Virus record (IMG/VR): IMGVR_UViG_3300024259_002152 | Coordinates: 124,001 to 188,000 of that record | Length of the DNA stretch: 64,000 nucleotides | Reading direction: 5' to 3' (one strand) | In this document: in pieces, positions 1 through 64,000 of the stretch | How positions within the stretch are numbered: the stretch's first letter is position 1 | Layout: every line of letters starts with the position of its first letter | The notes under the pieces: generated by a model | Told to the model about the DNA's origin: nothing | Database searches by the model: none | Seen by the model: the letters and a program-made list of their open reading frames with translations, nothing else | Position numbers and translations under genes: made by a program

Positions 1-297
1 AATGAGGCAAAAGATGAAACTTTACTTTTGGTTAGTGGAGGCAAGGGGGGAGATAAAGAGTATATTAAAAAACTTTCTAATGCTATTATGCAAGTATATG
101 CAAAGCACTCAGCAGTAAAGTTGAGGTGTGTAGGAGCAGCTTCTCTTAATAATGGTATTAAATCTTTTATTATTGCCAAGGGAGAAGCAAAAAAGAATGG
201 GGATAATCTATGGATGAGTCCTAGTTTTACAACTGTTGATTTTAATGGGGAAGAAAAAACAGGTATTCTGTTAGAGGTCTTATCAAAAGAGGAATAA
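1..297 (+). CDS. spoVS: SpoVS-family protein (5' end probably outside the window)
   Basis: VGAASLNNGIKSFIIAKG...SPSFTTVDFNGEEKTGI matches the SpoVS pattern IGAGALNQAVKAVAIARG...PAFTDIQIDGEERTAI; frame is open back to base 1. Confidence 0.8.
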   Translation, partial: NEAKDETLLLVSGGKGGDKEYIKKLSNAIMQVYAKHSAVKLRCVGAASLNNGIKSFIIAKGEAKKNGDNLWMSPSFTTVDFNGEEKTGILLEVLSKEE

Positions 298-313
298 TTT
301 ATGAGGTGTTAAA

Positions 314-976
314 ATGTCAGAATTTGAAAATGTTTTTAAGCGTAAAGAGCTGCACGATATGTTTGCAGCGGGAGAAATTCGTCCCCTGGACGATTTATAC
401 CTATTAGAAGATGTAGCTTTAACTATCAAAGAGCTTGAGAAGCAAAAAGATTTTTATAAAGATTATAAGAAGAAAAAATCTCAAGATGTTAGTGATGCTG
501 TTAAAGTTATTGAGAATAAGGTTGCCTTTTATAAATCTATTATGGTATCTACTCTTGAAAGTAATAATGAGAAAAGTGTTAAATTTCCTGGATCTTGTGC
601 TGTTTCTTCGAGAAATCAGAAAGCTAAATGGGTTGTTAATGATGAAGAAGAATTTATAGCTGTTTTGAAAGAAGCTCAAAAAGCAGGAGAAGATGTTGAT
701 GACGTTCTTGAGGAAGTTGTTCAATATAATATTAGAAAAAGAGAAGCTAGTAAGCTGATTGCGATATGGGAGCAAAGTGGCAAATTAGAAGATTTTCTAA
801 AAAAGGCCAAAAAGAGTAATGATGATATTATAGTGAAAGAGTCTGAGAAAAAAACAGTTTCCATTAAATTTTTGGAAGTAGTAGATGAAGGTATGGACGA
901 TAGTGCAGAGGATGTTGATATTCCTGTAAAAGAAGGGGCATCTTCTGATAACATGGGAGACTATGATAGTCTTTGA
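314..976 (+). CDS. Gp157/Gam-like coiled-coil phage protein
   Basis: Coiled coil followed by KSVKFPGSCAVSSRNQKAKWVVNDEE, resembling Siphovirus Gp157 / Mu Gam; GAGGTG RBS; acidic tail. Confidence 0.5.
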   Translation: MSEFENVFKRKELHDMFAAGEIRPLDDLYLLEDVALTIKELEKQKDFYKDYKKKKSQDVSDAVKVIENKVAFYKSIMVSTLESNNEKSVKFPGSCAVSSRNQKAKWVVNDEEEFIAVLKEAQKAGEDVDDVLEEVVQYNIRKREASKLIAIWEQSGKLEDFLKKAKKSNDDIIVKESEKKTVSIKFLEVVDEGMDDSAEDVDIPVKEGASSDNMGDYDSL

Positions 977-1743
977 TAATTATGAAAGATTTTGAATTTT
1001 ATAAACTGATTCGTCTTTCCGGTAATAACGAGAAGATAGTAAAATCATTCCCTGAATTACACAATCTTTATCATAAGATTCCTGATACGAAGGGGTGTAT
1101 GGAAAATATAAACGCCGAAGGAGGAAGCTGTAATGCTTGGTGTTGTAAGATCCAAACACCCCAACTTTTATATTCAGAGTTTCTTTTGCTCTGGCATTTT
1201 ATATCTAAGAATTGGACTGATGAGCATATATGTGATTTATTTGAGAAATGTATGCTCAATGCTGTTAATCCTGTTCCTTCAAAAGGTTGTGTGTTTTTTG
1301 ATGAAGACACATGTATGTGTAGGATTCATAAAGTAAGACCTTATAATTGTCGAATTTATGGGATTACTTCTAATGAAGAATTTGAGCCAAGATATCAACG
1401 TTTAAAAGAAGAATATAAAACTATTATAGGAGCGGTTGTTAAGCCACAATGCCTTTTGGTATCTACTGTCAATGGTAGTGATATAACTAAAGATAATACT
1501 GATAAATGGTGGGAAAAACTTGCTCAAATAGAAAAATCCATTGGTATTCCTAAAGAGATGATCACAGATTCTATTGGGGGTAGTTATCGAACTCCTCATG
1601 ATCATGTTCTGCTTTATAATATGCCTGAGAATGTTCTTAATGCTTTGGCAGGTATAAAAAAGTATGATGATGAATTTGATAAGAAAAAAATGATTATAGA
1701 ATTAGTGAGGGTAATTAAAGATGTCTTCAGTAGTAAAGGCTAA
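973..1743 (+). CDS. YkgJ-family cysteine-cluster (CxxCxxCC) protein
   Basis: C...CNAWCC and CVFFD...CRIHKVRPYNCRIYG motifs. Confidence 0.75.
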   Translation: MIIMKDFEFYKLIRLSGNNEKIVKSFPELHNLYHKIPDTKGCMENINAEGGSCNAWCCKIQTPQLLYSEFLLLWHFISKNWTDEHICDLFEKCMLNAVNPVPSKGCVFFDEDTCMCRIHKVRPYNCRIYGITSNEEFEPRYQRLKEEYKTIIGAVVKPQCLLVSTVNGSDITKDNTDKWWEKLAQIEKSIGIPKEMITDSIGGSYRTPHDHVLLYNMPENVLNALAGIKKYDDEFDKKKMIIELVRVIKDVFSSKG

Positions 1744-2080
1744 AATATTAAATATAACATATGATAGAGAGAATAATCTTTTTCAATTATCATTGAGAGA
1801 TGTAAAAGAACATAAACATATCAATATAGCAGTTAAAGGGACAGATTGGGGAGTGACCCAAGACATCCCAGATGAGATTATAGAAGAATTTTGTAAGAAT
1901 ATGATAGGGCAAGAAAAGAATCTTCATGTAGAAACAGAACAAGCTTCTTTAAGAGACGCGGAAAAAGATGATAAGGGGATAGTCTCTCAGGAGGAAATCA
2001 ATCGTGTTCATGATAATCTAAGTAATTATCCAATTGATGAAGTTATGAATGTTTTACATAGAGACATAGATGAAAATTAG
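1721..2080 (+). CDS. hypothetical protein
   Basis: 119-aa ORF overlapping both neighbours. Confidence 0.65.
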   Translation: MSSVVKAKILNITYDRENNLFQLSLRDVKEHKHINIAVKGTDWGVTQDIPDEIIEEFCKNMIGQEKNLHVETEQASLRDAEKDDKGIVSQEEINRVHDNLSNYPIDEVMNVLHRDIDEN

Positions 2081-2339
2081 ATTTTTTGGAAGTTCGGAAT
2101 GTTTAGATTGTTTAGAAGTGTTTGTTCTTCTAGAAAAATTTCAAATTGATTATGATTATTATGATGGACAGGATATCGAAAATGAGGAAGTTTATAATAT
2201 GTGTGAAGAGCACGATGTGGAAGAACTGCCTCACTTACAATTCTTAGATGATAATGAAAATATAGTTACGGAGCATATCGGAGCAATGACTGAAGAAGAA
2301 CTCACAACATATCTTAAAGATAATTTTCTAAATTATTGA
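2070..2339 (+). CDS. glutaredoxin/thioredoxin-fold protein
   Basis: N-terminal CLDC and cis-Pro-like ELPHL motif; 89 aa. Confidence 0.6.
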   Translation: MKIRFFGSSECLDCLEVFVLLEKFQIDYDYYDGQDIENEEVYNMCEEHDVEELPHLQFLDDNENIVTEHIGAMTEEELTTYLKDNFLNY

Positions 2340-2364
2340 AAAGTGATTGTCATTGCGTTATAAG
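2336..2364 (+). promoter_or_regulatory. sigma70-type promoter TTGAAA-N17-TATAAG
   Basis: Lies at the gene boundary upstream of 2414; shares TTGAAA(A)GTGA with sites at 23929 and 25344. Confidence 0.45.
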
Positions 2365-2413
2365 TAGGGGGTATTATAGTATTTATATGAAAGGTGACGA
2401 GATGGAGTAAGAT

Positions 2414-3109
2414 ATGAATAAAATAGTTAAATTAAGTAAAGAAGAAACTTTAAGATGTAAAGAAATTGCTTTGAAAGAGGGTAGGGATAAATCGGTTCAA
2501 TGGTCTGAGAATGAATTTAGAAAAGGGTTTTTAGGTCGTGCTGCAACTTTTCTGGGGATAGTTGGAGAATATTCTGTAGATAAAACTTTTTTCAATCAAG
2601 GGGTGGATGAGTCAGTTAGTGTGACTGGGGATGGGGGAAAAGATTTTAATGTTCACGGTATAAAAATAGATGTAAAGTGTCAAATAACCGAATCGAGTTC
2701 TGCTATTGAAAAAGGTTATTTGGGAGGTTTTTATACCATGGCTGTTGATAAAAATAGTAACGATAAAGATCTTAAATATGATATGATATTTTTTACTACC
2801 GTACATGCTCTTCTCTGGAGGGGACGAATTCTTACAGATTTGCAAAGCAAGAGGAATCTTTGTTCTTCAGATAAGAGCCTGAGTTCTCCAGAGCGTTGGA
2901 TGGAAATTGAGGGTATAGCTATAGAGTTATGTGGTTATATCTGGAAAGATGATATATTAAGAAATAAAGATCAAAGAAAAGATAGAACGCTTATGCGTAG
3001 TAATGGGGGTAATAATTATAATTATTATATTTGTAGAGATGAATTGATTTTGCCTCGATCTCGTGATGATTTTAATGAAACCTTAAAGAAAAGGGATGTT
3101 TCAAATTAA
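2414..3109 (+). CDS. putative PD-(D/E)xK nuclease-fold protein
   Basis: GIVGE...GDGGKDF...KIDVK arrangement; directly upstream of a DNA methylase. Confidence 0.5.
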   Translation: MNKIVKLSKEETLRCKEIALKEGRDKSVQWSENEFRKGFLGRAATFLGIVGEYSVDKTFFNQGVDESVSVTGDGGKDFNVHGIKIDVKCQITESSSAIEKGYLGGFYTMAVDKNSNDKDLKYDMIFFTTVHALLWRGRILTDLQSKRNLCSSDKSLSSPERWMEIEGIAIELCGYIWKDDILRNKDQRKDRTLMRSNGGNNYNYYICRDELILPRSRDDFNETLKKRDVSN

Positions 3110-3111
3110 AT

Positions 3112-3981
3112 ATGTTTAGATATCCAGGCGGAAAATCAAAGTTAAAGAAGAAAATATCATCAATTATTAAATTATATTATCGAAATAATAATTGTTGTTA
3201 TGTAGAGCCTTTTGTAGGAGGAGGTTCCATATGGAGAGAGTTGATTAATAATGTGGAATCAGTAGCTATAAATGATTATGATATAGGTATCGCTGCTTTT
3301 TGGCATTCTCTTATTAACAGTCCAGATGAATTATGTAACTTTGTTAATGATTTTAATCCTACAATTGAAGATTTTTATAATTTTAAAAATATATTTTTAG
3401 ATGACAGTTTAAGAAAATATATTTTAAAGGACCATAAATATTCTTTAGTTGAAGTGGGCTTTATGAAGATGGCTTTGCATCAGATTTCATTTTCAGGTCT
3501 TGGCACTAGATCGGGAGGACCTCTTGGAGGGGCTTTTCAAAAATCAAAATATAAAATTGGTTGTAGATGGAACAGTAAAAATATAGAAAATAGGATATGG
3601 AAATTACATAACGATTTAAGAAGAATTAATATTATTGGTAAAACTTGTTTTTATGATGATTGTTTTATTTTTATGAAAAATATGTTAGATAAATTTAAAC
3701 ATAGTTTTTTGTATTTAGACCCGCCTTATTATCAAAAAGGACCAGAATTATATCAATTTTATTTTAATGATGATCAGCATAAGAAAATGGCAGAATTGCT
3801 TCAGGAAGTAAATTGTCCATGGTTATTATCATATGATTGTTGTGAAGAAATAAGGGAAATGTATAAATGGGCTGTTATATTGGAGATAGATGTAAAATGC
3901 ACTATTAATACCAAAAATAGGTCAGTTAGTAAACGAGAGTTTTTAATAATTGATAAGAAGTATAAATATTTGTTAGAATAG
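3112..3981 (+). CDS. D12-class (Dam-like) N6-adenine DNA methyltransferase
   Basis: FRYPGGKS, YVEPFVGGGS and YLDPPYY motifs. Confidence 0.9.
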   Translation: MFRYPGGKSKLKKKISSIIKLYYRNNNCCYVEPFVGGGSIWRELINNVESVAINDYDIGIAAFWHSLINSPDELCNFVNDFNPTIEDFYNFKNIFLDDSLRKYILKDHKYSLVEVGFMKMALHQISFSGLGTRSGGPLGGAFQKSKYKIGCRWNSKNIENRIWKLHNDLRRINIIGKTCFYDDCFIFMKNMLDKFKHSFLYLDPPYYQKGPELYQFYFNDDQHKKMAELLQEVNCPWLLSYDCCEEIREMYKWAVILEIDVKCTINTKNRSVSKREFLIIDKKYKYLLE

Positions 3982-3990
3982 AGGTAGTTT

Positions 3991-6972
3991 ATGACATTTG
4001 GTTTAAATAAGTATCAACAAGAAGCAGTTCATCATAAAGATGGTCCTTGTCTAGTCACATCATGCCCAGGCTCGGGCAAAACTTTTACTCTAGTAGAAAG
4101 AATTGTCCGTCTAATTCAGAATGGAGTCAGACCTAAGAATATCTTATGTCTAACTTTTACGAATAAGGCAGCAAATGAGATGAGGGAGAGAGTTTGTAAA
4201 AGACTTAATATAGATAAATTAGATTTCTTTATGGGAACCTTCCATTCTCTTTGCGCTAAGATGATAAGAAAGATTGGACCTACTAAAGGTCTAAAAGCTA
4301 ATTTTAGTATTATAGATGATAGGGATCAAATCGATCTAATCATGCAGATATCTAGAAAGCTCGAAATAAGTATAGAAAAGGGAGATGGTTTTAAAATAGC
4401 AAATCGGCTTAATTTTTTTCGGGACCAGATGGAAGAATTTGAGTGGGTAGAAAATAGTCTTCAATCAGAACCTCTTATTGATATAGCAAAGCAATATCTA
4501 AAACATTGTAAAAAAAATAGTTTGTTGGATTTTAGTGCTCTTATATATGAAAATATTAAGTTGATAGAATCGGATGAAGAGCTTAAGAGAAAAATACAAA
4601 ATACTTTCAAGTATATTATGGTGGATGAGACTCAGGACACCAATAAGTCACAATTCTATTTGGTTAATCTTCTCGGCGGAAAATGGAAGAATATTATGTT
4701 GATAGGCGATATTGATCAATGTGTTGTTGAACATCAAAATATTTTAATGTCAGACGGTAAAACTCTCAAAATAGAGGACATTGAAGAAGGTGATGAAATA
4801 AAATGTGCAGGCGGATCAAAAAATACATTAGCTACAGGAAAGGTAAAAAGAGTCTATAAAAAAAAGGTCGATAACTATGATATTGTTCAGATAAAAACGG
4901 TAACAGGACGTGAAGTCAAATTTACAAAAGAACATATTGTTTTTGCAGACTATACCAAGGAATCTACTGCAAAGATAATAGTCTATTTAATGTATGATTC
5001 TAGCTTGGGGTATAGAATTGGGGTGACGAATACTCGTAGAAAGTATGGAGAACACGGAATGGGTGTTGGAGCCAGACTGGGGCAAGAAAGGGCTGAGTGT
5101 TTATGGATTTTGAAAGCGGTAGACTCAATAGACGATGGTAAATATTGGGAGCAATTTTATTCTGTTAAATATGGTATTCCTACATGGTGTTTTTATAATA
5201 ATAAATATAGAGATTTAGATTATTCCCAAAATAGTATAAAAAAGTTATTTAGAGAAATAGATACTTCAGTAAATGCTAAAAGATTAATGCATGATACATT
5301 TTTATTCGAAGATAGACCTCACTATATCCCTAAATGCATGTGCAAAAAAAAGAGAAGAAATTTTACTATAAATATGTGTGCTGATAGCAGGGGGAAGATA
5401 TCTCATAGATATATGATTTCTGGGTCCGACGATTCAGATAGAGATGCTTTGAAAAAAATTGGGCTAAATGTTAGGGACGCGGGAAAAGGGAAAAGAGGAT
5501 GGCGAGTAGATTCTGTCTTGAGAGAAATGAAAGATATAAATAGTATCCTACAAAAAGTAAGATCTATTATGAGCGTTAATCTTATTGAGAAAGCTAAGTT
5601 TTCAAATGTTTCTTTAAAAATGATGCCATCGTCTCACTTAAGAGAGGGGATGAAAATATTTATATGCAATGATGATAAAATAGAAATGGACGAAATAAAA
5701 GAAGTTTGTTTTTTGAAATATAGCGGCAATTTATATGACATAGATGTAGAGGAATATCATAATTTTATAACGAACGGAATTGTTAGTCATAATTCGATAT
5801 ACGGCTGGCGCGGGGCAAGATATCAAAACATTCAAGATTTTATGAACAATTATTCTGATTGTAAAGTAATTTCTTTGTCAAAGAATTATAGATCTACACC
5901 TCAAATTGTTTCGGTGGCAAGTAGGTTAATTAAATTTAATAGTAGTCATATAGGAACTGCTTTTGAGACGGACAATAAAGATGGTGACAAGGTTAAATGT
6001 TTTTCTTTTAACGATCAATATGCAGAGGCCAACTGGGTTGGTAAAACAGCTAAAAGATTTATAGAAGATGGGGGATGGGACCCATCCGACATGGCTGTTC
6101 TTTATAGAGCTAATAAAATGTCAGAACCTGTCGAACAGGCATTAGTTAATAATGCTATTCCTTATGAGGTTATAGGAGCATGGAATTTTTATGATCGTAA
6201 GGAAATAAGAGATTGTCTTGCCATGTTGAAACTATTGGCTAACCCAAGTGATGGCATAGCCTTTGGGAGAGTTTGTTCTTTTGTAGAGGGTATGGGGGCT
6301 ATTACTGTTGGTAGAATTGAGAATATAGCACAAGAGCAGAATATAGGTATTCCTCAAGCTTGTAAAATAATAGGAGAAAAAGCAAACGGTATTAAGATAT
6401 CTAGGGCTTGTGATAAACTTTATAGTATTTATCATCGCAAATGGGACCATACTAGACCCTCTAGTTGTTTGTCCCAATTGATTGATAAATTTAATTATGA
6501 TAAGCATCTATTAAGTAAGTTTAATGATACGGCAAATGAGAGGAAAGACAATGTTAGTCAGATTGTTGCTTCTGCTGGAGAATGTAATGGAGAAGAAAAT
6601 GGGGTGAGTAAGTATTTGCAACAGGTTTCTCTTATTACGAATGCTGATAAAGATGATAAAGATGATAAAATGCCATTAATGAGTATGCATGCGGCAAAAG
6701 GATTAGAATTTCCTATCGTATTTATGATAGGTGTCGAAGAAGATTTACTACCTCACAAAAATGCTATATCAGAAGATCCTTATGCGGGATTAGAAGAAGA
6801 ACGAAGATTGTGCTATGTGGGCATGACGAGAGCTAAAAAGGCTTTACTTTTAAGTTGGTGCCAGCGTAGACGTAGGTTTGGCAGACATGGAGATGTATCT
6901 TTTAATAGGTGCAGACCAAGTAGATTTTTGTGTGAATCTGGGATATTACGGAAGGGTCAAGATGAAAATTGA
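3991..6972 (+). CDS. UvrD/PcrA SF1 DNA helicase containing an intein
   Basis: PGSGKT, TFTNKAA, GTFHS, VDETQD, GDIDQ|SIYGWRGA, NYRST, MHAAKGLEF and EERRLCYVGMTRA motifs. Confidence 0.95.
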   Translation: MTFGLNKYQQEAVHHKDGPCLVTSCPGSGKTFTLVERIVRLIQNGVRPKNILCLTFTNKAANEMRERVCKRLNIDKLDFFMGTFHSLCAKMIRKIGPTKGLKANFSIIDDRDQIDLIMQISRKLEISIEKGDGFKIANRLNFFRDQMEEFEWVENSLQSEPLIDIAKQYLKHCKKNSLLDFSALIYENIKLIESDEELKRKIQNTFKYIMVDETQDTNKSQFYLVNLLGGKWKNIMLIGDIDQCVVEHQNILMSDGKTLKIEDIEEGDEIKCAGGSKNTLATGKVKRVYKKKVDNYDIVQIKTVTGREVKFTKEHIVFADYTKESTAKIIVYLMYDSSLGYRIGVTNTRRKYGEHGMGVGARLGQERAECLWILKAVDSIDDGKYWEQFYSVKYGIPTWCFYNNKYRDLDYSQNSIKKLFREIDTSVNAKRLMHDTFLFEDRPHYIPKCMCKKKRRNFTINMCADSRGKISHRYMISGSDDSDRDALKKIGLNVRDAGKGKRGWRVDSVLREMKDINSILQKVRSIMSVNLIEKAKFSNVSLKMMPSSHLREGMKIFICNDDKIEMDEIKEVCFLKYSGNLYDIDVEEYHNFITNGIVSHNSIYGWRGARYQNIQDFMNNYSDCKVISLSKNYRSTPQIVSVASRLIKFNSSHIGTAFETDNKDGDKVKCFSFNDQYAEANWVGKTAKRFIEDGGWDPSDMAVLYRANKMSEPVEQALVNNAIPYEVIGAWNFYDRKEIRDCLAMLKLLANPSDGIAFGRVCSFVEGMGAITVGRIENIAQEQNIGIPQACKIIGEKANGIKISRACDKLYSIYHRKWDHTRPSSCLSQLIDKFNYDKHLLSKFNDTANERKDNVSQIVASAGECNGEENGVSKYLQQVSLITNADKDDKDDKMPLMSMHAAKGLEFPIVFMIGVEEDLLPHKNAISEDPYAGLEEERRLCYVGMTRAKKALLLSWCQRRRRFGRHGDVSFNRCRPSRFLCESGILRKGQDEN
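4720..5793 (+). mobile_element. intein (358 aa) in helicase motif III
   Basis: Starts at Cys (CVVEH), has block B TKEH, ends YDIDVEEYHNFITNGIVSHN with +1 Ser; removal restores GDIDQSIYGWRGA. Confidence 0.93.
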
Positions 6973-7456
6973 GATAGAAAGAAAATTTCTATTAAAAGAT
7001 CGTTTTCCATATTGGAGTTATGAGAATAGTATTTATTATTCTAAGGAAAATATTAGACAGGGATATTTTCAAAATAGTAACATACGAGTAAGAATTATTG
7101 ATGAAGAGAAAGCGTTTTTAACTATAAAAGGAGACAGGGAATATATATCTAGAGACGAGTTTGAATATGAAATACCTATTCATGATGCTTATGTTATAAT
7201 CTCGTTGTTTTGTCCAAATTCTATATTAAAAACAAGATATATGTGCAAGGAGAATGGACTTATATGGGAAATAGATATTTTTCATGAACTTAATGAGGGA
7301 TTGGAGATTGCAGAAGCTGAATTAGAATCGGAAGATCAAAAAATTATCCTTCCGTCGTGGATTGGTAAAGAAGTAACAGATGATGATAGATATTATAATC
7401 ATTATCTATGTGAGAACCCTTATAGAATATGGTGTTTAGGAGATAGATATGGATAG
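6962..7456 (+). CDS. CYTH-domain protein (triphosphate tunnel metalloenzyme)
   Basis: MKIEIERKFL, RVR, KTRY, WEIDIF and AEAEL motifs; start re-assigned to the ATG at 6962. Confidence 0.9.
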   Translation: MKIEIERKFLLKDRFPYWSYENSIYYSKENIRQGYFQNSNIRVRIIDEEKAFLTIKGDREYISRDEFEYEIPIHDAYVIISLFCPNSILKTRYMCKENGLIWEIDIFHELNEGLEIAEAELESEDQKIILPSWIGKEVTDDDRYYNHYLCENPYRIWCLGDRYG

Positions 7457-7703
7457 ATTAGAAATTGAGGACAAAGCAAAGAAATCTATTGTAGAGGTAT
7501 TAAGAGTGGATGTTGATTCCATTGCTGACGACTCTCGTTTGGGAATTGATCTTAATGCTGATAGTTTGGATTTAATTGAGCTTATTATGCAAATAGAAGA
7601 TGATTTCGACATTGAGATTCCTGATGAGGAAGCAGAGTCTATTCTTACGTTTAAATCTTTAGTAGATGTTGTGGAAAAAAAATTAGAGAATGAGTCTAGC
7701 TAA
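7449..7703 (+). CDS. acpP: acyl carrier protein
   Basis: DLNADSLDLIELIMQIEDDFDIEIPDEEAE with the DSL phosphopantetheine serine. Confidence 0.92.
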   Translation: MDRLEIEDKAKKSIVEVLRVDVDSIADDSRLGIDLNADSLDLIELIMQIEDDFDIEIPDEEAESILTFKSLVDVVEKKLENESS

Positions 7704-8091
7704 ATATATTCCTTTAAGAGAAGCTTCTGTACAATACGGCAATAAAGATATGCCAGTAGTGGCTATTAAGGGATTTACTATAGATATATCACGTTTAACT
7801 GCTTCTTACGAGATATGGTTGAATGTTAATGATGCTTCTGGGATAGTCGCCGCTTCTGATAATGTTGTAACTAATGCTATTAGTATGGTTTCTACAGATA
7901 TGAATGAAGCAGCAACTTTTATCATAGATGGAGTATTAGTTTCTTGCTTTATAAAACACTATATTTATCATTCTATCAAACATGCTTATTTGGTTAAAAT
8001 AGAATTTTTATTAGATAAAAACGAAGTCAAATCCTATATGTTTGAAGAAGAGAATGGGGAACAGACTCGTTTTGATATATTGGATTTATAG
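7690..8091 (+). CDS. hypothetical protein with C-terminal RFDILDL
   Basis: ORF; terminal motif at 8068-8091. Confidence 0.7.
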   Translation: MSLAKYIPLREASVQYGNKDMPVVAIKGFTIDISRLTASYEIWLNVNDASGIVAASDNVVTNAISMVSTDMNEAATFIIDGVLVSCFIKHYIYHSIKHAYLVKIEFLLDKNEVKSYMFEEENGEQTRFDILDL

Positions 8092-8100
8092 GAGATAAAA

Positions 8101-8454
8101 ATGAGCGGAGATTGCAAACAAATTGTGATTGATGACTCGGTGGCTGACAAAGAATCTATTTATAAGATATTATCGGAATTTGCTCGTGACGAAAAAGTTT
8201 CAGTTTTCAAAGTGGGAGACACTTCTACTGCAAATATGAAAAAAATGAATGAATCATGTATAAGATATCGGGAGGAAGTCCACAAATTGGCAGAAAGAAC
8301 CAAAAGATTAGCAAAGGAAGAAAAAAGACGGAAAAAAGAGTTATCCAGGCTTAGAGAGGAAGAGAAAGAACTTGTTAAAAAATTATCAGATATGGAAAAA
8401 GAAATAAATTTTAGAGTAATAAATGATAATCGTGCTAATTGGTTGGATTTATGA
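8101..8454 (+). CDS. coiled-coil hypothetical protein with C-terminal RANWLDL
   Basis: GGAG RBS; terminal motif at 8431-8454. Confidence 0.7.
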   Translation: MSGDCKQIVIDDSVADKESIYKILSEFARDEKVSVFKVGDTSTANMKKMNESCIRYREEVHKLAERTKRLAKEEKRRKKELSRLREEEKELVKKLSDMEKEINFRVINDNRANWLDL

Positions 8455-8918
8455 TGGACCTATTACAAGTTATAATTCCTGATGTTTCGAATTTTTATAT
8501 CCTATTAAAAAACGGAGAAAGAATACCTATATATCGATATTCAAAAATTGATATTAATTTTTGTGAGAGGACTGTCTTTAAAAATGGTGCTAGTCAGAAA
8601 GTTCAATCTCCTCTTATTACTTATAAAATTGAATTAGATAAAGATTCTAAAGAAAAATTAAAAACATTGTTTTCTAATTATTCTTGTTCTTCGACTTTAC
8701 ATACAAGAAGAGCAAAAATCAAAGTGGGTAAGTATGGATATATATTTGATGTAGATATATCGGCAAGACCTGACATGGGAGATTCTTATCTTTTGAAAAG
8801 AGGATATAGAGAAAGTATTGAAATATCCTTAAAGCTAGAGAATACAGATATATCTTTATTCGATGATGCAGAAGAAGCTTATGAAAAATATAGTCGTTTT
8901 GAAATATTGGACTTATAA
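8451..8918 (+). CDS. hypothetical protein with C-terminal RFEILDL
   Basis: ATGA overlap with the upstream stop; motif at 8895-8918. Confidence 0.7.
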   Translation: MMDLLQVIIPDVSNFYILLKNGERIPIYRYSKIDINFCERTVFKNGASQKVQSPLITYKIELDKDSKEKLKTLFSNYSCSSTLHTRRAKIKVGKYGYIFDVDISARPDMGDSYLLKRGYRESIEISLKLENTDISLFDDAEEAYEKYSRFEILDL

Positions 8919-9367
8919 TGGCATACGGCAGCGTCACGACACTTTTAGGTGATAATTTTTCTATTTATTATGGTGATTGCGAAATTATTACAAATTTTTG
9001 TATTGACCATATGGAATTTGATGGTCATTCTCACTCTGGCAATGTTATATATAATTTTACAGCAGATTGCACTGATGTCCAATTTAATGGATGGCAAGAG
9101 GATTTTTCGAGACCTTATTCTGGTGGCGTAAATGTTGTAGCAAAAAATGGTGAAGATGTAGAAATCCCTATTTGTATGACCTCTTATGAGGTGCATCAAA
9201 ACGATATCGATATTACTAGCATTGATGGACAGCATTCTGTTCTTCCTGGAGAAAGACGTATAACTGTTTGTGGTTATATTGATTCTGGAGATTTTTCTGA
9301 TGTTGAGAGGAAAGAGACAAAAGAAGAAACATCGATTTGTAGTCGTTTTGAAATATTAGATTTATGA
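8918..9367 (+). CDS. hypothetical protein with C-terminal RFEILDL
   Basis: TAATG coupling; motif at 9344-9367; internal IDITSIDG...LPGERR is weakly tail-tube-like. Confidence 0.7.
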   Translation: MAYGSVTTLLGDNFSIYYGDCEIITNFCIDHMEFDGHSHSGNVIYNFTADCTDVQFNGWQEDFSRPYSGGVNVVAKNGEDVEIPICMTSYEVHQNDIDITSIDGQHSVLPGERRITVCGYIDSGDFSDVERKETKEETSICSRFEILDL

Positions 9368-10077
9368 ATAACACTTACACTCAATTAGTTAATAAGCATA
9401 TAGGGAAATTATGCATAATATTAGGAGCAGGACCATCTTTACATGATTTGTGTATATCTCCTTATTTTAAAGAAATATTAAATTATGTTGTTATTTCTAT
9501 TAATTCGGCATTTATGCCTTTGGCAGAATTTGATCTTGACCCAGAGAAACATTATTGGGTGTCCAATGACGTATTGTGCCGTAGATGGACCTATTGGAAA
9601 GATGTTGAGAAATCTAATTGCACAAAAGTAGTTCGTGATAGTTGGCTAAAATATAGAGAACAAATGAGCAATACTTTGTTTTTTTCTCCACGTCCTACTT
9701 CAGAAGATATAGTTAATCCCAAAGATGTTGGACTTTGTTATTGCTCTTCTGGACCTACATCACTAGATTTAGCTCTTCAAATGGGCTGTAAATTAATTTT
9801 TCTTTTCGGAATAGATCATAATGATAATGATAGGAAACATCATTTTTGGCAGTCGTTATATGATAGAAAAAATAGACCAACTGCTAATGCTAATATTTAT
9901 GATTCTTGGAAAAAACAAAATAGGGTTTTTGAATTTAATGATAAATCTTATAAAGCATTAAAGAAATTTGCTGATATAAAAAAAGCAGAGATATATAATT
10001 GTAGTAATATTACTAAAGTTACTGCTTTTGATAGAATATCGATAGACTATGCTTTTAAATTAATAGGGAAAAAATGA
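9364..10077 (+). CDS. DUF115/Maf/MptE-like (sialyltransferase-like fold) protein
   Basis: IILGAGPSL, ISIN, SGPTSLDLALQMG...LFGID and IYNCS motifs. Confidence 0.7.
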   Translation: MNNTYTQLVNKHIGKLCIILGAGPSLHDLCISPYFKEILNYVVISINSAFMPLAEFDLDPEKHYWVSNDVLCRRWTYWKDVEKSNCTKVVRDSWLKYREQMSNTLFFSPRPTSEDIVNPKDVGLCYCSSGPTSLDLALQMGCKLIFLFGIDHNDNDRKHHFWQSLYDRKNRPTANANIYDSWKKQNRVFEFNDKSYKALKKFADIKKAEIYNCSNITKVTAFDRISIDYAFKLIGKK

Positions 10078-10526
10078 AAACTTCATATTATTACGAAAAG
10101 GCAAAAGACCTAAATGCCGTGTCTATAGCAGCTAAAGCTCCATCATGGTATAAGGGAAGAGAGTATAAAAAACTTGCTCCTAAATATTGGTTTTTTAAGA
10201 AATATAAAAAGGATGAAGATGAAGATTTTTATACAGAGCATTACTATAAAGAAGTGTTGGACAAGTTAGATCCAGCAGAGGTGTATAAAGAACTAGGGAA
10301 AGATGCTATTCTTCTTTGCTGGGAAGCTCCAGATAAATTCTGCCATAGACATATTGTTGCAGAATGGCTGGCGTATAGATTAGGAGTAAAAGTGGAGGAG
10401 TATAAGAGTATAGATGATATTATTGATGAATGGCATAAAGGGGATAGTGATCTTGAGTTGCACGAGTATTTAGGAATGAGTTTAGAAGAATATGGTAAGT
10501 TTGTAAAGGGAGAATACAATGAATAA
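10074..10526 (+). CDS. DUF488-family protein with a C-terminal extra domain
   Basis: KKLAP, LLCWE and FCHRHIVAEWL motifs. Confidence 0.75.
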   Translation: MKTSYYYEKAKDLNAVSIAAKAPSWYKGREYKKLAPKYWFFKKYKKDEDEDFYTEHYYKEVLDKLDPAEVYKELGKDAILLCWEAPDKFCHRHIVAEWLAYRLGVKVEEYKSIDDIIDEWHKGDSDLELHEYLGMSLEEYGKFVKGEYNE

Positions 10527-10547
10527 AAAGATGATAGGAGTAGTATC

Positions 10548-10928
10548 GTGGAAACAGATTCTGATAGATTAAAAAAAATGCAGACAAAAGTGGTTGAGCT
10601 TAAGAAAAAGCTACAAAAGAAACAGACTATTCGAGAATATCTAGAAGATATTCCAAAGAGTTGTTATAAATTAGGTGCTGTTGTAAGATTTTTAAATAAT
10701 TGTAAAAAGAAATATAAAAAGTATAAGTCTTTTGATGTTTATGGATCTCAAAATTATGATGGATCGAGTGGTATCAGAATTTATGGACTAAGATTTGAGA
10801 CGGAAAAAGAATATACACAAAGAACGGGAAAAACTAAATATCAGAGACAAAAAGATGCATTGGCTGACAGGAAAATGGAAAAAGAGAAATTAAGAGAGTT
10901 GATGATAAAATATCCTGAAGGAGTTTGA
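10548..10928 (+). CDS. hypothetical protein
   Basis: AGGAG RBS plus GTG start. Confidence 0.6.
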   Translation: METDSDRLKKMQTKVVELKKKLQKKQTIREYLEDIPKSCYKLGAVVRFLNNCKKKYKKYKSFDVYGSQNYDGSSGIRIYGLRFETEKEYTQRTGKTKYQRQKDALADRKMEKEKLRELMIKYPEGV

Positions 10929-10941
10929 TAAGGGGAATAAT

Positions 10942-11277
10942 ATGATATATTCCGTTGATAAAACATTTTTTCTTTCTACGGAAGATAGATATCCTATCTC
11001 TCCTTTTAAATATGAAAAGAAAATAAGTAAAGACAAAGGATATATAATAGATAAAGATGGTATTATATGGATATTAACACATATGGTATTAGATGATAAG
11101 GATTATGGACAATGTTATTATGATGGTTGTTTAAGAGAATGTGTTACTTATATCGTTATGTATGACGGTTATTATAATTATCTAAATGTGAGATCACACA
11201 TAAAAGAGCATCTTGCTCCTAAAGAGAAATTTTATAACGAATTTTTAGGCCAATATGATAATGTTGGAAAATTATAA
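10942..11277 (+). CDS. hypothetical protein
   Basis: AAGGGG RBS plus ATG. Confidence 0.6.
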   Translation: MIYSVDKTFFLSTEDRYPISPFKYEKKISKDKGYIIDKDGIIWILTHMVLDDKDYGQCYYDGCLRECVTYIVMYDGYYNYLNVRSHIKEHLAPKEKFYNEFLGQYDNVGKL

Positions 11278-11292
11278 GATAAGGAGATTTTC

Positions 11293-11631
11293 ATGGAAGT
11301 AGGATTTGTTTTCAAAGCAAATGATAGGTTATTTATTTCAGAATATTTGGGTAATAATAATTTTTCGGATGGTTATCCAATTAGTAATAATGAACCGTAT
11401 GAAGAACTAGGGGAAAATCAATTAGCTTTTGTTGAGATTGTTAAATACCCAACGGAAGATGGAGATATTGTATTTGAATTAAAAGATCATGGTTTTTATA
11501 CTATTGATAATGACTTTAGAGAGGGTGTAAAGGGCTATGAAATTTTGTTGGAGGTAGAGTGCAGAAGTAAATTATGTGAGATTGTAGAAGAATTAACAAA
11601 TAATGCTCTTCAAGATATTAGAAGAAATTAA
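11293..11631 (+). CDS. hypothetical protein
   Basis: AAGGAG RBS plus ATG. Confidence 0.65.
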   Translation: MEVGFVFKANDRLFISEYLGNNNFSDGYPISNNEPYEELGENQLAFVEIVKYPTEDGDIVFELKDHGFYTIDNDFREGVKGYEILLEVECRSKLCEIVEELTNNALQDIRRN

Positions 11632-11649
11632 GAAATAAGGAGAAATAAT

Positions 11650-12681
11650 ATGAATGTAGTTTTAGTCATACCAACTGGTATTGGTTGCGAAATCGGCGGC
11701 GACGCAGGAGATGCTCAACCAGCAGCTAGATTAATAGGATCTTGTTGTGATAAATTGATTCTTCATCCAAACGTTGTCAATGCGTCGGACATCAATGAGA
11801 TGCCTCCTAATGCGTGGTATGTTGAGGGGTCCATCCTAGATAGGTTCCTAGAGGGTCGTATCATTTTGAAAAAACCTTATAGTAATAAGATTTTAGTGGT
11901 AGTAAATGCTCCAGCCGATTATCAATCTATTAATGCCGTTTCTGCCGCAAGGGCTTCTTTAGGTATAGATGCAGAGATAGTTGAATTAGAGACTCCTTTA
12001 GAACTTATTGCCAGAATGGAAAATGGTTTGGCTACGGGAGATGTTCATGGTTGGGAAGCACTAATTAGACAGGTTCAGGATTATGAGTTTGATGCTTTAG
12101 CTATTGCTACTCCTATTACTATTTCTGAAGATGATCTTATATACTATTTTAGAGAAGGTGGAGTAAATCCTGTAGGAGGGGTTGAAGCTGTGGCTTCTAA
12201 AATAATTGCTGATAGGATAAATAAGCCAGTGGCTCACGGTCCTGTTGATTATAGTATGAAAGAATTTCGGGAAGTAGTTGATCCAAGAAAAGCAGTTGAA
12301 ATAATTACAGAGAATTATATTCATTGTATATTGAAAGGACTTCATCAAGCTCCAAGAATAGTTGATGTAGGGTGGGGAGTTCGAGGTGTCCCAGAATTTT
12401 CTGTAAATTGGCTGACTCTTCCTGACATAGATGTTATGATAAGTCCTATGGGATGTTTTGGTCCTCCTCATAGGGCTTGTTTAGCCAGTAATATACCTAT
12501 CATAGTAGTTCGGGAGAACACGACTGTTTTGAATGATTTTGAGGATGGAGATGAGAGATTTATATTTGTTGATAATTATATTGAAGCAGCAGGTATGATT
12601 ATGAGTATGAGAGCAGGAGTTCATCCTCCTACTGTTAGAAGACCGTTAGAATATACGAAAGTTACAAAAAATAGGTTTTGA
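11650..12681 (+). CDS. DUF3326-family protein
   Basis: LVIPTGIGCEIGGDAGDA, LILHPNVVNASD, YVEG and GGVEA motifs. Confidence 0.85.
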   Translation: MNVVLVIPTGIGCEIGGDAGDAQPAARLIGSCCDKLILHPNVVNASDINEMPPNAWYVEGSILDRFLEGRIILKKPYSNKILVVVNAPADYQSINAVSAARASLGIDAEIVELETPLELIARMENGLATGDVHGWEALIRQVQDYEFDALAIATPITISEDDLIYYFREGGVNPVGGVEAVASKIIADRINKPVAHGPVDYSMKEFREVVDPRKAVEIITENYIHCILKGLHQAPRIVDVGWGVRGVPEFSVNWLTLPDIDVMISPMGCFGPPHRACLASNIPIIVVRENTTVLNDFEDGDERFIFVDNYIEAAGMIMSMRAGVHPPTVRRPLEYTKVTKNRF

Positions 12682-12684
12682 CAG

Positions 12685-13800
12685 ATGGACAAAAAAGAAT
12701 TTTGTAAAAAATGTAATATTTCTTTGAAAGAACTAGAAGAATATATATCAGGAAAAATGATTTTTCATGATGTCGATTTTCGAGACTTATTACTAGTTAA
12801 AAATCAGACAGAAGAGATATGTTTAGAAGCAGTTAAGCAAAATGGCTATGCTTTGCATTATGTTGAAGATCAAACAGAACAAATCTGTTTAGAAGCAGTC
12901 AAACAAAATGGTTTGGTTTTAGAATATGTTGAAGATCAAACAGAACAAATTTGTTTAGAAGCGGTTAGACAAAACAGTTGTGTTTTGGAGTTTGTTGAAA
13001 AACAAACAGAACGAATTTGTTTAGAGGCAGTGAAAAAAGGAGGTTTTGCTGTAAAGCATGTTAGAAATCAAACAGAACAAATTTGTTTAGAAGCGGTCAG
13101 GCAAACTGGTCTGGCTTTGGAGTTTGTTGAAGATAGAACAGAATACGTATGTCTAGAAGCAATTAAGCAAACTAGTAATGCTTTGAGATACATTGAAGAT
13201 CAAACAGAAGAGATATGTTTTAAGGCGATTAGGAAAAATGGTCGTGCTATTCAATATGTTAAGAATCAAACAGAACAAATTTGTATAGAAGCAGTCAAAC
13301 AAAATGGAGGTGCTTTGCAATTTATTAAAAAACAGACAGAACAAATATGTTTAGAAGCTGTTAAACAAAATGGTTATGTTTTGCGTTATGTTAAAAATCA
13401 AACAGATGAAATCCGTTTAGAGGCAGTCAAACAATATGGTTTATCTTTGCAATTTGTTGAAAATAAGACAGAAAAAATATGTATAGAAGCAATAAGACAA
13501 ACTGGGACTGCCTTATTGTTTGTCGAGAATCAGACCGAACAAATGTGTTTAGAGGCAGTTAAACAAAATAGTTATGTTGTGAGATATGTCAAAAATCAAA
13601 AAGAAAAAATATGTGAGTTATTGTCAAAAAAACATCCTATTTTTATCCAGTACTCAGATAATTTTGATCTTGATCATATAGTTGAGCTAATAGGTAAAAA
13701 TAGGAAAGTGCTTAATTTTGTAGATTGGGATAGAGTTAATTTTGATAAAACAAAGAAAAGAAAGAAAATTAACAATAGGTTTGAAATATTAGATTTATGA
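12685..13800 (+). CDS. DUF4116-type repeat protein with C-terminal RFEILDL
   Basis: 12 tandem 22-aa repeats QTEQICLEAVKQNGxALxYVxN; terminal motif at 13777-13800. Confidence 0.85.
   Translation: MDKKEFCKKCNISLKELEEYISGKMIFHDVDFRDLLLVKNQTEEICLEAVKQNGYALHYVEDQTEQICLEAVKQNGLVLEYVEDQTEQICLEAVRQNSCVLEFVEKQTERICLEAVKKGGFAVKHVRNQTEQICLEAVRQTGLALEFVEDRTEYVCLEAIKQTSNALRYIEDQTEEICFKAIRKNGRAIQYVKNQTEQICIEAVKQNGGALQFIKKQTEQICLEAVKQNGYVLRYVKNQTDEIRLEAVKQYGLSLQFVENKTEKICIEAIRQTGTALLFVENQTEQMCLEAVKQNSYVVRYVKNQKEKICELLSKKHPIFIQYSDNFDLDHIVELIGKNRKVLNFVDWDRVNFDKTKKRKKINNRFEILDL
12805..13596 (+). repeat. 12 x 66-bp degenerate coding tandem repeat
   Basis: Recurring caaacagaacaaat(t/c)tgtttagaagc with 66-bp period. 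Confidence 0.9.
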
Positions 13801-14096
13801 AATACGGAATAGGCAACAAGGTAAGGATTAAAACATGGGACCAGATGGAGGAAGAATTTGGACTGATTAATGAAACCTATATAAAAATTGATCCATGTTT
13901 TTGTCGTTTTATGGAAAAAGAGATTAATGGATTAAACAATGGCAGAATTGTAACAATTAAAGATACTAAAGGACCAAAATGGTATAAGTTAGAAGAAATA
14001 GGTTATATCTGTGTTGATGATATGATCGAATGTCTAGCAGAAGATTATGTGGAACCAATACCTATTGGGAATAGGTTTGAAATATTAGATTTGTAA
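13797..14096 (+). CDS. hypothetical protein (possibly SH3/KOW-like) with C-terminal RFEILDL
   Basis: MKYGIGNKVRIK start; motif at 14073-14096. Confidence 0.7.
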   Translation: MKYGIGNKVRIKTWDQMEEEFGLINETYIKIDPCFCRFMEKEINGLNNGRIVTIKDTKGPKWYKLEEIGYICVDDMIECLAEDYVEPIPIGNRFEILDL

Positions 14097-14111
14097 GAAA
14101 GGAAAAATAAA

Positions 14112-14579
14112 ATGGCAATTAATTCAGAATTATTATTATTTATAGAACCAAAAGAAAAACCTTCTAACATTCCTATTATTGACGAGTTGACTAAAAAGAT
14201 GTCGGCTTCGTTGAGGAAAGCTAAAAAGGGAACTATACGTAGGTATAGTGTAATGGGTCAGGGGTATGAGTTTAATGAGGGAGATGGATGGTGTGGTTGG
14301 CATAATTGCTCATGTGGAGCAAATGCAGGAGGGCATGACTTTTTATTGTCTAATGGAGAGATGACTAACGCAAATTGTATTCATTATTTAGCATATCATA
14401 GAAAAGAAATATCACAAGAGCAATTAGATAGAGTTGCTAATTTAGGTGATGGTCAAGAAACTCCTGATAGTTATGAGTTAGAAAGAGGTAGAGAAGAATG
14501 GGTTAAACTCATGAATCCTGGCAGATCGAAAAAAGCCATGACTAGACAAGAATATTTAGATGGAATAAAACAAATATGA
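14112..14579 (+). CDS. hypothetical Cys/His-containing protein
   Basis: GWHNCSCG...CIHYLAYHR; AAAGGA RBS. Confidence 0.65.
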   Translation: MAINSELLLFIEPKEKPSNIPIIDELTKKMSASLRKAKKGTIRRYSVMGQGYEFNEGDGWCGWHNCSCGANAGGHDFLLSNGEMTNANCIHYLAYHRKEISQEQLDRVANLGDGQETPDSYELERGREEWVKLMNPGRSKKAMTRQEYLDGIKQI

Positions 14580-14878
14580 AAGACAATAAAATTATTTGTT
14601 TATGTGGTTCTACAAAATTTAAGAAAGAATTTGAAGAAGCGACATGGGAGCAATCGTTAAAAGAGAAAATAGTTTTATCGGTTTGTTGTTTTACTCATCA
14701 TGATAATCTTAAATGGTCTGATGAGCAACTATTACTATTCCATGATCTGCATAAGAGGAAGATAGAGATGGCAGATGAGATATTAGTTGTGAATGTTGGT
14801 GGATATATAGGAAAGACTACAAAGGAAGAGATAAAATATGCCGAATCATTAGGAAAAACGGTTATATATCAATATTAG
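14576..14878 (+). CDS. nucleoside 2-deoxyribosyltransferase-like (DUF4406-like) protein
   Basis: ICLCGSTKF...HKRKIEMADEILVVNVGGYIGKTTKEEIKYA. Confidence 0.65.
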   Translation: MKDNKIICLCGSTKFKKEFEEATWEQSLKEKIVLSVCCFTHHDNLKWSDEQLLLFHDLHKRKIEMADEILVVNVGGYIGKTTKEEIKYAESLGKTVIYQY

Positions 14879-14882
14879 ATTT

Positions 14883-15143
14883 ATGAGCAAATGGATATCA
14901 ATAAATAAAGAACTTCCTCCTTTGAATACATCAGTAGAGATTATATATAATGATCGAATATCTCATGCTAAATTATTTAAGAATAAGAAAGGAATAGTAA
15001 TGTGGAAAGTATCAAATACTTCCTTAAGCGATCCAAGAAGTCTTTATTATAATATTAAATTTGAGCAAAAAGAAGTTCATTTTTGGAGAGAAGAAGAGAT
15101 ATTTGAACCAATTGGGAATAGATTCGAAATATTAGATTTGTAG
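14883..15143 (+). CDS. DUF551-like protein with C-terminal RFEILDL
   Basis: KWISINKELP...VHFW; motif at 15120-15143. Confidence 0.65.
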   Translation: MSKWISINKELPPLNTSVEIIYNDRISHAKLFKNKKGIVMWKVSNTSLSDPRSLYYNIKFEQKEVHFWREEEIFEPIGNRFEILDL

Positions 15144-15159
15144 TTTTTTGAGAAATAGT

Positions 15160-15203
15160 AAAAAGTGGATAATGCAATATTTTTTGCACTGTCCATTTTT
15201 TTT
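15160..15203 (+). terminator. probable intrinsic terminator hairpin
   Basis: aaaaagtggataatgcaa / ttgcactgtccatttttt imperfect stem (2 G-U pairs, 1 mismatch) running into a T8 tract. Confidence 0.55.
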
Positions 15204-15282
15204 GAGAAAAAAGGAGGATTTTGAAGCGTAATATAATAATTAGTATTACAGACTTACAAAATTGCACGATTACGGAAAAAAG

Positions 15283-15798
15283 ATGGCTAAAGATATAATA
15301 GGATTTTACGAGGGTAGAGCTAGGAACCAAGAGGGATATACTATTGACGATATAAGTGGATTTACTGATGCAGGATTGGAGAAAAATCATTGTTATATAC
15401 AGTGGATATTTCCTTTGCCAGAAAAAAGTAAAGCAGTTCCTACTTCTCCTATATTAAGACAAGGAGATATAGACGAATTTAATCGTCGTCCTGATTTACA
15501 GAAGAAGATGAGAACTATGTTTGAAATTATGCTTATGTTCTATGGTCTTAATATTTACGAACATAAAGTAAGAACTTCTTTTGAGCATTGGCATTATAGA
15601 TATCCTGTGTGGTTAACTCCTCGTAATCATAATTTTTTAAGAATAAGTAGAATAATTAGATCTGCGAAGTTATTAGGGTTAAAGGGAGAGGCGCAAATGT
15701 TTTATGATTTTTTGTGCAATATTTATAAAGATAATAAAGGGACCATAGGTCCTGTTACAAAACAATTTTGGGACGAGGCCATAACTAAAGATTTTTAA
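15283..15798 (+). CDS. opioid growth factor receptor (OGFr) conserved-domain protein
   Basis: LEKNHCYIQWIFPL and NHNFLRISRIIRS motifs. Confidence 0.85.
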   Translation: MAKDIIGFYEGRARNQEGYTIDDISGFTDAGLEKNHCYIQWIFPLPEKSKAVPTSPILRQGDIDEFNRRPDLQKKMRTMFEIMLMFYGLNIYEHKVRTSFEHWHYRYPVWLTPRNHNFLRISRIIRSAKLLGLKGEAQMFYDFLCNIYKDNKGTIGPVTKQFWDEAITKDF

Positions 15799-15812
15799 AT
15801 AGGAGAAAGATA

Positions 15813-16127
15813 ATGACAAAAAGAAAGAAAAATGAAAATATAGTAGATCTTAGAAAGAGAGCATCAGATCAAGAGATTATGGACATCTCTCCTGATCCTA
15901 TAATTTGTGATACAGATAATAGTGATGCTAATATTATTCTAGAAACAAGATTAAACGGTTATAGACAAGATAATACTAGGGTATTTTCTATGAGAATGAA
16001 TGAAGATTTATTGACACATATTAAGCAAATAGCGAGAAAAAAGTCTGTCGAATTAAAAAGAGATGTTCCTTATCAATTTCTTATGATCCAAGCTATTGAA
16101 GAGAAATATCCTCTTTCCGAGGAATAA
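15813..16127 (+). CDS. ribbon-helix-helix-like DNA-binding protein
   Basis: C-terminal VFSMRMNEDLLTHIKQIA...PYQFLMIQAI. Confidence 0.55.
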   Translation: MTKRKKNENIVDLRKRASDQEIMDISPDPIICDTDNSDANIILETRLNGYRQDNTRVFSMRMNEDLLTHIKQIARKKSVELKRDVPYQFLMIQAIEEKYPLSEE

Positions 16128-16129
16128 TA

Positions 16130-16849
16130 ATGCAAGTAAGTGATTTTAGAGATAAAAATAAAGGGGAGATAACTTTTTTATTAGGAAGTGGTCCTTCTCT
16201 TCATGATGTAAATATAGATATTATAAAGAATTATTTATGTATAGCAGTTAATTCAAGTATAGATAAATATTCTGATTGTGATTTTTTTATATCTGATGAC
16301 TCTGACATAAAAAGTTGGAATTACTATGACGTTATTAAAAAATCTCCATGTGTCAAATTTTTCTACGAGAAGAAATTTAAGAATATAGTTAGTGATTGGA
16401 AAAATATTATTTTATATGATCACAAGAGTTGGTATTCACCAGAAAACAACAGTTATTATTTGGACGGATTGAGACTTACTAAAGATGAACCGATAATAGG
16501 GGCAAGAATCTCTATGGGCTCCGCTTTGCATATTGCCTATATCCTAGGTTGTAATCCTATCGTATTGATTGGGAATGACGCGAGGGTAGTAGATGGTAAA
16601 AGATATTATTGGCAATTTCCTGGCGAGAAAAAACAATATCGCATAAAAGGTAGAAAATTTACTCGTCAAACTCAACAAATAGGTTTCGATGAAAAAGCTT
16701 ATAGAAAATATTGGGAGAGTTTTGCAGAAGTAAATAAAGATATTATAGGAAAAGAAATTAACATTATAGATGCTTCTAATAGTAGTTTAGATTGTTTTCC
16801 GAAGATGACTATTGAGGAAGTATTAGAAAAGGAGAATAAAAATGAGTAA
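16130..16849 (+). CDS. DUF115/Maf/MptE-like protein
   Basis: FLLGSGPSL, IAVN, SALHIAYILG...LIGND motifs. Confidence 0.7.
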   Translation: MQVSDFRDKNKGEITFLLGSGPSLHDVNIDIIKNYLCIAVNSSIDKYSDCDFFISDDSDIKSWNYYDVIKKSPCVKFFYEKKFKNIVSDWKNIILYDHKSWYSPENNSYYLDGLRLTKDEPIIGARISMGSALHIAYILGCNPIVLIGNDARVVDGKRYYWQFPGEKKQYRIKGRKFTRQTQQIGFDEKAYRKYWESFAEVNKDIIGKEINIIDASNSSLDCFPKMTIEEVLEKENKNE

Positions 16850-17456
16850 AGATAAAGGTATTGTGATGGCTAACGGGGTGGTCCTGAAGGATGGTTTAAA
16901 TAGATTTAAAGCTGATAGGGGGATAGTGTCACAATCTATGTCTCGTATTGCTAAAATATCAAAGGGTTTATATTCTGGGATTCTAAATTCAGATCCTGAT
17001 TTTGTTGAATTTCAGGAAGAAGCTATGGAAGGTGTTATAACAAAAGAAATTGATAAACTTTGTGATAAAGTGGTTTTAGGAGCAGAAAATCAATTGCAGA
17101 AAATATCTGCGCAAATGGTGGCCGATAGGGCAGCAAATTATCGATATTCGGGTAGTGAGAGTCGTCACTCCAATGTTGAAGAGATAGATTTATCTAAAGG
17201 TGAAGATCCAATTAGAGTTAGAGCACGGAAACCAGAAGAGAAAAAAGTTGTTATAAAAGCACAAGATTTAATCAAAGATGAAAGTAACAGGCGTGCCTGT
17301 CTAAATAAAGAAGAATTAGAGAATATAAAAGAAGTTAATAAAGATGTTAAGAAGATATCTGATCTGAGAGATAAAATATTTAAGAAAATTTCAAAAAAGA
17401 AAACGAAAAAATCTGTTAAAAAAGTAATAAGAAAAAAAGGAGTAAATAAAAAATGA
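16842..17456 (+). CDS. hypothetical protein with Lys-rich C-terminal tail
   Basis: AAGGAG RBS; ends KKISKKKTKKSVKKVIRKKGVNKK. Confidence 0.7.
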   Translation: MSKDKGIVMANGVVLKDGLNRFKADRGIVSQSMSRIAKISKGLYSGILNSDPDFVEFQEEAMEGVITKEIDKLCDKVVLGAENQLQKISAQMVADRAANYRYSGSESRHSNVEEIDLSKGEDPIRVRARKPEEKKVVIKAQDLIKDESNRRACLNKEELENIKEVNKDVKKISDLRDKIFKKISKKKTKKSVKKVIRKKGVNKK

Positions 17457-18019
17457 AAGAAAAAACAATTATAATTAAAGATGGTGTAAAATTAGATTTA
17501 TCAACTCTTAGCGAAGAGTGGATAGATGAAGAGATATTGGGAAAAGAAATGCAATATATATCTAGAATGACAGAAGGATTAACAACAGGAACCATGTCTA
17601 GTGATAAGGAATATATCCTTTTAAAAAATAAGGTTGTTGATGAAATGATCAAAAATAAAGTTGTATCCCTAAAAAAGGAATTATGTGAGGCAGCGAAGAA
17701 AAAAACTGACATTTATGACCAAGCGGATATGATTCAGGCGCAAGCCCTCCAGAGGATTCAGGATAATGCAAGAGCAGTAGCTAGAGAGAATGATAGGGAG
17801 ATGCCTATAGATAAATTAAAGGATATCGTAACAAAATACAACCTAAAAGATCCTGCCCTTGATTGCATAGCTGATCATCCCAACATCGAGAAAGTAGCAG
17901 GAAAGGTGCAGAAAAAGACGATAAAAAAGAAGAAAGTTAAGAAAAAAATACTTAAGAAAAAAATAGCTAGGAAAAAAATAGTTAAGAAAAAGGTTACTAA
18001 GAAACGTGATAGGCGATAA
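17453..18019 (+). CDS. hypothetical protein with histone H1-like pentapeptide tail
   Basis: KKTIK-KKKVK-KKILK-KKIAR-KKIVK-KKVTK. Confidence 0.7.
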   Translation: MKEKTIIIKDGVKLDLSTLSEEWIDEEILGKEMQYISRMTEGLTTGTMSSDKEYILLKNKVVDEMIKNKVVSLKKELCEAAKKKTDIYDQADMIQAQALQRIQDNARAVARENDREMPIDKLKDIVTKYNLKDPALDCIADHPNIEKVAGKVQKKTIKKKKVKKKILKKKIARKKIVKKKVTKKRDRR

Positions 18020-18737
18020 AAAGATATTAACTATAGTTACGGCTCGTGGTGGGTCGAAAGGAATTCCAGGGAAAAATTACCGAGATTTATGTGGATATCC
18101 TTTATTCATGTGGTCCATGTTGGCTTCTTTAGAATCAAAATATATTGATGCTACTATTTTATCTTCTAATTGTGATGAGTGTTTGAGAATTTGTGAGCAA
18201 TGTGCAGGAGAGGTAGATAAAGATAAGACATATGGTTGGATTGTAAGACCAGACGAATATGCTACAGATCTTTCTAAGAATGAAGATGCTCTTATTCATG
18301 CTCTGAAATTTCTTAATGAAGAATATGATGTTGTTATAAATTTACAACCTACCTCTCCTTGCAGATTGGATGGATTGTTAGATAGAAGTATCGAAGCATA
18401 TTATAAAGGAGGATATGACAGTTTATTGACCGCTGGTAAAGATACTCCTTTTATATGGCAAAAAATAGATGAAAAATGGGAATATACTGTTGATAAGAAT
18501 CCTTCTTGTGAAAGGAAGATGAGGCAAGAGTTCGATGAAAATGAATTTATCTTTCATGACAACGGCAACATTTACCTAGTAGAAAGTGAAATTTTACTTG
18601 ACACAGAATGTAGAATAGGGTATAACCCATGTGTTGTAGAGACAAGTGGTATAAATAATATCCAAATTGACCAAGAGTTTGATTTTCTTTTAATCTCTAA
18701 ACTATTGGAATCAATGAAGTTAGAAAGACCAATATGA
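18006..18737 (+). CDS. acylneuraminate cytidylyltransferase (NeuA family) #1
   Basis: TARGGSKGIPGKN, LQPTSP and NGNIY motifs. Confidence 0.9.
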   Translation: MIGDKKILTIVTARGGSKGIPGKNYRDLCGYPLFMWSMLASLESKYIDATILSSNCDECLRICEQCAGEVDKDKTYGWIVRPDEYATDLSKNEDALIHALKFLNEEYDVVINLQPTSPCRLDGLLDRSIEAYYKGGYDSLLTAGKDTPFIWQKIDEKWEYTVDKNPSCERKMRQEFDENEFIFHDNGNIYLVESEILLDTECRIGYNPCVVETSGINNIQIDQEFDFLLISKLLESMKLERPI

Positions 18738-18801
18738 TGAAAATAAAGGAATTGATTATCTTTTTACAGAACGTTATTGTAGTTTTGTAAAGGAGATAAA
18801 T

Positions 18802-19725
18802 ATGAATAAATATTTTTGGACAGAAGAGGAGATAAATGTTGTTAGAAATACGGATTTAACTTTATCTGAAATGATGGGATTACTTCCTAATAGAACTTAT
18901 TCTGGCATTAGAGGGCAAATTAAAAAACAAGGGATATCATTAAGTAAAGAATCTATTTCAAAGGCACACACCTTGGGCCATCTAGGTATTAAAGAAGCTG
19001 ATATTGATAAAATCTTAGCAGATTCTAATTTTTTAGATATAATAAATGGTAATCTGTTGGGCGATGCATGGATAGATAAGTCTCATAACTTTGGATTGGC
19101 GAATATTAGTAAAGAATTTGTAGAACATGTTAATGTAGAACTTAATCGAATTTTTAAAAGTAATTCTAAAGTTTGTGTTAAATTGTCAAATGAGGGAAAG
19201 ATAAATGGGAAAAGATTCAAGAGAAAAAAACAATATTATATGAGTAAATCTTGTAAGCCAATTTTTCGTAATTTGTATTATCAATGGTATGAGAATGGGG
19301 AGAAAATAGTTCCAGACGAATTAGATCTTACTCCCATGTGCTGTTATTTTTGGTATATAGGAGATGGTTGTATAAATTGTAAAGAGAAAAGACAAAGCGC
19401 TTCAATATCTCTTTCCACAAATGCTTTCTCTAAAAGATGTGTGGAGAAGCTTCTTAATAAAATGCAGGATAAAATTAATGGATTTAATGCGTCTGTCCAT
19501 TTTTTGAAAGATAAACCAGTTATTTTTATTAGCGGTCGATTTGTTTTGAAATTTCTAGATTATATCGGTGATGGATTTTTAAAATCATTTTCTTATAAGT
19601 GGAATTTAAATGGTTATTCTGAACAAAAGACCGTCTGTAAGGTTTGTAATAAGGAATTTGTCCACTACGGTTTTAAGAAAAATTATAGAACTCAATGCAG
19701 TGTTTGTAGAAAGAAATTAAAATGA
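18802..19725 (+). CDS. free-standing double-motif LAGLIDADG homing endonuclease
   Basis: IINGNLLGDAWI and YFWYIGDG motifs, LSTNAFS, C-terminal CxxC...CxxC. Confidence 0.85.
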   Translation: MNKYFWTEEEINVVRNTDLTLSEMMGLLPNRTYSGIRGQIKKQGISLSKESISKAHTLGHLGIKEADIDKILADSNFLDIINGNLLGDAWIDKSHNFGLANISKEFVEHVNVELNRIFKSNSKVCVKLSNEGKINGKRFKRKKQYYMSKSCKPIFRNLYYQWYENGEKIVPDELDLTPMCCYFWYIGDGCINCKEKRQSASISLSTNAFSKRCVEKLLNKMQDKINGFNASVHFLKDKPVIFISGRFVLKFLDYIGDGFLKSFSYKWNLNGYSEQKTVCKVCNKEFVHYGFKKNYRTQCSVCRKKLK

Positions 19726-20498
19726 ATTTGATTTTTTTGGGAGTTGCTTCTGCATTAAGCAATGGTTATAACTCCAATATATTAATAGAAGATAAAAAAA
19801 ATGCAATGCTTTTTGATTGTGGAGAAGATATAAAACACTCGCTTAGGGCAGCAGGAAGAAAGGTAGAAGAATTAAATTCGGTATATATATCACATTTGCA
19901 CTCTGATCATTGCTATGGGTTGAGTTGGCTCGGATATTACTCATATTTTATTTTGAAGAGAAAAATTAATCTTTATATCCATGAAAGTTTGGTTAATGAG
20001 CTTTGGTGTATGTTGTCACCAGCTATGAATAAACTTCAAGGCGGTTGTAACTTCGAGACTCTTGCAACGTATTTTAATGTTCGTTCTATTCCTGATGATG
20101 ATCCTATTTTTTCATTTGGGACGGCGGAAATGGAGTTAATTAAAAATAAACATATTAGTTCGTTTGTTGGTAATATGTATAGTTATGGTTTGCTGATTAA
20201 AGATGATAGTTATAAAAAGGGAATATATATATCTGCTGATACTATGTTTATTCCTCCAGGCACCATTTGGAATGAAAAAATAGATTTTGTTTTTCAAGAT
20301 GTTGATGTTTTTAATTTAGGAGGTGTTCATTGTAATTATAACGTATTAAAAGAGATGCCTCTTTATTATAAAGAACGGATATGGCTTTACCACTATACTG
20401 ATCTTTCTAAATATGATGGGAAGTATGGAGAGATGCCTGATGCTGTTGCAGATGGATTTGCAGGTTTTGTTAAAGAGGGGCAAGTGTTTGAGTTTTAA
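19722..20498 (+). CDS. MBL-fold hydrolase, anti-Pycsar Apyc1-like
   Basis: FDCG, HLHSDH, LW, YFNVRS, SADT, GGVH and LYHY motifs in the order recalled for Apyc1. Confidence 0.75.
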   Translation: MNLIFLGVASALSNGYNSNILIEDKKNAMLFDCGEDIKHSLRAAGRKVEELNSVYISHLHSDHCYGLSWLGYYSYFILKRKINLYIHESLVNELWCMLSPAMNKLQGGCNFETLATYFNVRSIPDDDPIFSFGTAEMELIKNKHISSFVGNMYSYGLLIKDDSYKKGIYISADTMFIPPGTIWNEKIDFVFQDVDVFNLGGVHCNYNVLKEMPLYYKERIWLYHYTDLSKYDGKYGEMPDAVADGFAGFVKEGQVFEF

Positions 20499-20515
20499 TA
20501 TTATGAGAAATTTAT

Positions 20516-20803
20516 ATGGCAAAAGAATTAACCTCATCAGAGATAGAAGAATTGGATAGTTTAATAGAATGGGGCGGTGAATTTGGCGTAGGGTCCCCAG
20601 GATATGTGGAAACTCCCATTCATCCAAAAAGTGAGGTTGTTTCTAGTAATAATAATTTGGTTCATCCTTTTTCTGATGACGGAGTTGATGAAAGATGTTT
20701 AGAATATTGGGAAAAGATGGAATATAGAAAAAGGCCAAGAAAATTCAGAAATAAAATAGAGAATAATAAGATAAAAACCAGAATTGAAATTTTAGACTTA
20801 TAG
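20516..20803 (+). CDS. hypothetical protein with C-terminal RIEILDL
   Basis: Terminal motif at 20780-20803. Confidence 0.65.
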   Translation: MAKELTSSEIEELDSLIEWGGEFGVGSPGYVETPIHPKSEVVSSNNNLVHPFSDDGVDERCLEYWEKMEYRKRPRKFRNKIENNKIKTRIEILDL

Positions 20804-20816
20804 AGAGGTAGAAACA

Positions 20817-21110
20817 ATGAAAGGTTATGATGTATTTTTTACTGATCCAGACTCTGTTGATGAGATGAAATGTAGAGTATGTGGAACGTTTTGCGATGTG
20901 AAACGTGGAGAAAATGGTTCAACTGGATGGGCTCAAGCCATGGCGAACGGCAAAACTTTGCATGATTATTTTTATTGTCCATACAAAGAAGAAAAATGGC
21001 ACGAACAGGCATTTAGACTTGTCCAAGATATTGAAAAGTGTTATAGTCCATCTTTGAAAAAGATAATGGAAGAGGATTTAAAGAAAATGATTGAAGATAA
21101 AGGAAAATAA
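20817..21110 (+). CDS. hypothetical Zn-ribbon-like protein
   Basis: CRVCG...HDYFYCP...WH; GAGG RBS. Confidence 0.65.
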   Translation: MKGYDVFFTDPDSVDEMKCRVCGTFCDVKRGENGSTGWAQAMANGKTLHDYFYCPYKEEKWHEQAFRLVQDIEKCYSPSLKKIMEEDLKKMIEDKGK

Positions 21111-21111
21111 A

Positions 21112-21654
21112 ATGAAAACAAAAAGTTATTACGAAACAGATACCCACGTATATTTCTATGGTTCGTGTTATTCTCAATGGGCCATGAGAAGTTTTGAATT
21201 AGATGGTAATCTTTTTAATTGCTGTGAGCAGTATATGATGTATAGAAAAGCTAAACTTTTTGGAGATCATGAATCTGCTAAAAAGATTTGGAGTTCTGGA
21301 GATCCTGCTGAGCAAAAAGCATTGGGAAGAAAAGTTAAAAATTTCGATAAAGATAAGTGGGAAGAAATAGCTAGAGATGTTGTTTATAAAGCTAATTATG
21401 CTAAATTTACTCAGAATGAAGATTGTAAACAACAGCTATTAGAAACAAAACATAAAATTATTGTTGAAGCCAGTCCTACAGATTGTATCTGGGGAGTGGG
21501 TTTATGGGCTACAGACTGTAAAATATTAGATTCCAAGAATTGGAGAGGAACTAATTGGTTAGGAGAAGCCATAATGAAAGTTAGAAAAGCATTGCAGGAT
21601 ATAGATAAACAATCAAACCAAAGTTATGCCAACATAGGATGGGATAGCATGTAA
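21112..21654 (+). CDS. NADAR (YbiA/DUF1768) family hydrolase
   Basis: SQW, EQYMMYRKA, KALGR, KFTQN, VEASPTDCIWG and GTNWLGEAIM motifs. Confidence 0.93.
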   Translation: MKTKSYYETDTHVYFYGSCYSQWAMRSFELDGNLFNCCEQYMMYRKAKLFGDHESAKKIWSSGDPAEQKALGRKVKNFDKDKWEEIARDVVYKANYAKFTQNEDCKQQLLETKHKIIVEASPTDCIWGVGLWATDCKILDSKNWRGTNWLGEAIMKVRKALQDIDKQSNQSYANIGWDSM

Positions 21655-21667
21655 AGGAGAAATAAGA

Positions 21668-21913
21668 ATGCCAGAAGAGAATAAAGAGAAAAAGGTTGGA
21701 GTAGAGATTCATGGTCCTAATATTTTGCACGGCAAGAGGGCAAGATTAGTCAGAGGAGAACAAGAGGTTATTGGAGTTTTGTTAGCTAATGATAGTCAAG
21801 TTAATTCTGATAAATTCGCTTTTCAATTTGTTAATAAGCATGGAGTGAAAAGTATTAGTCAAGTGACTAAGGATGAGTTACAAAATATTGATGAGTATTT
21901 GATTGATTATTAA
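21668..21913 (+). CDS. hypothetical protein
   Basis: AAGGAG RBS. Confidence 0.6.
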   Translation: MPEENKEKKVGVEIHGPNILHGKRARLVRGEQEVIGVLLANDSQVNSDKFAFQFVNKHGVKSISQVTKDELQNIDEYLIDY

Positions 21914-21914
21914 A

Positions 21915-22298
21915 ATGGATAAAGGTGTTCTAGATATTTTCATATTAGAAGATGCTCCTGAAAGAATCAAGTGGTTTCAGCAGACCTTTGGCGATTGTAA
22001 TATAGTTTATACAAAGGATGTTGAAACAGCTTGTGATGAATTGAGGACTAAGGATTATGATCTTATATTTTTAGATAGAGATCTTGGTCATCCTAAAGAG
22101 AATGGGGAAGATGTTGCTTGGGTGATGAAAGAGGAGCAATTAGCTAGAAATGCCTGTATAGTTATCCACACGGTTAATCCTCGCGGACAAAGAAATATAA
22201 AAAAATATTTAGAACAATATCATAGAGATGTTCATCTTATTGATTTTACTTTGCTACGCAAGATGAAAAGATCTGACTTTCAGATGTCAGATTTTTAA
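21915..22298 (+). CDS. cyclic-phosphate-processing receiver-like domain protein
   Basis: IFILED, LIFLDRDLG, GEDV and IHTVNP motifs. Confidence 0.75.
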   Translation: MDKGVLDIFILEDAPERIKWFQQTFGDCNIVYTKDVETACDELRTKDYDLIFLDRDLGHPKENGEDVAWVMKEEQLARNACIVIHTVNPRGQRNIKKYLEQYHRDVHLIDFTLLRKMKRSDFQMSDF

Positions 22299-22400
22299 TT
22301 TATTGTAAACATATTTTTCAAATAAAAGAAGGTTTTTAAATCTTTATTTTGTATTTATATATTAAATACGAGATAAAGATTTTTTTATTGGAGAATAAGA

Positions 22401-22556
22401 GTGAAAAAACCCATTAATATGAAGATGGATGTGGAGATTGTTAAGAAATGTAAAAAAATAGCTAAAGAGAATAAGAAGACATTTACTCAGTTGGTTACCG
22501 ATGTTTTATTTGAATATATTAAGAATTATAAAAAGGAGAGTTCAAATGGAATATAA
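22401..22556 (+). CDS. small ribbon-helix-helix protein (51 aa, not in the ORF track)
   Basis: GGAG RBS plus GTG; MKKPINMKMDVEIVKKCKKIAKENKKTFTQLVTDVLFEYIKNY; overlaps the NeuB start. Confidence 0.65.
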   Translation: MKKPINMKMDVEIVKKCKKIAKENKKTFTQLVTDVLFEYIKNYKKESSNGI

Positions 22557-23409
22557 GAAATGTAAAGTTGTTAGTGAGTTATGTTGTAATCATGGGGGAG
22601 ACATTGATATGGCAAAAGAAATGATAATATCATCCAAATTGTGCGGGGCAGATTATGTCAAGTTCCAAAAGAGAAATCCTATTAAGGCGGTGCCTATAAA
22701 AATGCATAATCAGTCTCATCCATGTCCTATACATTCATTTGGAGAAACTTATTTAGAGCATAGGAAAAATTTAGAATTTACAATAGATCAGCATAGGCAT
22801 TTAAAAAGATATTGTGAAGAAGTTGGTATAGGGTATTCTTCTTCTGTATGGGATGAAGATTCTGCATTTGATATTATATCTTTAAATCCTGATTTTATAA
22901 AAGTTCCTTCTGCAATGAATGAAAATTATTTTTTATTGGATACTATTTTTAATAACTACAAAAGAGATGTTCATGTATCACTAGGCATGATAGGGAAAAA
23001 AGAGAAAGAAGAGTTATTCGAGTATCTTAAAGATAAAAAAAATAGGGTGGTAATATATCAAACTACTTCTTCTTATCCTGTTAAATTTGAAGAGTTGTAT
23101 TTAATGGAAATTGTCGAGTTAAAAAAGAATTTTAAAAAAGTGGGTTATAGCGGTCATCATCTTGGAATAGCAGTTGATATAAGTGCTTATACTCTTGGCG
23201 CCGAGTGGATAGAAAGGCATTTTACTTTGGATAGAACGGCAAAAGGAACTGATAATTCTGCTAGTTTAGAACTATCTGGGTTGCAAAAATTATGTAGAGA
23301 TTTAAAAGCCTGTTATAAGTCATTGGATTATAAAAAAATAGATTTTACTTTTGATGAAGAAAAAAATAGAAATAAATTAAAAATAAAAAGGGGGAGAAAT
23401 GATATCTAA
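22546..23409 (+). CDS. N-acetylneuraminate synthase (NeuB) family #1, no SAF domain
   Basis: SELCCNHGGD, YVKFQKR, SSYP, GYSGHH and IERHFT motifs; ATG at 22546 after AAGGAG. Confidence 0.9.
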   Translation: MEYKKCKVVSELCCNHGGDIDMAKEMIISSKLCGADYVKFQKRNPIKAVPIKMHNQSHPCPIHSFGETYLEHRKNLEFTIDQHRHLKRYCEEVGIGYSSSVWDEDSAFDIISLNPDFIKVPSAMNENYFLLDTIFNNYKRDVHVSLGMIGKKEKEELFEYLKDKKNRVVIYQTTSSYPVKFEELYLMEIVELKKNFKKVGYSGHHLGIAVDISAYTLGAEWIERHFTLDRTAKGTDNSASLELSGLQKLCRDLKACYKSLDYKKIDFTFDEEKNRNKLKIKRGRNDI

Positions 23410-23932
23410 AGAGGCTAAGAGAGATTACGATAAAGAATATCGTAAGAAAAACAAGGAAAAGGCACAAAAGTTTCAGCAAGAATATTATCAAACGAATAAA
23501 GAAAAAATAAAGGCAAGAATTAAGAAATATAGGATAGAGCATCCAGAAAAAGAAAATAAGGATAAAAGAAAAGCTAGAAGCAAAAGATATAGAGATAATA
23601 ATCCAATAAAAAGCCGCTTGTCTGTTTGGAAAAGTCGGGGCATAAAAATAACGGTTGAAGATTACAAAAAGATTTATAAAGATCAAGAAGGGTGTTGTTA
23701 TATTTGTGGTGTTCCAGAGGAAAAATTGAAAAATAAATTATGTCTAGATCACAATCATAAAACAGGGAATCCAAGGGGTTTACTTTGTCACAAATGTAAC
23801 TCTATGATAGGTTTTATTGAAAGGGGATATGAAGTAGATTTTAGAGATCCGATACCTATATTAAAAAATGCTATTTCTTATATCTCTAACAAACTGGACG
23901 TATCGGCAAAAAAAGTGAAAAATATGATTTGA
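23399..23932 (+). CDS. endonuclease VII-family (His-Me finger) homing endonuclease
   Basis: Q...CYICG...LCLDHNHKTGNPRGLLCHKCNSMIG; basic N-terminus. Confidence 0.88.
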   Translation: MISKEAKRDYDKEYRKKNKEKAQKFQQEYYQTNKEKIKARIKKYRIEHPEKENKDKRKARSKRYRDNNPIKSRLSVWKSRGIKITVEDYKKIYKDQEGCCYICGVPEEKLKNKLCLDHNHKTGNPRGLLCHKCNSMIGFIERGYEVDFRDPIPILKNAISYISNKLDVSAKKVKNMI

Positions 23933-23956
23933 AAGTGAATGTGGATGTAGTATAAT
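23929..23956 (+). promoter_or_regulatory. sigma70-type promoter TTGAAA-N16-TATAAT
   Basis: Near-consensus hexamers at the gene boundary before 24011. Confidence 0.55.
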
Positions 23957-24010
23957 AGACCAAGTAGATAGTGAAGATTGATATAACTACTTATTTTATA
24001 TGGATTTAGG

Positions 24011-24595
24011 ATGAAATTTAGTGATATAAAAGTTGTCGTAACTGATGTAGACGGCTGTTTAACAGATGGTCATTATGTTATAACTTCGGCATTTGAGGAT
24101 GCGAACTCTCTAATGCAGAGAATCCCCTATGTATCGAAATCTTTTCATACGAGGGATTTTGATGGTCTTGAAAGAACGATGAAGACAGGTATTAGAGTGA
24201 TCATTATAAGTCAATCAAAGGATTCAGTTATTGCTGAACAAATTAATAGATTGACTATGAGGTCAGATTCTTTTTGGAGTGATTGTTATAAGAATGGTTT
24301 TTTACGACTATTAAGAGGAGTAGAGGATAAGAAGCAAGAGTTAGATAAATATTTGGCTGAAGAAAAAATATCTTGGGATAATGTTGCTTATTTCGGTGAT
24401 GCAGAAAATGATTTGGAGAGTATAGAGCAGTCATTATATGCGGGTTGTCCTAATGATGCTGTCGATATTATTAAGAAAAATTGTAATTATTGGTCTTCAT
24501 CTCCAGGGGGCAGAGGAGTGGTTTATGATTTTTGTATGTTTATATTAAGACAAATAGAAACGGAGCGGAGTAAGAATGAAAATTTTAGAGCCTAA
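24011..24595 (+). CDS. KdsC-like HAD phosphatase
   Basis: DVDGCLTDG, KSFHTRD, YFGDAEND and GGRG motifs. Confidence 0.88.
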   Translation: MKFSDIKVVVTDVDGCLTDGHYVITSAFEDANSLMQRIPYVSKSFHTRDFDGLERTMKTGIRVIIISQSKDSVIAEQINRLTMRSDSFWSDCYKNGFLRLLRGVEDKKQELDKYLAEEKISWDNVAYFGDAENDLESIEQSLYAGCPNDAVDIIKKNCNYWSSSPGGRGVVYDFCMFILRQIETERSKNENFRA

Positions 24596-24926
24596 TGTTG
24601 GAGAGACACATGTTCTTATTGCGGAGCAACATACTTATATTTGTGCTACAGATACAAAACAAAAGTTATTTTTGAAAGAGATTAAGGTTGGTCCAGGTCA
24701 GCACACATGGGAATGGATATCATTACGAACAGATCGTTTTGTTGATATAAGTGGTATTGAAGATCGTTATTGTTCTTTTGACAATGCTATTAATAGAGCG
24801 GTCAATGATCTTTATCGAACAGTTTATGAATTTGAAAGTCCTGAGGAGATGATTGCTCATTGGGATGATATAAAATATGTCGATAAGATTACGACAGTTT
24901 ATACTAGCGAAAATAAAAAGGAATAG
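24576..24926 (+). CDS. hypothetical protein
   Basis: GGAG RBS; overlaps the upstream gene. Confidence 0.65.
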   Translation: MKILEPNVGETHVLIAEQHTYICATDTKQKLFLKEIKVGPGQHTWEWISLRTDRFVDISGIEDRYCSFDNAINRAVNDLYRTVYEFESPEEMIAHWDDIKYVDKITTVYTSENKKE

Positions 24927-24927
24927 A

Positions 24928-25329
24928 ATGTCCGAATTTCATATCATAGAAGTGGTATTTAAAGATCAGCCTGTCCTAATCCAAACTTTGAGAGAAATGG
25001 GTTATGAGCCTGAGGTCCATGAGAAAGCTAAGAATCTATTTGGGTATCAGGGAGATAAAAGAGAGCAAAAAGCACATATTATCATTCCTCGCAAACAGGT
25101 TGGAGGAGCTAGTAATGATGTGGGTTTTGAGAGAGTAAAGAAAGGTTTTGTTCTTCATGCTTCTGCTTTTGACTCTGCTTGGAGAACAGGAAAAAAGTTA
25201 AAAACTTTGAATAAAAGGTATACGGAAAATAAATTAAGGAAAGAGGTTTCTAAGTCTGTGAATTTGAACGTAGTAAATAGAACAGAACGTGAAGACGGAA
25301 GAATAGAAATTCAACTTAGAATGAGTTAA
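24928..25329 (+). CDS. DUF1257 (Ycf35-like) protein
   Basis: MSEFHIIEV..., GYQGD, NDVGFER and GRIEIQL motifs. Confidence 0.75.
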   Translation: MSEFHIIEVVFKDQPVLIQTLREMGYEPEVHEKAKNLFGYQGDKREQKAHIIIPRKQVGGASNDVGFERVKKGFVLHASAFDSAWRTGKKLKTLNKRYTENKLRKEVSKSVNLNVVNRTEREDGRIEIQLRMS

Positions 25330-25343
25330 ATAGTGAATTTCTC

Positions 25344-25371
25344 TTGAAAGTGAAAGACGAACGTTTATAAT
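25344..25371 (+). promoter_or_regulatory. sigma70-type promoter TTGAAA-N16-TATAAT
   Basis: Shares TTGAAAGTGAA with the 23929 site. Confidence 0.55.
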
Positions 25372-25427
25372 ATATGAGTTGTTTGAAAAATAATTAAGGT
25401 CTAGTTCAAAGAAAAGAGAGGTGTATT

Positions 25428-25817
25428 ATCTCAGCATACCACGTAATAGAAGTAAATTTTAAGGATGAGCCTTTGTTAGTTCAATCTTTAAAAGATTTGG
25501 GTTATAACCCAACTGTGCATCAAGAGGGTGTTCAACTTAGTAATAGTTATAGTAAAAGCAAATCTAATGTCCATCTTGTTGTTCCTAAGGAGCAGTTTAA
25601 TGGATCTTATGGGGATTTGGGTTTTGAGAGAACTAAGAAAGGGTTTGTAATGCATGCAGATCATATAGATATCTCAAGATTTAATCTAAAAGGTCTTAAT
25701 AAAACATATGCTGAAAACAAGTTAAAAAGATATGTTGGTAGCACAACGCAGTGTTCCATTCTTTCTCGCAGAGAAAATAAAAATGGGCAAATTGAAATTC
25801 AATTGAGAGTGCAATAA
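25428..25817 (+). CDS. DUF1257 paralog, probable ATC start
   Basis: ATC-SAYHVIEVNFKDEP aligns with paralog MSEFHIIEVVFKDQP; GAGGTG RBS. Confidence 0.7.
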   Translation: MSAYHVIEVNFKDEPLLVQSLKDLGYNPTVHQEGVQLSNSYSKSKSNVHLVVPKEQFNGSYGDLGFERTKKGFVMHADHIDISRFNLKGLNKTYAENKLKRYVGSTTQCSILSRRENKNGQIEIQLRVQ

Positions 25818-25852
25818 AAGTTATCAATTATTACAATTCATAAGGTAGAGAT

Positions 25853-26536
25853 ATGACCAAACTTAAGGGTAAGGCAAAAGCTAGGGCCAGTAGAAAAAAT
25901 AAAAACAAGCAGAAGGACGCCTTCTTTTTGAGAAGAAAAATGTTATTAGGAGAAATCAAGAAATATGATGATCCTGCGCTCTCGGTCAAATGCGAAATAG
26001 TTCCTGAGGGAGAAGATGTAAAAGATATTTTTAAGAAGATGGCGCAAGTTATGAATGCTGCCAAGAACGGGGTGGGTATTGCAGCATCTCAGATTGGAGA
26101 ATCTAAAAAACTGATTGTTATTAAGTCCGATTCTGATTCTCATCAAATCACCTATATGATTAATCCTGAGATTATATCAAAAAGTGACCAAATAAAATTG
26201 GGTAGAGAAGGATGTTTGTCTTATCCAGAAACATATGCTTTTATAGAGAGATTTGCGTGGGTGGAAATTTCTTATTTTGATCAGAATTGGAAAGAACATA
26301 CTACTAAGTATAAAGAAGGTGATATACTTGGTATTGTTGCCCAGCATGAGATAGAGCATCTTGAGTATGGCCATTGTCAAATTTATGAGTGGTGGAAAGA
26401 TCCAGAAGGTAAGAAAAAAGAGCTAGAAGCAAAATTTAAAAAACCGGAAGAGAAAGAAGAGCAAAGTTCTGGTTATGAGATAGTAGAATCCGAAGATTAT
26501 AAAAGAGAACAAGAAGAACAAAAAGTAGAAAAATAA
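25853..26536 (+). CDS. def: peptide deformylase
   Basis: GVGIAASQIG, EGCLS and QHEIEHL motifs. Confidence 0.92.
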   Translation: MTKLKGKAKARASRKNKNKQKDAFFLRRKMLLGEIKKYDDPALSVKCEIVPEGEDVKDIFKKMAQVMNAAKNGVGIAASQIGESKKLIVIKSDSDSHQITYMINPEIISKSDQIKLGREGCLSYPETYAFIERFAWVEISYFDQNWKEHTTKYKEGDILGIVAQHEIEHLEYGHCQIYEWWKDPEGKKKELEAKFKKPEEKEEQSSGYEIVESEDYKREQEEQKVEK

Positions 26537-26539
26537 TCT

Positions 26540-27388
26540 ATGAGTTTTCAAGTATTTGAGCAAACAGCAGATGCAGGTGTGCTGAGATGCTTATTGTGTC
26601 CTCACTTCTGCTATCTGGAAGAGGGAGACTTTGGTAAGTGCCGTGTTCGTCAGAATAATGGAGATGGGATTGTTCATATCAAACCAGGGGCCGTTAGTTG
26701 CCTAGCTGTAGAACCTATCGAGAAAAAACCATTTCGACATTTTCTCCCTAATACCAGAACTCTTACGGTCGGTGGGTTTGGATGTAATTTAAATTGTGAA
26801 TGGTGTGAGAATAACACTATTAGTCAAGTCCCTATAGATTCGGAAGCAAGAGTTTTAACGCCTCAAAAAATTACAGAGATAGCGATTGAAAATAGTTGTC
26901 AATCTGTCAACATGTCTTATAATGAGCCTATTATTTCTTATGAATATTTGATGGATCTGGCAGATAGATGTCATGAGTATGATTTAAAATTTGCCTTAAA
27001 AACAAATGGATTTATTAATAAAGAGCCGTGGAGGGAGATTTGCTCGAAAACAGATGCGATCAATATAGATTGGAAAGGATGGACTCGTGCTTTTTTATCT
27101 ATTACTGGAGCAACTGCATTTGTGGCGAGGGATATAGTAAGAGAGGCATATGATTCTGGCACTCATATAGAGGTTAGTATTCCTTTATATTATTCTTCAG
27201 ATGAGATAGAGGATCAGATCCGCAAAGTGGGGAAATTTTTATCTTCTATTGACAAGAGTATTCCTTGTCACTTATTAAGAATATCTCCTTCATATCATTA
27301 TGAACACTTCATTTCTAATTCTGATGATATAGAAAGAGCAAGAGAGATGATGGCAACATATATGAATAATATATATATTGTCATTTAG
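26540..27388 (+). CDS. AmmeMemoRadiSam-system radical SAM enzyme (AmrS-like)
   Basis: CLLCPHFC, EPIEKKPF, GCNLNCEWCEN and YNEP motifs. Confidence 0.85.
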   Translation: MSFQVFEQTADAGVLRCLLCPHFCYLEEGDFGKCRVRQNNGDGIVHIKPGAVSCLAVEPIEKKPFRHFLPNTRTLTVGGFGCNLNCEWCENNTISQVPIDSEARVLTPQKITEIAIENSCQSVNMSYNEPIISYEYLMDLADRCHEYDLKFALKTNGFINKEPWREICSKTDAINIDWKGWTRAFLSITGATAFVARDIVREAYDSGTHIEVSIPLYYSSDEIEDQIRKVGKFLSSIDKSIPCHLLRISPSYHYEHFISNSDDIERAREMMATYMNNIYIVI

Positions 27389-27473
27389 TTCATTTCTAAT
27401 AGATTCATTTCTAAAGATAAGTTGTTTTTATTTCGATATATTTGATGACTAATATATCAGATAGGAATGGTTT

Positions 27474-29423
27474 ATGTTTCATATCGTGCATCTCGTGGAT
27501 AATCTTGGCATTGGTGGCGCCCAATCTATGATGTTTGAATTGTATCAAGCCCTCGCGAATTATTATCCACAATATCCTCAAAGTATTTTTTATACGCAAA
27601 ATAATAGAACAGATGATAAATTCATATCTTCTTATGGGGTTCCTTGTAGATATGCTAAAAATAATGATTGGATATTAAAAAAGATCAATAAAAGAGGTAA
27701 TGTTGTTGTTATTTATCATAAATTAGCTAGTTCTCATTATAAGATATTAGATTTAATTAAAAGTAGAACAAGCGCTAAAGTCGTGGTTATTAATCATACT
27801 CTTTATAAATCATCTTCATGGGCAAGGGTTAAAAGTATTGATATTATGGTGGCAGTTAGTAATCATATGTTGCAGGCTATGCAGCATTGGTATCCTAAGC
27901 TTAATAAAGTATGTATTCATAATTCAGTAGGATCTTATAAATACGACGCTATAGCTCCTAGAAAAGCTAATAAAAAAGGTATTTTATTAACAGGTCGAGT
28001 AAATAGGATATGTCAGTGGAAGCATCCAACTGATTGGGCCAATTGGTGTAAAGATATTAAATTAGAAAAAGCAATGGTTCATGAATATATAGGAAATTCT
28101 GTTGGAAGAAGTAGAAATAATGTTAGAGGGCAAAAAAGCAAAGGAAGAAATGTAGTAAATATGATGGGGGGTATTAGTGATTTTACTACAAAAATTTCTA
28201 TTATGAAAGACTGGGATGTATTTCTATATGAAACAAATAAGGACGAAGGGATAAGTATGGCTATCTTAGAGTCTTTGGCATGTGGTGTTCCAGTTGTTTG
28301 TAGTGACCATTTTGGGAATAAAGAGATTATAGAAGATGGTGTGAATGGGTATGTTTTTAAAAACAGAAAACATGCTGCAAAGATTTTGAATCGTTTAGTG
28401 AAAAATCCAGAAGAATTAAGTAAACTTAAAACGACTACTAAGATTCATTTTAAGGAGAAGTTGGATTCTCAATATATGGCATGTAAATATATTAAAGTTA
28501 TGGAGGAGGTTATGGGAAATAACCCGGATAAGATAAAAGAACCAAAACAAAATGTAGAAATAATTGATAGATTTAAGGATGAAGCAAATTTAATTGAATC
28601 GGAGCCTTCTCGAAAAGAAGTTAGTGTAGAATTGGCAAAAATCCCGGAACCTAGTAGAAAATTTTCTATTTTAACATCTAGTTTTGATAAGGGAGAATTT
28701 TTATATGATTGGTCGAATTCTATTTTGGCCCAGAAATATAGACCATTAGAAGTAGTTTTTGCTAACGACTGTTCGACAGATAATACATTGGAGATGGTAG
28801 AGGGCTTTAAAAAACAATTTTTAGATAGTGGTATCGAATTTGTGCTAGTTAATAACGACAGTAGATTACATTGCGGTTCTTCATATAATGATTTGATCAA
28901 ATATGCCACAGGTTCTTATTTCGGAGTGCTAGATGCTGATGATATGTTGGTAGATGATTCAGTTGAATATGTGATGAAGAAATATGATGAATATAACAAT
29001 GTTACGTGGATATACACTCAATTTGATATTTGCGATATGAATATGAAATCTAGGAAAAGGGGATTTTGCTGTTGTCCTAAAAAAGGTGAAAGTTTATTAG
29101 ATTTGGGGAATAGAAGGGTTCACGGTTTTGGTCATTGGAGAACATTTTGTTATAGATTTCCAAGAATAAATAAAATATTTGGTAAAAAACTAAAATGTGG
29201 CGTGGATAAATTTATGGGATATAGACTAGAAGAGTTTGGTCAGGGGATGTTCGTTGATAGAGTGTGCTATAAATATAGACAACATCCTGTAGGTTCTCCT
29301 AAATCTGTTTCTTCAACAAAAGAGGCCATTAATGTGTGGGGAGATATCAAGAGAAAAGCAAGTTCTCGTAGGAAAAGATATAATTTAAAAACATCTCCAA
29401 TAATTAATTGTAAGAATATATAA
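27474..29423 (+). CDS. two-domain glycosyltransferase (GT4-like + GT2-like)
   Basis: N-terminal half has GGAQ and EGISMAILESLACG; C-terminal half has NDCSTD and LDADD. Confidence 0.85.
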   Translation: MFHIVHLVDNLGIGGAQSMMFELYQALANYYPQYPQSIFYTQNNRTDDKFISSYGVPCRYAKNNDWILKKINKRGNVVVIYHKLASSHYKILDLIKSRTSAKVVVINHTLYKSSSWARVKSIDIMVAVSNHMLQAMQHWYPKLNKVCIHNSVGSYKYDAIAPRKANKKGILLTGRVNRICQWKHPTDWANWCKDIKLEKAMVHEYIGNSVGRSRNNVRGQKSKGRNVVNMMGGISDFTTKISIMKDWDVFLYETNKDEGISMAILESLACGVPVVCSDHFGNKEIIEDGVNGYVFKNRKHAAKILNRLVKNPEELSKLKTTTKIHFKEKLDSQYMACKYIKVMEEVMGNNPDKIKEPKQNVEIIDRFKDEANLIESEPSRKEVSVELAKIPEPSRKFSILTSSFDKGEFLYDWSNSILAQKYRPLEVVFANDCSTDNTLEMVEGFKKQFLDSGIEFVLVNNDSRLHCGSSYNDLIKYATGSYFGVLDADDMLVDDSVEYVMKKYDEYNNVTWIYTQFDICDMNMKSRKRGFCCCPKKGESLLDLGNRRVHGFGHWRTFCYRFPRINKIFGKKLKCGVDKFMGYRLEEFGQGMFVDRVCYKYRQHPVGSPKSVSSTKEAINVWGDIKRKASSRRKRYNLKTSPIINCKNI

Positions 29424-29424
29424 T

Positions 29425-30186
29425 ATGAACGATAAATTTACTATTTTAACATCTTCATTTAATAAATATTCCTATCTTAAGGATTGGTCTAAATCTATCA
29501 TTGCCCAAAAGTATAGACCTTTAGAAGTTGTTATGGTGGATGATTGTTCTGATGATGGTACTAGAAAGCTGGTTAAAAGATTTAGAAAAAGATTTGCGGA
29601 GAATAATATATCTTTTAATTATATTAGAAATAAGAAAAGATTGCATTGTAGTAGTTCTTATAGGAGAGCAATAGAGAATGCTACAGGTGATTTTATGGGG
29701 GTATTAGATGCGGATGATATGCTATCAGATGATGCAGTAGAATACATAATGGGCAAATATAATCGGTATAAAGATATTGCGTGGATATATACCCAATTCT
29801 CTATTAATGATGTTAAAATGAATTATATTAAAGATGGTTTTTGTAGAATGCCTACACCGTGGGGTTCTATGTTGGATTCAGGAGAAAAAAGAAAACAGGT
29901 TTATTCTCATTGGAGAACATTCTCTAAACGTTGTACTGATTTGAGTAATTTATTGCCTGAAGGACTGAGGTGCGCAGTTGATAAGTATATGGGTTATAGG
30001 CTAGAGGAGTTAGGTAATGGGATGTTTATCAATAGGGTTTGTTATAAATATAGGCAAGGTGTTAACAGGGGGATAGTTGCTAAAGAAAGCACAAAAGATA
30101 CGTGGAAGAAGTTGGTTCGAGGGTTAGTAGAGAATAGAAAAAAGCATAATATAAAACCATATCCCATTATAGAAGGTGAAATATGA
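29425..30186 (+). CDS. GT2-family glycosyltransferase
   Basis: VDDCSDD and LDADD; paralog of the C-terminal domain of the upstream gene. Confidence 0.85.
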   Translation: MNDKFTILTSSFNKYSYLKDWSKSIIAQKYRPLEVVMVDDCSDDGTRKLVKRFRKRFAENNISFNYIRNKKRLHCSSSYRRAIENATGDFMGVLDADDMLSDDAVEYIMGKYNRYKDIAWIYTQFSINDVKMNYIKDGFCRMPTPWGSMLDSGEKRKQVYSHWRTFSKRCTDLSNLLPEGLRCAVDKYMGYRLEELGNGMFINRVCYKYRQGVNRGIVAKESTKDTWKKLVRGLVENRKKHNIKPYPIIEGEI

Positions 30187-30851
30187 TAGAAAGAACGAAG
30201 AAACAATGGCATCGTTATTTTATAGAAGAAATTTCTAACATAGTTTGTGAGCACGTGCATTTAGGTAATGATGTTTTTGTTGAATGCGGAGTTAAGCAGG
30301 GGTCTTCATCTGTAAGAATGGCCCAGAGATTGAATATTGATGGTTATTTGTTTGACACCTGGCATGGTTTTCCTGATTTTTCTGATTTTGATTTTAATTC
30401 TGAAATAGATAGGGGCAAAATGAAACGTAGAGTGGAGATGGCTAATGATACCTACGATGATTGTATTCGCAATTTAACTAAAAAAGGAGTTATAAAATTC
30501 TGCACTTTAGTTAGAGGAGACATTCTAAAAACTGTTCCAGAATTTATTAAAGATCTAAATGATTTTGATATAGCGATGATGCATATAGATACCGATTTGT
30601 ATATGCCAGCTAAAATTTCATTAGAACAATTTTGGCCATATGTAAAAGATTCTGGGGTTGTATTTTTTCATGATTATGGAGATAAAAAATGGAGAGGGAT
30701 TAAGAGGGTTGTCGATAAATTAGTTGATATAGATAATAATTTATATTTTTATCAGTTTGATGAAGGCAAATTATTTTCAGCATGCGTCGTAAAGATTAAA
30801 AACGAAGAAAGTTTGAATATTTTTAACAAAATAAAATGTTTGGATAATTAA
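30183..30851 (+). CDS. TylF/MycF-family O-methyltransferase
   Basis: VECGV, FDTWHGF, HIDTDLY and FHDY motifs. Confidence 0.85.
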   Translation: MIERTKKQWHRYFIEEISNIVCEHVHLGNDVFVECGVKQGSSSVRMAQRLNIDGYLFDTWHGFPDFSDFDFNSEIDRGKMKRRVEMANDTYDDCIRNLTKKGVIKFCTLVRGDILKTVPEFIKDLNDFDIAMMHIDTDLYMPAKISLEQFWPYVKDSGVVFFHDYGDKKWRGIKRVVDKLVDIDNNLYFYQFDEGKLFSACVVKIKNEESLNIFNKIKCLDN

Positions 30852-30858
30852 GAAATAT

Positions 30859-31803
30859 ATGAAACTTCTTATAGTAATGAAAAAATTCAGTGGCGGACCT
30901 AAGATATTTAGACAAAGATTGTCTGATGTTCTTGAAAAAGAATCTAAAGAAATGGGAATAGAAATAGTTCATGATCCCAAGGGTAAGTTTGATATAGAAT
31001 TGGCATTTGTAAGAAATTTAATGCAACATAGAAAACCTGTGATTTTAAGAGTGGATGGATGCTATATAGGAGGAGGGTATGAAGGTAAAAATCATCTTTA
31101 CAAAGAGGCCGCTAAAAATGCCAAATTTGTAATTTATCAGTCTGAGTTTTCCCGTAGAATGTGCGAAAGTATATGGCGTATTCAGAGGCCAAATACTATT
31201 ATTCATAATGGGATTAATTTTGACGAATTAAAGGGAATAGAAAAAGATTCATCTATTCCAGGGGGTTCTTTTGTTGCTTCTGCTATATGGAGAAAGAATA
31301 AGAGACCAGTTTCTATGATTCAGGGTTTTATAGATGCAGGCATAAAAAATAATTTCTATATTATTGGAGACACGTACGGCATTCCAGATAAGTATCTTAA
31401 TAGATTTAGAAAACATAAAAATATTCATTTTTTAGGTCCTTGTGATTTTAATAGGTCCATTTCTATTTTTAAAGCATGTGATTATCAATTACATCTTTCT
31501 CAAATAGAGTCTTGTCCGAATGCTGTTATTGAGGGATTGGCTTGTGGGCTTAAGATTTTATATAGCAATTTACAGGGAACAAAAGAAATTGTACCGTCTG
31601 AAGATGGGGTAATGATCAAAACTGATAAGTGGAAATTTCAACCAACAGGTCTTGGTCAGCATGATAGAATAACGTCTGGATTAGTAGCTGATGGCATACG
31701 TAGACTAATGGCGTTACGAAGCGAGAAGAAAACATATCGTCCAGAAATAGATATTCACAATGTTGCTAAACAATATATAAAGGTGATAAAAGAGCATGCC
31801 TAA
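30859..31803 (+). CDS. GT4-family glycosyltransferase
   Basis: IHNG and ESCPNAVIEGLACG motifs. Confidence 0.85.
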   Translation: MKLLIVMKKFSGGPKIFRQRLSDVLEKESKEMGIEIVHDPKGKFDIELAFVRNLMQHRKPVILRVDGCYIGGGYEGKNHLYKEAAKNAKFVIYQSEFSRRMCESIWRIQRPNTIIHNGINFDELKGIEKDSSIPGGSFVASAIWRKNKRPVSMIQGFIDAGIKNNFYIIGDTYGIPDKYLNRFRKHKNIHFLGPCDFNRSISIFKACDYQLHLSQIESCPNAVIEGLACGLKILYSNLQGTKEIVPSEDGVMIKTDKWKFQPTGLGQHDRITSGLVADGIRRLMALRSEKKTYRPEIDIHNVAKQYIKVIKEHA

Positions 31804-32527
31804 AGTATCGGTAATAACGACCTTATATAACTACAGGGATTATATCGTTGATTGTATCGAATCATTTTTGACTCAGGATTTTAAAGATTCTGAAATGATT
31901 ATAGTCGATGATAATTCTACTGATAAACCCTACCCCAGTATTAAAAAATATATATCTGATAGAGTTAAGTATATCAAATTAGATAAAAATAAAGGATATT
32001 CTCATGCTAAAAATGTGGGTATAAAAGCTGCTGATTCTGATGTTCTTGTGATGCTAGATGCTGACGATATGAATGTGAAAAATGGTATATCATTGAGATA
32101 CCAGAAGATACAGGAGGGTTTTGATTTCGTTCATGGTCCAGTTCTGGATTTTACTGTAAAAAGAGGGGAGACAAGGACAAAAGAATCAAGATTGTGGCCC
32201 AAATGGAAAAAGAGCAAACAGAATGCTTCTTGTTATAAATTGGTTCATGCTCAGAGCGCCATGCTAAGAAAAGATATCCATAAGAAGATAGGGTTATACG
32301 ATGAGTCTTTAAGAAGTAAAAGTGATAGAGAAATGTTCGCTAGAATATTTTTTCATAATTTTAAGACAACTTATGTGGAAGATTATGTTAGTTTGTATCG
32401 TAGGCACAATAGGCAAATGCATAGATCTCCAGAAAAGTTAAGAATAAATAATAAGTTACAGAAACACGTCTTAGCATTAATAGAGAAAAGAAAAACTAAT
32501 TTATCAGGCGTTGAGATGTTAAAATAG
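31796..32527 (+). CDS. GT2-family glycosyltransferase
   Basis: VSVITTLYN, VDDNSTD and LDADD motifs. Confidence 0.88.
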   Translation: MPKVSVITTLYNYRDYIVDCIESFLTQDFKDSEMIIVDDNSTDKPYPSIKKYISDRVKYIKLDKNKGYSHAKNVGIKAADSDVLVMLDADDMNVKNGISLRYQKIQEGFDFVHGPVLDFTVKRGETRTKESRLWPKWKKSKQNASCYKLVHAQSAMLRKDIHKKIGLYDESLRSKSDREMFARIFFHNFKTTYVEDYVSLYRRHNRQMHRSPEKLRINNKLQKHVLALIEKRKTNLSGVEMLK

Positions 32528-32534
32528 GATAAAT

Positions 32535-32888
32535 ATGGATAAGCAGGGAAAAATATGGGGTTTTACTTCTGAGATATTTGGTAAGAATAACGTAGAAGTT
32601 TATAGGATAGTTGGGAACTCTAATTGTTATTGTTCTAAACATAAGCACAACCACAAATATAATATGTTTTTTATTGAGAGTGGGAAAATAAAAGTTGAAA
32701 GATGGAAAAACGATTATGATCTTATAGATGAGACGATTTTGCAAGAAGGTCAAACATGTGTGGTTCCTCCTGGAGAATATCATAGATTTTCTATTATTGA
32801 CAGTTGCGTGGTTTATGAATTTTATTGGGTGGAAATAGATTCTAAAGATATTGTTAGGGAAAATGTTGGAGGAATAGAAAGTGAATAA
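32535..32888 (+). CDS. cupin-domain protein (sugar isomerase-like)
   Basis: GKIWG, HKHNHK and VPPGEYHRF motifs. Confidence 0.75.
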
Positions 32889-33876
32889 AAAAGCATTTAT
32901 TACTGGTATTACTGGACAGGACGGTTCTTATTTGGCGGAGTTGTTATTAAATAAGGGGTATACGGTTTATGGTATTATTCGCCCTAGTTCTACTTTTAGT
33001 ACAGGGCGTATTGATCATATTGTAGGAAATGATAATTTAAGTTTGATATATGGAGATTTGACAGATGATGGAAAGTTATTTTCCATTTTAAGTGACATTA
33101 AACCAGATGAAGTTTATAACTTGGGTGCTCAAAGTCATGTCAGAGTTAGTTTTGATATGCCTGTGTATACTGTTGATACTGATGCCCTTGGAACATTGAG
33201 AGTCCTTGAAGCTGTGAGGTTAATGGACAATAAACCTAAGTTTTATCAGGCGTCTAGTAGCGAGATGTATGGCAACATAGTAGAAACTCCTCAAAATGAA
33301 AAAACTCCATTTTATCCAAGAAGTCCATATGGTTGTGCAAAAGTATATAGTTTTTGGCAAACAATTAATTATCGAGAAGCTTATTATATTTTTGCTTGTA
33401 ATGGTATATTATTTAATCATGAATCACCAAGAAGGGGGGAAACATTTGTTACTCGTAAAATAACCAGGGCAGCTACGAGAATAAAGTTAGGGTTGCAAAA
33501 AGATCTTTACCTGGGCAATCTTGACGCCAAACGCGACTGGGGTTTTGCAGGTGATTATGTTGAAGCAATGTGGCTGATGCTGCAGCAGGATGAGTCGGAT
33601 GACTATGTTGTAGCAACAGGAGAGACTCATTCTGTAAGGGAATTTTTGGACGAGGTGTTTGAATATCTTGATTTGGATTGGCAAGAATATGTAAAGATAG
33701 ATGAAAGATTTTATAGGCCTACAGAAGTCGATATATTATTGGGGGATCCTTCCAAAGCGAAAGATGTTTTAAAATGGGAACCCAAAGTTTCATTTAAGGA
33801 ATTGTCTAAAATGATGATAAATAGTGATATGAAATTAGCCAAAGAAGAAAAGTTATATAAGGATAATATCGCATAA
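32881..33876 (+). CDS. gmd: GDP-mannose 4,6-dehydratase
   Basis: [22 protein letters not shown] and [15 protein letters not shown] motifs. Confidence 0.97.
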
Positions 33877-34832
33877 TGAAAACTGGCTATTTTGATAATA
33901 AAAGAGTAGTTGTAACAGGAGGAAATGGTTTTCTGGGAAAATGTGTTGTAAGGAATATAAGGGATTATGCTCTTTCTGATGATAATATATTTACTGTTTC
34001 TAGTAAAGATTATGATTTAGTAAAAGAAGAAAATGTAATTCGAATGTATGAAGATTTACGTCCAGATGTTGTGATTCATTTAGCGGCTGAGGTTGGGGGC
34101 ATAGGAGCTAATATGGATAATCCTGGGCGGTTTTTTTATTCAAATATGGCAATGGGGCTACATTTGATAGAACAAGCTCGTTTGTTTAATTTGGAAAAGT
34201 TTGTGCAGATTGGCACTATATGTGCATATCCAAAGTTTGCTTCGATACCCTTTAGAGAGGAAGATCTTTGGGGTGGATATCCTGAGGAAACAAATGCTCC
34301 TTATGGAATAGCAAAAAAATCTCTTTTGACAATGTTGCAAGCATATCGAGATCAATATGGGTTAAATGGTATTTTTTTATTACCAGTTAATCTATATGGT
34401 CCAGGAGATAATTTTGATATCAATAGTAGTCATGTCATACCGGCTTTGATTAAAAAAATTGTTGAAGCTATCGATATTAATAAAAAATCAATTGAGTGTT
34501 GGGGAACAGGAGAAGCGTCAAGAGAATTTTTATATGTAGAAGATGCAGCAAGAGCAGTTGTCAAAGCAACTGAAAAATACAATGACCCGGAGCCTGTTAA
34601 TATCGGAGCTGGTTTCGAAATTACAATTAAAGATTTGGTGGAAAAAATAGCTAGGTTGTGTGGGTTTTCGGGCGATATTATATGGGACTTAAGTAAACCT
34701 GATGGTCAGCCTCGTAGATGTTTAAATGTGGATAAAGCAAAAAATTATTTTGATTTTCAGGCCGAGATAGAGTTTCAAGATGGATTGAAAAGAACAATAG
34801 ATTGGTATGTAAAGGAAAATAAAAAACAATGA
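33876..34832 (+). CDS. fcl: GDP-L-fucose synthase
   Basis: [31 protein letters not shown] and KPDG motifs. Confidence 0.93.
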
Positions 34833-35584
34833 AAAAAGTTATTTTGATCCAAAGTCCAGCGTTTTTATTTGAAGTTGTCCCGATGTTTTATAAAGAAGCG
34901 AAGAAATTGGGCTTCTTTGATAAATTTTATGTGGTTACTGATTATAAAAAGCATGTTAATATGGGGGAAGATTTCAAATTGATAAAATTAGATAAGGATT
35001 TGCAATTTTCTTCTAATATTTTATATGCTTTAGACTTTGTGGAAGAAGATATTTTTACTTTGTGTTGCGAAGACCATATCTTCACTGATCAGAATGATGT
35101 AGATAAATGGAATAAACATTTTGATTATTTTCTTTCTTATCCAGAAATGGGGTTTTTGAGATTATCTAATACTAAGAAGAAAGTTCTCCCAGAGATAGGA
35201 TGTGAAAACGATGCCATATTCCCTATTTCAACAAAATATAGGTATTATATATCTTTGCAAGTAGCTTTTTGGAGGAAAGAGTATTTAAGATTAGCATTAC
35301 ATCCTGGATTAGATGCTGCTGATTTTGAAAGAAAAGGAGCTAAAAAGACTAGGAGAGGAGTTAGAGATAAAGGGACATCGATGAAATCTTATAGCGTTAA
35401 GAGTTGTGTAGCTCGTAGAACTAATTTTTATAAAGATGGCAAATACTACAGAAGGCAATTTGTAGATTATGCTTTGGACAATAATATGGAATTTAATATG
35501 GAGAAAAAAATAAAAAATAAGCAAGGTATTATGTCCTGTCAAGAATATATAGAAAGGTTCAAGAATAATGAACATACCTCCTGA
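34829..35584 (+). CDS. putative GT-A glycosyltransferase
   Basis: CEDH (DxD-like) and SLQVAFWRK; cluster context. Confidence 0.5.
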
Positions 35585-36569
35585 TAAGTATAAAAGACTC
35601 CTTGCGATAGATAATAAAAATCATATAGTATCTATTCCTAATAGGGTGATGAGAAAGCAGAGGTGGAAGAAAGAGCAGGATGAGAAATTGACACCTAATT
35701 CCATTTGCATAGTATGTAATTTTTCATATTATTACAAGGATAGGGGTTGGTCTGATAATATTGGAGCTATTTGTCATCCTTTTAGAGAGTATAATATTCC
35801 TACTGGTGATAAAAAATTACATTTATTCTCAGAGTCCGATCTCTGCGACAGTTTATGGATGCCAGAAATATCGTTATTGCAAGATAGGTCCAATTATGAA
35901 TATGATTTTTTCTGCTTCACTATAGATAGCAGTCAGGGGGTAAAATGTAAAGGAGCATATGCTCTTCCTTTAATAGTAGAAGTATCTCAAGAATTAAATA
36001 TGAGAGGTTTGATATTAGATTATTATCCTCGTTTTCCGAGACCTCGTTGCGATTCTGGTGGTAACTGGGATGTGCAAATTAGCGAGGTTCGTTCTTCTTT
36101 GAAGGGGCGTAGTAATATAGTCATAAAAAGGGGTTGGTTTGATCAAGTGAAAATCAGCAAATTAATGAATAAGTGTAAATTTGTTATTTTTCCCAATACA
36201 AGAGATGCTAGTCCTAGAACAATACCAGAGACACTATTAAGAGGTAAATCATTAATGATGAATAAAAATATCTTAGGTGGGTGGAAATATATTAATGATA
36301 CGAATGGAATGTTATATGATGGTGCTTTTTCTATGGAGGAATTGAAAAAGGATAGACAATATTATTACGATGAGATTAAAAGATCATTAATAGAAATGAG
36401 AAATAGGAAGTTTGATGCTAAATCTATTAAGAGTAATTATATGGAAAAATACGGGTTCATTAATACCACAAAAAGATTAGCGTCTATTATTAATAAAATA
36501 GAAGGTCATAAAAAATATAGAAATGTTGTTTATACCGATTTTAATAAATATTTGATGTCTATTTTATAA
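35568..36569 (+). CDS. putative GT-B glycosyltransferase
   Basis: FPNTRDASPRTIPETL (GT4-like E/D-x7-E motif). Confidence 0.55.
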   Translation: MNIPPDKYKRLLAIDNKNHIVSIPNRVMRKQRWKKEQDEKLTPNSICIVCNFSYYYKDRGWSDNIGAICHPFREYNIPTGDKKLHLFSESDLCDSLWMPEISLLQDRSNYEYDFFCFTIDSSQGVKCKGAYALPLIVEVSQELNMRGLILDYYPRFPRPRCDSGGNWDVQISEVRSSLKGRSNIVIKRGWFDQVKISKLMNKCKFVIFPNTRDASPRTIPETLLRGKSLMMNKNILGGWKYINDTNGMLYDGAFSMEELKKDRQYYYDEIKRSLIEMRNRKFDAKSIKSNYMEKYGFINTTKRLASIINKIEGHKKYRNVVYTDFNKYLMSIL

Positions 36570-36580
36570 GGATCAGAACA

Positions 36581-37078
36581 ATGGGAAAAGGTTTTTTAAT
36601 GTGCAATGAAATCCATGAATGGATTGAATCTAATCTTCCGAAAGGTAGTGCTATACTAGAATTAGGAAGCGGGAAGGGAACGGCAAGGATGGTTAAAAAT
36701 TATACCGTTTACTCTGTAGAGCATAGTCAGAAATGGATGAACAGATATGGATCTAATTATATTTATGCTCCTATAAAAAATGGATGGTATGATATAGGAG
36801 CCGTTAAGAGGGGCATACCAGAGCATTATGATTTATTATTAGTTGATGGTCCTCCTAGAAAAATAGATGGTGAAAAAATCGGCAGGATGCCTCTAGCTGA
36901 TCATCTGGATTTATTTGATACTGATGTAACTATTATCGTAGATGATTCGGATAGAGGAAGAGAGATGAAACTGTTGAAGCAGATGGTAGAGAAGATGGGT
37001 AGAGATTATAAAAATTATAGAGGTAGAGATCATAGGGGGAAGAGTACTATATTTGCAATTTTTGATAAGGTAGAATGA
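36581..37078 (+). CDS. class I SAM-dependent methyltransferase
   Basis: ILELGSG, SVEH and LLVDGPP motifs. Confidence 0.75.
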   Translation: MGKGFLMCNEIHEWIESNLPKGSAILELGSGKGTARMVKNYTVYSVEHSQKWMNRYGSNYIYAPIKNGWYDIGAVKRGIPEHYDLLLVDGPPRKIDGEKIGRMPLADHLDLFDTDVTIIVDDSDRGREMKLLKQMVEKMGRDYKNYRGRDHRGKSTIFAIFDKVE

Positions 37079-37884
37079 TTATGGGATATGATTTATTATT
37101 TGAAGATTTAATTGATCTTTGTTCAAAGAAAATATTGGCTAAAGTTCCTAAATCTTCCGGCAATATAAAGGGAGCTTTTAATGGAGGGGATTATCTTGGA
37201 AGACCAGGGAAAGATATATTTTTTGCTTTACCTAAACTGAGCGAAAATCAATTTAATAGGGTGGTTGAGCAATTGAGTTTGCAATTTCCTCATGATCCAC
37301 CTAATAATCATGTGGGTTATGCTGGTTGCATTAGGTATATATATGGTCAGTTCGAAAAACAGGGAATATTACGTTCTGAAGAAGATCTTAAAAGGATGAG
37401 TGGAGAAGATATCGATTGGAATTTGCCTAGAAAATTTATGTATTCTTTAAGGGATAGATTTGAAGAACAAAAAAATTATTACGGGTTGTGCTTATTTTAT
37501 GAGATGGAAGCACATAGGTTGGGAGATGAGGCATTCCTTAATAACAATGCGGGCAAAAAAACTGAGATGGAATCATATTATCTCAAATCGGTGGAAAATG
37601 CTTATAAATGCAATAGTTTAAAGCAAATGTTCACTCCACAATTCTGGTGTTTTAAATATTATGCTCGAATAGGAGATCACGATAGGGCTTTGAAATATGT
37701 TTTAAAAACGTTAGAGCAAATGGAAAAACATTGCCCCAGTTCTAAACAGGGATACCTTGTTAAAGCAATGGAGTGTGCTGGATATATGATAAAAAATCAC
37801 CCCAAGAAATGGAAAGAAACATTATCATATTATAAAAAAAACGGAAAAAATGATTGCATAAGGAAAATGGTTAGAAAGTGTTAG
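37075..37884 (+). CDS. hypothetical helical (TPR-like) protein
   Basis: 269-aa ORF coupled to both neighbours. Confidence 0.6.
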   Translation: MIMGYDLLFEDLIDLCSKKILAKVPKSSGNIKGAFNGGDYLGRPGKDIFFALPKLSENQFNRVVEQLSLQFPHDPPNNHVGYAGCIRYIYGQFEKQGILRSEEDLKRMSGEDIDWNLPRKFMYSLRDRFEEQKNYYGLCLFYEMEAHRLGDEAFLNNNAGKKTEMESYYLKSVENAYKCNSLKQMFTPQFWCFKYYARIGDHDRALKYVLKTLEQMEKHCPSSKQGYLVKAMECAGYMIKNHPKKWKETLSYYKKNGKNDCIRKMVRKC

Positions 37885-38555
37885 ATATTACAATTACTGC
37901 TACAGTGAGGCCCGATCTTTTTCATCAAACTCTTAAATCTTTTACTGATAAATTATTTATTAATAGGAAAGAATATAGGATTGTTGTGAATATAGATCCC
38001 ATAGGAGAAGATGTTGATCCTATGAGGATGGTAGAAGTGGCTAGGCAGTTTTTTGATAATGTTCTATTCAACATTCCTGATGAGCCTAATTTTGCTAAAG
38101 CCGTTAAGTGGTGTTGGGAAAATATAGAGTCAAAGTTCGTTTTTCATCTTGAAGACGATTGGGTCATTTGTAAAAAAGTAAATATTAATAGTATGATTGA
38201 GTTATTAAACGAAAATCAAACGTTATCTTCTTTAAGATTGTCTAGAAAGAGGCTAACTCCAGAATGTAATTTTTATGGATTTCGTATTAGGAAAAAAGTT
38301 GGTTTAAACCCGACACTATGGAGATCAGAAATTTTAAGGGACATATCTCAAGGAATGAATGATAGAGATAATCCAGAAAAACAATTAAAAACCTTATATA
38401 GAAAAAGAAAAGAAGATGGTTTTATGAGCGGGGTGTATTTTGAGAAAGATATAGTGGGTAAATATGTTAAAGACATAGGTGGTCGCTCATGGATGGAAAA
38501 TAGTAATCTTCATAAAAGAAAGGGTTCTAATTTTGTTACATGGGGTAGACTTTAA
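37878..38555 (+). CDS. GT2-like glycosyltransferase
   Basis: TATVRP, NIDP and FHLEDDW motifs. Confidence 0.7.
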   Translation: MLDITITATVRPDLFHQTLKSFTDKLFINRKEYRIVVNIDPIGEDVDPMRMVEVARQFFDNVLFNIPDEPNFAKAVKWCWENIESKFVFHLEDDWVICKKVNINSMIELLNENQTLSSLRLSRKRLTPECNFYGFRIRKKVGLNPTLWRSEILRDISQGMNDRDNPEKQLKTLYRKRKEDGFMSGVYFEKDIVGKYVKDIGGRSWMENSNLHKRKGSNFVTWGRL

Positions 38556-38557
38556 AA

Positions 38558-39232
38558 ATGTTAGACATTACAACCACGGCAACAATACGACCTAGCTTAT
38601 TATGTAAAACTTTGGAGTCTTTTACTAAAAATTTATTGGTTAATCAAAAAGATTATCGTTTAATTTTGAATGTAGATCCTATAGGCGAGGATATAGATCC
38701 TATGGAAGTAGTTAATGTAGGTAGGAGCTTCTTTGATAATGTAGTATATAATATATCTAATAAACCTAATTTTGCACAAGCAGTTAAATGGTGTTGGCAA
38801 ACAACTGATTCTGAATTAATTTTTCACATGGAGGACGATTGGACATTGTCCAGGAAAATACTAATTGATGATATGGTATCAACAATAAACAAAAATAATA
38901 ATATGATGTCATTAAGATTGCCCCAATTAAGTCTTAAAAAAGTAAATAAAGAAGATGAAAGAAATAATTTTATAAAACATCATAAGTTACTATTAAATCC
39001 GACTCTATTTAAGGGGGGTTTTATTAGAGATATGGCTAGTAAAATGAATATTTTGGACAATCCAGAAAAACAAATCCGAAGAAAGTTTAAATTATCGGAA
39101 AACAAATTTGCTGGAATATATTGTGGTCTTGGTAATGGAGAGTATATTAAACATACAGGAAGACAATGGCAAAAAAGAAGTAATTACCACAAAGTGAAGG
39201 GGTCTAACTTTATCACCTGGGAGAGAAGATAA
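38558..39232 (+). CDS. GT2-like glycosyltransferase (tandem paralog)
   Basis: TATIRP and FHMEDDW; collinear with the upstream gene. Confidence 0.7.
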   Translation: MLDITTTATIRPSLLCKTLESFTKNLLVNQKDYRLILNVDPIGEDIDPMEVVNVGRSFFDNVVYNISNKPNFAQAVKWCWQTTDSELIFHMEDDWTLSRKILIDDMVSTINKNNNMMSLRLPQLSLKKVNKEDERNNFIKHHKLLLNPTLFKGGFIRDMASKMNILDNPEKQIRRKFKLSENKFAGIYCGLGNGEYIKHTGRQWQKRSNYHKVKGSNFITWERR

Positions 39233-39234
39233 AT

Positions 39235-40149
39235 ATGAAAGTGTGTATTCCTGAACGTTTGAATGATCGAAGCGGGAAACATAAGTTTCTGAAAAGACTT
39301 GTAAAATGTTTTAATGATAATAACATAAAAATTGTTGATAATGATGCAGATATATTATTGCATATAGGCAGAAACATCAAAGGCATTAGTGCGAAAAAAA
39401 CTATCATGAGAGTAGATGGTTTAATTCTTAATAAATCCAAGCCATATGAAAAAAACAATAGAAAAATTGTTAAATACATTGATAGGAGTGATGCTCTAAT
39501 ATATCAGGGAGATTTTTGCAAAAATGCTTATCAAAAATTTTTGGGAGTCAATAAGAAATATACGTGTATTCAAAACGGAGCAGAACCTAATGATTTTTTA
39601 GATAGAGAGATAAAGAATTATTATTTTACTTATTGTCATTGGAGACCTCATAAAAGACTTAAAAATATATGTGACGGATTTATAAAGGCCTGTGAGAATG
39701 GATTAGATTCTATGTTGTTTGTTGCAGGGGACATAGATGGAGGAGGAATTGTTCGGCATCCTAATGTGAAATGGCTAAGGAAGATTTCTTCAGATGCTAT
39801 TAAAGAGTATCTAGCACATGCTATTTCTACTATTCATTTAGCATGGTTAGATTGGTGCCCTAATGCTATGGTGGAATCTATCGTGGCTGGATGCCCTATT
39901 GTATATTCTGATTCGGGAGGCTCTGCTGAAGTTGGCAGGTTCGGGGGGGTACCGATTAAAGATGTTCAATGGGATTATAAGCCTACTTTTCTTTATGATC
40001 CTCCACAGCTTGATTTAAAAGAAATTTCAGATGCTTTGTTTTATGTTAAAAATAATTCTGTAAAAACTGATGGAAGAGAATTAGATATCAAATATATAGC
40101 AAAACAGTATATCAAATTCTTTGAAGAGGTTTTGTCATGTCCGAGATAA
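39235..40149 (+). CDS. GT4-family glycosyltransferase
   Basis: RVDG, WRPHKR and DWCPNAMVE motifs; paralog of 30859. Confidence 0.8.
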   Translation: MKVCIPERLNDRSGKHKFLKRLVKCFNDNNIKIVDNDADILLHIGRNIKGISAKKTIMRVDGLILNKSKPYEKNNRKIVKYIDRSDALIYQGDFCKNAYQKFLGVNKKYTCIQNGAEPNDFLDREIKNYYFTYCHWRPHKRLKNICDGFIKACENGLDSMLFVAGDIDGGGIVRHPNVKWLRKISSDAIKEYLAHAISTIHLAWLDWCPNAMVESIVAGCPIVYSDSGGSAEVGRFGGVPIKDVQWDYKPTFLYDPPQLDLKEISDALFYVKNNSVKTDGRELDIKYIAKQYIKFFEEVLSCPR

Positions 40150-40616
40150 TAACCATACCAATAGATCTATTATTTTTTCCTTACAAACCTGATTTGGTGG
40201 ATTATTATCAAAAGTATTGGAGGAAAGATGGCAACTATTTATGGATGGGGAATCATCCACTAACCCTTTTTGCGGAAGATTATATAAAATATGGTAAGAA
40301 AGTATTGGAGAATTTAGATAGTCATATATTCATCAAATATGAATATGATAGATATTCTGAAGCTCCAACAGTTAAAAATGATACTCACAAATACAATGCT
40401 TCTCGAAGAATTATAGATATGGTTGATTCTGTAAAAAAATATGGATATTGTCAAAACAAGTATGACAAATCTAAACATCTAATAAGAGTTATTAGAAATG
40501 TCGATAAAAAATATATGATAAATAAAGAAGTATATGTTTTAAAAAGTAAAAAGCACAGGGCGTCAGCCTGTTGCGTATTAGGCATTAGAAACATAAAAGT
40601 TAAGGTTATTAATTAA
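40137..40616 (+). CDS. hypothetical protein, ParB/Srx-like (degenerate)
   Basis: DSVKKYGY...KHRASACCVLG. Confidence 0.5.
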   Translation: MSEIITIPIDLLFFPYKPDLVDYYQKYWRKDGNYLWMGNHPLTLFAEDYIKYGKKVLENLDSHIFIKYEYDRYSEAPTVKNDTHKYNASRRIIDMVDSVKKYGYCQNKYDKSKHLIRVIRNVDKKYMINKEVYVLKSKKHRASACCVLGIRNIKVKVIN

Positions 40617-40617
40617 A

Positions 40618-41742
40618 ATGAAAAATATTTTGTTGATTACTACCGTGTATAGAGTTGGAGAAAAAATATATCCTATTATTCCTAAATTATCAGAGAAATA
40701 TAATGTTCATGTTCTCAATATGTATCAAATGAGTAATAAAACACCATGGGTTAATATGGATGATCCTCGTATAGGTTTTTATGACATGTGTGAGAAATAT
40801 TGTTCTCATATCGTGCATGGGCCACAGTATTTCCACGCCGCCGACAAAGATGCAGAGGTGAATTATAGATTTGTTAAGAAAATAGACAAATACTTACAAA
40901 GAGATTATTATGATTTGGTTATTTGGGATAATAATATTACTATCAAGGGTGGTCAATTGAATGAGATATATAAATGGTTTAAGGAACAAGATATTATTAA
41001 TGTAGGTTGTCCTCATGGAAATAAGGAGATTAAAGCTTATAGGATTCATAAAAGATTAAACAGACTTTACGATTATTCTTTTGTTTTTGGGAAAAAAGAA
41101 AAGAAAGCATTAGAATCTATTTCTAAAGGGAAATTAACAAATAAGCTTTTTACGGGAGGCATTCCAGATAACGATAAATTAAAAGGATATAGCAGGGGGA
41201 ATAAATATATTCTTATTATACCTAATTTTACAGATCCTGCTTTAATTGGTGGACAGACTTCTCATTTTAAGATATTTACGAAACAGATTTTTGATGAATT
41301 AAAAATTCATGAACTAAGTAAGGATTATAGTTGTGATATTATAATTAAGGAAAAATTGAAACTATTTTATTCAACTACACTTTTAAAAGATTCTCTTAAA
41401 TCATATGAAAATGTTCATTGTATAGATTATCACGAGGATCATAATCAGCTTATTGCTGATGCTATATGTGTAATAGGCGCTTCATCTACATTGAATTTTA
41501 AATCTATTCAAATGGGAATACCAAGTATTTTGTTAAAAGGATATGGGGTGAGTGGTAATTTTTCGAACTATCAGGGGATGATTGGTAGTGATCCTATAAA
41601 AATGAGAGAATCTATTGAAAAACAAGAAAAAGATGGTAAAGATATTAATTTTATTACCGATACACTAGAAGGCGGTTTAGATTTTAATTCTACTGATGTA
41701 TATGTAGATAGAATAGATAAAATAATTGGAGAGGTTAAATGA
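40618..41742 (+). CDS. putative GT-B fold transferase
   Basis: PHG, GIP and C-terminal ASST...MGIP motifs, typical of capsule/sialyltransferase-like GT-B proteins. Confidence 0.5.
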   Translation: MKNILLITTVYRVGEKIYPIIPKLSEKYNVHVLNMYQMSNKTPWVNMDDPRIGFYDMCEKYCSHIVHGPQYFHAADKDAEVNYRFVKKIDKYLQRDYYDLVIWDNNITIKGGQLNEIYKWFKEQDIINVGCPHGNKEIKAYRIHKRLNRLYDYSFVFGKKEKKALESISKGKLTNKLFTGGIPDNDKLKGYSRGNKYILIIPNFTDPALIGGQTSHFKIFTKQIFDELKIHELSKDYSCDIIIKEKLKLFYSTTLLKDSLKSYENVHCIDYHEDHNQLIADAICVIGASSTLNFKSIQMGIPSILLKGYGVSGNFSNYQGMIGSDPIKMRESIEKQEKDGKDINFITDTLEGGLDFNSTDVYVDRIDKIIGEVK

Positions 41743-42275
41743 TTTTAAAATTACATTTGGGTTGTGGAGAGAAGCATATTGATGGATATATTAATATTGA
41801 TATAAGGCCAATGGAAGAAGTGGATAAGGTGGATAATATAAAATATTTGCGTTCTTTTAAGCCCAATACGGTGGATGTTATTTATTCTTGTTCTGTTTTG
41901 GAGCATTTTATTAGATGGGAGTACAAAAATGCATTAAGAAGATGGTATGAATTATTGAAGCCAGGGGGGAAGCTAAGGATAGGAGTGCCAGATTTTGAGT
42001 CAATTGTAAAATATTATCAACATAATAAAGATCTGGATTCAATTCTTGGTCTTTTATATGGGGGTCAGGACTATGAGCAGAATTTTCATCATATGTGTTG
42101 GGATTTTCGTAGTTTGCAAAAAGATTTATATGAAATTGGTTTTAAGGACATTCATAGATATAACTGGAGAGATACAGAGCATTCCCATATTGACGATTTT
42201 AGTCAGTCTTATTTGCCTCATATGGATAAAGAGCAGGGAAGGTTAATGCATCTTAATGTGGAGGCAGTTAAATGA
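41739..42275 (+). CDS. class I SAM methyltransferase (type 11-like)
   Basis: LHLGCG, INID, LEH and LKPGG...VPDF motifs. Confidence 0.85.
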   Translation: MILKLHLGCGEKHIDGYINIDIRPMEEVDKVDNIKYLRSFKPNTVDVIYSCSVLEHFIRWEYKNALRRWYELLKPGGKLRIGVPDFESIVKYYQHNKDLDSILGLLYGGQDYEQNFHHMCWDFRSLQKDLYEIGFKDIHRYNWRDTEHSHIDDFSQSYLPHMDKEQGRLMHLNVEAVK

Positions 42276-43261
42276 ATCATAAAATAGGTATTCTATTGAC
42301 AAGTAGAAATAATTATGATTTTATGGGGAAAAAATGGTGCAAACAGACTTTAGAAGAATCTGATGGTAATATATTTCCAGTGTTGAATATAGATGAAGAT
42401 TCTTCGGCGGAAGAAAAACAAAAAGGAAGAGAATTATGTGATAAATATAACAACATGACTTATATGGATAGAGAAGAACCAGGGATGCATTATAACATTG
42501 ATTCAGCTATAAGATTTTTTGGGGATGATGTAAAATATATAGTATGGTTTCAGCATGATTGCTGGCCTCTTCAAAAAGATTTTTTTCACATATTTAATAG
42601 TATTGTAGAGAATGGTAAGTTAGATAATTTTGGGACAATTGGATTTAATAGTTTAGCTCAAAATATATTCAAAAGAGATAATCAGCACGAGGAGATAATA
42701 AAAGAATTTAGAGAAGGTAAAATGCCGTTGGGAGTATTGTCAAGAAGTGTTTTAGAAAGTGCAGGAGCAAGAGATCTTTATTATTGTGGAAAGAAGGTGA
42801 AAAATAGGATAGGTCATCCAGTTGGTAAAGATAAATTTTCAAAACCATGTGCGATAGCGGTGCCTGTCTGGTATGCTATAGCTGTAAATGTATCTCTGTT
42901 TAAAAAGGAAATAGATTTAGATAGAGATATGCGTTTTTTTAGATCTTGGGATGATATAGCTTTTCAGTTTTTGAATAAAAATATATATAACATAGTTTTG
43001 CCTGATTTATATATAGAACATAGACCTGATCTAAAAAAGCTTTTTGGATTGCCTGCTTTGTCTGTAAAAAGAGTAAAAAAAGATGATACTTATCACTCGG
43101 CAGTTGGGGTTGGTCCTGAAGCATGGATTAAATATTGGGGATGGGACTTTGAGCATCCCTCAACTTTCGAAAAAGTTAAAGACAAATATAAAGATACATT
43201 GTTGTATAAATTTTATAAATATGATTACACAAAAGGACCATTAAGGAGCTTTGAAATATAA
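42272..43261 (+). CDS. putative GT2-like glycosyltransferase
   Basis: IDEDS, FQHD and WDD motifs. Confidence 0.55.
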   Translation: MNHKIGILLTSRNNYDFMGKKWCKQTLEESDGNIFPVLNIDEDSSAEEKQKGRELCDKYNNMTYMDREEPGMHYNIDSAIRFFGDDVKYIVWFQHDCWPLQKDFFHIFNSIVENGKLDNFGTIGFNSLAQNIFKRDNQHEEIIKEFREGKMPLGVLSRSVLESAGARDLYYCGKKVKNRIGHPVGKDKFSKPCAIAVPVWYAIAVNVSLFKKEIDLDRDMRFFRSWDDIAFQFLNKNIYNIVLPDLYIEHRPDLKKLFGLPALSVKRVKKDDTYHSAVGVGPEAWIKYWGWDFEHPSTFEKVKDKYKDTLLYKFYKYDYTKGPLRSFEI

Positions 43262-44223
43262 TGACTAACTTATCAAGAAAAATTATTTGTATAACACCCA
43301 TTAAACATATAGAGGGGGCAATAGAAGCTCTTCAAAAATGTGGAGAAGTTATTTATGATCCGTATATTGCCAAAACAGATCTTAAAAATAGAATAATTTA
43401 CCATGAAATAGATACCATATTTTCGAATCCATGTAAACAAACTTTTAAGATTGATGAAGAGTTGTTAGCAGGAACAAACGTGGATACTATTTGTACTGCT
43501 TCTACGGGAACAGATCATATAGCTATGGATTATTGCAAGATTAATAACATAGAAGTTTTATGTTTGGCCAAGGATTATGAAATACTTGAGACTATTACTT
43601 CTACAGCAGAGATGGCGTTTACATTAATGCTTGCTTTAATTAGAAATCTACCTAAAGCTGTTGAGGGGGTTAGTAGATATGAATGGGACTACGAGAAATA
43701 TAGAAGTAGACAATTAGATCATCTTAGAGTCGGTATCATTGGATATGGTCGATTAGGAGAGATTTATGCAAAATTCTGTGATCCTTTTTTCGCGGATGTG
43801 ATAGTAACTGATCCTTATAAGGATGTGGGTAATAGGTATCTTCAGGTAGAGTTAGATGAATTATTATATCAATCTGATGTTATTGCTCTTCATATTCACT
43901 TGAATAAAGAAACATATCATATGATAAATGAAGAAGCTATTAACAAAATGAAAGATGGTGCTTATTTAGTTAATACGTCTAGGGGAGATATTGTGGATGA
44001 GAAAGCGGTTATAGCAGCAATAAGAAGAGGCAAAATAAAGGGGTATGCTGCTGATGTTATATCTGGTGAATATCAAGACGATGTTAGCGAAAGCGCGATG
44101 ATTAATGCTATGAATGAAGGTTTGAATATTGTTATTAGTCCTCATATTTCTGGGACAACCAAAGAAGCACAGAAAATAGCATATTTATATGCCATATCTA
44201 AATTGGCAAGGGAGGATGATTAA
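43261..44223 (+). CDS. D-isomer-specific 2-hydroxyacid dehydrogenase
   Basis: GTDH, TAE, GIIGYGRLG, NTSRG and SPHISG motifs. Confidence 0.9.
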   Translation: MTNLSRKIICITPIKHIEGAIEALQKCGEVIYDPYIAKTDLKNRIIYHEIDTIFSNPCKQTFKIDEELLAGTNVDTICTASTGTDHIAMDYCKINNIEVLCLAKDYEILETITSTAEMAFTLMLALIRNLPKAVEGVSRYEWDYEKYRSRQLDHLRVGIIGYGRLGEIYAKFCDPFFADVIVTDPYKDVGNRYLQVELDELLYQSDVIALHIHLNKETYHMINEEAINKMKDGAYLVNTSRGDIVDEKAVIAAIRRGKIKGYAADVISGEYQDDVSESAMINAMNEGLNIVISPHISGTTKEAQKIAYLYAISKLAREDD

Positions 44224-44864
44224 TGATTGTTTATCCTTCTTATGAGTGGTCAAAGAGAATGGTTCATAAATCTAATAAAGATTTGAAGAGGACTGTTTTT
44301 AAATATTGCAAATATAATCCTAAAGTTATTTTTGATGTGGGAGCTAATATTGGTGTTTATTCTTTTTTGTTTTCTATGAGGTATAAAGATGCAAAAATAT
44401 ATTCGTTTGAGCCAGTTGTTGAGAATTTTAATTATTTAGTTCAAAATATAGAAGCTAATAATCTTAAAAATGTCATTCCGTATAATTTTGGTTTTTATAA
44501 AGAAGAGAAAATAATGGAATTAGGAGTTCCTGTATACGATAAAGATGATCCTAGAGGAGGGACTTATACCCTTTTCAGCCAGGGGGAGTTAACCAATAAA
44601 GTTGTTGCGAAATTTAAGATTTTAGATGATTTTATTTTGCAAAACAATATTACAGAAATAGATATCTTAAAAGTAGATGTTGAAGGATCAGAAAGAAATA
44701 TGTTTGAGAGAGGTATAAATGCGTTAAAAATAACAAAAATGTTGCATATCGAATTCTGGAAACAAAATAAAGAACATAAAGATATTATGATAAATTTTTT
44801 GGAAAAACTTGGTTTTAAATCCATAAGGCGTAATCATCAAAATTTCTTATTTAAAAAATATTAG
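44223..44864 (+). CDS. FkbM-family methyltransferase
   Basis: DVGANIG, FEP and KVDVEGSE motifs. Confidence 0.9.
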   Translation: MIVYPSYEWSKRMVHKSNKDLKRTVFKYCKYNPKVIFDVGANIGVYSFLFSMRYKDAKIYSFEPVVENFNYLVQNIEANNLKNVIPYNFGFYKEEKIMELGVPVYDKDDPRGGTYTLFSQGELTNKVVAKFKILDDFILQNNITEIDILKVDVEGSERNMFERGINALKITKMLHIEFWKQNKEHKDIMINFLEKLGFKSIRRNHQNFLFKKY

Positions 44865-44876
44865 GGAGAATAAAGA

Positions 44877-45566
44877 ATGATTCATAATAAAAAAATATTG
44901 GCTGTCACTTTAGCAAGGGGCGGGTCTACAACGATAAAAAAGAAAAATATTGTGGATATATGTGGTAAACCATTATTGCAATATACGACTGAAGAAGTTA
45001 AGAAAAGTAGATATATTGATAGGTATATGGTTTCTACGGATGATGATGACATTAAAAAAGTATGTAATAATGTTGATGTTGAATATTATAATAGATCTGC
45101 CGAGTTTGCCCAATCAACCTCCAAAAGCGCTGATGCTCTAATAGAGGTTATAAATGATATTGAAGAAGATTTTGATTATATTGTAGATGTGATGTGTACT
45201 AATCCCCTTAAAACAGTTGAGGATATAGATGAATGTATAGAAAAATTAGATAGTACCGATGCTGATTCTGTCGTGTCTGTTGTAAGAATATGGGATCATC
45301 ACCCATCAAGAGCAAAATACATTGAGAATGATTTGCTAAAAGATTTTTATTCAGAGCCCACAGAAAGTAGGAGGCAAGATTTAACACCTCCTGCTTATGT
45401 GAGGAATGGTTCTATTTATATCACATCTATAGATAGGTTATTAAAGTATCGAGATAGGTTAACTGGGGTTCTTAGACCATATGTTATGCCAGAAGATAGA
45501 ACTATAAATATAGATGAATATACCGATCTATTGATGGCCAGAATAATATTAGACAAAAAGGATTAG
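44877..45566 (+). CDS. acylneuraminate cytidylyltransferase (NeuA family) #2
   Basis: LARGGS...KKN, TNPL, RRQDL and NGSIY motifs. Confidence 0.88.
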   Translation: MIHNKKILAVTLARGGSTTIKKKNIVDICGKPLLQYTTEEVKKSRYIDRYMVSTDDDDIKKVCNNVDVEYYNRSAEFAQSTSKSADALIEVINDIEEDFDYIVDVMCTNPLKTVEDIDECIEKLDSTDADSVVSVVRIWDHHPSRAKYIENDLLKDFYSEPTESRRQDLTPPAYVRNGSIYITSIDRLLKYRDRLTGVLRPYVMPEDRTINIDEYTDLLMARIILDKKD

Positions 45567-45575
45567 AAAATATTA

Positions 45576-46451
45576 ATGAAAAAATTTAGAATAATTAAAT
45601 CAAGAGATAAGGGCGTGTTTTCTAATTTTTTACAGGTTCTTCAATGTTTGTATATATCGGAATTAGATGGAAGAATACCAATTGTGGACTGGGATATTAT
45701 ATGGCATGCTCAAAAAGAACCTCATAATGGATCTACAAACGTTTGGGAATATTATTTTGAACCAGTTTCTTCTTATTCTATTGATGATGTCAATCCAGAT
45801 AAAGATAGCGTAAAAATAGCTAATAAATATAGGAAGAAGGGCAAAAATATACGAGGGTGGGATAGAAGCTGTTGGACTTATAAAGTAAAACCTCCTAAGA
45901 GATGCTTAAATAATCCTAGTAGAGCATGTAGAGAGGCTATTAATCGTATCATTGTTAAATATATTAGAATAAAAAAACCTATTTTGAATAAGATAGATGA
46001 ATTTTATGTTAAAAATTTAGAAGGATTCGATTTGTTAGGGGTTCACATACGCGCTGCTACTGGATGGGGTCATCAGAGAAATCTGTTATTTGATGATTAT
46101 GTAAAACCTATGAAAAAATATTTGTTACAACATGATAATTCAAGGATTTTTTTGGCTACTGATTATGCTCCTTGTCTCAAATACATGCGAGATATTTTTG
46201 GCGACAAACTGGTGAATTATGATTGTCATATATCTGAAAATGGTTATTTAACAGTAACTGGTTCCTCTTCTATCTTAGAAAAAAAAACAGGGGGAGCATT
46301 AATCGGAGAAGAAGCTATAATTGATGCTATGTTGTTATCCAAATGTCATAAACTAGTACATGGAATGTCTAATGTGAGCGCTTCGGTAATGTATTTAAAT
46401 AAAGATATAGAAAATGAATATATTCCAGTGCGCAAACAGCGAGAGTGTTAA
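45576..46451 (+). CDS. NodZ-like (GT23 / O-fucosyltransferase-like) protein
   Basis: GVFSNF, NVWEYYFEP, GVHIR, FLATD and SNV motifs. Confidence 0.75.
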   Translation: MKKFRIIKSRDKGVFSNFLQVLQCLYISELDGRIPIVDWDIIWHAQKEPHNGSTNVWEYYFEPVSSYSIDDVNPDKDSVKIANKYRKKGKNIRGWDRSCWTYKVKPPKRCLNNPSRACREAINRIIVKYIRIKKPILNKIDEFYVKNLEGFDLLGVHIRAATGWGHQRNLLFDDYVKPMKKYLLQHDNSRIFLATDYAPCLKYMRDIFGDKLVNYDCHISENGYLTVTGSSSILEKKTGGALIGEEAIIDAMLLSKCHKLVHGMSNVSASVMYLNKDIENEYIPVRKQREC

Positions 46452-47318
46452 ATGAGCATAAAAAAAATTACAATAATTAAATCTAGAAATTTTGGTCTTT
46501 TTTCTAATTTTCTTCATACTCTTCAATATTTATATCTATCTGAAGTGGAGGATAGAATACCAATTGTGGACTGGGATATTGTATGGTATTCTCAAGAGAA
46601 GGGTTATAATGGCTCTAAAAATGTTTGGGAATATTATTTTGAACCAGTTTCTCCTTTCAGTTTAAAAGATATAGATAGAGATAAAGATGATGTAAAAGAA
46701 GTAAAGAAATACATAAAGGGAAGAAAATTACATTCCGAGCCAGATGGTTGTTGGGATTATATATCTTCTCCTCCAGAAATTTGTCTTAGTAATCCTAGTC
46801 CCGAAGCAAGGGCATTTATGCATTCTCTGATTAAAAAATATGTGGCTATTAAGTCCCCTATACAGAGCAAAATAGATTCTTTCTATGAGAAGAATATGAA
46901 GAATAATCAAGTAATTGGTGCTCACGTTAGGGCGTGTAGAGATAATAGAGGAGGGCATAGAGATATTCCGTTAGGTAAATATACTAAAAATATCGATAAA
47001 TATCTTTCTAATAATCCAAGTGCAAAAGTTCTGATAACCACTGATTATAAGCCATTTGTAGATCATTTTGCAAAAAAGTATAGGGATCGAATTATCTATT
47101 ATAATAGTCAACGGTCTGTCAATGGTTTTAGTCCTACATGCGGATTCAAAAGAAATCTTACTAGGAACAAAGGAGGGCCTAAAGTGGGAGAAGAAGTTTT
47201 GATAGAGTGTATTCTTTTATCAAAATGTGATCGTGTTCTTCATAGTTCTTCCAATGTTTCTAGTGCATGCATGTATTTTAATCCTAATTTTTCTCATAAG
47301 TATTTTGAACATGAGTGA
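46452..47318 (+). CDS. NodZ-like fucosyltransferase (tandem paralog)
   Basis: GLFSNF, NVWEYYFEP, GAHVR and SSNV motifs. Confidence 0.75.
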   Translation: MSIKKITIIKSRNFGLFSNFLHTLQYLYLSEVEDRIPIVDWDIVWYSQEKGYNGSKNVWEYYFEPVSPFSLKDIDRDKDDVKEVKKYIKGRKLHSEPDGCWDYISSPPEICLSNPSPEARAFMHSLIKKYVAIKSPIQSKIDSFYEKNMKNNQVIGAHVRACRDNRGGHRDIPLGKYTKNIDKYLSNNPSAKVLITTDYKPFVDHFAKKYRDRIIYYNSQRSVNGFSPTCGFKRNLTRNKGGPKVGEEVLIECILLSKCDRVLHSSSNVSSACMYFNPNFSHKYFEHE

Positions 47319-48000
47319 AATGGATAATATAAGAGATATAATTAAAGATCCATATTCGAATATTAGTATAAGTTTATTAATATCTTCTAAGAATTATGAT
47401 GACTTTTTAAAATTATACAATAATTTATTGTTATCATCAAGCGGAATTGAATCTATTGAAATACTGGTTAAGATTGATGAATTAGATAAAAGATATTTTG
47501 ATTTATTAAATGATGGTCCTTGCAAATTTAAGGTGTTAAATTATCCTCCTTATCATAGAAGGTATTCGGGTCATATTTTTTTTAATGATTTGTGTAAAAT
47601 ATCTCATGGCAAATTAATATGGCCTCTTTATGAAGATTGTGAGATTATTAGGGGAGATTGGTATAGTTGTTTGATGCAACTTGTCGATGATAATTTATAT
47701 AAGGATAATATTTTTAACATAGCTATTCCTATGGATAACGGAAAAGGATTTAAACAAATATGTGGAGCTAATATTGTAAGTAAAGAGTGGTTTGATTTTT
47801 TTGGAATTATATCTCCTTTTCCTAATTTGGACAGGTGGCTATCAGAATTATCAAGAAAAATAGGTAGATATGTGGGGATAAGTGAAGATAAATTATTGTC
47901 TCATTTTCCAAAAGGGCATAGAACGTTAAGTAAAAAACAAAGAAAAGAGTTATTTTATCCTCAGCTCGAAAAATATATAAAACATTTTAATGAAAGGTAG
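47311..48000 (+). CDS. putative GT-A-like protein
   Basis: EILVKID, YED and LDRW motifs; ATG at 47311 overlaps the upstream gene end. Confidence 0.5.
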   Translation: MSEMDNIRDIIKDPYSNISISLLISSKNYDDFLKLYNNLLLSSSGIESIEILVKIDELDKRYFDLLNDGPCKFKVLNYPPYHRRYSGHIFFNDLCKISHGKLIWPLYEDCEIIRGDWYSCLMQLVDDNLYKDNIFNIAIPMDNGKGFKQICGANIVSKEWFDFFGIISPFPNLDRWLSELSRKIGRYVGISEDKLLSHFPKGHRTLSKKQRKELFYPQLEKYIKHFNER

Positions 48001-48005
48001 TTGCG

Positions 48006-48797
48006 ATGCATAAAACTAAATTAATAGCAGAACTAGGGTGGAATTGGATAGGGGACGTCTCTCTTGCAAAAGAGATGGTATCAGCAGCTAAAGAATCTGG
48101 TGCTGATTATGCTAAATTTCAAACTTGGAATGCCGAAAGATTGATTCCAGGGCCTTGGGACACGGATGGTAGGAGATCAGTATACAAAACAGCAGAATTG
48201 ACAAGAGAAAAACATCAGATCCTGAAAGATTATTGTGATTCTGTAGGAATTAAGTTTCTTACTGCTTGTTATTGCGCTAAAGACGTGGATCTTGTTTTAG
48301 AATTTTGTGATGAAGTTAAAATACCTAGTCCAGAATCAGAATGTGATCTATTAATGGAGCAGGTTATAGAAAAATTTAATCATGTTTATTTGGCTGTTGG
48401 AGCTTCTAATGTAGAAGAATATGCTAGATGGGCGCTTAAGAAGAATGTGACTTTGTTGCATTGTGTCTCCTCTTATCCTTGTAGTTTAGAGAATATAAAT
48501 TTGCCTAAAATGAAATTTTTACAAACCATAACATCTAGAGTTGGTTATAGTGGTCATTTATTGGGCATTCATGATGCTATTGCTGCTATTTGTATGGGAG
48601 CCACTGTCGTTGAAAAACATTTTACTATTGATACTAATCTCCCAGGAAAAGATAATCAACTATCTATTTTACCTCATGAGCTTAAAGAAATCAGAAATTT
48701 TGTTGATAGTTATGAAAAAATGACTATTGATAGGGGGCTGTCAATACAAGAATGTGAGGGGTATTATAGAAAATATCATAAAGGAAGATGGGGATAG
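48006..48797 (+). CDS. NeuB family synthase #2 (no SAF domain)
   Basis: IAELGWNW, AKFQ, LHCVSSYP, GYSGH and EKHFT motifs. Confidence 0.88.
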   Translation: MHKTKLIAELGWNWIGDVSLAKEMVSAAKESGADYAKFQTWNAERLIPGPWDTDGRRSVYKTAELTREKHQILKDYCDSVGIKFLTACYCAKDVDLVLEFCDEVKIPSPESECDLLMEQVIEKFNHVYLAVGASNVEEYARWALKKNVTLLHCVSSYPCSLENINLPKMKFLQTITSRVGYSGHLLGIHDAIAAICMGATVVEKHFTIDTNLPGKDNQLSILPHELKEIRNFVDSYEKMTIDRGLSIQECEGYYRKYHKGRWG

Positions 48798-49444
48798 TGA
48801 ACAATAGAACGTTAATAGTTATTTTGACATGGAATAGGTTAAATGTCACTAAAGATACTCTTAAAACCTTATTTCATCATAATGGAAAAGACATAGATCT
48901 TTTATTTATAGATAATGGCTCTACAGATGGAACTGTTGAGTATTTGGAGGGTAAGGGATTTGAAGTTATAAAGAATAAGACTAATAAGGGGATATTTAGA
49001 GCATCGACAAAAGCGTGGGAAGAAGGAGTAAGAAAAGGATATGATTATATTCTAAATTTACAAAACGATTTTCCATGCGTAAGACCTATGCCTTTTAAAG
49101 ATTTAGAAGTCTATATGGATAATAATAAAGATGTTGGTTTTATAAGGTTGAATAAGAAAAAAGATAAGAAAAAGAATATCGTTACAGGGCAACCAATAAC
49201 GTATGAAAAGGCAGAGATAATTGGTTCTTACACTTTATCTAAGAATAACTATCATGCTGGTTTTAATCCTGCTTTAATAAGATCTACTATTATATGCGAT
49301 TTTATCAAATATGATGGGGACAACCCGAGAGAACGTATTTTAATGAACAATTTTAAAGAAATTGGACTAAAATGTTCTAAATTAATGCCAGAAGTATTTG
49401 ATACTTTAAAACAAAATCATAGAGTGGAGGGATGGAAGCATTAA
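48788..49444 (+). CDS. GT2-family glycosyltransferase
   Basis: LTWNR, IDNGSTDGT and LQND motifs. Confidence 0.8.
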   Translation: MGIVNNRTLIVILTWNRLNVTKDTLKTLFHHNGKDIDLLFIDNGSTDGTVEYLEGKGFEVIKNKTNKGIFRASTKAWEEGVRKGYDYILNLQNDFPCVRPMPFKDLEVYMDNNKDVGFIRLNKKKDKKKNIVTGQPITYEKAEIIGSYTLSKNNYHAGFNPALIRSTIICDFIKYDGDNPRERILMNNFKEIGLKCSKLMPEVFDTLKQNHRVEGWKH

Positions 49445-50190
49445 TGGGTATTATATCTGAACAGGAATTTAATAAAAGAAGTAAAACTGATACGGCTGTA
49501 ATATATGGTTGTGGATATTCTCTAAATCGCATAGGGGATTTGGAGCTTCATGCATTAAGTGAGTTCGATAGCGTGGCGTTCAATTGGTTCTGTTTCTCGA
49601 AGATCCCGACTACTTATTATTTAGTCAGAGAGCAAGCCAATTTGAGCAAGAGGACTCATGGGGAAGAAACGATAAATAACTTTTATAGCATAATGAACAA
49701 ATATTATAATAATAGTTGTTTAGTCATTCATGATTTAACAAAGCATTCTCCTAATGCCTACAATTATTCTTTTTGTGAGAATAGTGAGAAATTTTTGTCT
49801 GACTATATCGTTGTGCAAGATACTAAGCTTAAGGGTAATGATCCAGGAGTAGAATTATGGAAAGATAAGAGTATTTTTGATAGTGGAATATATCATGGTA
49901 AGACCACTATGACAAATGCTCTTCATTTTGCGGTTTGGATGGGGTATAGGAGAATTATTTTTGTTGGAGTTGATTTGTATGATTCAAGATATTTTTGGTT
50001 AAAAGATAACGAAACCAGATATTCTGTAAAAGATAAAAACAAAAATATGAATTCTCAACATCAAACTGCTAAGAATACCATAACCTTAATTAAAAAAGTA
50101 AAGAAAATTTATCCTAAACTTAAGATGTACACTTATAATAAAAAATCCTTATTGTCAAAACATATGGGGGTATGGGATGGCAAAACCTAG
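49444..50190 (+). CDS. sialyltransferase-like / Maf-like protein
   Basis: IYGCGYSL, AFN and ALHFAVWMGY...FVGVDL motifs. Confidence 0.6.
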   Translation: MGIISEQEFNKRSKTDTAVIYGCGYSLNRIGDLELHALSEFDSVAFNWFCFSKIPTTYYLVREQANLSKRTHGEETINNFYSIMNKYYNNSCLVIHDLTKHSPNAYNYSFCENSEKFLSDYIVVQDTKLKGNDPGVELWKDKSIFDSGIYHGKTTMTNALHFAVWMGYRRIIFVGVDLYDSRYFWLKDNETRYSVKDKNKNMNSQHQTAKNTITLIKKVKKIYPKLKMYTYNKKSLLSKHMGVWDGKT

Positions 50191-50704
50191 AAATAAAAGA
50201 TATCATTATATTCTTAGAAATCTTTTAAAGCTGAAGGTAAAATTATATTCTACTATAATTGATTGTGCTTGTGGGGACGGTTATGGCTCCAACATTCTTA
50301 TGTCTGCTAATATGAAGGTAATTGGTTATGATATATCAAAAGAATTAATCAATAGTGCTATTCATAAGGGTGTTGAAGCTAGTGAGGCGAATATATGCGA
50401 TTTGCCATGTAAGGATGGACTAGCAGATGTTTTTGTTTGTTCGGAGACTTTGGAACATTTGGGCAATATAGAATTAGAGCAGGCTGTTGGAGAGATAAAA
50501 AGATCAACCAAAAAGGACGGTATTATCTGTATTACTGTTCCATCTGATAAAACTTTATGTCTTAAGAATAAAAGTCATAAGCAGTATTTATCAGCGAAAG
50601 ATCTTAAGAGATGTTTTAATAATTGTGATGTTTTGTTGTTGGGGCAATTTTGTAAAAAACAAGATAAGTGTAATACTGTTATATTCTTTAGGAAATTAGT
50701 GTGA
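50177..50704 (+). CDS. class I SAM methyltransferase
   Basis: IDCACGDGYG, ETLEH and ITVP motifs. Confidence 0.85.
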   Translation: MAKPRNKRYHYILRNLLKLKVKLYSTIIDCACGDGYGSNILMSANMKVIGYDISKELINSAIHKGVEASEANICDLPCKDGLADVFVCSETLEHLGNIELEQAVGEIKRSTKKDGIICITVPSDKTLCLKNKSHKQYLSAKDLKRCFNNCDVLLLGQFCKKQDKCNTVIFFRKLV

Positions 50705-51570
50705 ATATTCTTATTGTTACCGATAAAAAAGGGAGAATTCAGTATAATAGAGCCCGAATATTAAAAGATAGGATTAAAGATCATTTAATAGGTATTGTTA
50801 CTCTCAAAGATGATAATATTAATTGGGACCAATATGATCTTATTTATTATTCTCATTTCTCCTTACACAAGAAAATGCCTGCTCCTAAAAATAAAATAAT
50901 TATCACTTCTATAACAAGTCATAAATGTCTATTAGATTTTGATCAGACATTAAAAGTGCTTAAAAAATTTCATAGAATCTCAGTCAATAATACTTTTTTA
51001 TTTGATAGATTCAAAGACTATATTAAAGATTTATATTACACCCCCAATGGTGTTGACACATCTTTTTTTACTTCTAATTATCACGATTTGAATGATAATC
51101 TTATTTTCGGGTGGGTGGGTAATATTGATAGGGCAACCAAAAGATATAATGAAATCATTGTTCCGTTAAGTGAGAGATACAATTTTGAAATTGTGGGAAC
51201 TTATAAAAAAGATAATGAGTATCAATTAAAAAACCAGCAGCAAATGAAGGAGTATTATAATAGTCTTGATTATTTTGTTGTGTCGAGCTTAACGGAAGGG
51301 ACTCCTAATCCTGCTTTGGAAGCTATGTCATGTGGTGTTCCTGTAATAACTACGAGGGTGGGTAATATGGTCGAGATTATTGAGGATGAAGTAAACGGGT
51401 TTTTTGTGGAGAATGACAAGCAATCTTTCATAGATATTATGGATAAGTTGAAAAATATATCAAAAAAGGGCTATCGAAAAATGAGAAAAAAGTTAATAAG
51501 TAAAATTGCATCATGGAATTGGTCGATAAAATATAGGGAATGGTATGATTTTATGTTAGGAGAAAAATGA
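50701..51570 (+). CDS. GT4-family glycosyltransferase
   Basis: PNGVD and EGTPNPALEAMSCG motifs. Confidence 0.88.
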   Translation: MNILIVTDKKGRIQYNRARILKDRIKDHLIGIVTLKDDNINWDQYDLIYYSHFSLHKKMPAPKNKIIITSITSHKCLLDFDQTLKVLKKFHRISVNNTFLFDRFKDYIKDLYYTPNGVDTSFFTSNYHDLNDNLIFGWVGNIDRATKRYNEIIVPLSERYNFEIVGTYKKDNEYQLKNQQQMKEYYNSLDYFVVSSLTEGTPNPALEAMSCGVPVITTRVGNMVEIIEDEVNGFFVENDKQSFIDIMDKLKNISKKGYRKMRKKLISKIASWNWSIKYREWYDFMLGEK

Positions 51571-52271
51571 ATATAGAACTTCATAAATATAATTGTTGTG
51601 ATTTTCACAACGTTGATAGCATCGGAGTTATGTGTCGAGGGGTGTCTCTTGGAAAAATAGGCAAATATAAAGATAATTTTAAAAACGTGTTTGTGGTAGG
51701 ACAACATGTGGAGTCTTTGCAGTTGATAGGTCAACATATTAAAGGGTCTAATATGGTTAAGGTTTGGGGTGCCAATTTCCATAAGCCAGGTAAAGAGGAG
51801 AGAAAACAATGCTCCGAGTATAATATCAAAGATTTGCAAACAACTCTGAATCCGCTCATTAGTGATCGTAAAGCGTATAAATATAGAAAAATTCAAAAGA
51901 GGTATGAAGGGATTTTAGAAACGTATCCCATACCATCGAATTTAAGAGAAGAGAGAAACATTAGATTCCTAGCAAAAAGGAAACACGGGAATGGGAGAAT
52001 AACTTATCCTACTCTAGGATTATTTGCTGTAGACCTGGCAAGCGCTTATAAACCTAGGGAAATTCATATAATAGGTTTAGATTTTTATTGTACTCCTTAT
52101 TTTACTAAAGAGAAAAATAATGTTGGGATGTCAAGTAATTTGAAAAGATCTCCGAATATGATAGAATATTTTAAATTGCTGTGTAAGGAAGAAAAACATA
52201 TAAAATATTATTTATATACATGCTGCAATACGATTAAGTCGAAAGGAAATTTAGAAGTAATAGGATTATAA
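51567..52271 (+). CDS. GT29/GT42-like sialyltransferase-fold protein
   Basis: CRGVSL, YPTLGLFA and IHIIGLDFY (compare CstII TSG...GIDFY). Confidence 0.55.
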   Translation: MNIELHKYNCCDFHNVDSIGVMCRGVSLGKIGKYKDNFKNVFVVGQHVESLQLIGQHIKGSNMVKVWGANFHKPGKEERKQCSEYNIKDLQTTLNPLISDRKAYKYRKIQKRYEGILETYPIPSNLREERNIRFLAKRKHGNGRITYPTLGLFAVDLASAYKPREIHIIGLDFYCTPYFTKEKNNVGMSSNLKRSPNMIEYFKLLCKEEKHIKYYLYTCCNTIKSKGNLEVIGL

Positions 52272-52278
52272 TGTAAAT

Positions 52279-52962
52279 ATGATAAATCTGAAAAATATAA
52301 TAGATGTTTTTATTATAACTAATGGGCGTTCTACTTTTGAATATAGTGATCGTTCTATAAAAAGTCAGGATGGAGTAAAATTTAGAAGTATTATTATCAG
52401 AGATATGGGATGGCAGGCAGCTCATGAAAAAATGCTTGATATGAGCGAGTCTAAATTTATTCTTAGGGTTGATGATGACATGTTGCTTCATCCTTTTGCT
52501 TTGAATTTTATGTACACATGTGTTCAAAAACAAAGTGACAATATAGCATTAAGAGGATGGAGGTTGTGGGAGCCATGGAGTAATAAAGTGTGTAAGGGTA
52601 TTAAGGTTTATAATGCCAGTATAGCCAAGAAGATAGGATTTCATTTGGACCACCTAGGGAAAATAGATAAACCATTTACGGTTAATGCTAAGAAGCAGGG
52701 GTATGAAATAAAATATACTAGAGACGTTATTGCTATTCATGCTTGTGGCGACTTCAAAGAACATTTGAGATATTGGGGTATAAGGGGGGAAGCGGCTGGA
52801 GATAATTTTAAAGCAAAAAAGAAGTGGGCAAAAAAACTTATCAAAGATTTCCCTATGTCTTTACAGGAACAATATGATTTGACTGGCAATTTCTTACCTC
52901 AGTTTAACCATAATAGAGGAACGTTGTTTGGAAATTTTTTAAATAATAAGGAGAGTATATAA
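52279..52962 (+). CDS. GT2-like glycosyltransferase
   Basis: ITNGR and RVDDDM motifs. Confidence 0.6.
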   Translation: MINLKNIIDVFIITNGRSTFEYSDRSIKSQDGVKFRSIIIRDMGWQAAHEKMLDMSESKFILRVDDDMLLHPFALNFMYTCVQKQSDNIALRGWRLWEPWSNKVCKGIKVYNASIAKKIGFHLDHLGKIDKPFTVNAKKQGYEIKYTRDVIAIHACGDFKEHLRYWGIRGEAAGDNFKAKKKWAKKLIKDFPMSLQEQYDLTGNFLPQFNHNRGTLFGNFLNNKESI

Positions 52963-53612
52963 TGGGCCATAAAGGAGATATAATATTTCCTATTGTTAGA
53001 AAATCCAAGGTGATAGTAGATTTGGGAGCCAATAATGGTCGAGAAGCTAAGAGATTTTTAAAATTATCGCCTCAGGCGGAGATGCATATATTTGAACCGT
53101 TGCCGAGATGGTTTAGATATTTGAGTAAAAAATTTGGATCTAAATCTAATTGTTATGTCTATGATATTGCTATTTCTGATAAGGATGGAATGGCTGATTT
53201 TTATCCAGAACCGCCAGGTGGCAAACAAAATTCTTCTTCGTTAAGGGGGAAAACAACAAAATTGCATGATGTTGTATTTAAGGATTCTATTAAGGTTAAG
53301 ACACAGAGATTAGATACGTGGTATAGGCAAACTGATGCGAGTACTGTCGATTTTATATGGTCAGACATAGAGGGCTCTGAAAGAGAATTAATAAACGGAG
53401 GTATGGAAACGTTAAAAAATACTAGATATTTTTATACCGAGTATACTGAAAAAACCTATTTAGAAGGTCAAGCTCTTTTGCCAGAAATAGTTGATTTGAT
53501 TTCTCCTTATTTTGATATAGTAGAAAAATTTCCATGGTTTAATGATAAGAAAAATAAATCATGGCATTTTGGTAATATTCTATTTAAGAATAAAAAGATA
53601 AATTATGAATAA
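52962..53612 (+). CDS. FkbM-family methyltransferase
   Basis: DLGANNG, FEP and WSDIEGSE motifs. Confidence 0.88.
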   Translation: MGHKGDIIFPIVRKSKVIVDLGANNGREAKRFLKLSPQAEMHIFEPLPRWFRYLSKKFGSKSNCYVYDIAISDKDGMADFYPEPPGGKQNSSSLRGKTTKLHDVVFKDSIKVKTQRLDTWYRQTDASTVDFIWSDIEGSERELINGGMETLKNTRYFYTEYTEKTYLEGQALLPEIVDLISPYFDIVEKFPWFNDKKNKSWHFGNILFKNKKINYE

Positions 53613-54498
53613 GAAAATATTATTTACCATTTTAACTTGTAATAGGTTCTATTATTTTAAGAATTGTATAGAGTCAATTATCAATTGTGTTGATATGGAT
53701 AGGATAGATATATTAATATGCGATAACAATACTATAGAGTCAGGATTTGATGAATACGTTAATGATTTATGTTCTAAGCATAAAAACATTATTATGAAGA
53801 AATTTACAGATAGGACAAGAGGTGAGTTATATAGGGCTATGAACTGGGCGGTAAATTATGCTAAAAAACATAAATATGAGATATTAGATTTTATTCAAGA
53901 TGATATTCAGTATCTTTATAATATATCTTCTCATTTAGATGATATCATAGATATTTTTAATAAGCATAAAAATATAGTGCAAATTAATTGCAATTTGGCT
54001 TGGAGAAGAAAAATAAAGAAGATTGGAGAAATTAGAAATGTAGAAGCTAATGGTCATAAATATGGGATATTGCTTGAGAAAAGAACATGCGATAGTGGTT
54101 TTACTAGAACATCTATTTATGATAGCATCGGAGAATATCCTGTAGACGCTATTAGTTGGGGTATGGAGAAAAATAGATATGTTGGTAAAATAAATGGAGA
54201 GATATGGTTTGGTAAACAATGCCGCAAGAAGGGGTTTAATAGAGCATTGGCTTATCAAGCTAATTCGGGGATGATTTTTGATTGTGCTTATGTCAGAGGA
54301 GATGAAAGGTATGGAAATTATTTCCCTCCTTTGGGGGAGTTTTATTTTAAAATGCTAGGTGCTGATCATATAAGACGTATTAAGAAAAGGGCCAGAAGGA
54401 ACAAATTTTCTTATATGGAAGATTTTTGTATTCCTGATGGGTGGAAGCCAAAAACATATGGTAAGCATGGAGATATTAATATAAGGAATAAAATATAA
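53605..54498 (+). CDS. GT2-like glycosyltransferase
   Basis: LTCNR, CDNN and IQDD motifs. Confidence 0.7.
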   Translation: MNKKILFTILTCNRFYYFKNCIESIINCVDMDRIDILICDNNTIESGFDEYVNDLCSKHKNIIMKKFTDRTRGELYRAMNWAVNYAKKHKYEILDFIQDDIQYLYNISSHLDDIIDIFNKHKNIVQINCNLAWRRKIKKIGEIRNVEANGHKYGILLEKRTCDSGFTRTSIYDSIGEYPVDAISWGMEKNRYVGKINGEIWFGKQCRKKGFNRALAYQANSGMIFDCAYVRGDERYGNYFPPLGEFYFKMLGADHIRRIKKRARRNKFSYMEDFCIPDGWKPKTYGKHGDINIRNKI

Positions 54499-54499
54499 T

Positions 54500-55306
54500 A
54501 TGAGTAAATACTATTATTTAACTGCCGTTTCTGGCGAAGAGTTTATAAACAAATTTACTAAGTATTCTGTGAAATCTTTATTAAGAGCAGGAATTAATCC
54601 TTCTGATATATATGTGGCTGTTAATGATAAGAAGGATAAAAATCTCATTAAAAATGTTCTTCCAGAGATAAAAAATATACGCGTGATTAATGAGGATTTG
54701 AGTGCTGTTGTCTGGAAATATTCAAAAGGAAGAAGAAAATACTCTTTATTTAAAAGCGCATCTTTGTACAAAACATTTCCTGAACCCCTTGGTGATAGGT
54801 ATATGATATATTTTGATGGAGATGTGCTATGGTATAAAAATCCATCTTCTTTTTTTGACGCAAAATGTGATAAAACTTGGTTTCATCACGGCAAAGATCT
54901 GGCAGAAAGATCCAAGTTTCAAAAAAGTCAGATTGACGTTAAAGATATAGACTCTTTAAAACAATGGTGTAGTGAACCACAAGCACATCTAATGGTTAAA
55001 CATGGATGTAAGATTCTTCCAGATAGAGAAGTTGTAGCAGGTTTATACCTTCTTCATCCTAGAGACCACGCTGCTGTGCTAAAATTAACTTATGAAGGGT
55101 GTTTGGAAAATTCTACAAAATTTAAGAAACATGAGGGAGGGGGAGATCAAAAGCCAATGAATGCCGCACTGAGTATACTGGAAGTAGATTGGCATGGAGG
55201 ATCCAGATTTTTCTGTCCAGAACATAAGGAGTATTTTGACCATTACTTTGGTAAGGATAATATGAAACAACAATTTTGGGACAGATCGAAAGAGATGGGG
55301 TTGTAG
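54500..55306 (+). CDS. putative GT-A glycosyltransferase (GT8/GT77-like)
   Basis: YFDGDV, AGL and GDQ...N motifs. Confidence 0.55.
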   Translation: MSKYYYLTAVSGEEFINKFTKYSVKSLLRAGINPSDIYVAVNDKKDKNLIKNVLPEIKNIRVINEDLSAVVWKYSKGRRKYSLFKSASLYKTFPEPLGDRYMIYFDGDVLWYKNPSSFFDAKCDKTWFHHGKDLAERSKFQKSQIDVKDIDSLKQWCSEPQAHLMVKHGCKILPDREVVAGLYLLHPRDHAAVLKLTYEGCLENSTKFKKHEGGGDQKPMNAALSILEVDWHGGSRFFCPEHKEYFDHYFGKDNMKQQFWDRSKEMGL

Positions 55307-55307
55307 T

Positions 55308-55802
55308 ATGGAAATTTTAACTCCTGTTATTGGCGTTCCAAATAGTGTTTGGAAGAAAAAAGCAATTAAATTTGTTAGAAAAAGTGAGAACATATATTAT
55401 TTAGATGTTCGTGATTTTTGTTATAAGTGTGATAGGTATATGGACTTATTGAAAATGTTCGATAATAATGATGAGAATTATAAAAAAAGCGACTATTTTG
55501 TTGATCGTTTATCAAGGGGAGGTAAATCAAAAAGACTTATTATTCGTAGGATTAATAATTATAGAAAAATGTATGAAGCTATTAAGAGTGGTGATTATGA
55601 TTGTCTAAAAACTAATTGCCCTATAGTGACTGTTGATGGCTGTCGATTAGATGGCACTCATAGATTATCAATTTTAATCTATTTGGGAATATGTAAAACA
55701 AATATTAATGTTGTCGTTTATGAGAAAATATTTTCAAATAAAAATGCAAAAACTATTAAAAGAAACAATCTAGAATATAGACAAAAAACGTATAATTTGT
55801 AA
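55308..55802 (+). CDS. ParB/Srx-like domain protein
   Basis: PIVTVDGCRLDGTHRLSIL. Confidence 0.6.
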   Translation: MEILTPVIGVPNSVWKKKAIKFVRKSENIYYLDVRDFCYKCDRYMDLLKMFDNNDENYKKSDYFVDRLSRGGKSKRLIIRRINNYRKMYEAIKSGDYDCLKTNCPIVTVDGCRLDGTHRLSILIYLGICKTNINVVVYEKIFSNKNAKTIKRNNLEYRQKTYNL

Positions 55803-55803
55803 A

Positions 55804-56715
55804 ATGAAAATACTAATTCTTATAGATAAAATTAATTGGGCATATCATAGTATAGCTAAATCTTTGTTGAAATATAGTAATTGTGATATTTTGGATATGG
55901 ATATTTTACCCATTAAGGCAGGAGTTAATAAGATAAAAAAAGTATATAAAAAATATGATTTTTTTTATGTTATGGGATTTCAAACTTATGAAAAAGTAGA
56001 TTTTTTACCAAAGAAAATAACTAGTGTTGGGATACACTCGTGCCAAGCTTGGGATAATAAAAAGACAAAACCAGGTAAGAAAATAATGCCTGATAAAACG
56101 GTTATTAAATTTTTAAATGGTTTTTGTAGGGTAAATGCTGTCTCTAAATATTTGTATGATATTTTTAATGAGTCAGGAGTTTCTGATCTATCTTATACTC
56201 CTAATGGTGTTGATACAAAGATTTTTCAACCATCTGATAGAAATAATCATAATGATTTTGTAGTTGGATTTTCAGGAGTTGGTAATGAATTGAAAGGCAT
56301 AGATAAATTTATAATACCATCCATAAATAATGTTAAAGCTAAGCCGTGTTTTGCTATTCGTAAAACGGATAAGTATGTTCCTCTTAAGGAGATGCCAACT
56401 TTTTACAATAAATTAGATGTTTACGTTTGCGCTTCTTCTTCTGAAGGGATGTCTTTGAGCGTTTTGGAGGCAGCATCTTGCGGGGTTCCTGTTGTTTCAA
56501 CTAGGGTTAGCGGTTGTACCGAGATAATAGAAGATGGCCAAAATGGTTTTTTTGTTGATAGAAGCGTAGAAGATATCTCTAAAAAAATATCTCTTATTAA
56601 AAATAGTGTAAATTTAAAGAATAAGATGAGTAAAAACATTAGAAATAGTATAATAGCACATCATTGCTGGAGCAAACAAATAGATAAATGGACTAAATTT
56701 TTAAGTGGAGGATAG
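55804..56715 (+). CDS. GT4-family glycosyltransferase
   Basis: PNGVD, KG and EGMSLSVLEAASCG motifs. Confidence 0.88.
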   Translation: MKILILIDKINWAYHSIAKSLLKYSNCDILDMDILPIKAGVNKIKKVYKKYDFFYVMGFQTYEKVDFLPKKITSVGIHSCQAWDNKKTKPGKKIMPDKTVIKFLNGFCRVNAVSKYLYDIFNESGVSDLSYTPNGVDTKIFQPSDRNNHNDFVVGFSGVGNELKGIDKFIIPSINNVKAKPCFAIRKTDKYVPLKEMPTFYNKLDVYVCASSSEGMSLSVLEAASCGVPVVSTRVSGCTEIIEDGQNGFFVDRSVEDISKKISLIKNSVNLKNKMSKNIRNSIIAHHCWSKQIDKWTKFLSGG

Positions 56716-56718
56716 ATT

Positions 56719-57354
56719 TTGAAAGATCGTCATGTTATTATTATTGGAGCAGGACACACTATAAAACAATATAAAAATCAGATTTTAAAATACATTGAAA
56801 AGAATAGTGCTTTAACAATTGGTATTAATATGATGACATCTTTATGTGTACCTAATTATCATTTGTGGACTAATAAACAAAGATACAAGACACAATATCA
56901 TTGCATAGATAAGAAATCAAAGTTATTGTTTGGAAATAGTTTATCAGATAAACTTGTAAGAAAATACTGGGAAGGCGATTTTGAAAGAATTAATCATATT
57001 AATGATAAATCTGCTGCTATTTCATATAATAAAGGTGTTATACGCGGAAATTTTAGAACGGCTGGAATTTTAGCTATTATGATTGCCCATGTGAGAGGGG
57101 CCAATAAAATTGATGTTGTAGGAATGGATGGATTTACTTTGTATAATAAAAAGGACGTCATCAAAAAGAGAGCCAATCAACATTGTTACGGGAAGGGGCA
57201 TACTGATGATGCTAGTTGGGAAGAGTGTTTGGAAAAGGATAGGTTAGTTGATGATGGTTTACATGCTCTAAAAGATTACGGAGTTGAATTCGAGATTATT
57301 ACTCCAACCAAATTTAAAGATTTTTGTAATCTCTCTGTTTTGGATAACGTATGA
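56719..57354 (+). CDS. DUF115/Maf/MptE-like protein
   Basis: IIGAG, IGIN and TAGILAI...VVGMDG motifs. Confidence 0.6.
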   Translation: MKDRHVIIIGAGHTIKQYKNQILKYIEKNSALTIGINMMTSLCVPNYHLWTNKQRYKTQYHCIDKKSKLLFGNSLSDKLVRKYWEGDFERINHINDKSAAISYNKGVIRGNFRTAGILAIMIAHVRGANKIDVVGMDGFTLYNKKDVIKKRANQHCYGKGHTDDASWEECLEKDRLVDDGLHALKDYGVEFEIITPTKFKDFCNLSVLDNV

Positions 57355-57992
57355 ATATAAAAGAGATTAGAGAAGGCGTTAAAAATAAGCATTGGTATTA
57401 TTATTATAATTTCGATGGAGTGGAAGTTAATAAGAAGAAACAAAAAGATAAAACTCTTGGCTTTTATAACTGGTGTAAAATTAAACCAATTATGGGTGGT
57501 TTATTTAGCCACGTTGATAACCCAAGTATTCTAGATATAGGTTGTAATATGGGTTTATACGATCACGAAATGACCAAGATGGGAGCAAGTGTGGTTGGAG
57601 TGGATTCTAATATAGAAAATATCGAATTCTATAAAAGATATGTTGTAGAGAATAAAAAGGAAGATTGGAAAGTTGTTATTAAAAATGTTGATATCTGCAA
57701 AGAGATAATTATTAATGATAATATTAATATAATTACAATGTTTTGCGTTTTATATCATTTGAGGCCTCATCAAGATAGAGTAATGAAGAATATTATTAAA
57801 GGCGCTCCTAACCATAGATTTATAGTTTTGCAAGGTAATTTACCAAGAGTGAAAAAGAAGAATCAATTTGAAGCAGGTATAGATGGTATGACAAATTTTT
57901 TACAGCATTACTCTTATTCTATTTTTAAAATATATGAATGGGATGGATATCCAAAACCGATAGTGATCGGAGAAAGATGTGTTGGTAATTAA
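57351..57992 (+). CDS. class I SAM methyltransferase
   Basis: ILDIGCNMG, GVD and VLYHL motifs. Confidence 0.82.
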   Translation: MNIKEIREGVKNKHWYYYYNFDGVEVNKKKQKDKTLGFYNWCKIKPIMGGLFSHVDNPSILDIGCNMGLYDHEMTKMGASVVGVDSNIENIEFYKRYVVENKKEDWKVVIKNVDICKEIIINDNINIITMFCVLYHLRPHQDRVMKNIIKGAPNHRFIVLQGNLPRVKKKNQFEAGIDGMTNFLQHYSYSIFKIYEWDGYPKPIVIGERCVGN

Positions 57993-58001
57993 TTTAATAT
58001 T

Positions 58002-58592
58002 ATGTCAAAAAACAGTTTAATAAAATATATTAGAAAATATGATCTAGAATTATTGATGTTGAAAAATGTTAAATTGGAAGAAACTTGTATGCAATATAGA
58101 CCAGAATCTTTATTCTATGACCTAATGAGAGATAAAAATGGAATAATTGATTTAACTATGAAAAATTCACCCCATCGCGAATTTGCATTTTTATACTATA
58201 GAAAAGGGTTGAAATGGCTCACGAAAAATTTTAAAAATACAAAGTACTGTCAATTTAAAAGTAAAATATTAAATAGAGATATTAATGTTCCTATGAGAAA
58301 AATTAGGTTATTTGATTCTTTAAAAAAAGGATATCTCTCGAAAGGATTTGAAAAAGATTACATCGTCTTATTAGAAAGACCTTTAGTAGAAACTAGATAT
58401 GGAGTTAAATGTAGTGAGTATTCATGTCCAGAAGTTTTTATGGGCCATCATAGAATCGGAGCTTTATTGAGTTGCGGAGTTAAGAAGGCGGACGTTATTA
58501 TAGCTAGAGATATTGCTTCCGATAGTAGGCAATGTTTTGGAAAAATACATAATATTTATAAATTATTGAGTAATAATGAATCAGTTAATTAA
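58002..58592 (+). CDS. ParB/Srx-like domain protein
   Basis: DSLKKGY...EVFMGHHRIGAL. Confidence 0.5.
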   Translation: MSKNSLIKYIRKYDLELLMLKNVKLEETCMQYRPESLFYDLMRDKNGIIDLTMKNSPHREFAFLYYRKGLKWLTKNFKNTKYCQFKSKILNRDINVPMRKIRLFDSLKKGYLSKGFEKDYIVLLERPLVETRYGVKCSEYSCPEVFMGHHRIGALLSCGVKKADVIIARDIASDSRQCFGKIHNIYKLLSNNESVN

Positions 58593-60144
58593 AAAATATC
58601 ATATCAAAAATGATGAATTATCTAAAAATGTTGTTATAATATGTTGCCCATGGTTGTTTCAAAATCAGGTAGAATTTAAGTCTCAGAATTTGGGTCTTGC
58701 TTATGTCGGTAATTTTATAAAAGAATGTGGACATAATATTCTCAAATATATAGATCCGATGATGTTTGGTGGAGAAGATGTTAAACAGAAGATAGAATGT
58801 AACAATTATAATATATATAGATTTGGTCATGGCGATGAATGGATTATCGATAAAATTCCAGATAATGTTGATTATATTTTTATTAATGCTCCATTTACAG
58901 ATTCTCGTTTAGCTTTATATCCTCTATGTAATAAAATTAAAAAAGTTATGCCTCATATCAGAATAGTAATAGGTGGCATATTGGCAACTTCATCTCCTCT
59001 AGAAGTTATAAGGAATTGTGGCATTGATATTGTCGTCAAAGGGGAGGGAGAAATAGCTTCTGCCAGGATATTAAGAGAAGATAATTTATCAGAAATACCA
59101 GGTATAGCATATAAGATAGGAATAGACGTAGTTGAAAATGACGGGCTGGCAGAAAAAGTTTATGATATAAATTGTCTTCCTGGTTTATCTGATGTATCGT
59201 TTATCCCTATAGGGGAATATATTAAATGGTCTCCCAGGGGCAACAGGGCGGATATTACATTGTCCTATATTACTTCTAGAGGGTGTCCTTTTAGTTGTAA
59301 TTTTTGTTCTGTTCCGACAAATAAGCAAGCGTTAAGAGAGCTTGATACCGATAGGGTTATTCATGAAATAGATTTTTTTATTGATGAATATAAAATAAAT
59401 CATTTGGAAATAGAGGATGATAATTTTACATTTAATCATGATCATTCTCGTCCTATTGTAAACCATATAGCCGAATTAAGAGAAAATGGTGTTGATATAT
59501 CTTTATCATTTCCTAATGGGGTCATGATTTATTCTTTGGATAAAGATGATATATTGGGGTTTAAGAAAGCTGGGGTTGAAATTGTTTATTTGCCAGTTGA
59601 ATCTGGTGATATTAAAAATTTGATACTCATGAATAAACCTTATGCTTTTGAGCATCTGGATAAATCGTTAGAAGTGGCTAGATGGTGTAAGGAAGTGGGC
59701 ATAGAATCAGGGGCATTTTTTATTATAGGTTATCCAGGTGGAAGAGTTAAGAGTTTTAAATATAGGGATTTTATTTTAAGTCACTATAAAAATGACATAA
59801 TTGATTATAATGATGATTCTTTATTGGTTATGGGGGAGGATCAAAAATCGTTTGAAAAAACTTTTCAATTTATGAAAAAGATAAAGGCTCAGGGAGTTTC
59901 ATTTATAACTCCTTTAATTGCAACTCCCTATCCTTCCACGAATTTGTATAATGTATGTAGTGAAAATTCTTGGTTTAGACATGAGGATGATATAAATCGT
60001 ATAGTAACTATTTCTTATCAAGATTTAAAAGAAGAATTCATTAATATCTCAACCCCATGGTGCTCAAATTCCGATATATATGATAGATGGCAGATGGTTA
60101 GAGATAATTTTGATATTAAAAACAATGTCATAAAAGAAAAATAA
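58576..60144 (+). CDS. cobalamin-binding radical SAM enzyme
   Basis: LGLAY, GG, GEGE, TSRGCPFSCNFC and EDDNF motifs. Confidence 0.9.
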   Translation: MNQLIKKYHIKNDELSKNVVIICCPWLFQNQVEFKSQNLGLAYVGNFIKECGHNILKYIDPMMFGGEDVKQKIECNNYNIYRFGHGDEWIIDKIPDNVDYIFINAPFTDSRLALYPLCNKIKKVMPHIRIVIGGILATSSPLEVIRNCGIDIVVKGEGEIASARILREDNLSEIPGIAYKIGIDVVENDGLAEKVYDINCLPGLSDVSFIPIGEYIKWSPRGNRADITLSYITSRGCPFSCNFCSVPTNKQALRELDTDRVIHEIDFFIDEYKINHLEIEDDNFTFNHDHSRPIVNHIAELRENGVDISLSFPNGVMIYSLDKDDILGFKKAGVEIVYLPVESGDIKNLILMNKPYAFEHLDKSLEVARWCKEVGIESGAFFIIGYPGGRVKSFKYRDFILSHYKNDIIDYNDDSLLVMGEDQKSFEKTFQFMKKIKAQGVSFITPLIATPYPSTNLYNVCSENSWFRHEDDINRIVTISYQDLKEEFINISTPWCSNSDIYDRWQMVRDNFDIKNNVIKEK

Positions 60145-60172
60145 ATTAACATATTTTGTGAAGGTCATGAAC

Positions 60173-61159
60173 ATGAATACAAAAGTTATTGCTGAGATCG
60201 GTGTTAATCATAATGGAGATTATGAGTTATCTAGAAAAATGCTTAAATCAGCCAGTGAGAGCGGTGCTAATATCGTTAAATTTCAAACCCACATAGCAGA
60301 TAAAGAAATGATAGGTGATATAGGAAAATATGCCACTATATTTCCTACCATTTACGATCATATAGATAATTTGAGTTTATCTTTTGATGAAATGAAAAAT
60401 CTCAAAACTTACTCGGATGAATTAGGAGTAGAATTTTTATCAACTCCGTTTAGCGTAGAGGCTGTAGATTGGTTAGAGGATATAGGGGTTAATGCTTATA
60501 AGATAGGATCTGGAGAAACTGATGATTTTCTTTTATTAGAAAGAATATGTAGAACTGGTAAACTTATTCTTATATCTACAGGTATGAGTTCTATGGAAGA
60601 AGTAAATAAAATGGTACATTTTTTAAATAGTATGAATGCTAATTTTATTTTAATGCAATGTACTTCTCATTATCCTGCTTCTTATGATGTTATTAATTTG
60701 AAGGTTCTTGATGTGTATAGAAAAGAATTTAATTGTAATGTAGGGTTGTCTGATCATAGTCCTAGTATTTATACCTCATTAGCTGCTGTTGCTATGGGCG
60801 CAATCGTTGTGGAAAAACACTTTACCATAGATAAAAGTTTACCTGGCACAGATCAAGAAGGATCTATTTTACCAAACGAATTAAAAGAGATGGTGAAAGC
60901 CATAAAAATAGTAGAAGAATGTATGGGCGATGGAAATAAAAATTCCGTTATTATTGATGAAAATGTTATGAAATTATTTAAACATGGAATAGTCGCTAAA
61001 AAGGATTTGGCTAAAGGGGATGTGATAGGAGTAGAGGATATAGCAAGTAAAAGGCCTTTAGTTGGAATTCCTTCATGTGAATATCAGAATGTGATAGGAA
61101 AGAGTATTAAAAATAGTATTCTAAGAGATAGTCCAATTTTATTCGAAGATATATCATAG
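60173..61159 (+). CDS. NeuB family synthase #3 with SAF domain
   Basis: IAEIGVNHNG, STPF, KIGSGE, SDHS, EKHFT and C-terminal KRP motifs; start could instead be 60158 or 60167. Confidence 0.92.
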   Translation: MNTKVIAEIGVNHNGDYELSRKMLKSASESGANIVKFQTHIADKEMIGDIGKYATIFPTIYDHIDNLSLSFDEMKNLKTYSDELGVEFLSTPFSVEAVDWLEDIGVNAYKIGSGETDDFLLLERICRTGKLILISTGMSSMEEVNKMVHFLNSMNANFILMQCTSHYPASYDVINLKVLDVYRKEFNCNVGLSDHSPSIYTSLAAVAMGAIVVEKHFTIDKSLPGTDQEGSILPNELKEMVKAIKIVEECMGDGNKNSVIIDENVMKLFKHGIVAKKDLAKGDVIGVEDIASKRPLVGIPSCEYQNVIGKSIKNSILRDSPILFEDIS

Positions 61160-61170
61160 GAAGGTTTGGA

Positions 61171-62115
61171 ATGGATGATTATTATTCTACATTTGATGAT
61201 AAAAGAATAACTCATATCATTGATATGATTAGAAAGATCCAGAAAATTGACACGGTAAATTTCACTGAATTAGATTTAACGAAATACAAAAAAGACATAT
61301 CGTATTTATATCCTATACATAATTTTTACAGGTTTATATACCCCATACTTCTAAGAAATAAAATGGAAGATATTGGCATAGGTGATAAAATAAAAGATCC
61401 AGTTGAGAAAATTTATGGTGAGGGGCGAGAATTTAGTATTTTTGAGTCTCATCATATAAATTTAGATACGGGTTTCTTTATTAATCAATTTATTAAGGAT
61501 AATAATGTTAAAACTATTTTAAACTGCGGCACGGGTTCGGGATCTAGCGTAGCGTATGCTCAGATGGGATTGAAAGATGTTCATGTTACAACGATTGATC
61601 ATATGCAAGAATTTTCTAGGATATCTAAATTTATAATAGATATTTTAAGAGATATTGGATTTCCTTTGGGCGATGATATTAATTATATAGATGTTGATTT
61701 ATGTGAGTTAAAAGATACAGATTGTCAACATGGGTATGAATCTTTTTTATTCACAAATAGATTTAGAAAAGTTTATAAAAAACATCATTCCCTTATATCT
61801 TATGATATAAATTTTGAAAATAAATTCGATATGATAATACTTGACGGTCCGTCGTTTTTTAGATTTCCTACTTTATTGAAAGCTGTTAATTTTTTGAATA
61901 ACGATGGTTATATTCTATTTGAATATTGCAGACAAGAAATAAGAATAATAAAAAAACTTAAGATAAATATATTGGAAGAAAAAGGGAGAAGTATGGATAA
62001 ATCAATAAAGATTAGGTCGAAGGGTGACGAGTTGGTTAGAGCTTTTACTGTTATCAGGGGAGAAGATTTTAAAAAGGTTATAGAACCATTCATAAAGGTG
62101 CGAAATGATATTTAA
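61171..62115 (+). CDS. putative class I SAM methyltransferase
   Basis: ILNCGTGSGS and IILDGP motifs. Confidence 0.65.
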   Translation: MDDYYSTFDDKRITHIIDMIRKIQKIDTVNFTELDLTKYKKDISYLYPIHNFYRFIYPILLRNKMEDIGIGDKIKDPVEKIYGEGREFSIFESHHINLDTGFFINQFIKDNNVKTILNCGTGSGSSVAYAQMGLKDVHVTTIDHMQEFSRISKFIIDILRDIGFPLGDDINYIDVDLCELKDTDCQHGYESFLFTNRFRKVYKKHHSLISYDINFENKFDMIILDGPSFFRFPTLLKAVNFLNNDGYILFEYCRQEIRIIKKLKINILEEKGRSMDKSIKIRSKGDELVRAFTVIRGEDFKKVIEPFIKVRNDI

Positions 62116-63238
62116 AAAAATATGTTATATTACTTCCAGCCGTTCTGATTATGCTAAAGTAAAAAATCTTCTAAAACAAATAAACGAGGACGATGAGTTT
62201 GAGCTGTACATAATAGCCACTAGCGCTCAAATTAAACAAAGATTTGGAGATGGTGTTCAAGAATTAATTGATGATGGTTTAACAATACATAAAAGAGTTG
62301 ATTGTATGGTTGAGGGAGACAATAGGCTTGCAATGTTAAAATCATCAGCCATGGAAATATATGAATTAACGAATATTATAGATGAATTAAAACCTGATCT
62401 TGGCCTAGTAGTTGGAGATCGTTTTGATATGTTGACTTCTGTATATGTTCTTTCTATGATGAATATACCAATTGCCCATATACAGGGGGGAGAAAAAACA
62501 GGAACGATAGATGATGTTATAAGGGATGTTATGACCAAATTTGCTCATATCCATTTTGTTTCAAATGAAGATGCTAGGCAAAGAGTTGAGTCTTTATCGG
62601 AAGATAGACAATACATTTATAATGTCGGTTGTCCTAGCTTTGATTATATAAAAAGTTTAGATATACCTGACGATATTGATTATAATATTTTATTGCCTTT
62701 TTGTAAAGACGATATTGATATTAGTAAAAAAGATGATTATTTTATTGTAATCGTACACCCAAACGTGGCGATAGAAGAAGATATAGATATGAAAATAATC
62801 TTAGATGCATTAGATAATTTTGAGAATAAAAAAGCTATTTTTTATCCAAATACAGATCCATTTCATCAAAAGATTATTAATGCTATTAATAGAAAACACG
62901 ATTATATGAAATTTAAACATATCTCTATGGAATGTTTTATGATGTTACTTAAACATTGCAAATGTATGATTGGTAATTCAAGTAGTGGTATCCGAGAAAC
63001 GTGTTTTTTTGGTGTTCCAACAGTTAATATAGGTAGAAGGCAAGAAGGTAGACTGAGTGGAAAGAATGTAGTTAATGTTAAATGCTCTGAGGACGACATC
63101 GTTAGTGGAATAAAATCAGTTTATAATAAAACTTTTGAGCCAGAATATCTTTATGGTAATGGGGCTTCAAGTGATAAGATTGTGGATATTTTGAAATCTT
63201 ATGATAATTTTGAATATAAAAATATATGTATTAAATAA
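62105..63238 (+). CDS. neuC: hydrolysing UDP-GlcNAc 2-epimerase
   Basis: SRSDY, GDRFD, HIQGGE, GNSSSG and RQEGR motifs. Confidence 0.9.
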   Translation: MIFKKICYITSSRSDYAKVKNLLKQINEDDEFELYIIATSAQIKQRFGDGVQELIDDGLTIHKRVDCMVEGDNRLAMLKSSAMEIYELTNIIDELKPDLGLVVGDRFDMLTSVYVLSMMNIPIAHIQGGEKTGTIDDVIRDVMTKFAHIHFVSNEDARQRVESLSEDRQYIYNVGCPSFDYIKSLDIPDDIDYNILLPFCKDDIDISKKDDYFIVIVHPNVAIEEDIDMKIILDALDNFENKKAIFYPNTDPFHQKIINAINRKHDYMKFKHISMECFMMLLKHCKCMIGNSSSGIRETCFFGVPTVNIGRRQEGRLSGKNVVNVKCSEDDIVSGIKSVYNKTFEPEYLYGNGASSDKIVDILKSYDNFEYKNICIK

Positions 63239-63901
63239 ATGAAAACACTGGCAATATATTTAAATGTTAGAAAAAATAGTTCTAGATGCAAAAATAAACT
63301 TCTTAAATTTTTTGCAGGAACATGTTTGTTCGATATCGCCTTAAAGAAGCTAGAACAAGTGAGGTCGGATGAAAAATTTGTTTGTGCTTATGATAGAGAG
63401 TTTTTTGAATATCAACATAATTCTTCTATTAAACATTATGTTAGAAGTAAAGAATCTGTATCTATTGATGGGCCATTAACAAAAGTATTTGAATGTTATA
63501 ATTCTTTTCAGTCTGACTATGTTATGTTTCTCAATCCTTCTCATGCCCATTTAAGAGTAGATACGATACAATCTGCTGTAGATTTTTTTAAAGCATCTAA
63601 TTATGAGTCCATGACATCTGTAGAAAAGATTAATGACTGGATATTTGATAATGATGGGAAGTTATTATATCCTTCTGATTTGGCCCATGGAGATACTAAA
63701 AGAACAGATCCTTCATATAGGGCTGCACATGCTTTTCATATATATAGTAGAAAAAGATTTATAGATAATAATGGATTGATATGGCCATGGCTGAAAAATG
63801 ATCCTCATTTATTTGAAATATCAAAGATAGAATCTTTGGATGTTGATGATGAGGTTGATTTTAAAATTAGTGAGTCTGTATACCTAGCGCATCTCGATTA
63901 A
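63239..63901 (+). CDS. cytidylyltransferase (NeuA-like) #3, divergent
   Basis: RKNSSRCKNK, NPS and SLDVDD motifs. Confidence 0.75.
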   Translation: MKTLAIYLNVRKNSSRCKNKLLKFFAGTCLFDIALKKLEQVRSDEKFVCAYDREFFEYQHNSSIKHYVRSKESVSIDGPLTKVFECYNSFQSDYVMFLNPSHAHLRVDTIQSAVDFFKASNYESMTSVEKINDWIFDNDGKLLYPSDLAHGDTKRTDPSYRAAHAFHIYSRKRFIDNNGLIWPWLKNDPHLFEISKIESLDVDDEVDFKISESVYLAHLD

Positions 63902-64000
63902 GATTCCAAAACTGATCTTGTTGATATGAGTATATTTTTATATCTTTGTTTATTAAATATACCAAAATTAATTTAAGAAATTTTCTGCTTCTATTTGTTT

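Follow-up and report, generated by a model that had tools for sequence, protein, structure and literature searches.

The window analyzed here is a stretch of 64,000 nucleotides, positions 124,001-188,000 of the 350,866-bp IMG/VR huge-phage contig IMGVR_UViG_3300024259_002152. Eight ORFs on its + strand encode small proteins that end in R-x-x-[IW]-L-D-L directly before the stop codon. The coordinates of the ORFs and their tags are as follows.

7690-8091 (+): tagged ORF 1, 133 aa, orphan body with no Pfam or PHROG family; tag RFDILDL at 8068-8088, stop TAG.
8101-8454 (+): tagged ORF 2, 117 aa, coiled-coil-like body with only weak coiled-coil Pfam hits below their cut-offs; divergent tag RANWLDL at 8431-8451, stop TGA.
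8439-8918 (+): tagged ORF 3, 155-159 aa (start at TTG 8439 or ATG 8451), orphan body with no Pfam or PHROG family; tag RFEILDL at 8895-8915, with the stop TAA overlapping the ATG of the next gene.
8918-9367 (+): tagged ORF 4, 149 aa, orphan body with no Pfam or PHROG family; tag RFEILDL at 9344-9364, with the stop TGA in an ATGA overlap with the next gene.
12685-13800 (+): tagged ORF 5, 371 aa, eight DUF4116 repeats (Pfam, E 2.5e-51) and a Lys-rich linker; tag RFEILDL at 13777-13797, stop TGA, ATGA overlap with the next gene.
13797-14096 (+): tagged ORF 6, 99 aa, predicted SH3-like barrel and linker EPIPIGN; tag RFEILDL at 14073-14093, stop TAA.
14883-15143 (+): tagged ORF 7, 86 aa, DUF551-like N-terminus and linker EPIGN; tag RFEILDL at 15120-15140, stop TAG, followed by a 119-nt gap.
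20516-20803 (+): tagged ORF 8, 95 aa, orphan body with no Pfam or PHROG family and a basic linker; tag RIEILDL at 20780-20800, stop TAG.

The first-pass annotation had reported this heptapeptide on eight unrelated proteins, and its observation was confirmed in full, except that its ranges include the stop codon. In the six-frame translation of all 64 kb, the strict motif R[FIA][EDN][IW]LDL occurred 8 times, always in these coding frames directly before a stop, and never internally. At the DNA level, the degenerate pattern gave 9 matches at up to 2 mismatches, against 1.4 +/- 1.2 in shuffled sequences. Codon usage within the eight tags varied as described (Arg CGT x4, AGG x2, and AGA x2, as well as TTT/TTC, ATA/ATT, TTA/TTG, and GAT/GAC). 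No other ORF in the window carried the motif, including those for UvrD, Dam, ACP, the two MptE-like proteins, the cytidylyltransferase, the Apyc1-like protein, NADAR, and the whole glycan block at 22-64 kb. ORF 7 has a near-identical homologue (P0011), and DUF551 hits were obtained in two other tagged proteins.

We then asked how far the tag extends beyond the window. In the ~134 kb of the contig that was examined, we found at least 28 tags, which lie in six clusters across 22-256 kb. Across related contigs, the same tag, with the extended consensus [ED]-P-I-x-[NSD]-R-F-[ED]-I-L-D-[LI], ends 243 distinct proteins, which fall into 123 BLAST-unrelated body clusters (79 of them singletons) in 57 loci from 297-548-kb phage contigs and many metagenomes. 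In tag-positive loci, 36% of ORFs of 60 aa or more are tagged. An excess of terminal over internal occurrences had been named in advance as a criterion, and the core motif was found in the last 10 residues 209 times and elsewhere twice in 93,495 residues, indicating that the tag is specific to the C-terminus. Recognisable enzymes lacked the tag. None of 27 hits of the DNA pattern in genomes of 185,579 species lay at an ORF end; however, because the catalogue was seeded with an AT-rich DNA pattern, absence from cellular genomes and from other phage clades is only weakly established. In addition, a 461-kb relative has one protein ending in ...NYFEWIDLD, and divergent versions of the tag may have been missed. 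A literature search with the peptide strings gave no hit, nothing relevant appeared in a jumbo-phage comparative review, and we found no description of the tag.

To determine whether selection acts on the peptide or on the DNA, we compared codons across 157 independent tags. Synonymous variation occurred at every position (Arg AGA 110, CGT 35, and AGG 8; Ile ATA 85, ATT 40, and ATC 10; Leu TTA 78 and TTG 57; Asp GAT 98 and GAC 58), and all three stop codons were used, indicating that selection acts on the peptide and not on a DNA repeat. Conservation in orthologues, whose absence the first-pass annotation had listed as grounds for rejection, was also observed. Families are tagged nearly all-or-none (39/40, 8/9, 7/7, and 6/6, against 0/13 and 0/6), although a few (ACP, SSB-like, and some SH3-like paralogues) have both tagged and untagged members. 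The SH3-like family of ORF 6 is the largest tagged family, with 40 members in the fetched loci and 509 in a 5.8-billion-protein database, and 114 of its top 115 homologues in that database carry the tag. Untagged SH3-like paralogues stop exactly at the linker, and in tagless phages the same domain is fused to a different C-terminal domain. Similarly, ACP and SSB-like domains occur both with and without the tag. All three of the refutation tests of the first-pass annotation that can be computed came out in favor of the tag.

AlphaFold modeling of ORF 6 (mean pLDDT 89.7) gave a confident barrel, for which Foldseek found SH3 and Tudor folds only weakly, followed by a linker of falling confidence and a short helix at residues 94-97 inside the tag, where the last 10 residues average 58. 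Eight membrane proteins carry the tag after a Lys-rich segment that should face the cytoplasm. About 10-40% of tags carry 1-4 extra residues after the final Leu; recognition of a free alpha-carboxylate, as by ssrA/ClpX or PDZ domains, is therefore unlikely.

Taken together, these findings support well a portable docking peptide selected at the protein level. In our preferred explanation, to which we assign a probability of about 0.6, the heptapeptide is the core of a 12-residue C-terminal short linear motif, with R-x-x-[ILM]-[LM]-D-[LI] as the minimal core, which is maintained by purifying selection and has been grafted onto more than 100 unrelated families of small, mostly acidic, function-unknown accessory proteins in one lineage of huge phages. 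In this view, after a flexible, often Pro- or charge-rich linker, an N-cap residue (N/S/D) would start a two-turn amphipathic acidic helix (capping box N-x-x-E) that inserts into a hydrophobic groove of one common receptor, so that dozens of different proteins per genome would be tethered to the same hub for recruitment or co-localisation. Because extra residues and rare internal positions are tolerated, the receptor would read the helix and not a free carboxylate. Since the tag appears confined to this phage lineage and was not seen at ORF ends in cellular genomes, we consider a phage-encoded receptor somewhat more likely than a host one. The existence of the tag, its portability, terminal specificity, peptide-level selection, conservation in orthologues, linker-plus-helix model, and absence from recognisable enzymes are shown by the analysis, whereas docking to a single hub is inferred from the uniformity of the motif; no receptor was found, and binding was not assayed.

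The interpretation of the first-pass annotation, that a portable address label recruits diverse cargo to one hub, was thus partly supported: portability, the flexible linker, and peptide-level selection held, but no hub was identified, and the specific analogies to clamp-binding motifs, the SSB tip, and the ssrA degron failed membership tests, as did PDZ-type recognition. The tagged proteins have no known functions, so nothing indicates what recruitment would achieve, and the sequence does not distinguish between recruitment, packaging, and degradation. The leads for a partner, none of them proven, are a phage actin-like core protein, virion loading, an AAA+ protease, and a small VWA protein.

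Among the alternatives, a degron or adaptor tail, which would deliver its carrier, or a host protein bound by its carrier, to an AAA+ protease or unfoldase for timed removal of early proteins or degradation of host targets, is unlikely but slightly ahead of the others. The arrangement of folded domain, flexible linker, and short C-terminal peptide matches SspB-type adaptors, the carriers are small early-type accessory genes lying among replication and anti-defence genes, and the cytoplasmic tags of the membrane proteins would be accessible to FtsH or ClpXP. However, the sequence is unlike the known ClpX, ClpA, Lon, or Tsp C-terminal signals, a free C-terminus is not required, no protease or unfoldase was seen in the roughly 134 kb examined, and it would be unusual for a third of the accessory genes to be marked for destruction. 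A cytoskeleton tether, in which the tag would bind the hydrophobic groove of the phage's own actin-like protein, in the way the C-terminal helices of ParR and arcadin-2 bind ParM and crenactin, and tagged proteins would decorate or ride a phage filament, is similarly doubtful. A 341-aa protein at about 30.5 kb on the same contig has a predicted actin fold; AlphaFold plus Foldseek matched the BeeR filament 8r2n (E 1e-8), then actin, ParM, and MreB, and a Pfam Volactin hit (E 4e-59) occurred in a batch profile search. Its gene is the most conserved of its module (85% identity between the two tag-bearing phages, against 29-82% for its neighbours), and in both tag-bearing phages a tagged 72-74-aa gene sits directly upstream of it. 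The ancestral upstream neighbour ends in a conserved acidic amphipathic tip, N-x-D-E-L-E-[DG]-L-L, and binding of C-terminal peptides in the actin groove is established for ParR-ParM and arcadin-2-crenactin (PMC5173319). By contrast, the tip of the neighbouring protein is only weakly tag-like by position-specific scoring (-11 to -18), most tags lie far from the actin-like gene, and this gene occurs in 36 huge-phage contigs, of which only the two tag-bearing phages show tags near it, so it is not specific to the tag lineage.

A virion-loading signal, docking small proteins to the procapsid interior or scaffold for packaging and injection with the DNA, is a little less likely still. Diverse T4 internal defence proteins share only a short capsid-targeting sequence (PMC3012670), encapsulin cargo uses C-terminal targeting peptides on HK97-fold shells (PMC7925596), the carriers are small (median 102 aa) and lie among anti-defence genes (Apyc1-like, NADAR, and macro domain), and two or three tagged genes sit inside the structural module. 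On the other hand, the carriers are mostly acidic (median pI 5.2), unlike DNA-embedded internal proteins, eight are membrane proteins, most tagged genes lie in arrays with replication genes and not with head genes, no structural or scaffold-like protein carries the tag, and the major capsid protein was not located. A sliding-clamp-binding motif, through which tagged proteins would compete for or ride on the beta clamp, is very unlikely. The ending ...I-L-D-L loosely resembles the first four residues of Q-L-D-L-F, and these phages use DnaE-type polymerases, but the phage DnaE ends in its own canonical-looking ...VETVDLF[AS], the tag lacks the conserved Gln and the terminal aromatic residue, and dozens of carriers per genome, none of them a replication enzyme, is not how clamp motifs are used. 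Equally improbable, and largely refuted as the primary cause, is a nucleic-acid element acting as a conserved junction for cassette shuffling or as a termination-reinitiation signal for the next gene, with the peptide as a by-product. Tagged genes overlap the next gene by ATGA in 39% of cases, against 10% for untagged small genes, TGA stops are enriched (48% against 26%), TTA-TGA at the end of the tag creates the ATG of the next gene, and about 21 nt of near-identical DNA recurs dozens of times per genome; a secondary DNA- or translation-level role is therefore not excluded. Nevertheless, Arg switches between AGA, CGT, and AGG and all other positions vary synonymously while the amino acids stay fixed, conservation extends upstream to P-I-x-[NSD] at the protein level, the motif is always in the coding frame, 61% of tagged genes have no ATGA overlap, and 9% are followed by gaps of more than 50 nt.

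Finally, we compared the tag with established systems. Encapsulin C-terminal targeting (cargo-loading) peptides (PMC7925596, PMC8346489) are likewise short, conserved, and portable peptides at the extreme C-terminus, after a flexible linker, that dock otherwise unrelated proteins to one receptor surface; here, the sequence is different, no adjacent shell gene was seen, there are dozens of carriers per genome instead of one to a few, and the carriers are small orphan proteins and not enzymes. The T4 capsid-targeting sequence (PMC3012670) is also a phage-encoded short peptide that is the only conserved part of a diverse, fast-evolving set of small proteins including anti-defence factors, but it is N-terminal, cleaved off by the prohead protease, and carried by a handful of basic proteins, whereas the present tag is C-terminal, on more than 100 mostly acidic families, with no evident cleavage. 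The C-terminal helices of ParR and arcadin-2 (PMC5173319) share with the tag a short amphipathic helix on a flexible tail, and an actin-fold protein is encoded by the same phage with tagged genes directly upstream; however, in those cases one adaptor binds one filament and not a third of the accessory proteome, and there is no sequence similarity and no binding evidence here. The SspB-type adaptor tail and ssrA-type degrons for ClpX have the same order of domain, linker, and short docking peptide, but their sequences are unrelated, and the tag is genome-encoded and not added by tmRNA. Clamp-binding motifs (QL[SD]LF and T4 gp45-binding tails) and SSB C-terminal tips are terminal docking peptides used by replication proteins; the same phages already have separate clamp-type (DnaE) and SSB-type tails, the latter being the acidic ...DDDDDWKNNF tip of the long SSB-like protein, and the tag differs from both and sits on non-replication orphan proteins.

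To confirm the tagged genes, we combined an ORF listing with a six-frame motif scan of the 64-kb window. Eight + strand ORFs, ending at 8091, 8454, 8918, 9367, 13800, 14096, 15143 and 20803, each carry R-x-x-[IW]-L-D-L directly before the stop. The strict motif occurs 8 times in the six-frame translation; all 8 occurrences are terminal and in the coding frame, and none is internal. Arg is encoded by CGT (4), AGG (2) and AGA (2), the codons for Phe, Ile, Leu and Asp also vary, and TAG, TGA and TAA are all used as stops. The bodies are unrelated: a 371-aa protein contains eight DUF4116 repeats (E 2.5e-51), another is coiled-coil-like, and six have no Pfam or PHROG family. By contrast, none of the remaining genes of the window carries the motif, namely those for SpoVS-like, Dam methylase, UvrD with an intein, CYTH, ACP, two MptE-like proteins, DUF488, DUF3326, OGFr_N, a cytidylyltransferase, a LAGLIDADG endonuclease, an Apyc1-like metallo-beta-lactamase, NADAR, a cREC_REC receiver and the glycan block. 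The observation made in the first-pass annotation, that eight unrelated proteins share this C-terminal peptide, is thus confirmed, and the analysis extends it greatly.

The DNA of the window is 31% G+C with a very strong and uniform G>C skew (about +0.3 on the coding strand), and every gene lies on the + strand for 64 kb. About 40 kb of glycan, nonulosonic-acid and methyltransferase genes fill 22-64 kb and continue beyond the window; one look-up further along the contig, in search of hub candidates, returned only more glycan genes. Several other genes of the window and of related loci were of note (L followed by a number denotes a locus, with coordinates within it):

Window 3991-6972 (+ strand), a UvrD-like helicase interrupted by an intein.
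L012:5193-7880 and neighboring pieces, the phage DnaE (Pol III alpha), split into several ORFs with intein and LAGLIDADG insertions.
Window 18802-19725 (+ strand), L180:8681-9592 and L180:15006-15908 (L180 lies on the same contig as the window), free-standing LAGLIDADG or HNH-like genes.
Window 19722-22298 (+ strand), a cluster of likely anti-defense or signaling genes: an Apyc1-like metallo-beta-lactamase (anti-Pycsar family), a NADAR domain protein and a cREC_REC receiver. A macro-domain protein and a PhoH-like protein lie elsewhere on the contig (L180).
L177:7729-9831 and L162:1050-2180, sensor histidine kinases (Cache + PAS + HisKA + HATPase), next to a 205-aa VWA protein with an intact MIDAS motif and a C39-like peptidase.

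We next asked how far the tag extends. A DNA-pattern scan and protein-based look-ups place the window at positions 124,001-188,000 of the 350,866-bp contig IMGVR_UViG_3300024259_002152. In the roughly 134 kb examined of this contig, there are 28 tags in six clusters, at 22, 30 and 95 kb, at 110-116 kb, at 132-145 kb (the window) and at 250-256 kb. The same tag is abundant in two other huge-phage contigs, of 297,710 and 547,943 bp, where it can mark up to 20-24 consecutive small genes in 10 kb, and it also occurs in dozens of metagenome contigs. Pooling all loci gave 243 distinct tagged proteins in 57 loci, whose bodies, with the tag removed, form 123 BLASTP clusters, 79 of them singletons. In tag-positive loci, 36% of coding-strand ORFs of 60 aa or more are tagged. 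The extended consensus is the 12-mer [ED]-P-I-x-[NSD]-R-F-[ED]-I-L-D-[LI] (for example, EPIPIGNRFEILDL), and divergent members show that the minimal core is R-x-x-[ILM]-[LM]-D-[LI]. In a relative otherwise without tags, a 461-kb contig (L182:3168-3653; IMGVR_UViG_3300037247_001786), one orphan protein ends in ...KRRNYFEWIDLD, which scores far above all internal windows with the tag matrix and could be a divergent or ancestral form of the tag.

Searches outside these loci gave little. Megablast of 15 kb and tblastn of the SH3-like protein against 50,697 phage records found nothing, so no cultured phage matches. A profile of the tag alone, run against 1.84 billion representative proteins, returned only 17 hits passing E 0.001, 16 of them C-terminal; because about 36 bits is borderline at that database size, this search was too insensitive for a census. 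A word-indexed search with the last 40 residues of the DUF4116 protein yielded 2 candidates and no hit. In representative cellular genomes there were 27 DNA-pattern hits, none at an ORF end, but the pattern is biased towards AT-rich codons and this evidence is weak. Pfam and PHROG scans of about 100 tagged representatives found nothing except DUF4116, ACP-like, weak DUF551 and zinc-ribbon hits. A promoter and terminator scan was uninformative, finding fewer sites than the shuffles did. We found no paper that holds the peptide strings or describes such a motif in jumbo phages.

The first-pass annotation had specified in advance that the tag would be discredited if it were no more frequent at C-termini than internally, or if orthologs lacked it. 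Neither was the case: the core motif lies in the last ten residues 209 times and elsewhere twice in 93,495 residues, and families are tagged nearly all-or-none (for example, 39/40, 8/9, 7/7 and 6/6, against 0/13 for DnaE pieces). A profile search of the SH3-like family in a 5.8-billion-protein collection gave 509 hits, and 114 of the top 115 carry the tag. The annotation had also argued that selection acts on the peptide rather than on a DNA repeat. Among 157 tags not ascertained by the search pattern, every position varies synonymously, indicating that a DNA-level explanation is not the primary one. However, tagged genes overlap the next gene by ATGA more often (39% against 10%) and use TGA more often, so a secondary role in gene packing or cassette exchange remains possible.

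To examine the anatomy of the tag, we ran AlphaFold on a 32-sequence alignment of the 99-aa protein (13797-14096). The model is a confident SH3-like barrel, for which Foldseek found only weak SH3 and Tudor similarity; confidence falls through the linker, and a short helix spans residues 94-97 inside the tag, although the last ten residues average pLDDT 58. The pattern [NSD]-R-F-E fits a helix capping box, and R-F-E-I-L-D-L would be an amphipathic acidic helix; both are inferences. The final Leu is the last residue in most tags, but one to four extra residues, often Arg (R, RD, RE, RGYK, GNE and others), follow in 22 of 204 catalog members and in 45 of 114 SH3-like homologs. A few proteins carry a conserved internal copy, apparently after two genes fused. 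Some proteins (P0006, P0010, L083:346-795 and L155:901-1482) have two tags, or an internal tag followed by a second body, and appear to be fusions of adjacent cassettes after loss of a stop codon; in some fusions the internal copy has decayed, for example to RFEILNF. The extra residues and conserved internal copies make recognition of a free carboxylate unlikely.

Tagged proteins are small (median 102 aa) and mostly acidic (median pI 5.2), and eight are membrane proteins whose tag follows a Lys-rich segment that should face the cytoplasm. The tag is modular. Untagged SH3-like paralogs in the same genome stop at the linker, and in tagless phages the same domain is fused to another C-terminal domain. 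ACP and SSB-like domains exist both with and without the tag. In particular, there are two SSB-like paralog types, although the SSB assignment itself is weak (PHROG E 0.0016). The long form (L009:8942-9637 and L147:10889-11596) has a classic acidic ...DDDDDWKNNF tip, whereas in the short form (L048:229-747, L110:655-1167 and L180:1207-1713) that tip is replaced by the RF[DE]ILDL tag, which looks like a natural tail swap.

We then searched for the receptor and found none, but three leads emerged. On the same contig, at about 30.5-31.6 kb (L180:9998-11053), a 341-aa protein has an actin fold, with the BeeR filament as its best Foldseek match, followed by actin, ParM and MreB. Proteins of this kind (341-352 aa; also L179:10001-11023) are encoded by a highly conserved core gene (57-85% identity) of a large clade of huge phages, found in 36 contigs, and the gene is the most conserved of its module. 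It sits between a ~1000-aa protein, a Zn-ribbon protein and a 160-200-aa protein on one side and the tail genes on the other, where a capsid gene would be expected; the idea that it is the capsid protein was rejected because of its clear actin fold. In the two tag-bearing phages, small tagged genes have been inserted directly upstream of it, and binding of C-terminal helices in the actin groove is well documented (PMC5173319). However, relatives with this gene show no tags nearby. The 160-200-aa protein encoded just upstream (L179:8606-9178, L180:7993-8469 and orthologs) has a poorly conserved, charged middle and a strictly conserved C-terminal tip, N-x-D-E-L-E-[DG]-L-L, and may be the filament's adaptor or a scaffold. 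We considered this tip as the ancestral tag, but the resemblance E-[LI]-x-D-L seen by eye does not hold up under a position-specific score, by which the tip is only weakly tag-like.

The VWA lead came from analogy with LDV-type ligands of VWA/MIDAS domains, in which an invariant acidic residue is flanked by hydrophobic residues. The Asp of the tag is invariant, and the 205-aa VWA protein, with the motif DRSGS, is shared by two tag-bearing phages, but a 47%-identical VWA relative lies in a contig with no tags within +/-10 kb; these observations point both ways, and the lead is not supported beyond coincidence. Virion loading and a protease both have precedents (PMC3012670, PMC7925596). Acidic cargo, membrane carriers and the genomic position of most tags argue against packaging, and no protease was seen in the roughly 134 kb examined.

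Taken together, these findings support one part of the annotation's interpretation, a portable address label selected at the peptide level, but not the whole of it, because neither the hub nor the fate of the cargo was identified. The occurrence, terminal position, portability and synonymous variation of the tag come directly from the analysis, whereas its helical docking is inferred. A bolder reading, which we hold only tentatively as somewhat less likely than not, is that one lineage of huge phages has evolved a proteome-wide address code. In this view, a single 12-residue C-terminal peptide, carried by roughly a third of the small accessory proteins (50 or more proteins per genome and more than 120 unrelated families), would route them all to one phage-built structure, for example the phage's own actin-like cytoskeleton or another assembly. 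This would be a prokaryotic-virus counterpart of eukaryotic sorting signals or WH2-type actin-binding motifs, and nothing like it has been described.

Most genes of huge phages are small orphan genes with no handle for study, and a shared address tag would give one experimental entry point to dozens of them at once. Finding the receptor would show where a third of the accessory proteome goes, and would reveal a form of intracellular organization or cargo handling in non-nucleus-forming huge phages. The tag would also provide a ready-made portable means of recruiting proteins to a phage structure and a simple sequence marker for recognizing this phage lineage and its accessory genes in metagenomes. 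If the receptor is the actin-like core protein, the tag would define the first set of actin-binding proteins known for a phage cytoskeleton.

Terminal docking or targeting peptides are known as a general kind of feature, but this motif, its scale and its phage lineage appear to be undescribed. We compared the tag with the analogies raised in the annotation and with other systems. Beta-clamp-binding motifs (QL[SD]LF / QLxLxL) have a conserved Gln at position 1 and a hydrophobic or aromatic pair at the end, and are carried by polymerases and by repair or replication factors. In the tag, the position equivalent to Gln is Ile (89%), the terminal residue is Leu or Ile and rarely Phe, and the carriers are orphan proteins; the phage DnaE instead ends in ...VETVDLF[AS], a clamp-type ending distinct from the tag. 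The SSB tip is an acidic run ending in a hydrophobic or aromatic tip (D-D-D-[IL]-P-F type) on an OB-fold SSB. The long SSB-like proteins end in ...DDDDDWKNNF or ...DSDWENNF, and only shorter paralogs carry the tag, indicating that these phages already use separate docking tails for the clamp and SSB networks. The ssrA / ClpX C-motif degron is added co-translationally by tmRNA or ends in an LAA-like tripeptide with a free alpha-carboxylate, whereas the tag is encoded in frame in every gene, which excludes ssrA, ends in L-D-L, and is followed by 1-4 residues in 10-40% of cases. For PDZ class II ligands, the last three residues of nearly all tags (L-D-L or L-D-I) fit hydrophobic-x-hydrophobic, but the requirement for a free C-terminal carboxylate is not fulfilled.

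Like encapsulin targeting peptides, the tag is C-terminal, follows a flexible linker and sits on unrelated proteins. However, no adjacent HK97-fold shell gene appears in the window or in the 57 loci, and the motif is acidic with Arg, Phe, Ile and Leu, in contrast to the Gly/Ser/Leu-rich encapsulin consensus, which was not re-derived here. The T4-type capsid-targeting sequence is an N-terminal signal of ~10 residues removed by the prohead protease, whereas the tag is C-terminal; cleavage was not examined. In the actin-groove-binding helices of ParR and arcadin-2, a short amphipathic helix lies at the C-terminus of a flexible tail. AlphaFold places a helix at residues 94-97 inside the tag, but the last ten residues average pLDDT 58, which leaves the match undecided, and binding to the groove was not assayed. 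As in those systems, an actin-fold protein is encoded by the same element.

What the first reader, a model, noticed from the sequence alone, without database searches (positions are those of the whole stretch)
18006..63901. Three parallel nonulosonic-acid (sialic-acid-like) pathways
Seen: three divergent NeuB-family synthases (22546, 48006, 60173) and three NeuA-family cytidylyltransferases (18006, 44877, 63239). Only the third set has NeuC and a SAF domain. NeuB #2 has an atypical ELGWNW where ExGxNH is usual, and lies about 4-5 kb from a 2-hydroxyacid dehydrogenase and NeuA #2. Inference: up to three different ulosonic acids are made, one possibly a novel sugar.
Basis: partly seen in the sequence, partly recalled or inferred. 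Interest (0 to 1): 0.68.

Follow-up and report, generated by a model that had tools for sequence, protein, structure and literature searches.

The report
Megaphage with three sialic-acid-like sugar pathways
An uncultivated giant bacteriophage carries three unrelated gene sets for making sialic-acid-like sugars inside a very large sugar-coat gene island; one set, common in wild T4-like phages, has no studied counterpart and may make an unknown sugar.

Summary
The window holds three NeuB-family synthases and three cytidylyltransferase-like genes at the stated coordinates. Only set 3 has a SAF domain and a NeuC. Corrections:
- The genome is an IMG/VR virus record (351 kb, about 73% complete), a huge phage.
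- 'NeuA #3' is a very divergent cytidylyltransferase.
- A fourth, KdsB-type (CMP-Kdo synthetase-like) gene lies 1.3 kb past the window end.

The three synthases fall in three deeply separated clades (AU test rejects one clade, p = 6e-6). Each sits in its own conserved module.
- **Module 1** (NeuA, SAF-less NeuB, KdsC-type HAD phosphatase, DUF115/Maf-like proteins, no NeuC) matches the 9-phosphate route. Its cellular orthologues sit beside equivalog-grade KDN-9-P phosphatases, so KDN is the likely product.
- **Module 2** (D-2-hydroxyacid dehydrogenase, NeuA, SAF-less NeuB, GT2) recurs in 47 of 50 related viral loci. It occurs once as a NeuA-dehydrogenase fusion, also lies in T4-like phages, and has no characterised member. 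This genome's NeuB2 carries unique active-site substitutions.
- **Module 3** (B12-radical SAM, NeuB+SAF, methyltransferase-like, NeuC, two cytidylyltransferases) is the canonical Neu5Ac-type route.

No aminotransferase is encoded, so de novo Pse/Leg synthesis is unlikely. Products are inferred, not shown.

The parts
9364..10077 (+). DUF115/MptE-like (Maf-type) protein, candidate nonulosonic-acid transferase
   Evidence: PF01973 46.3 bits, over the cut-off. PHROG 4603 'alpha-2,3-sialyltransferase', E 5e-9.
16130..16849 (+). DUF115/MptE-like (Maf-type) protein of module 1
   Evidence: PF01973 31.7-32.9 bits, below the cut-off. The same position is kept in the syntenic 548-kb relative L009. Homologues lie within 6 kb of NeuB1-type genes in 19 of 63 viral loci.
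18006..18737 (+). NeuA1, CMP-nonulosonate synthetase of module 1
   Evidence: PF02348 56.9 bits. Best solved relative is mouse CMP-Neu5Ac synthetase 1QWJ, 77.3 bits over residues 8-228.
18802..19725 (+). LAGLIDADG homing endonuclease lying between module-1 genes (mobile element, not a pathway enzyme)
   Evidence: PF03161 72.7 bits.
22546..23409 (+). NeuB1, SAF-less synthase of the 9-phosphate (KDN-9-P type) clade
   Evidence: PF03102 198.6 bits. The called gene is 287 aa. It lies in a clade of 23 rows, SH-aLRT 99, with Bacteroidota and other cellular proteins. It shows no deviation at 90 family-conserved columns.
23399..23932 (+). Endonuclease VII-like nuclease next to NeuB1 (probable homing endonuclease)
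   Evidence: PF02945 69.8 bits. The same neighbour is present in L009.
24011..24595 (+). KdsC/KDN-9-P-phosphatase-like HAD hydrolase of module 1
   Evidence: Best NCBIfam hits are NF058599 (KDN-9-P phosphatase, 65.6 bits) and KdsC (63.1 bits), both below their cut-offs. The N-terminal DxDG..TDG motif is present. HAD homologues lie beside 66 of 80 cellular NeuB1-type genes.
27474..42275 (+). First part of the glycan island: GT4+GT2 fusion, several GT2/GT4, methyltransferases, GDP-mannose 4,6-dehydratase, an epimerase/reductase and unknowns
   Evidence: Pfam. GMD at 32881-33876 scores 465.7 bits.
42272..43261 (+). Virus-specific GT2-fold glycosyltransferase that opens module 2
   Evidence: Atlas features score 0.99; TM 0.61-0.64 to bacterial GT2. 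The cluster is present in 30 of 53 loci.
43261..44223 (+). D-isomer 2-hydroxyacid dehydrogenase of module 2
   Evidence: PF02826 155.5 bits. Present in 47 of 50 NeuB2-type viral loci. Fused to NeuA in L076. No deviation at 38 conserved columns.
44223..44864 (+). FkbM-type methyltransferase
   Evidence: PF05050 61.7 bits. The cluster is present in 22 loci.
44877..45566 (+). NeuA2, CMP-nonulosonate synthetase of module 2
   Evidence: PF02348 83.7 bits. Best solved relative is Vibrio cholerae CMP-Neu5Ac synthetase 6IFD, 97.9 bits. No deviation at 42 conserved columns.
45576..47318 (+). Two NodZ-like (fucosyltransferase-like) proteins
   Evidence: Weak PF05830 hits, 22.3 and 15.4 bits, both below the cut-off.
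48006..48797 (+). NeuB2, SAF-less synthase of a virus-enriched clade, with a remodelled active site
   Evidence: PF03102 173 bits. Clade of 16 rows, SH-aLRT 99. H14W, S87A, F89Y, S130A, T131V and R215K against family consensus.
48788..49444 (+). GT2 glycosyltransferase immediately downstream of NeuB2
   Evidence: PF00535 43.3 bits. A GT2 holds this position in 43 of 53 loci.
49432..50190 (+). Weak DUF115/MptE-like protein
   Evidence: PF01973 24.7 and 23.2 bits, below the cut-off.
50177..56715 (+). Further methyltransferases, GT4 glycosyltransferases and unknowns of the island
   Evidence: Pfam.
56719..57354 (+). Faint DUF115/MptE-like protein of module 3
   Evidence: PF01973 14.3 bits. 48% identical to the 218-aa protein of the syntenic module in L239.
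58576..60144 (+). B12-binding radical SAM enzyme directly upstream of NeuB3
   Evidence: PF04055 60.2 and PF02310 43.8 bits. The same neighbour is found in two related contigs, at 52% identity in L239.
60173..61159 (+). NeuB3, canonical synthase with SAF domain
   Evidence: PF03102 253.2 and PF08666 39.2 bits. TIGR03569 328.9 bits, cut-off 399.65. 178 bits to N. meningitidis NeuB with the Arg314 equivalent kept.
61171..62115 (+). O-methyltransferase-like protein between NeuB3 and NeuC
   Evidence: No Pfam hit. Atlas features 0.94 to Methyltransf_24 clusters; TM 0.5-0.56. A protein of about 317 aa holds this position in relatives.
62105..63238 (+). NeuC-type hydrolysing UDP-GlcNAc 2-epimerase
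   Evidence: TIGR03568 352.4 bits, over the cut-off of 235.9. It is the only one in the genome.
63239..63901 (+).
   Evidence: PF02348 23.9 bits. No PDB hit at E <= 1. 55% identical to L239's 218-aa protein, which has a CTP_transf_3 hit and scores 36.7 bits on PseF.

Best explanation
The window is part of a huge uncultivated bacteriophage genome, in which roughly a fifth of the assembled sequence is a glycan-biosynthesis island. Inside and just upstream of the island lie three independent modules. Each is predicted to make and CMP-activate a different 2-keto-3-deoxy (ulosonic) acid sugar from host metabolites.

**Module 1 (about 9.3-24.6 kb).** A SAF-less NeuB condenses PEP with a hexose 6-phosphate, most likely mannose-6-P. 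A KdsC-type HAD phosphatase removes the 9-phosphate. NeuA1 then makes the CMP-sugar, so the product is KDN-type.

**Module 2 (42.3-50.2 kb).** A second SAF-less NeuB works with a D-2-hydroxyacid dehydrogenase and NeuA2 to make an uncharacterised CMP-ulosonic acid. The flanking GT2-fold transferases would use it.

**Module 3 (56.7 kb to 2 kb beyond the window).** NeuC turns UDP-GlcNAc into ManNAc. NeuB3, with its SAF domain, makes a Neu5Ac-type acid. This acid may be methylated by the adjacent methyltransferase-like protein and/or B12-radical-SAM protein. It is activated by one of two cytidylyltransferases.

DUF115/Maf-like proteins near each module are candidates for transferring these sugars to a phage or host surface molecule.

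**Shown:** gene content, family membership, clade separation, conserved modules and residue conservation.

**Inferred:** the substrates, the products, the role of the dehydrogenase and the acceptor.
For: **Virus.**
- G000 is an IMG/VR record of 350,866 bp, about 73% complete.
- 343 of 372 ORFs are on one strand.
- It carries an intein-bearing helicase, a phage-type DNA polymerase, LAGLIDADG and EndoVII nucleases and an Apyc1-like protein.

**Three clades.** Tree; AU test.

**Module 1.**
- It is syntenic in a 548-kb relative.
- A NeuB1-type gene is found in 63 IMG/VR loci and in at least 596 stretches of cellular genomes, mostly Bacteroidota.
- Of 80 cellular loci, 76 have NeuA, 66 have the HAD and 1 has NeuC. 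The HAD is mostly fused to or abutting NeuA.
- The HADs beside these synthases in three Bacteroidales genomes pass the KDN-9-P phosphatase equivalog model: 181-191 bits against a cut-off of 180.
- KDN-9-P synthase plus phosphatase is the characterised route in B. thetaiotaomicron and Prymnesium (PMC6200933).

**Module 2.**
- The order dehydrogenase-NeuA-(methyltransferase)-NeuB2-GT2 is conserved.
- The dehydrogenase is present in 47 of 50 loci and NeuC in 2 of 50.
- There is one natural 557-aa NeuA~dehydrogenase fusion.
- The cassette also occurs in T4-like phages.

**Module 3.**
- It is conserved in three other contigs.
- NeuC passes its equivalog cut-off.
- NeuB3 keeps the Arg314 equivalent.

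**No route to Pse/Leg precursors.** No DegT-type aminotransferase is found in the genome.

**Transferase candidates.** Six DUF115/MptE-like hits.
Against: - No chemistry has been measured.
- All three NeuBs score below the NCBIfam equivalog cut-offs for Neu5Ac synthase and PseI.
- The phage's own HAD scores only 65.6 bits on the KDN-9-P phosphatase model, against a cut-off of 180.
- I could not obtain characterised BT1714, LegI or human NANS sequences. The KDN assignment therefore rests on neighbourhood, and Neu5Ac against Leg for NeuB3 rests on missing precursor genes in a genome that is only about 73% complete.
- NeuB2 of this genome has lost two Ser residues and a Thr that the family conserves. 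Two of the changed positions match T110 and F112 of the N. meningitidis enzyme, which are listed as key active-site residues. Its terminal branch is 0.29, against 0.10-0.12 in its closest kin. It may be impaired.
- The role of the dehydrogenase is unknown.
- The host and the acceptor are unknown.
Confidence: 0.6

Rival explanations
1. Only two pathways work. In this genome NeuB2 is a decaying or inactive copy, and the dehydrogenase and NeuA2 serve another synthase's product.
For: - NeuB2 alone deviates from its family: S87A, F89Y and S130A are unique among 117 homologues. T131V, R215K and others add up to 8 of 84 conserved columns.
- Positions 87 and 89 align with T110 and F112 of N. meningitidis NeuB, which are listed as key active-site residues.
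- Its terminal branch is about 2.5-3 times that of its nearest kin.
Against: - The ORF is intact and full length.
- The metal ligands and the E/K/Q/K core are kept.
- The changes cluster in the active site and include a hydroxyl swap (Ser to Ala beside Phe to Tyr). This looks more like remodelling than random decay.
- Its partners, the dehydrogenase and NeuA2, show no deviation at any conserved column.
- Other megaphage copies (L075, L078, L079) are similarly divergent overall.
Confidence: 0.2
2. The three synthases are redundant. They have different origins but make the same or nearly the same sugar (for example KDN/Neu5Ac), which gives robustness across hosts.
For: - NeuB-family enzymes can be promiscuous. 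KDN-9-P synthases were tested on alternative sugars (PMC6200933).
- All three score best on the same NCBIfam model, TIGR03569.
Against: - The clades are deeply separated.
- The accessory sets are mutually exclusive: a phosphatase without NeuC, a dehydrogenase without NeuC or phosphatase, and NeuC plus a SAF domain.
- There is a separate cytidylyltransferase and separate transferase candidates for each module.
Confidence: 0.12
3. NeuB2-type enzymes are not nonulosonic-acid synthases. With the 2-hydroxyacid dehydrogenase they make a shorter or dicarboxylic 2-keto-3-deoxy acid (a Kdo-like or ulosaric acid), or a reduced acyclic acid that NeuA2 activates.
For: - The module has no hexose-precursor enzyme (NeuC in 2 of 50 loci, no phosphatase).
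- The family lacks the SAF domain, whose Arg314 binds the sugar.
- D-2-hydroxyacid dehydrogenases act next to a carboxylate (family knowledge).
- The NeuA~dehydrogenase fusion suggests the dehydrogenase acts on the acid sugar itself.
- A KdsB-type cytidylyltransferase is present without any KdsA in the genome.
Against: - NeuA2's closest solved relatives are CMP-Neu5Ac synthetases (97.9 bits), not KdsB (about 32 bits).
- The KdsB-type gene belongs to conserved module 3, not module 2.
- There is no direct evidence on chain length.
Confidence: 0.25

Closest known systems
KDN pathway of Bacteroides thetaiotaomicron (BT1714 KDN-9-P synthase, BT1713 KDN-9-P phosphatase) and Prymnesium parvum
   Same: Module 1 has the same three activities: a NeuB-family synthase, a C0-type HAD phosphatase and a CMP-synthetase, with no NeuC. 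Its cellular orthologues sit beside phosphatases that pass the BT1713-based equivalog model (PMC6200933).
   Different: - It is phage-encoded.
- The genes are separated by homing endonucleases and counter-defence genes.
- The phosphatase is free-standing and divergent (65.6 bits).
- The product is untested.
- Direct comparison with BT1714 was not possible.
Bacterial Neu5Ac pathway NeuC-NeuB-NeuA (E. coli K1, Neisseria meningitidis)
   Same: Module 3 has a NeuC that passes the equivalog cut-off. Its NeuB has a SAF domain and the Arg314, His215, His236 and Glu25 equivalents.
   Different: - NeuB3 is below the equivalog cut-off (328.9 against 399.65).
- It groups with environmental archaeal and bacterial proteins, not with E. 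coli K1 NeuB.
- The module adds a B12-radical SAM enzyme, a methyltransferase-like protein, a barely recognisable cytidylyltransferase and a KdsB-type one.
Flagellin glycosylation islands of Campylobacter, Helicobacter and Aeromonas (Pse/Leg synthesis plus Maf/DUF115 proteins)
   Same: Several NeuB/NeuA sets lie next to multiple DUF115/MptE-like proteins in one island.
   Different: - The genome has no PseB/C/H/G or LegB/C/H-type enzymes and no aminotransferase at all.
- No flagellin is present.
- The acceptor is unknown.
- It is encoded by a virus.
Virus-encoded glycosylation machineries (giant eukaryotic viruses; glycosylated mycobacteriophage virions)
   Same: A virus carries its own sugar-nucleotide synthesis and many glycosyltransferases. 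This comparison rests on my own knowledge and on the citations seen.
   Different: - Here the host is a prokaryote.
- The sugars are CMP-activated ulosonic acids.
- Among 50,697 deposited phage records, each of the three NeuB proteins matched only the same 3 records, at 24-34% identity.

Membership tests
NeuB family (Pfam PF03102), PEP-dependent ulosonic acid synthases | Profile match over the whole TIM-barrel domain, above the gathering score | tested here: met
   198.6, 173.0 and 253.2 bits against a cut-off of 22.1, covering profile positions 1-2 to 235-241 of 241.
NeuB family | Catalytic and metal residues (N. meningitidis numbering: E25, K53, Q55, K129, S132, H215, E234, H236) | tested here: met
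   All are invariant in the three-way alignment, with numbering derived from the 1XUU alignments. Exceptions: the whole NeuB1 family lacks the E134 equivalent (motif PSAMN). NeuB2 has Ala at the T110 and S154 equivalents.
N-acetylneuraminate synthase equivalog (NCBIfam TIGR03569) | Score at or above the curated cut-off of 399.65 bits | tested here: not met
   NeuB3 scores 328.9, NeuB1 172.9 and NeuB2 166.0 bits.
Pseudaminic acid synthase PseI (NCBIfam TIGR03586) | Score at or above 340.25 bits, and PseB/C/H/G-type precursor genes | tested here: not met
   Scores are 243.8, 128.6 and 126.5 bits. There is no DegT aminotransferase in the genome. The PseI references form a separate clade.
Legionaminic acid synthase LegI | Grouping with characterised LegI, and LegB/LegC/LegH precursor genes | tested here: inconclusive
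   No characterised LegI sequence could be fetched. The precursor aminotransferase is absent from the 351 kb, but the genome is only about 73% complete.
KDN-9-phosphate synthase type (BT1714-like) | Synthase coupled to a KDN-9-P phosphatase and a CMP-synthetase, without NeuC | tested here: met
   In the window: NeuA1, NeuB1 and a KdsC-like HAD lie within 6.6 kb. In 80 cellular loci of the same clade: NeuA in 76, HAD in 66, NeuC in 1. Three Bacteroidales HADs pass NF058599.
KDN-9-phosphate synthase type (BT1714-like) | Sequence orthology to BT1714, and activity on mannose-6-P | not testable with these tools
Enzyme activity needs an assay.
KDN-9-P phosphatase equivalog (NCBIfam NF058599) | Score at or above 180 bits | tested here: not met
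   The window HAD scores 65.6 bits. It works like a KdsC/KDN-9-P phosphatase (DxDG motif) but is not an equivalog member.
Hydrolysing UDP-GlcNAc 2-epimerase NeuC (NCBIfam TIGR03568) | Score at or above 235.9 bits | tested here: met
   352.4 bits over positions 1-365 of 365.
CMP-nonulosonate synthetase (CTP_transf_3, NeuA type) | Profile match and full-length similarity to solved CMP-Neu5Ac synthetases | tested here: met
   NeuA1 scores 77.3 bits to 1QWJ. NeuA2 scores 97.9 bits to 6IFD. For the 63239 ORF the result is marginal only: 23.9 bits on Pfam and no PDB hit.
CMP-Kdo synthetase KdsB (NCBIfam NF003952 / TIGR00466) | Score over the cut-off; KdsA and KdsC partners present | tested here: inconclusive
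   The gene just outside the window scores 228.7 bits on NF003952 (cut-off 193) and 155.0 on TIGR00466 (cut-off 155.2). No KdsA (PF00793) is found in the genome.

The most novel reading that the evidence does not exclude
The cassette of NeuB2, D-2-hydroxyacid dehydrogenase, NeuA and GT2 makes a so far undescribed CMP-activated ulosonic acid that phages use to decorate their virions or their host's envelope. The cassette matched 365 IMG/VR stretches, and the dehydrogenase is present in 47 of the 50 close loci examined. It occurs in T4-like phages as well as megaphages. It was not found in 401 sampled Bacteroidota genomes. Each of the three NeuB proteins matched only the same three of 50,697 deposited phage records, at 24-34% identity. 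This megaphage combines that sugar with KDN-type and Neu5Ac-type sugars, and perhaps a fourth Kdo-type activation, to build a virus-made acidic glycan.
Probability: 0.3. Interest if true: 0.8.

Novelty: new variant of a known kind. Interest (0 to 1): 0.62.

Why it matters
Sialic-acid-like sugars are best known as surface decorations of bacteria and animals that govern recognition by immune systems, lectins and phages. Here a phage carries its own, apparently threefold, capacity to make them, within an island of more than a dozen glycosyltransferases and about eight methyltransferase-like genes.

Three things follow if the reading is right:
- Some huge phages would build complex acidic glycans themselves, as giant eukaryotic viruses do. 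That bears on virion stability, receptor masking, superinfection exclusion and marine carbon chemistry.
- The dehydrogenase-coupled cassette is a concrete, cloneable candidate for a new sugar pathway, and it is widespread in uncultivated T4-like phages.
- The SAF-less NeuB1 clade can now be linked by neighbourhood to the KDN-9-P route across Bacteroidota and other phyla. This helps annotation.

Tried and rejected
- Megablast of window 1-25000 against GenBank phages gave no match.
- T4 gp23 and NCLDV capsid profiles were not found in G000. No control genome rang either, so this says little. The lineage stays unassigned; moraphages (PMC12619734) reach only 307 kb and were not shown to be related.
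- The CST-I sialyltransferase profile gave no hit.
- KdsA was not found and DegT aminotransferase was not found.
- I looked for characterised reference sequences. E. coli K1 NeuB was obtained. PseI was obtained with its operon context in B. thuringiensis. An A. baumannii synthase without a NeuC neighbour was obtained.
- No characterised LegI, BT1714 or eukaryotic NANS could be fetched. Neu5Ac against Leg for NeuB3, and direct orthology of NeuB1 to BT1714, stay open.
- The Azospirillum gene annotated 'neuB' sits with a formyltransferase and an aminotransferase, so I did not use it as a Neu5Ac reference.
- The PDB search with the dehydrogenase gave only generic D-LDH, PGDH and glyoxylate reductase hits. 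It gives no clue to the substrate.
- Literature searches found no description of phage nonulosonic-acid pathways or of the dehydrogenase-coupled cassette. One KDN query returned nothing.
- One search failed because a locus cannot be a search centre; searches replaced it.
- I considered that the Trp in ELGWNW marks a dead enzyme. I rejected this because that position varies (H, F, W, Y, A) across the family.
- I considered a cellular island mis-called as viral. I rejected this on strand bias, homing endonucleases, an intein, phage DNA polymerase and synteny with other IMG/VR megaphage contigs.
- No reads tools, complex prediction, structure prediction or alternative genetic codes were used.

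Full report
**What the sequence is.** All sizeable ORFs of the window run on the + strand. G+C is about 31% and GC skew is about +0.3 throughout. The window is bases 124001-188000 of a single 350,866-bp contig. The genome tool identifies it as an IMG/VR virus record, linear, with CheckV completeness about 73%. Of its 372 ORFs of at least 100 aa, 343 are on one strand.

Viral character is supported by several genes:
- an intein-containing UvrD-type helicase;
- a LAGLIDADG and an endonuclease-VII-type nuclease, an Apyc1-like anti-Pycsar metallo-beta-lactamase, a NADAR protein, a peptide deformylase and a DUF1257 pair;
- a phage-type DNA polymerase, a tape-measure-like protein and a tRNA nucleotidyltransferase.

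Many of the largest ORFs have no PHROG match, and megablast finds nothing among deposited phages. This is therefore a poorly known lineage of huge phages. A 548-kb IMG/VR contig is syntenic with window 16-27 kb.

**Check of the observation.** It also confirms a SAF domain only on the third NeuB, a NeuC-type epimerase only beside the third, and a D-2-hydroxyacid dehydrogenase upstream of the second. Genome-wide there are exactly three NeuB genes and one Epimerase_2.

There are, however, four CTP_transf_3 genes. The strongest lies 1.3 kb beyond the window (G000:189311-190078 = L001:2311-3078). It is KdsB-type: 113 bits to solved CMP-Kdo synthetases, and 228.7 bits on NF003952 against a cut-off of 193.

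It is nevertheless a conserved member of the module. A 55%-identical protein holds the same position in a related contig and carries a CTP_transf_3 hit.

The ELGWNW motif is real. In the 120 nearest homologues that position reads H 77, F 16, W 9, Y 1, A 1, with no motif match in 16.

**Are the three synthases different?** I built a maximum-likelihood tree of 76 proteins. It held the three window proteins, samples of their homologue sets, E. coli K1 NeuB, a B. thuringiensis PseI taken from a pseC-pseG-pseH-pseI operon, an A. baumannii capsule-locus synthase, named cellular homologues and other viral NeuBs. The results:
- NeuB1 falls in a clade of 23 rows (SH-aLRT 99).
- NeuB2 falls in a clade of 16 rows (SH-aLRT 99).
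- NeuB3 falls inside the SAF-bearing group, in a 19-row clade (SH-aLRT 100) with Nitrosopumilus, Omnitrophota and similar environmental proteins.
- NeuB3 is apart from both E. coli K1 NeuB and the PseI pair.

Forcing the three window proteins into one clade costs 597 log-likelihood units (p-AU 6e-6).

On NCBIfam all three score below the equivalog cut-offs for Neu5Ac synthase and PseI, with NeuB3 closest at 328.9 against 399.65.

**Are any of them dead?** All three keep the equivalents of N. meningitidis E25, K53, Q55, K129, S132, H215, E234 and H236 (numbering read off the 1XUU alignments). NeuB3 also keeps the SAF-domain Arg314.

I compared each protein with about 117-119 homologues at columns conserved in at least 90% of them:
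- NeuB1 deviates at 0 of 90 columns.
- NeuB3 deviates at 3 of 56 columns, all mild.
- NeuB2 deviates at 3 of 70 columns: S87A, F89Y and S130A. The other 117 sequences have Ser (116), Phe (117) and Ser (117) there.

Against 41 viral family members NeuB2 also shows T131V, R215K and three more changes. Positions 87 and 89 align with T110 and F112 of the meningococcal enzyme, which a docking study lists among key active-site residues. Position 130 aligns with S154 of the STG motif.

NeuB2's terminal branch is 0.29, against 0.10-0.12 for its closest kin. Its partners, the dehydrogenase and NeuA2, deviate at none of their conserved columns.

I read this as an active site remodelled in this lineage. 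Loss of function cannot be excluded and is kept as a rival explanation.

**Module 1, the 9-phosphate route.** Its parts are:
- NeuA1 (18006), whose best solved relative is mouse CMP-Neu5Ac synthetase;
- SAF-less NeuB1 (22546);
- a KdsC-like HAD (24011), with a DxDG..TDG motif and best NCBIfam hit KDN-9-P phosphatase, below the cut-off;
- DUF115/MptE-like proteins at 9364 and 16130.

These lie within 15 kb, interleaved with homing endonucleases and counter-defence-like genes. The same order recurs in the 548-kb relative.

NeuB1-type genes occur in 63 IMG/VR loci, a dozen of them on contigs over 200 kb. They also occur in at least 596 stretches of cellular genomes. The best 80 are mostly Bacteroidota, with Nitrosospira, Planctomycetota and Verrucomicrobiota.

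In those 80 cellular loci, 76 have a NeuA-like gene, 66 have the HAD and only 1 has NeuC. The HAD is usually fused to or directly follows NeuA, giving proteins of 381-394 aa. In three Bacteroidales genomes the HAD passes the equivalog model built for the B. thetaiotaomicron KDN-9-P phosphatase, at 181.3-190.8 bits against a cut-off of 180.

KDN-9-P synthase plus phosphatase plus CMP-KDN synthetase is the characterised route in B. thetaiotaomicron and Prymnesium parvum (PMC6200933). Mannose-6-P is a universal metabolite, and nothing here could supply ManNAc-6-P. KDN is therefore the most likely product. This is an inference.

**Module 2, the dehydrogenase-coupled cassette.** NeuB2-type proteins are about 262-270 aa and lack SAF. 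They carry family signatures KFQTW, GPWD.DGRR and LPGRDN. A viral-collection scan found 365 matching stretches.

In the 50 loci at 42% identity or more, 47 have the dehydrogenase, 42 have a NeuA and 2 have NeuC. The order is almost invariant: GT2-like, dehydrogenase, NeuA, an optional methyltransferase, NeuB2, GT2. In one 461-kb contig NeuA and the dehydrogenase are a single 557-aa protein with no stop.

Five 100-175-kb contigs with the cassette all encode a T4 gp23-type capsid protein. The cassette is thus a common accessory of uncultivated T4-like phages as well as megaphages.

In 401 sampled Bacteroidota genomes the family profile found only SAF-bearing proteins, at 197 bits or less. Each of the three NeuB proteins matched only the same three of 50,697 deposited phage records, at 24-34% identity.

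The dehydrogenase resembles generic D-lactate, phosphoglycerate and glyoxylate dehydrogenases, so its substrate is open. The fusion suggests it acts on the acid sugar or its direct precursor. I found no literature on this cassette.

**Module 3, the canonical route with extras.** The gene order is: B12-binding radical SAM enzyme, NeuB3 with SAF, a methyltransferase-like protein of about 315 aa, NeuC, the divergent cytidylyltransferase, a minus-strand DUF115-like gene, a 254-aa unknown and the KdsB-type cytidylyltransferase. Most of this order is kept in a 28-kb contig and an 84-kb contig, and part of it in a 473-kb contig.

The genome encodes no DegT-type aminotransferase, so the diamino precursors of Pse and Leg cannot be made by the phage as assembled. 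UDP-GlcNAc to ManNAc to a Neu5Ac-type acid is the simplest reading. The methyltransferase-like and radical-SAM neighbours suggest a methylated derivative; that is a lead only.

No KdsA is present. The KdsB-type enzyme may therefore use host Kdo or another acid. In relatives it sits beside an HpcH/HpaI aldolase or is fused to an HMGL-like domain. This hints at a pyruvate-aldolase route that is absent here.

**The island and its use.** From 27.5 kb to beyond the window end, and for at least 10 kb further, the genes are glycosyltransferases, methyltransferases and sugar-modifying enzymes. These include GT2, GT4 and NodZ-like transferases, methyltransferases, GDP-mannose 4,6-dehydratase and an epimerase/reductase, a second dehydratase, a second 2-hydroxyacid dehydrogenase and a TPP-dependent E1 pair.

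Composition is uniform, so the island is not a recent import. Six DUF115/MptE-like hits lie near the modules. They are candidate transferases by analogy with Maf proteins; that analogy rests on my own knowledge.

Whether the acceptor is a virion protein, a host envelope glycan or something else cannot be told from sequence.

**Verdict.** There are three evolutionarily independent ulosonic-acid modules, probably giving KDN-type, unknown and Neu5Ac-type CMP-sugars, plus a fourth Kdo-type activating enzyme, all in a huge phage. The pathways are variants of a known kind. The phage setting, their co-occurrence and the dehydrogenase-coupled cassette are the new elements.

Noticed in passing
G000:189311-190078 (L001:2311-3078), 1.3 kb past the window end: A fourth cytidylyltransferase of KdsB (CMP-Kdo synthetase) type: 228.7 bits on NF003952 and 113 bits to solved KdsB. 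It is a conserved member of module 3, 59% identical in L239. The genome has no KdsA.
   Followed up: yes
L239:10782-11567, and an 84-kb ENA contig: In relatives the KdsB-type cytidylyltransferase sits next to an HpcH/HpaI aldolase, or is fused to an HMGL-like domain (588 aa). This suggests a pyruvate-aldolase route to another CMP-activated acid sugar. No such aldolase is found in G000.
   Followed up: partly
L076:3559-5232 (IMGVR_UViG_3300037247_001786, 461 kb): A natural fusion of a NeuA-type cytidylyltransferase (aa 10-239) with the D-2-hydroxyacid dehydrogenase (aa 242-550).
   Followed up: yes
window 3991-6972: A 993-aa UvrD-type helicase that matches SPO1-like phage helicases in two pieces, where those records annotate an intein. 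It is probably intein-containing.
   Followed up: partly
window 18802-19725 and 23399-23932: A LAGLIDADG endonuclease and an endonuclease-VII-like nuclease sit directly beside NeuA1 and NeuB1. The EndoVII-like gene keeps this place in the 548-kb relative. They are probably free-standing homing endonucleases that target conserved genes.
   Followed up: partly
window 19722-22298: An Apyc1-like anti-Pycsar metallo-beta-lactamase (58.4 bits, cut-off 50), a NADAR domain protein and a cREC_REC receiver. Together they form a likely counter-defence cluster lying between NeuA1 and NeuB1. The cluster is also present in L009.
   Followed up: no
window 24877-26536: Two DUF1257 proteins followed by a peptide deformylase, then a radical SAM protein at 26540. 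The trio is conserved in L009.
   Followed up: no
window 12685-13800: A 371-aa protein that hits several PHROGs of unknown function through multiple repeated stretches. It may be a repeat-rich structural or fibre protein.
   Followed up: no
L001:6643-10602 (G000:193643-197602): A second 2-hydroxyacid dehydrogenase, a second NDP-sugar 4,6-dehydratase and a TPP-dependent E1 alpha/beta pair. They suggest branched or otherwise modified deoxysugars in the same island.
   Followed up: no
G000:203052-204116 and 207136-208098: Two further weak homologues (about 23% identity) of the B12-binding radical SAM enzyme that precedes NeuB3.
   Followed up: no
L005:13423-14604 (TARA scaffold, 487 kb): A RuBisCO-large-like protein (393 aa) sits inside a glycan cluster that also holds the NeuA-dehydrogenase-NeuB2-GT2 cassette, a sulfotransferase and a UDP-glucose dehydrogenase.
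   Followed up: no
L206, L166, L172, L202, L219, L193, L226, L173, L008: In most cellular NeuB1-type clusters the cytidylyltransferase and the KdsC-like phosphatase are one 381-394-aa protein. This is the same two-domain layout as animal CMP-sialic acid synthetases (that comparison rests on my own knowledge).
   Followed up: partly

What the first reader, a model, noticed from the sequence alone, without database searches (positions are those of the whole stretch)
19722..20498. Probable anti-Pycsar (Apyc1-like) cyclic-nucleotide phosphodiesterase
Seen: MBL motifs plus LW...YFNVRS, VFQD...GGVH and WLYHY, and a length of 258 aa. These match my recollection of phage Apyc1, which degrades cCMP and cUMP. 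Inference: an anti-defence gene.
Basis: partly seen in the sequence, partly recalled or inferred. Interest (0 to 1): 0.6.

Follow-up and report, generated by a model that had tools for sequence, protein, structure and literature searches.

The report
Huge-phage Apyc1-family cyclic-nucleotide phosphodiesterase
A gene in a very large uncultured phage encodes a divergent member of the known Apyc1 enzyme family, which destroys the cyclic-nucleotide alarm signals bacteria use to abort infection; its activity and target remain untested.

Summary
It is an Apyc1-family metallo-beta-lactamase-fold phosphodiesterase.

- **Family:** Pfam PF23023 scores 58.4 bits against a cut-off of 50.
- **Sequence:** the best solved relatives are the three Apyc1 crystal structures (E 2e-21).
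- **Fold:** an AF2 model (pLDDT 96) matches those structures at Z 29-33. YhfI scores about 24 and RNase Z about 22.
- **Tree:** a fully supported branch separates it from true RNase Z.
- **Active site:** all eight metal ligands are invariant. A homodimer model passes its controls (0.89 vs 0.01). The cross-protomer nucleotide-binding loop has normal length.

Two cautions apply. The Pfam score is marginal (the founder scores 205). The Glu reported as required for cCMP hydrolysis (SBSphiJ E74) is Ser68 here, as in this gene's huge-virus clade.

The carrier is a 351-kb IMG/VR virus record with no cyclase and no cNMP-binding gene. Bacterial relatives often sit beside class III cyclases, so a cNMP "eraser" is the best reading. 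In the three closest relatives the gene lies near NADAR and cREC genes, which suggests a counter-defence block.

The anti-Pycsar role is plausible but inferred. The host, substrate range and expression are unknown. I rate it a new variant of a known kind, of modest interest.

The parts
19722..20498 (+). Apyc1-family MBL-fold (class II) phosphodiesterase gene, 258 aa
   Evidence: ORF. PF23023 58.4 bits against GA 50. PDB phmmer best hits are Apyc1 7u2r, 7t28 and 7u2s. AF2 model pLDDT 96.4. Foldseek and VIA best matches are Apyc1.
19893..19910 (+). Codons of the HxHxDH metal-binding motif (H58 L59 H60 S61 D62 H63)
   Evidence: H58, H60, D62 and H63 are invariant in the 107-sequence alignment A1. 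They align with SBSphiJ H64/H66/D68/H69, whose triple His mutant is inactive (PMC9117128).
19923..19925 (+). Codon of Ser68, at the position of SBSphiJ Apyc1 Glu74 (reported as required for cCMP hydrolysis)
   Evidence: Alignment gives E in 76 and S in 30 of 110 sequences. S is confined to the query's near clade. In the dimer model, S68 touches S61 of the other chain.
20028..20060 (+). Codons of loop 103-113, the counterpart of the Apyc1 nucleotide-binding loop that reaches into the partner's active site
   Evidence: DSSP shows a loop between helix 88-102 and helix 114-117. Residues 104-111 lie in the predicted interface and touch 145-147 of the other chain. The W-to-YF distance is 21 residues, against 19-22 in active Apyc1s.
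20151..20393 (+). Span holding the codons of the remaining invariant metal ligands H144, D173, H203 and H224
   Evidence: These are invariant columns in A1.
18802..19725 (+). Free-standing LAGLIDADG homing-endonuclease gene directly upstream; its stop overlaps the Apyc1 start (ATGA)
   Evidence: PF03161 E 4e-20. The overlap is read. It is absent from all 73 related IMG/VR loci.
20516..21110 (+). Two small ORFs (95 and 97 aa) between the phosphodiesterase and NADAR genes. The second is Cys-rich and conserved in L027 and L028.
   Evidence: No Pfam family. tblastn gives 48-56% identity in L027 and L028.
21091..21654 (+). NADAR-domain gene (the public gene call starts at 21112)
   Evidence: PF08719 E 5e-50. 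It lies next to the MBL gene in L027, L028, L029 and L085.
21903..22298 (+). cREC (cyclic-phosphate-processing receiver-like) gene, followed by a terminator-like hairpin at 22267-22296
   Evidence: PF20274 E 7e-13. Conserved in L027, L028 and L029 at 54-84%. The hairpin is, where the count equals chance expectation, so this is weak.

Best explanation
The gene encodes a homodimeric, two-metal, MBL-fold (class II) 3',5'-cyclic-mononucleotide phosphodiesterase of the Apyc1 family. It is carried by a huge (over 350 kb) uncultured phage. The HxHxDH motif plus H144, D173, H203 and H224 bind the two metal ions that activate water to open the cyclic phosphodiester, giving 5'-NMP. A loop (residues 103-113) and the stretch after the motif (Y65, S68) from the partner chain close the nucleotide pocket. 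The phage has no cyclase and no cNMP-binding protein of its own, so the enzyme most likely erases host-made cNMP signals during infection. Pycsar's cCMP and cUMP are the known case. This would keep cNMP-activated abortive-infection effectors silent. It probably acts alongside the neighbouring NADAR and cREC genes as a small block against nucleotide-based immunity. Shown here: the ORF, family, fold, intact metal site, predicted dimer and gene neighbourhoods. Inferred: cNMP hydrolysis, pyrimidine cNMP acceptance and the anti-defence role.
For: - Family: PF23023 is over its threshold, and none of the 14 control genomes reaches the cut-off.
- Solved relatives: the best are Apyc1 7u2r, 7t28 and 7u2s, E 2e-21 to 5e-17 over the whole length. 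YhfI scores E 0.5 and RNase Z matches only the first 70 residues.
- Fold: AF2 model pLDDT 96.4. Foldseek E 3e-23 and TM 0.85/0.90 to 7u2r, against about 1e-14 and 0.70 for YhfI. VIA Z 32.6, 31.9 and 29.1 at rmsd 1.7-2.1 A for Apyc1, against 23.8 for YhfI and 22.4 for RNase Z.
- Active site: eight metal ligands are invariant in 107 homologues.
- Dimer: score 0.89, best of 3 controls 0.01. That mark was reached by 20 of 30 solved pairs of one chain and 1 of 23 single chains. Runs agree in 100% of contacts and partner pLDDT is 93. The loop and S68 lie at the partner's active site.
- Loop: its length is within the range of active enzymes.
- Tree: a 100% branch separates verified RNase Z from a group that holds the query, SBSphiJ, BSP38 and phage G Apyc1.
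- Bacterial relatives (33-40% identity): a class III cyclase lies adjacent in 7 of 13 loci from five lineages. One has a kinase-cNMP-binding gene in between.
- The virus: no Guanylate_cyc domain and no cNMP_binding domain.
- Neighbours: NADAR and cREC are conserved in the three closest huge-virus relatives. Both are predicted counter-conflict enzymes of jumbo phages (PMC7824862, PMC9503650).
- Literature: Apyc1 degrades all four cNMPs and rescues phage from Pycsar (PMC9117128). The family is ancestral in bacteria and was co-opted by phages several times (PMC11370490).
Against: - SBSphiJ E74, reported as required for cCMP hydrolysis, is Ser68 here. All experimentally verified Apyc1s I could align keep Glu.
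- The Pfam score is marginal: 58 bits, against 205 for the founder. The closest IMG/VR relative scores 47.7, below the threshold.
- Identity to verified Apyc1s is only 24-30%.
- Over 80% of detected Apyc1 homologues are chromosomal and probably housekeeping (PMC11370490), so family membership alone does not imply anti-defence.
- The host is unknown, so the presence of Pycsar could not be checked.
- The most widely conserved neighbours across related viruses are nonulosonic-acid genes (7 loci), not NADAR/cREC (3-4 loci).
- I found no capsid, terminase or sheath gene in the 351 kb. 'Phage' therefore rests on the IMG/VR/CheckV classification, the tRNA array and the gene content.
Confidence: 0.6

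Rival explanations
1. It is the same enzyme chemistry but a different purpose. The phage uses it to collapse the host's housekeeping cAMP/cGMP signalling (host takeover, for example shutting cNMP-regulated transcription or transport) rather than to counter an immune system.
For: The nearest bacterial relatives sit in signalling modules: CHASE2-cyclase, REC-cyclase, a kinase-cNMP_binding gene and a SulP-cNMP_binding gene. Tesson et al. conclude that the family evolved to regulate cNMP signalling (PMC11370490). The E74-to-Ser change could reduce pyrimidine cNMP use.
Against: Verified family members do not discriminate between bases (PMC9117128, PMC11370490). The neighbours NADAR and cREC point to conflict functions (PMC7824862). 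Every phage copy tested so far acts as a counter-defence.
Confidence: 0.18
2. It is a minimal RNase Z-like endonuclease that trims the 3' trailers of the phage's own tRNA precursors before CCA addition.
For: The virus carries 31 tRNA genes, none with an encoded CCA. It also carries a CCA-adding enzyme (phrog_2244). The only RNase Z-like match in the 351 kb is this gene. Public pipelines name homologues 'ribonuclease BN'.
Against: The RNase Z models match only positions 2-140 of 302 at 57 bits, against a cut-off of 293. The roughly 50-residue flexible arm that holds tRNA is missing: 258 aa against about 305. A 100% branch separates it from true RNase Z. The founder Apyc1 gives the same weak RNase Z score. 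The gene lies 184 kb from the tRNA array. Host RNase Z can serve the phage.
Confidence: 0.06
3. It works with NADAR and cREC on ADP-ribose-derived or 2',3'-cyclic-phosphate substrates (RNA-end repair or erasure of ADPr-based signals), not on 3',5'-cNMPs.
For: There is conserved linkage to NADAR and cREC in L027, L028 and L029. cREC is predicted to open cyclic phosphates (PMC7824862, PMC9503650). A terminator-like hairpin right after cREC suggests one unit (weak).
Against: The linkage is limited to one lineage of related viruses. 69 of the 73 viral loci show no NADAR or cREC match by tblastn within about 6 kb. The bacterial context is cyclases, not ADPr enzymes. The family's only measured activity is on 3',5'-cNMPs.
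Confidence: 0.06
4. It belongs to the phage's nonulosonic (sialic-like) acid pathway, for example as a CMP-sugar phosphodiesterase.
For: It lies between a CMP-sugar cytidylyltransferase gene and NeuB, with an MptE/Maf-like gene nearby. This order recurs in 7 viral loci down to 36% identity.
Against: Related phages keep gene order by descent, so synteny among them is weak evidence. To my knowledge no such pathway uses an MBL enzyme. Bacterial relatives are not next to these genes.
Confidence: 0.04
5. It is a weak or inactive relic, because the Glu-to-Ser change and the divergent loop cripple catalysis.
For: E74 is required in SBSphiJ (PMC9117128). Homologues with altered loops show weak or no cleavage (PMC11370490).
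Against: All metal ligands and the fold are fully conserved. Of the ten Ser-bearing sequences on the tree, nine fall in two sets within the query's clade, and parsimony needs four changes. The identical protein recurs in five samples. The loop length is normal.
Confidence: 0.06

Closest known systems
Apyc1 of Bacillus phages SBSphiJ and Bsp38 (PDB 7T28) and Paenibacillus Apyc1 (PDB 7U2R, 7U2S); Hobbs et al. 2022
   Same: They share the Pfam family and nearly the same length (245-257 aa). The fold matches at Z 29-33 and rmsd 1.7-2.1 A. They share the HxHxDH motif and all other metal ligands, the predicted homodimer and a cross-protomer loop of like length. The phage copies are likewise carried with no partner cyclase.
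   Different: Identity is only 24-30%. The Pfam score is 58 bits against 205. The Glu after the motif (E74) is Ser68. Tyr65 sits on the dimer axis where others have Gly. The C-terminus is about 20 residues longer and conserved (PDAxADGFAGFVKxGQ). The host is unknown and evidently not a Bacillus phage lineage.
Chromosomal Apyc1-like phosphodiesterases of Legionella, cyanobacteria, Alphaproteobacteria and Desulfobacterota (Tesson et al. 2024)
   Same: They are closer in sequence (33-40%) than the Bacillus-phage enzymes. They have the same length, the same C-terminal motif and the same ligands.
   Different: They keep Glu at the E74 position. In 7 of 13 loci they sit next to class III cyclases, as the eraser of a signalling module. 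The window's gene has no cyclase in 351 kb.
Bacillus megaphage G gp388, annotated Apyc1 (PMC12484599)
   Same: It is an Apyc1-family gene on a genome of about 0.5 Mb. It is 29% identical over 98% of the length.
   Different: Phage G's copy groups with the SBSphiJ clade (175 bits, Glu kept). The window's copy belongs to a separate clade known only from metagenomic huge-virus contigs.
B. subtilis YhfI (PDB 6KNS/6KNT), a class II phosphodiesterase that prefers cAMP/cGMP
   Same: It has the MBL fold, a dimer, HxHxDH and about 245 aa.
   Different: Sequence E is 0.5 against 2e-21 for Apyc1. Z is 23.8 against 32.6. NF041851 scores 20 bits against a cut-off of 400. YhfI lacks the extended loop reported as specific to Apyc1.
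RNase Z / ElaC (tRNA 3' endonuclease)
   Same: The N-terminal half with HxHxDH is recognisably similar, at 57 bits to TIGR02651.
   Different: It falls far below the equivalog cut-offs. It has no flexible arm. It is separated by a 100% branch on the tree.

Membership tests
Apyc1 (PF23023, anti-Pycsar cNMP phosphodiesterase) | Score over Pfam's gathering threshold for PF23023 | tested here: met
   58.4 bits against 50, covering residues 5-238, and 58.3 bits in the six-frame search. The margin is small: SBSphiJ scores 205 and the closest relative L027 47.7. None of 14 control genomes exceeds the cut-off.
Apyc1 (PF23023, anti-Pycsar cNMP phosphodiesterase) | MBL fold of class II phosphodiesterases, closest to the solved Apyc1 structures | tested here: met
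   Model pLDDT 96.4. Foldseek ranks 1-4 are Apyc1. VIA Z is 32.6, 31.9 and 29.1; the next family scores 25.3 and YhfI 23.8.
Apyc1 (PF23023, anti-Pycsar cNMP phosphodiesterase) | HxHxDH motif and the further His/Asp ligands of the two metal ions | tested here: met
   H58, H60, D62, H63, H144, D173, H203 and H224 are invariant in 107 homologues. They align to SBSphiJ H64/H66/D68/H69.
Apyc1 (PF23023, anti-Pycsar cNMP phosphodiesterase) | Homodimer in which a loop of one chain reaches the other chain's active site | tested here: met
   This is a prediction only. The score is 0.89 and the best of 3 controls 0.01. That mark was reached by 20 of 30 solved pairs of one chain and 1 of 23 single chains. 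Contacts agree 100% across runs and partner pLDDT is 93. Residues 104-111 touch 145-152 of the partner. The pass may reflect likeness to solved Apyc1 dimers.
Apyc1 (PF23023, anti-Pycsar cNMP phosphodiesterase) | Nucleotide-binding loop neither shortened nor lengthened (needed for activity, PMC11370490) | tested here: met
   There are 21 residues between the conserved W and YF. SBSphiJ has 22, Bsp38 21, P. sp. J14 19, P. xerothermodurans 20 and Legionella 20. The loop sequence itself is not conserved.
Apyc1 (PF23023, anti-Pycsar cNMP phosphodiesterase) | Glu five residues after HxHxDH (SBSphiJ E74), required for cCMP hydrolysis | tested here: not met
   The query has Ser68. Glu occurs in 76 and Ser in 30 of 110 aligned sequences. 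All verified Apyc1s that I aligned have Glu.
Apyc1 (PF23023, anti-Pycsar cNMP phosphodiesterase) | Tyr of the loop (SBSphiJ Y112) | tested here: not met
   It aligns with Lys104. The Tyr is also absent from the active Paenibacillus enzymes and from phage G. It is therefore not a family-wide feature, and loop alignment is uncertain.
Apyc1 (PF23023, anti-Pycsar cNMP phosphodiesterase) | Hydrolysis of cCMP and cUMP as well as cAMP and cGMP to 5'-NMP | not testable with these tools
   This needs the purified enzyme and HPLC.
Apyc1 (PF23023, anti-Pycsar cNMP phosphodiesterase) | Protection of a phage from a Pycsar operon | not testable with these tools
   This needs a plaque assay. The host, and whether it has Pycsar, are unknown.
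RNase Z | Score over the NCBIfam equivalog cut-offs | tested here: not met
   TIGR02651 scores 57.3 bits against 292.95 and NF000801 55.4 against 252. True RNase Z outgroups score 299-365.
RNase Z | Flexible arm (tRNA exosite) and the C-terminal half of the model | tested here: not met
   Only model positions 2-140 of 302 are matched. The protein is about 50 residues shorter than RNase Z.
YhfI-type cyclic-nucleotide-degrading phosphodiesterase (NF041851) | Score over the equivalog cut-off, or best similarity to YhfI | tested here: not met
   NF041851 scores 19.9 bits against 400. phmmer to 6kns gives E 0.52. Z is 23.8, against 32.6 for Apyc1.

The most novel reading that the evidence does not exclude
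The Ser68 clade, found only on huge-virus contigs, may be a re-tuned Apyc1 with a changed substrate range. Together with the conserved NADAR and cREC neighbours it would form a dedicated three-enzyme 'signal eraser' cassette of megaphages. That cassette would disarm several nucleotide-based defences at once: cNMP signals, ADP-ribose-derived signals or DNA ADP-ribosylation, and cyclic-phosphate products.
Probability: 0.15. Interest if true: 0.55.

Novelty: new variant of a known kind. Interest (0 to 1): 0.33.

Why it matters
If active, this extends Apyc1-type signal erasure from Bacillus and Staphylococcus phages to an uncultured lineage of 0.3-0.55 Mb phages. That would be a further independent co-option of a bacterial cNMP phosphodiesterase by viruses. 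It would also imply that the unknown hosts use cNMP-based immunity. The natural Glu-to-Ser replacement at a residue reported as essential offers a ready-made test of what that residue does. The Apyc1-NADAR-cREC neighbourhood is a compact place to look for further counter-defence genes, such as the two small conserved ORFs in between. Otherwise this is an ordinary annotation: a recognisable member of a described family.

Tried and rejected
- **Whole-region DNA search.** Megablast of window 18000-24000 against 50,697 phage records found nothing.
- **Virion hallmark genes.** I found none in the 351-kb record. The searches covered Terminase_6N, Terminase_6C, Phage_sheath_1, Phage_capsid and Capsid_NCLDV (the last rang nowhere, so it is uninformative), plus phrog_2. 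Seven of the eight largest ORFs scanned had no PHROG match; the eighth is the CCA-adding enzyme. tblastn of a 695-aa ORF against phages found nothing. The record is about 73% complete, so these genes may lie in the missing part.
- **Sample identifiers.** A literature search for the sample and run accessions found no paper.
- **Names of relatives.** The listing of cluster members gave almost no names or accessions.
- **Promoter scan.** Promoter-like sites were fewer than in shuffles, and terminator-like sites matched chance. Only the hairpin after cREC is mentioned, as weak evidence.
- **PADLOC on the bacterial cyclases.** The PycC models hit only the shared class III cyclase domain. CHASE2 and REC sensor architectures argue for signalling cyclases, so I do not call these Pycsar.
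- **Host.** No species-representative genome has a relative above 40% identity, so no host could be inferred.
- **RNase Z reading.** Rejected on the cut-offs, the missing arm and the tree.
- **Not used.** I did not run the large profile search (search of protein representatives), because the word search and family scans settled the family. No genetic code other than table 11 was used: stop codon use is ordinary and there are no suppressor tRNAs.
Full report
**1. The observation**

The window holds one ORF at 19722-20498 on the + strand, 258 aa with an ATG start. The frame is open for only four codons upstream. The alignment with homologues starts at Met1, so the gene model is secure. Its ATG overlaps the stop of the upstream gene (ATGA).
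- HLHSDH, residues 58-63
- LW...YFNVRS, residues 94-122
- VFQD...GGVH, residues 190-203
- WLYHY, residues 221-225

The identical protein is called on ten contigs; the five shown come from five different samples.

**2. What the protein is**

- **Pfam.** It is placed in PF23023 (Anti-Pycsar_Apyc1) at 58.4 bits against a gathering score of 50, over residues 5-238. The generic MBL families score much lower.
- **Control genomes.** In a six-frame search none of 14 control genomes reaches the cut-off. These include B. subtilis, which has YhfI and RNase Z. The window's gene does reach it.
- **Solved structures by sequence.** The three best matches are the Apyc1 crystal structures 7u2r, 7t28 and 7u2s (E 2e-21 to 5e-17, whole length). 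RNase Z matches only the first 70 residues (E 5e-8), and YhfI is at E 0.5.
- **NCBIfam.** The RNase Z equivalogs score 55-57 bits against cut-offs of 252-293. The founding SBSphiJ Apyc1 behaves the same way.
- **Fold.** An AF2 model built on 107 homologues has pLDDT 96.4. Foldseek ranks Apyc1 chains first to fourth (E 3e-23 to 9e-20, TM up to 0.90). The YhfI/ElaC-like group follows at about 1e-14 and TM 0.70. VIA-align gives Z 32.6, 31.9 and 29.1 (rmsd 1.7-2.1 A over 229-238 residues) for Apyc1. The next family scores 25.3, YhfI 23.8 and RNase Z 22.4.
- **Tree.** On a maximum-likelihood tree of 94 sequences, a branch with 100% SH-aLRT support separates 13 RNase Z sequences from an 81-row group. 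Seven of the 13 were checked by NCBIfam: six clear both RNase Z cut-offs and the seventh clears one. The 81-row group contains the query, 35 IMG/VR proteins, the bacterial relatives and the Apyc1s of SBSphiJ, BSP38 and phage G. The backbone inside that group is unresolved. The query lies in a well-supported 25-row clade made only of metagenomic and huge-virus sequences.

It is not met.

**3. Active site and quaternary structure**

H58, H60, D62, H63, H144, D173, H203 and H224 are invariant across the 107 homologues. They align with the residues whose mutation inactivates SBSphiJ Apyc1 (PMC9117128).

A two-copy model scores 0.89, with 0.01 for the best of three controls. That mark was reached by 20 of 30 solved pairs of one chain and 1 of 23 single chains. 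The runs agree in 100% of contacts, and partner pLDDT is 93. This supports a dimer but does not show one, and the pass may reflect likeness to solved Apyc1 dimers.

In the model, loop 104-111 of one chain touches 145-152 of the other, next to H144. S68 touches S61, which lies inside HxHxDH of the other chain. Y65 meets Y65 on the axis. This is the arrangement described for Apyc1, where a loop from the opposing monomer completes the nucleotide pocket (PMC9117128, PMC11370490).

Tesson et al. found that homologues with shortened or lengthened loops lose activity. Here the loop is 21 residues between the conserved W and YF. The experimentally active enzymes have 19-22.

**4. Where it departs from the verified enzymes**

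- SBSphiJ E74 is reported as required for cCMP hydrolysis. It aligns with Ser68. Glu is found in 76 of 110 aligned sequences, including every verified Apyc1 that I could align and all bacterial relatives. Ser is found in 30, all of them close relatives of the query.
- On the tree, ten sequences carry Ser. Nine fall in two sets within the query's clade and one lies outside it. Parsimony needs four changes.
- SBSphiJ Y112 aligns with Lys104. That Tyr is also missing from the active Paenibacillus enzymes and from phage G, so it does not define the family.
- The Pfam score is marginal. SBSphiJ scores 205, phage G 175, Legionella 96 and the query 58. The closest IMG/VR relative scores 47.7, below the threshold.

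I therefore file the protein in the Apyc1 sequence and structure family, as a distinct Ser-bearing variant. Its pyrimidine cNMP activity is not established.

**5. The carrier**

The window is bases 124001-188000 of a linear IMG/VR virus record of 350,866 bp. CheckV estimates it to be 73% complete. Its features:
- GC content of 33%, with nearly all genes on one strand and ordinary stop codon use under table 11.
- Bacterial-type replication genes: DnaE in two ORFs, DnaB and a type IA topoisomerase.
- A Ro60/TROVE protein, a sensor histidine kinase and a CCA-adding enzyme.
- 31 tRNA genes in one 10-kb array, with no suppressor tRNA.

I could not find a capsid, terminase or sheath gene with the families tried. 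'Huge phage' therefore rests on the record's classification and gene content.

The record has one PF23023 gene, no class III cyclase domain, no cNMP-binding domain and no true RNase Z.

**6. Context**

In the window the order of genes is:
- MptE/Maf-like gene
- two unknown ORFs
- CMP-sugar cytidylyltransferase
- LAGLIDADG homing endonuclease
- the phosphodiesterase
- two small ORFs
- NADAR
- a small ORF
- cREC
- NeuB
- endonuclease VII
- HAD phosphatase

The phosphodiesterase-NADAR-cREC order recurs in the three closest viral relatives, on contigs of 548, 461 and 298 kb (50-61% identity). NADAR and cREC have been proposed as counter-NAD+/ADPr and cyclic-phosphate enzymes of jumbo phages (PMC7824862, PMC9503650).

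The nonulosonic-acid genes flank the phosphodiesterase in seven viral loci, down to 36% identity. Because these viruses are related, I read this as inherited gene order rather than a functional link. I keep it as a low-probability rival.

Seventy-three IMG/VR contigs carry relatives, 18 of them 200 kb or longer.

**7. Bacterial relatives**

Full-length relatives at 33-40% identity occur in Legionella, cyanobacteria, Alphaproteobacteria, Parachlamydiaceae and Desulfobacterota. In 7 of 13 loci a class III nucleotide cyclase lies next to the gene. Four of these are CHASE2-cyclases, one is a REC-cyclase and two carry other architectures. In a Rhodospirillaceae MAG a kinase-cNMP_binding gene lies between the cyclase and the phosphodiesterase.

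This writer-reader-eraser arrangement is independent contextual evidence that this branch of the family hydrolyses cNMPs. It agrees with Tesson et al., who conclude that Apyc1 arose in bacteria for cNMP signalling and was co-opted by phages several times (PMC11370490). PADLOC's PycC models hit only the shared cyclase domain, so I do not call these loci Pycsar.

**8. Mechanism and rivals**

The best reading is a two-metal cNMP phosphodiesterase that a cyclase-less phage uses to erase host cNMP signals, with Pycsar's cCMP and cUMP as the known target (confidence about 0.6).

| Rival | Confidence |
|---|---|
| Same chemistry aimed at housekeeping cAMP/cGMP | 0.18 |
| RNase Z-like trimming of the phage's 31 CCA-less tRNAs, countered by the missing arm and the tree | 0.06 |
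| Joint action with NADAR/cREC on ADPr or 2',3'-cyclic substrates | 0.06 |
| A role in the sialic-like pathway | 0.04 |
| A crippled enzyme | 0.06 |

**9. Novelty**

Apyc1 has been described since 2022 and is already annotated in megaphage G (PMC12484599). Its bacterial origin and repeated capture by phages are published. What is new here:
- a clade restricted to huge uncultured viruses that sits at the edge of the Pfam model;
- a Ser in place of the reported catalytic Glu;
- a conserved NADAR/cREC neighbourhood.

That makes it a new variant of a known kind, of modest interest (0.33).

**10. Limits**

- No biochemical, expression or host data could be obtained.
- The large profile search was not needed.
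- No alternative genetic code was used.

Noticed in passing
window 18802-19725 (+): A free-standing LAGLIDADG homing-endonuclease gene sits between the cytidylyltransferase and the phosphodiesterase. Its stop overlaps the next start (ATGA). None of the 73 related IMG/VR loci has a homologue there, so it looks like a recent insertion in this lineage.
   Followed up: partly
window 3991-6972 (+): A UvrD-type helicase of 993 aa is interrupted by an intein (Intein_splicing/Hint between the N- and C-terminal helicase domains). The relative on P0009's contig has a 639-aa UvrD without it.
   Followed up: no
window 16130-18737, 22501-24595 and 27474-63238 (+): There is a large glycan gene set: MptE/Maf-like, CMP-sugar cytidylyltransferase, NeuB, HAD phosphatase, a GT1+GT2 fusion, GDP-mannose 4,6-dehydratase, a B12-radical SAM enzyme and UDP-GlcNAc 2-epimerase. 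A long run of 200-330-aa ORFs lies from about 29 to 64 kb, and the two I scanned had no Pfam match. The virus seems to make and transfer a sialic-acid-like sugar.
   Followed up: partly
window 15262-15798 (+): A protein with the OGFr_N domain (opioid growth factor receptor conserved region, E 2e-18) of unknown role in a phage.
   Followed up: no
window 20817-21110 (+): A 97-aa Cys-rich ORF (CxxC...C) lies between the phosphodiesterase and NADAR. It is conserved at 48-56% in L027 and L028 and has no family. It is a candidate further counter-defence gene.
   Followed up: partly
window 11650-13800 (+): A DUF3326 protein (E 5e-73) is followed by a protein made of seven DUF4116 repeats.
   Followed up: no
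whole window and contig G000:C1: Nearly every gene over 350 kb is on one strand. GC skew is strongly positive throughout the window (+0.22 to +0.41), with no switch inside it.
   Followed up: no
G000:C1:327905-338016 (outside the window): An array of 31 tRNA genes, none with an encoded 3' CCA. An 837-aa CCA-adding enzyme lies at G000:C1:232035-234548. No true RNase Z is present in the record.
   Followed up: yes
G000:C1:112190-113605 and 116542-118515 (L014): Bacterial-type DNA polymerase III alpha (DnaE) is encoded in two separate ORFs about 3 kb apart: PHP plus the start of the NTPase domain, then the rest plus fingers and HHH. The gene is either split or interrupted.
   Followed up: no
G000:C1:283387-285114 (L020) and 243354-245459 (L018): A Ro60/TROVE-vWA protein and a Cache-PAS sensor histidine kinase are encoded by the virus.
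   Followed up: no
L109:1621-5753 (Rhodospirillaceae MAG): Three genes lie in a row on one strand: CHASE2-class III cyclase, protein kinase-cNMP_binding, and an Apyc1-family phosphodiesterase. Together they form a complete writer-reader-eraser module.
   Followed up: partly
contig of P0002 (JGI 3300072015, 27.5 kb): In the closest relative (65% identity) a HisKA/HATPase_c kinase gene lies downstream of the phosphodiesterase, where the window has NADAR and cREC. An IS200/IS605 pair (Y1_Tnp + OrfB/TnpB) lies upstream.
   Followed up: no
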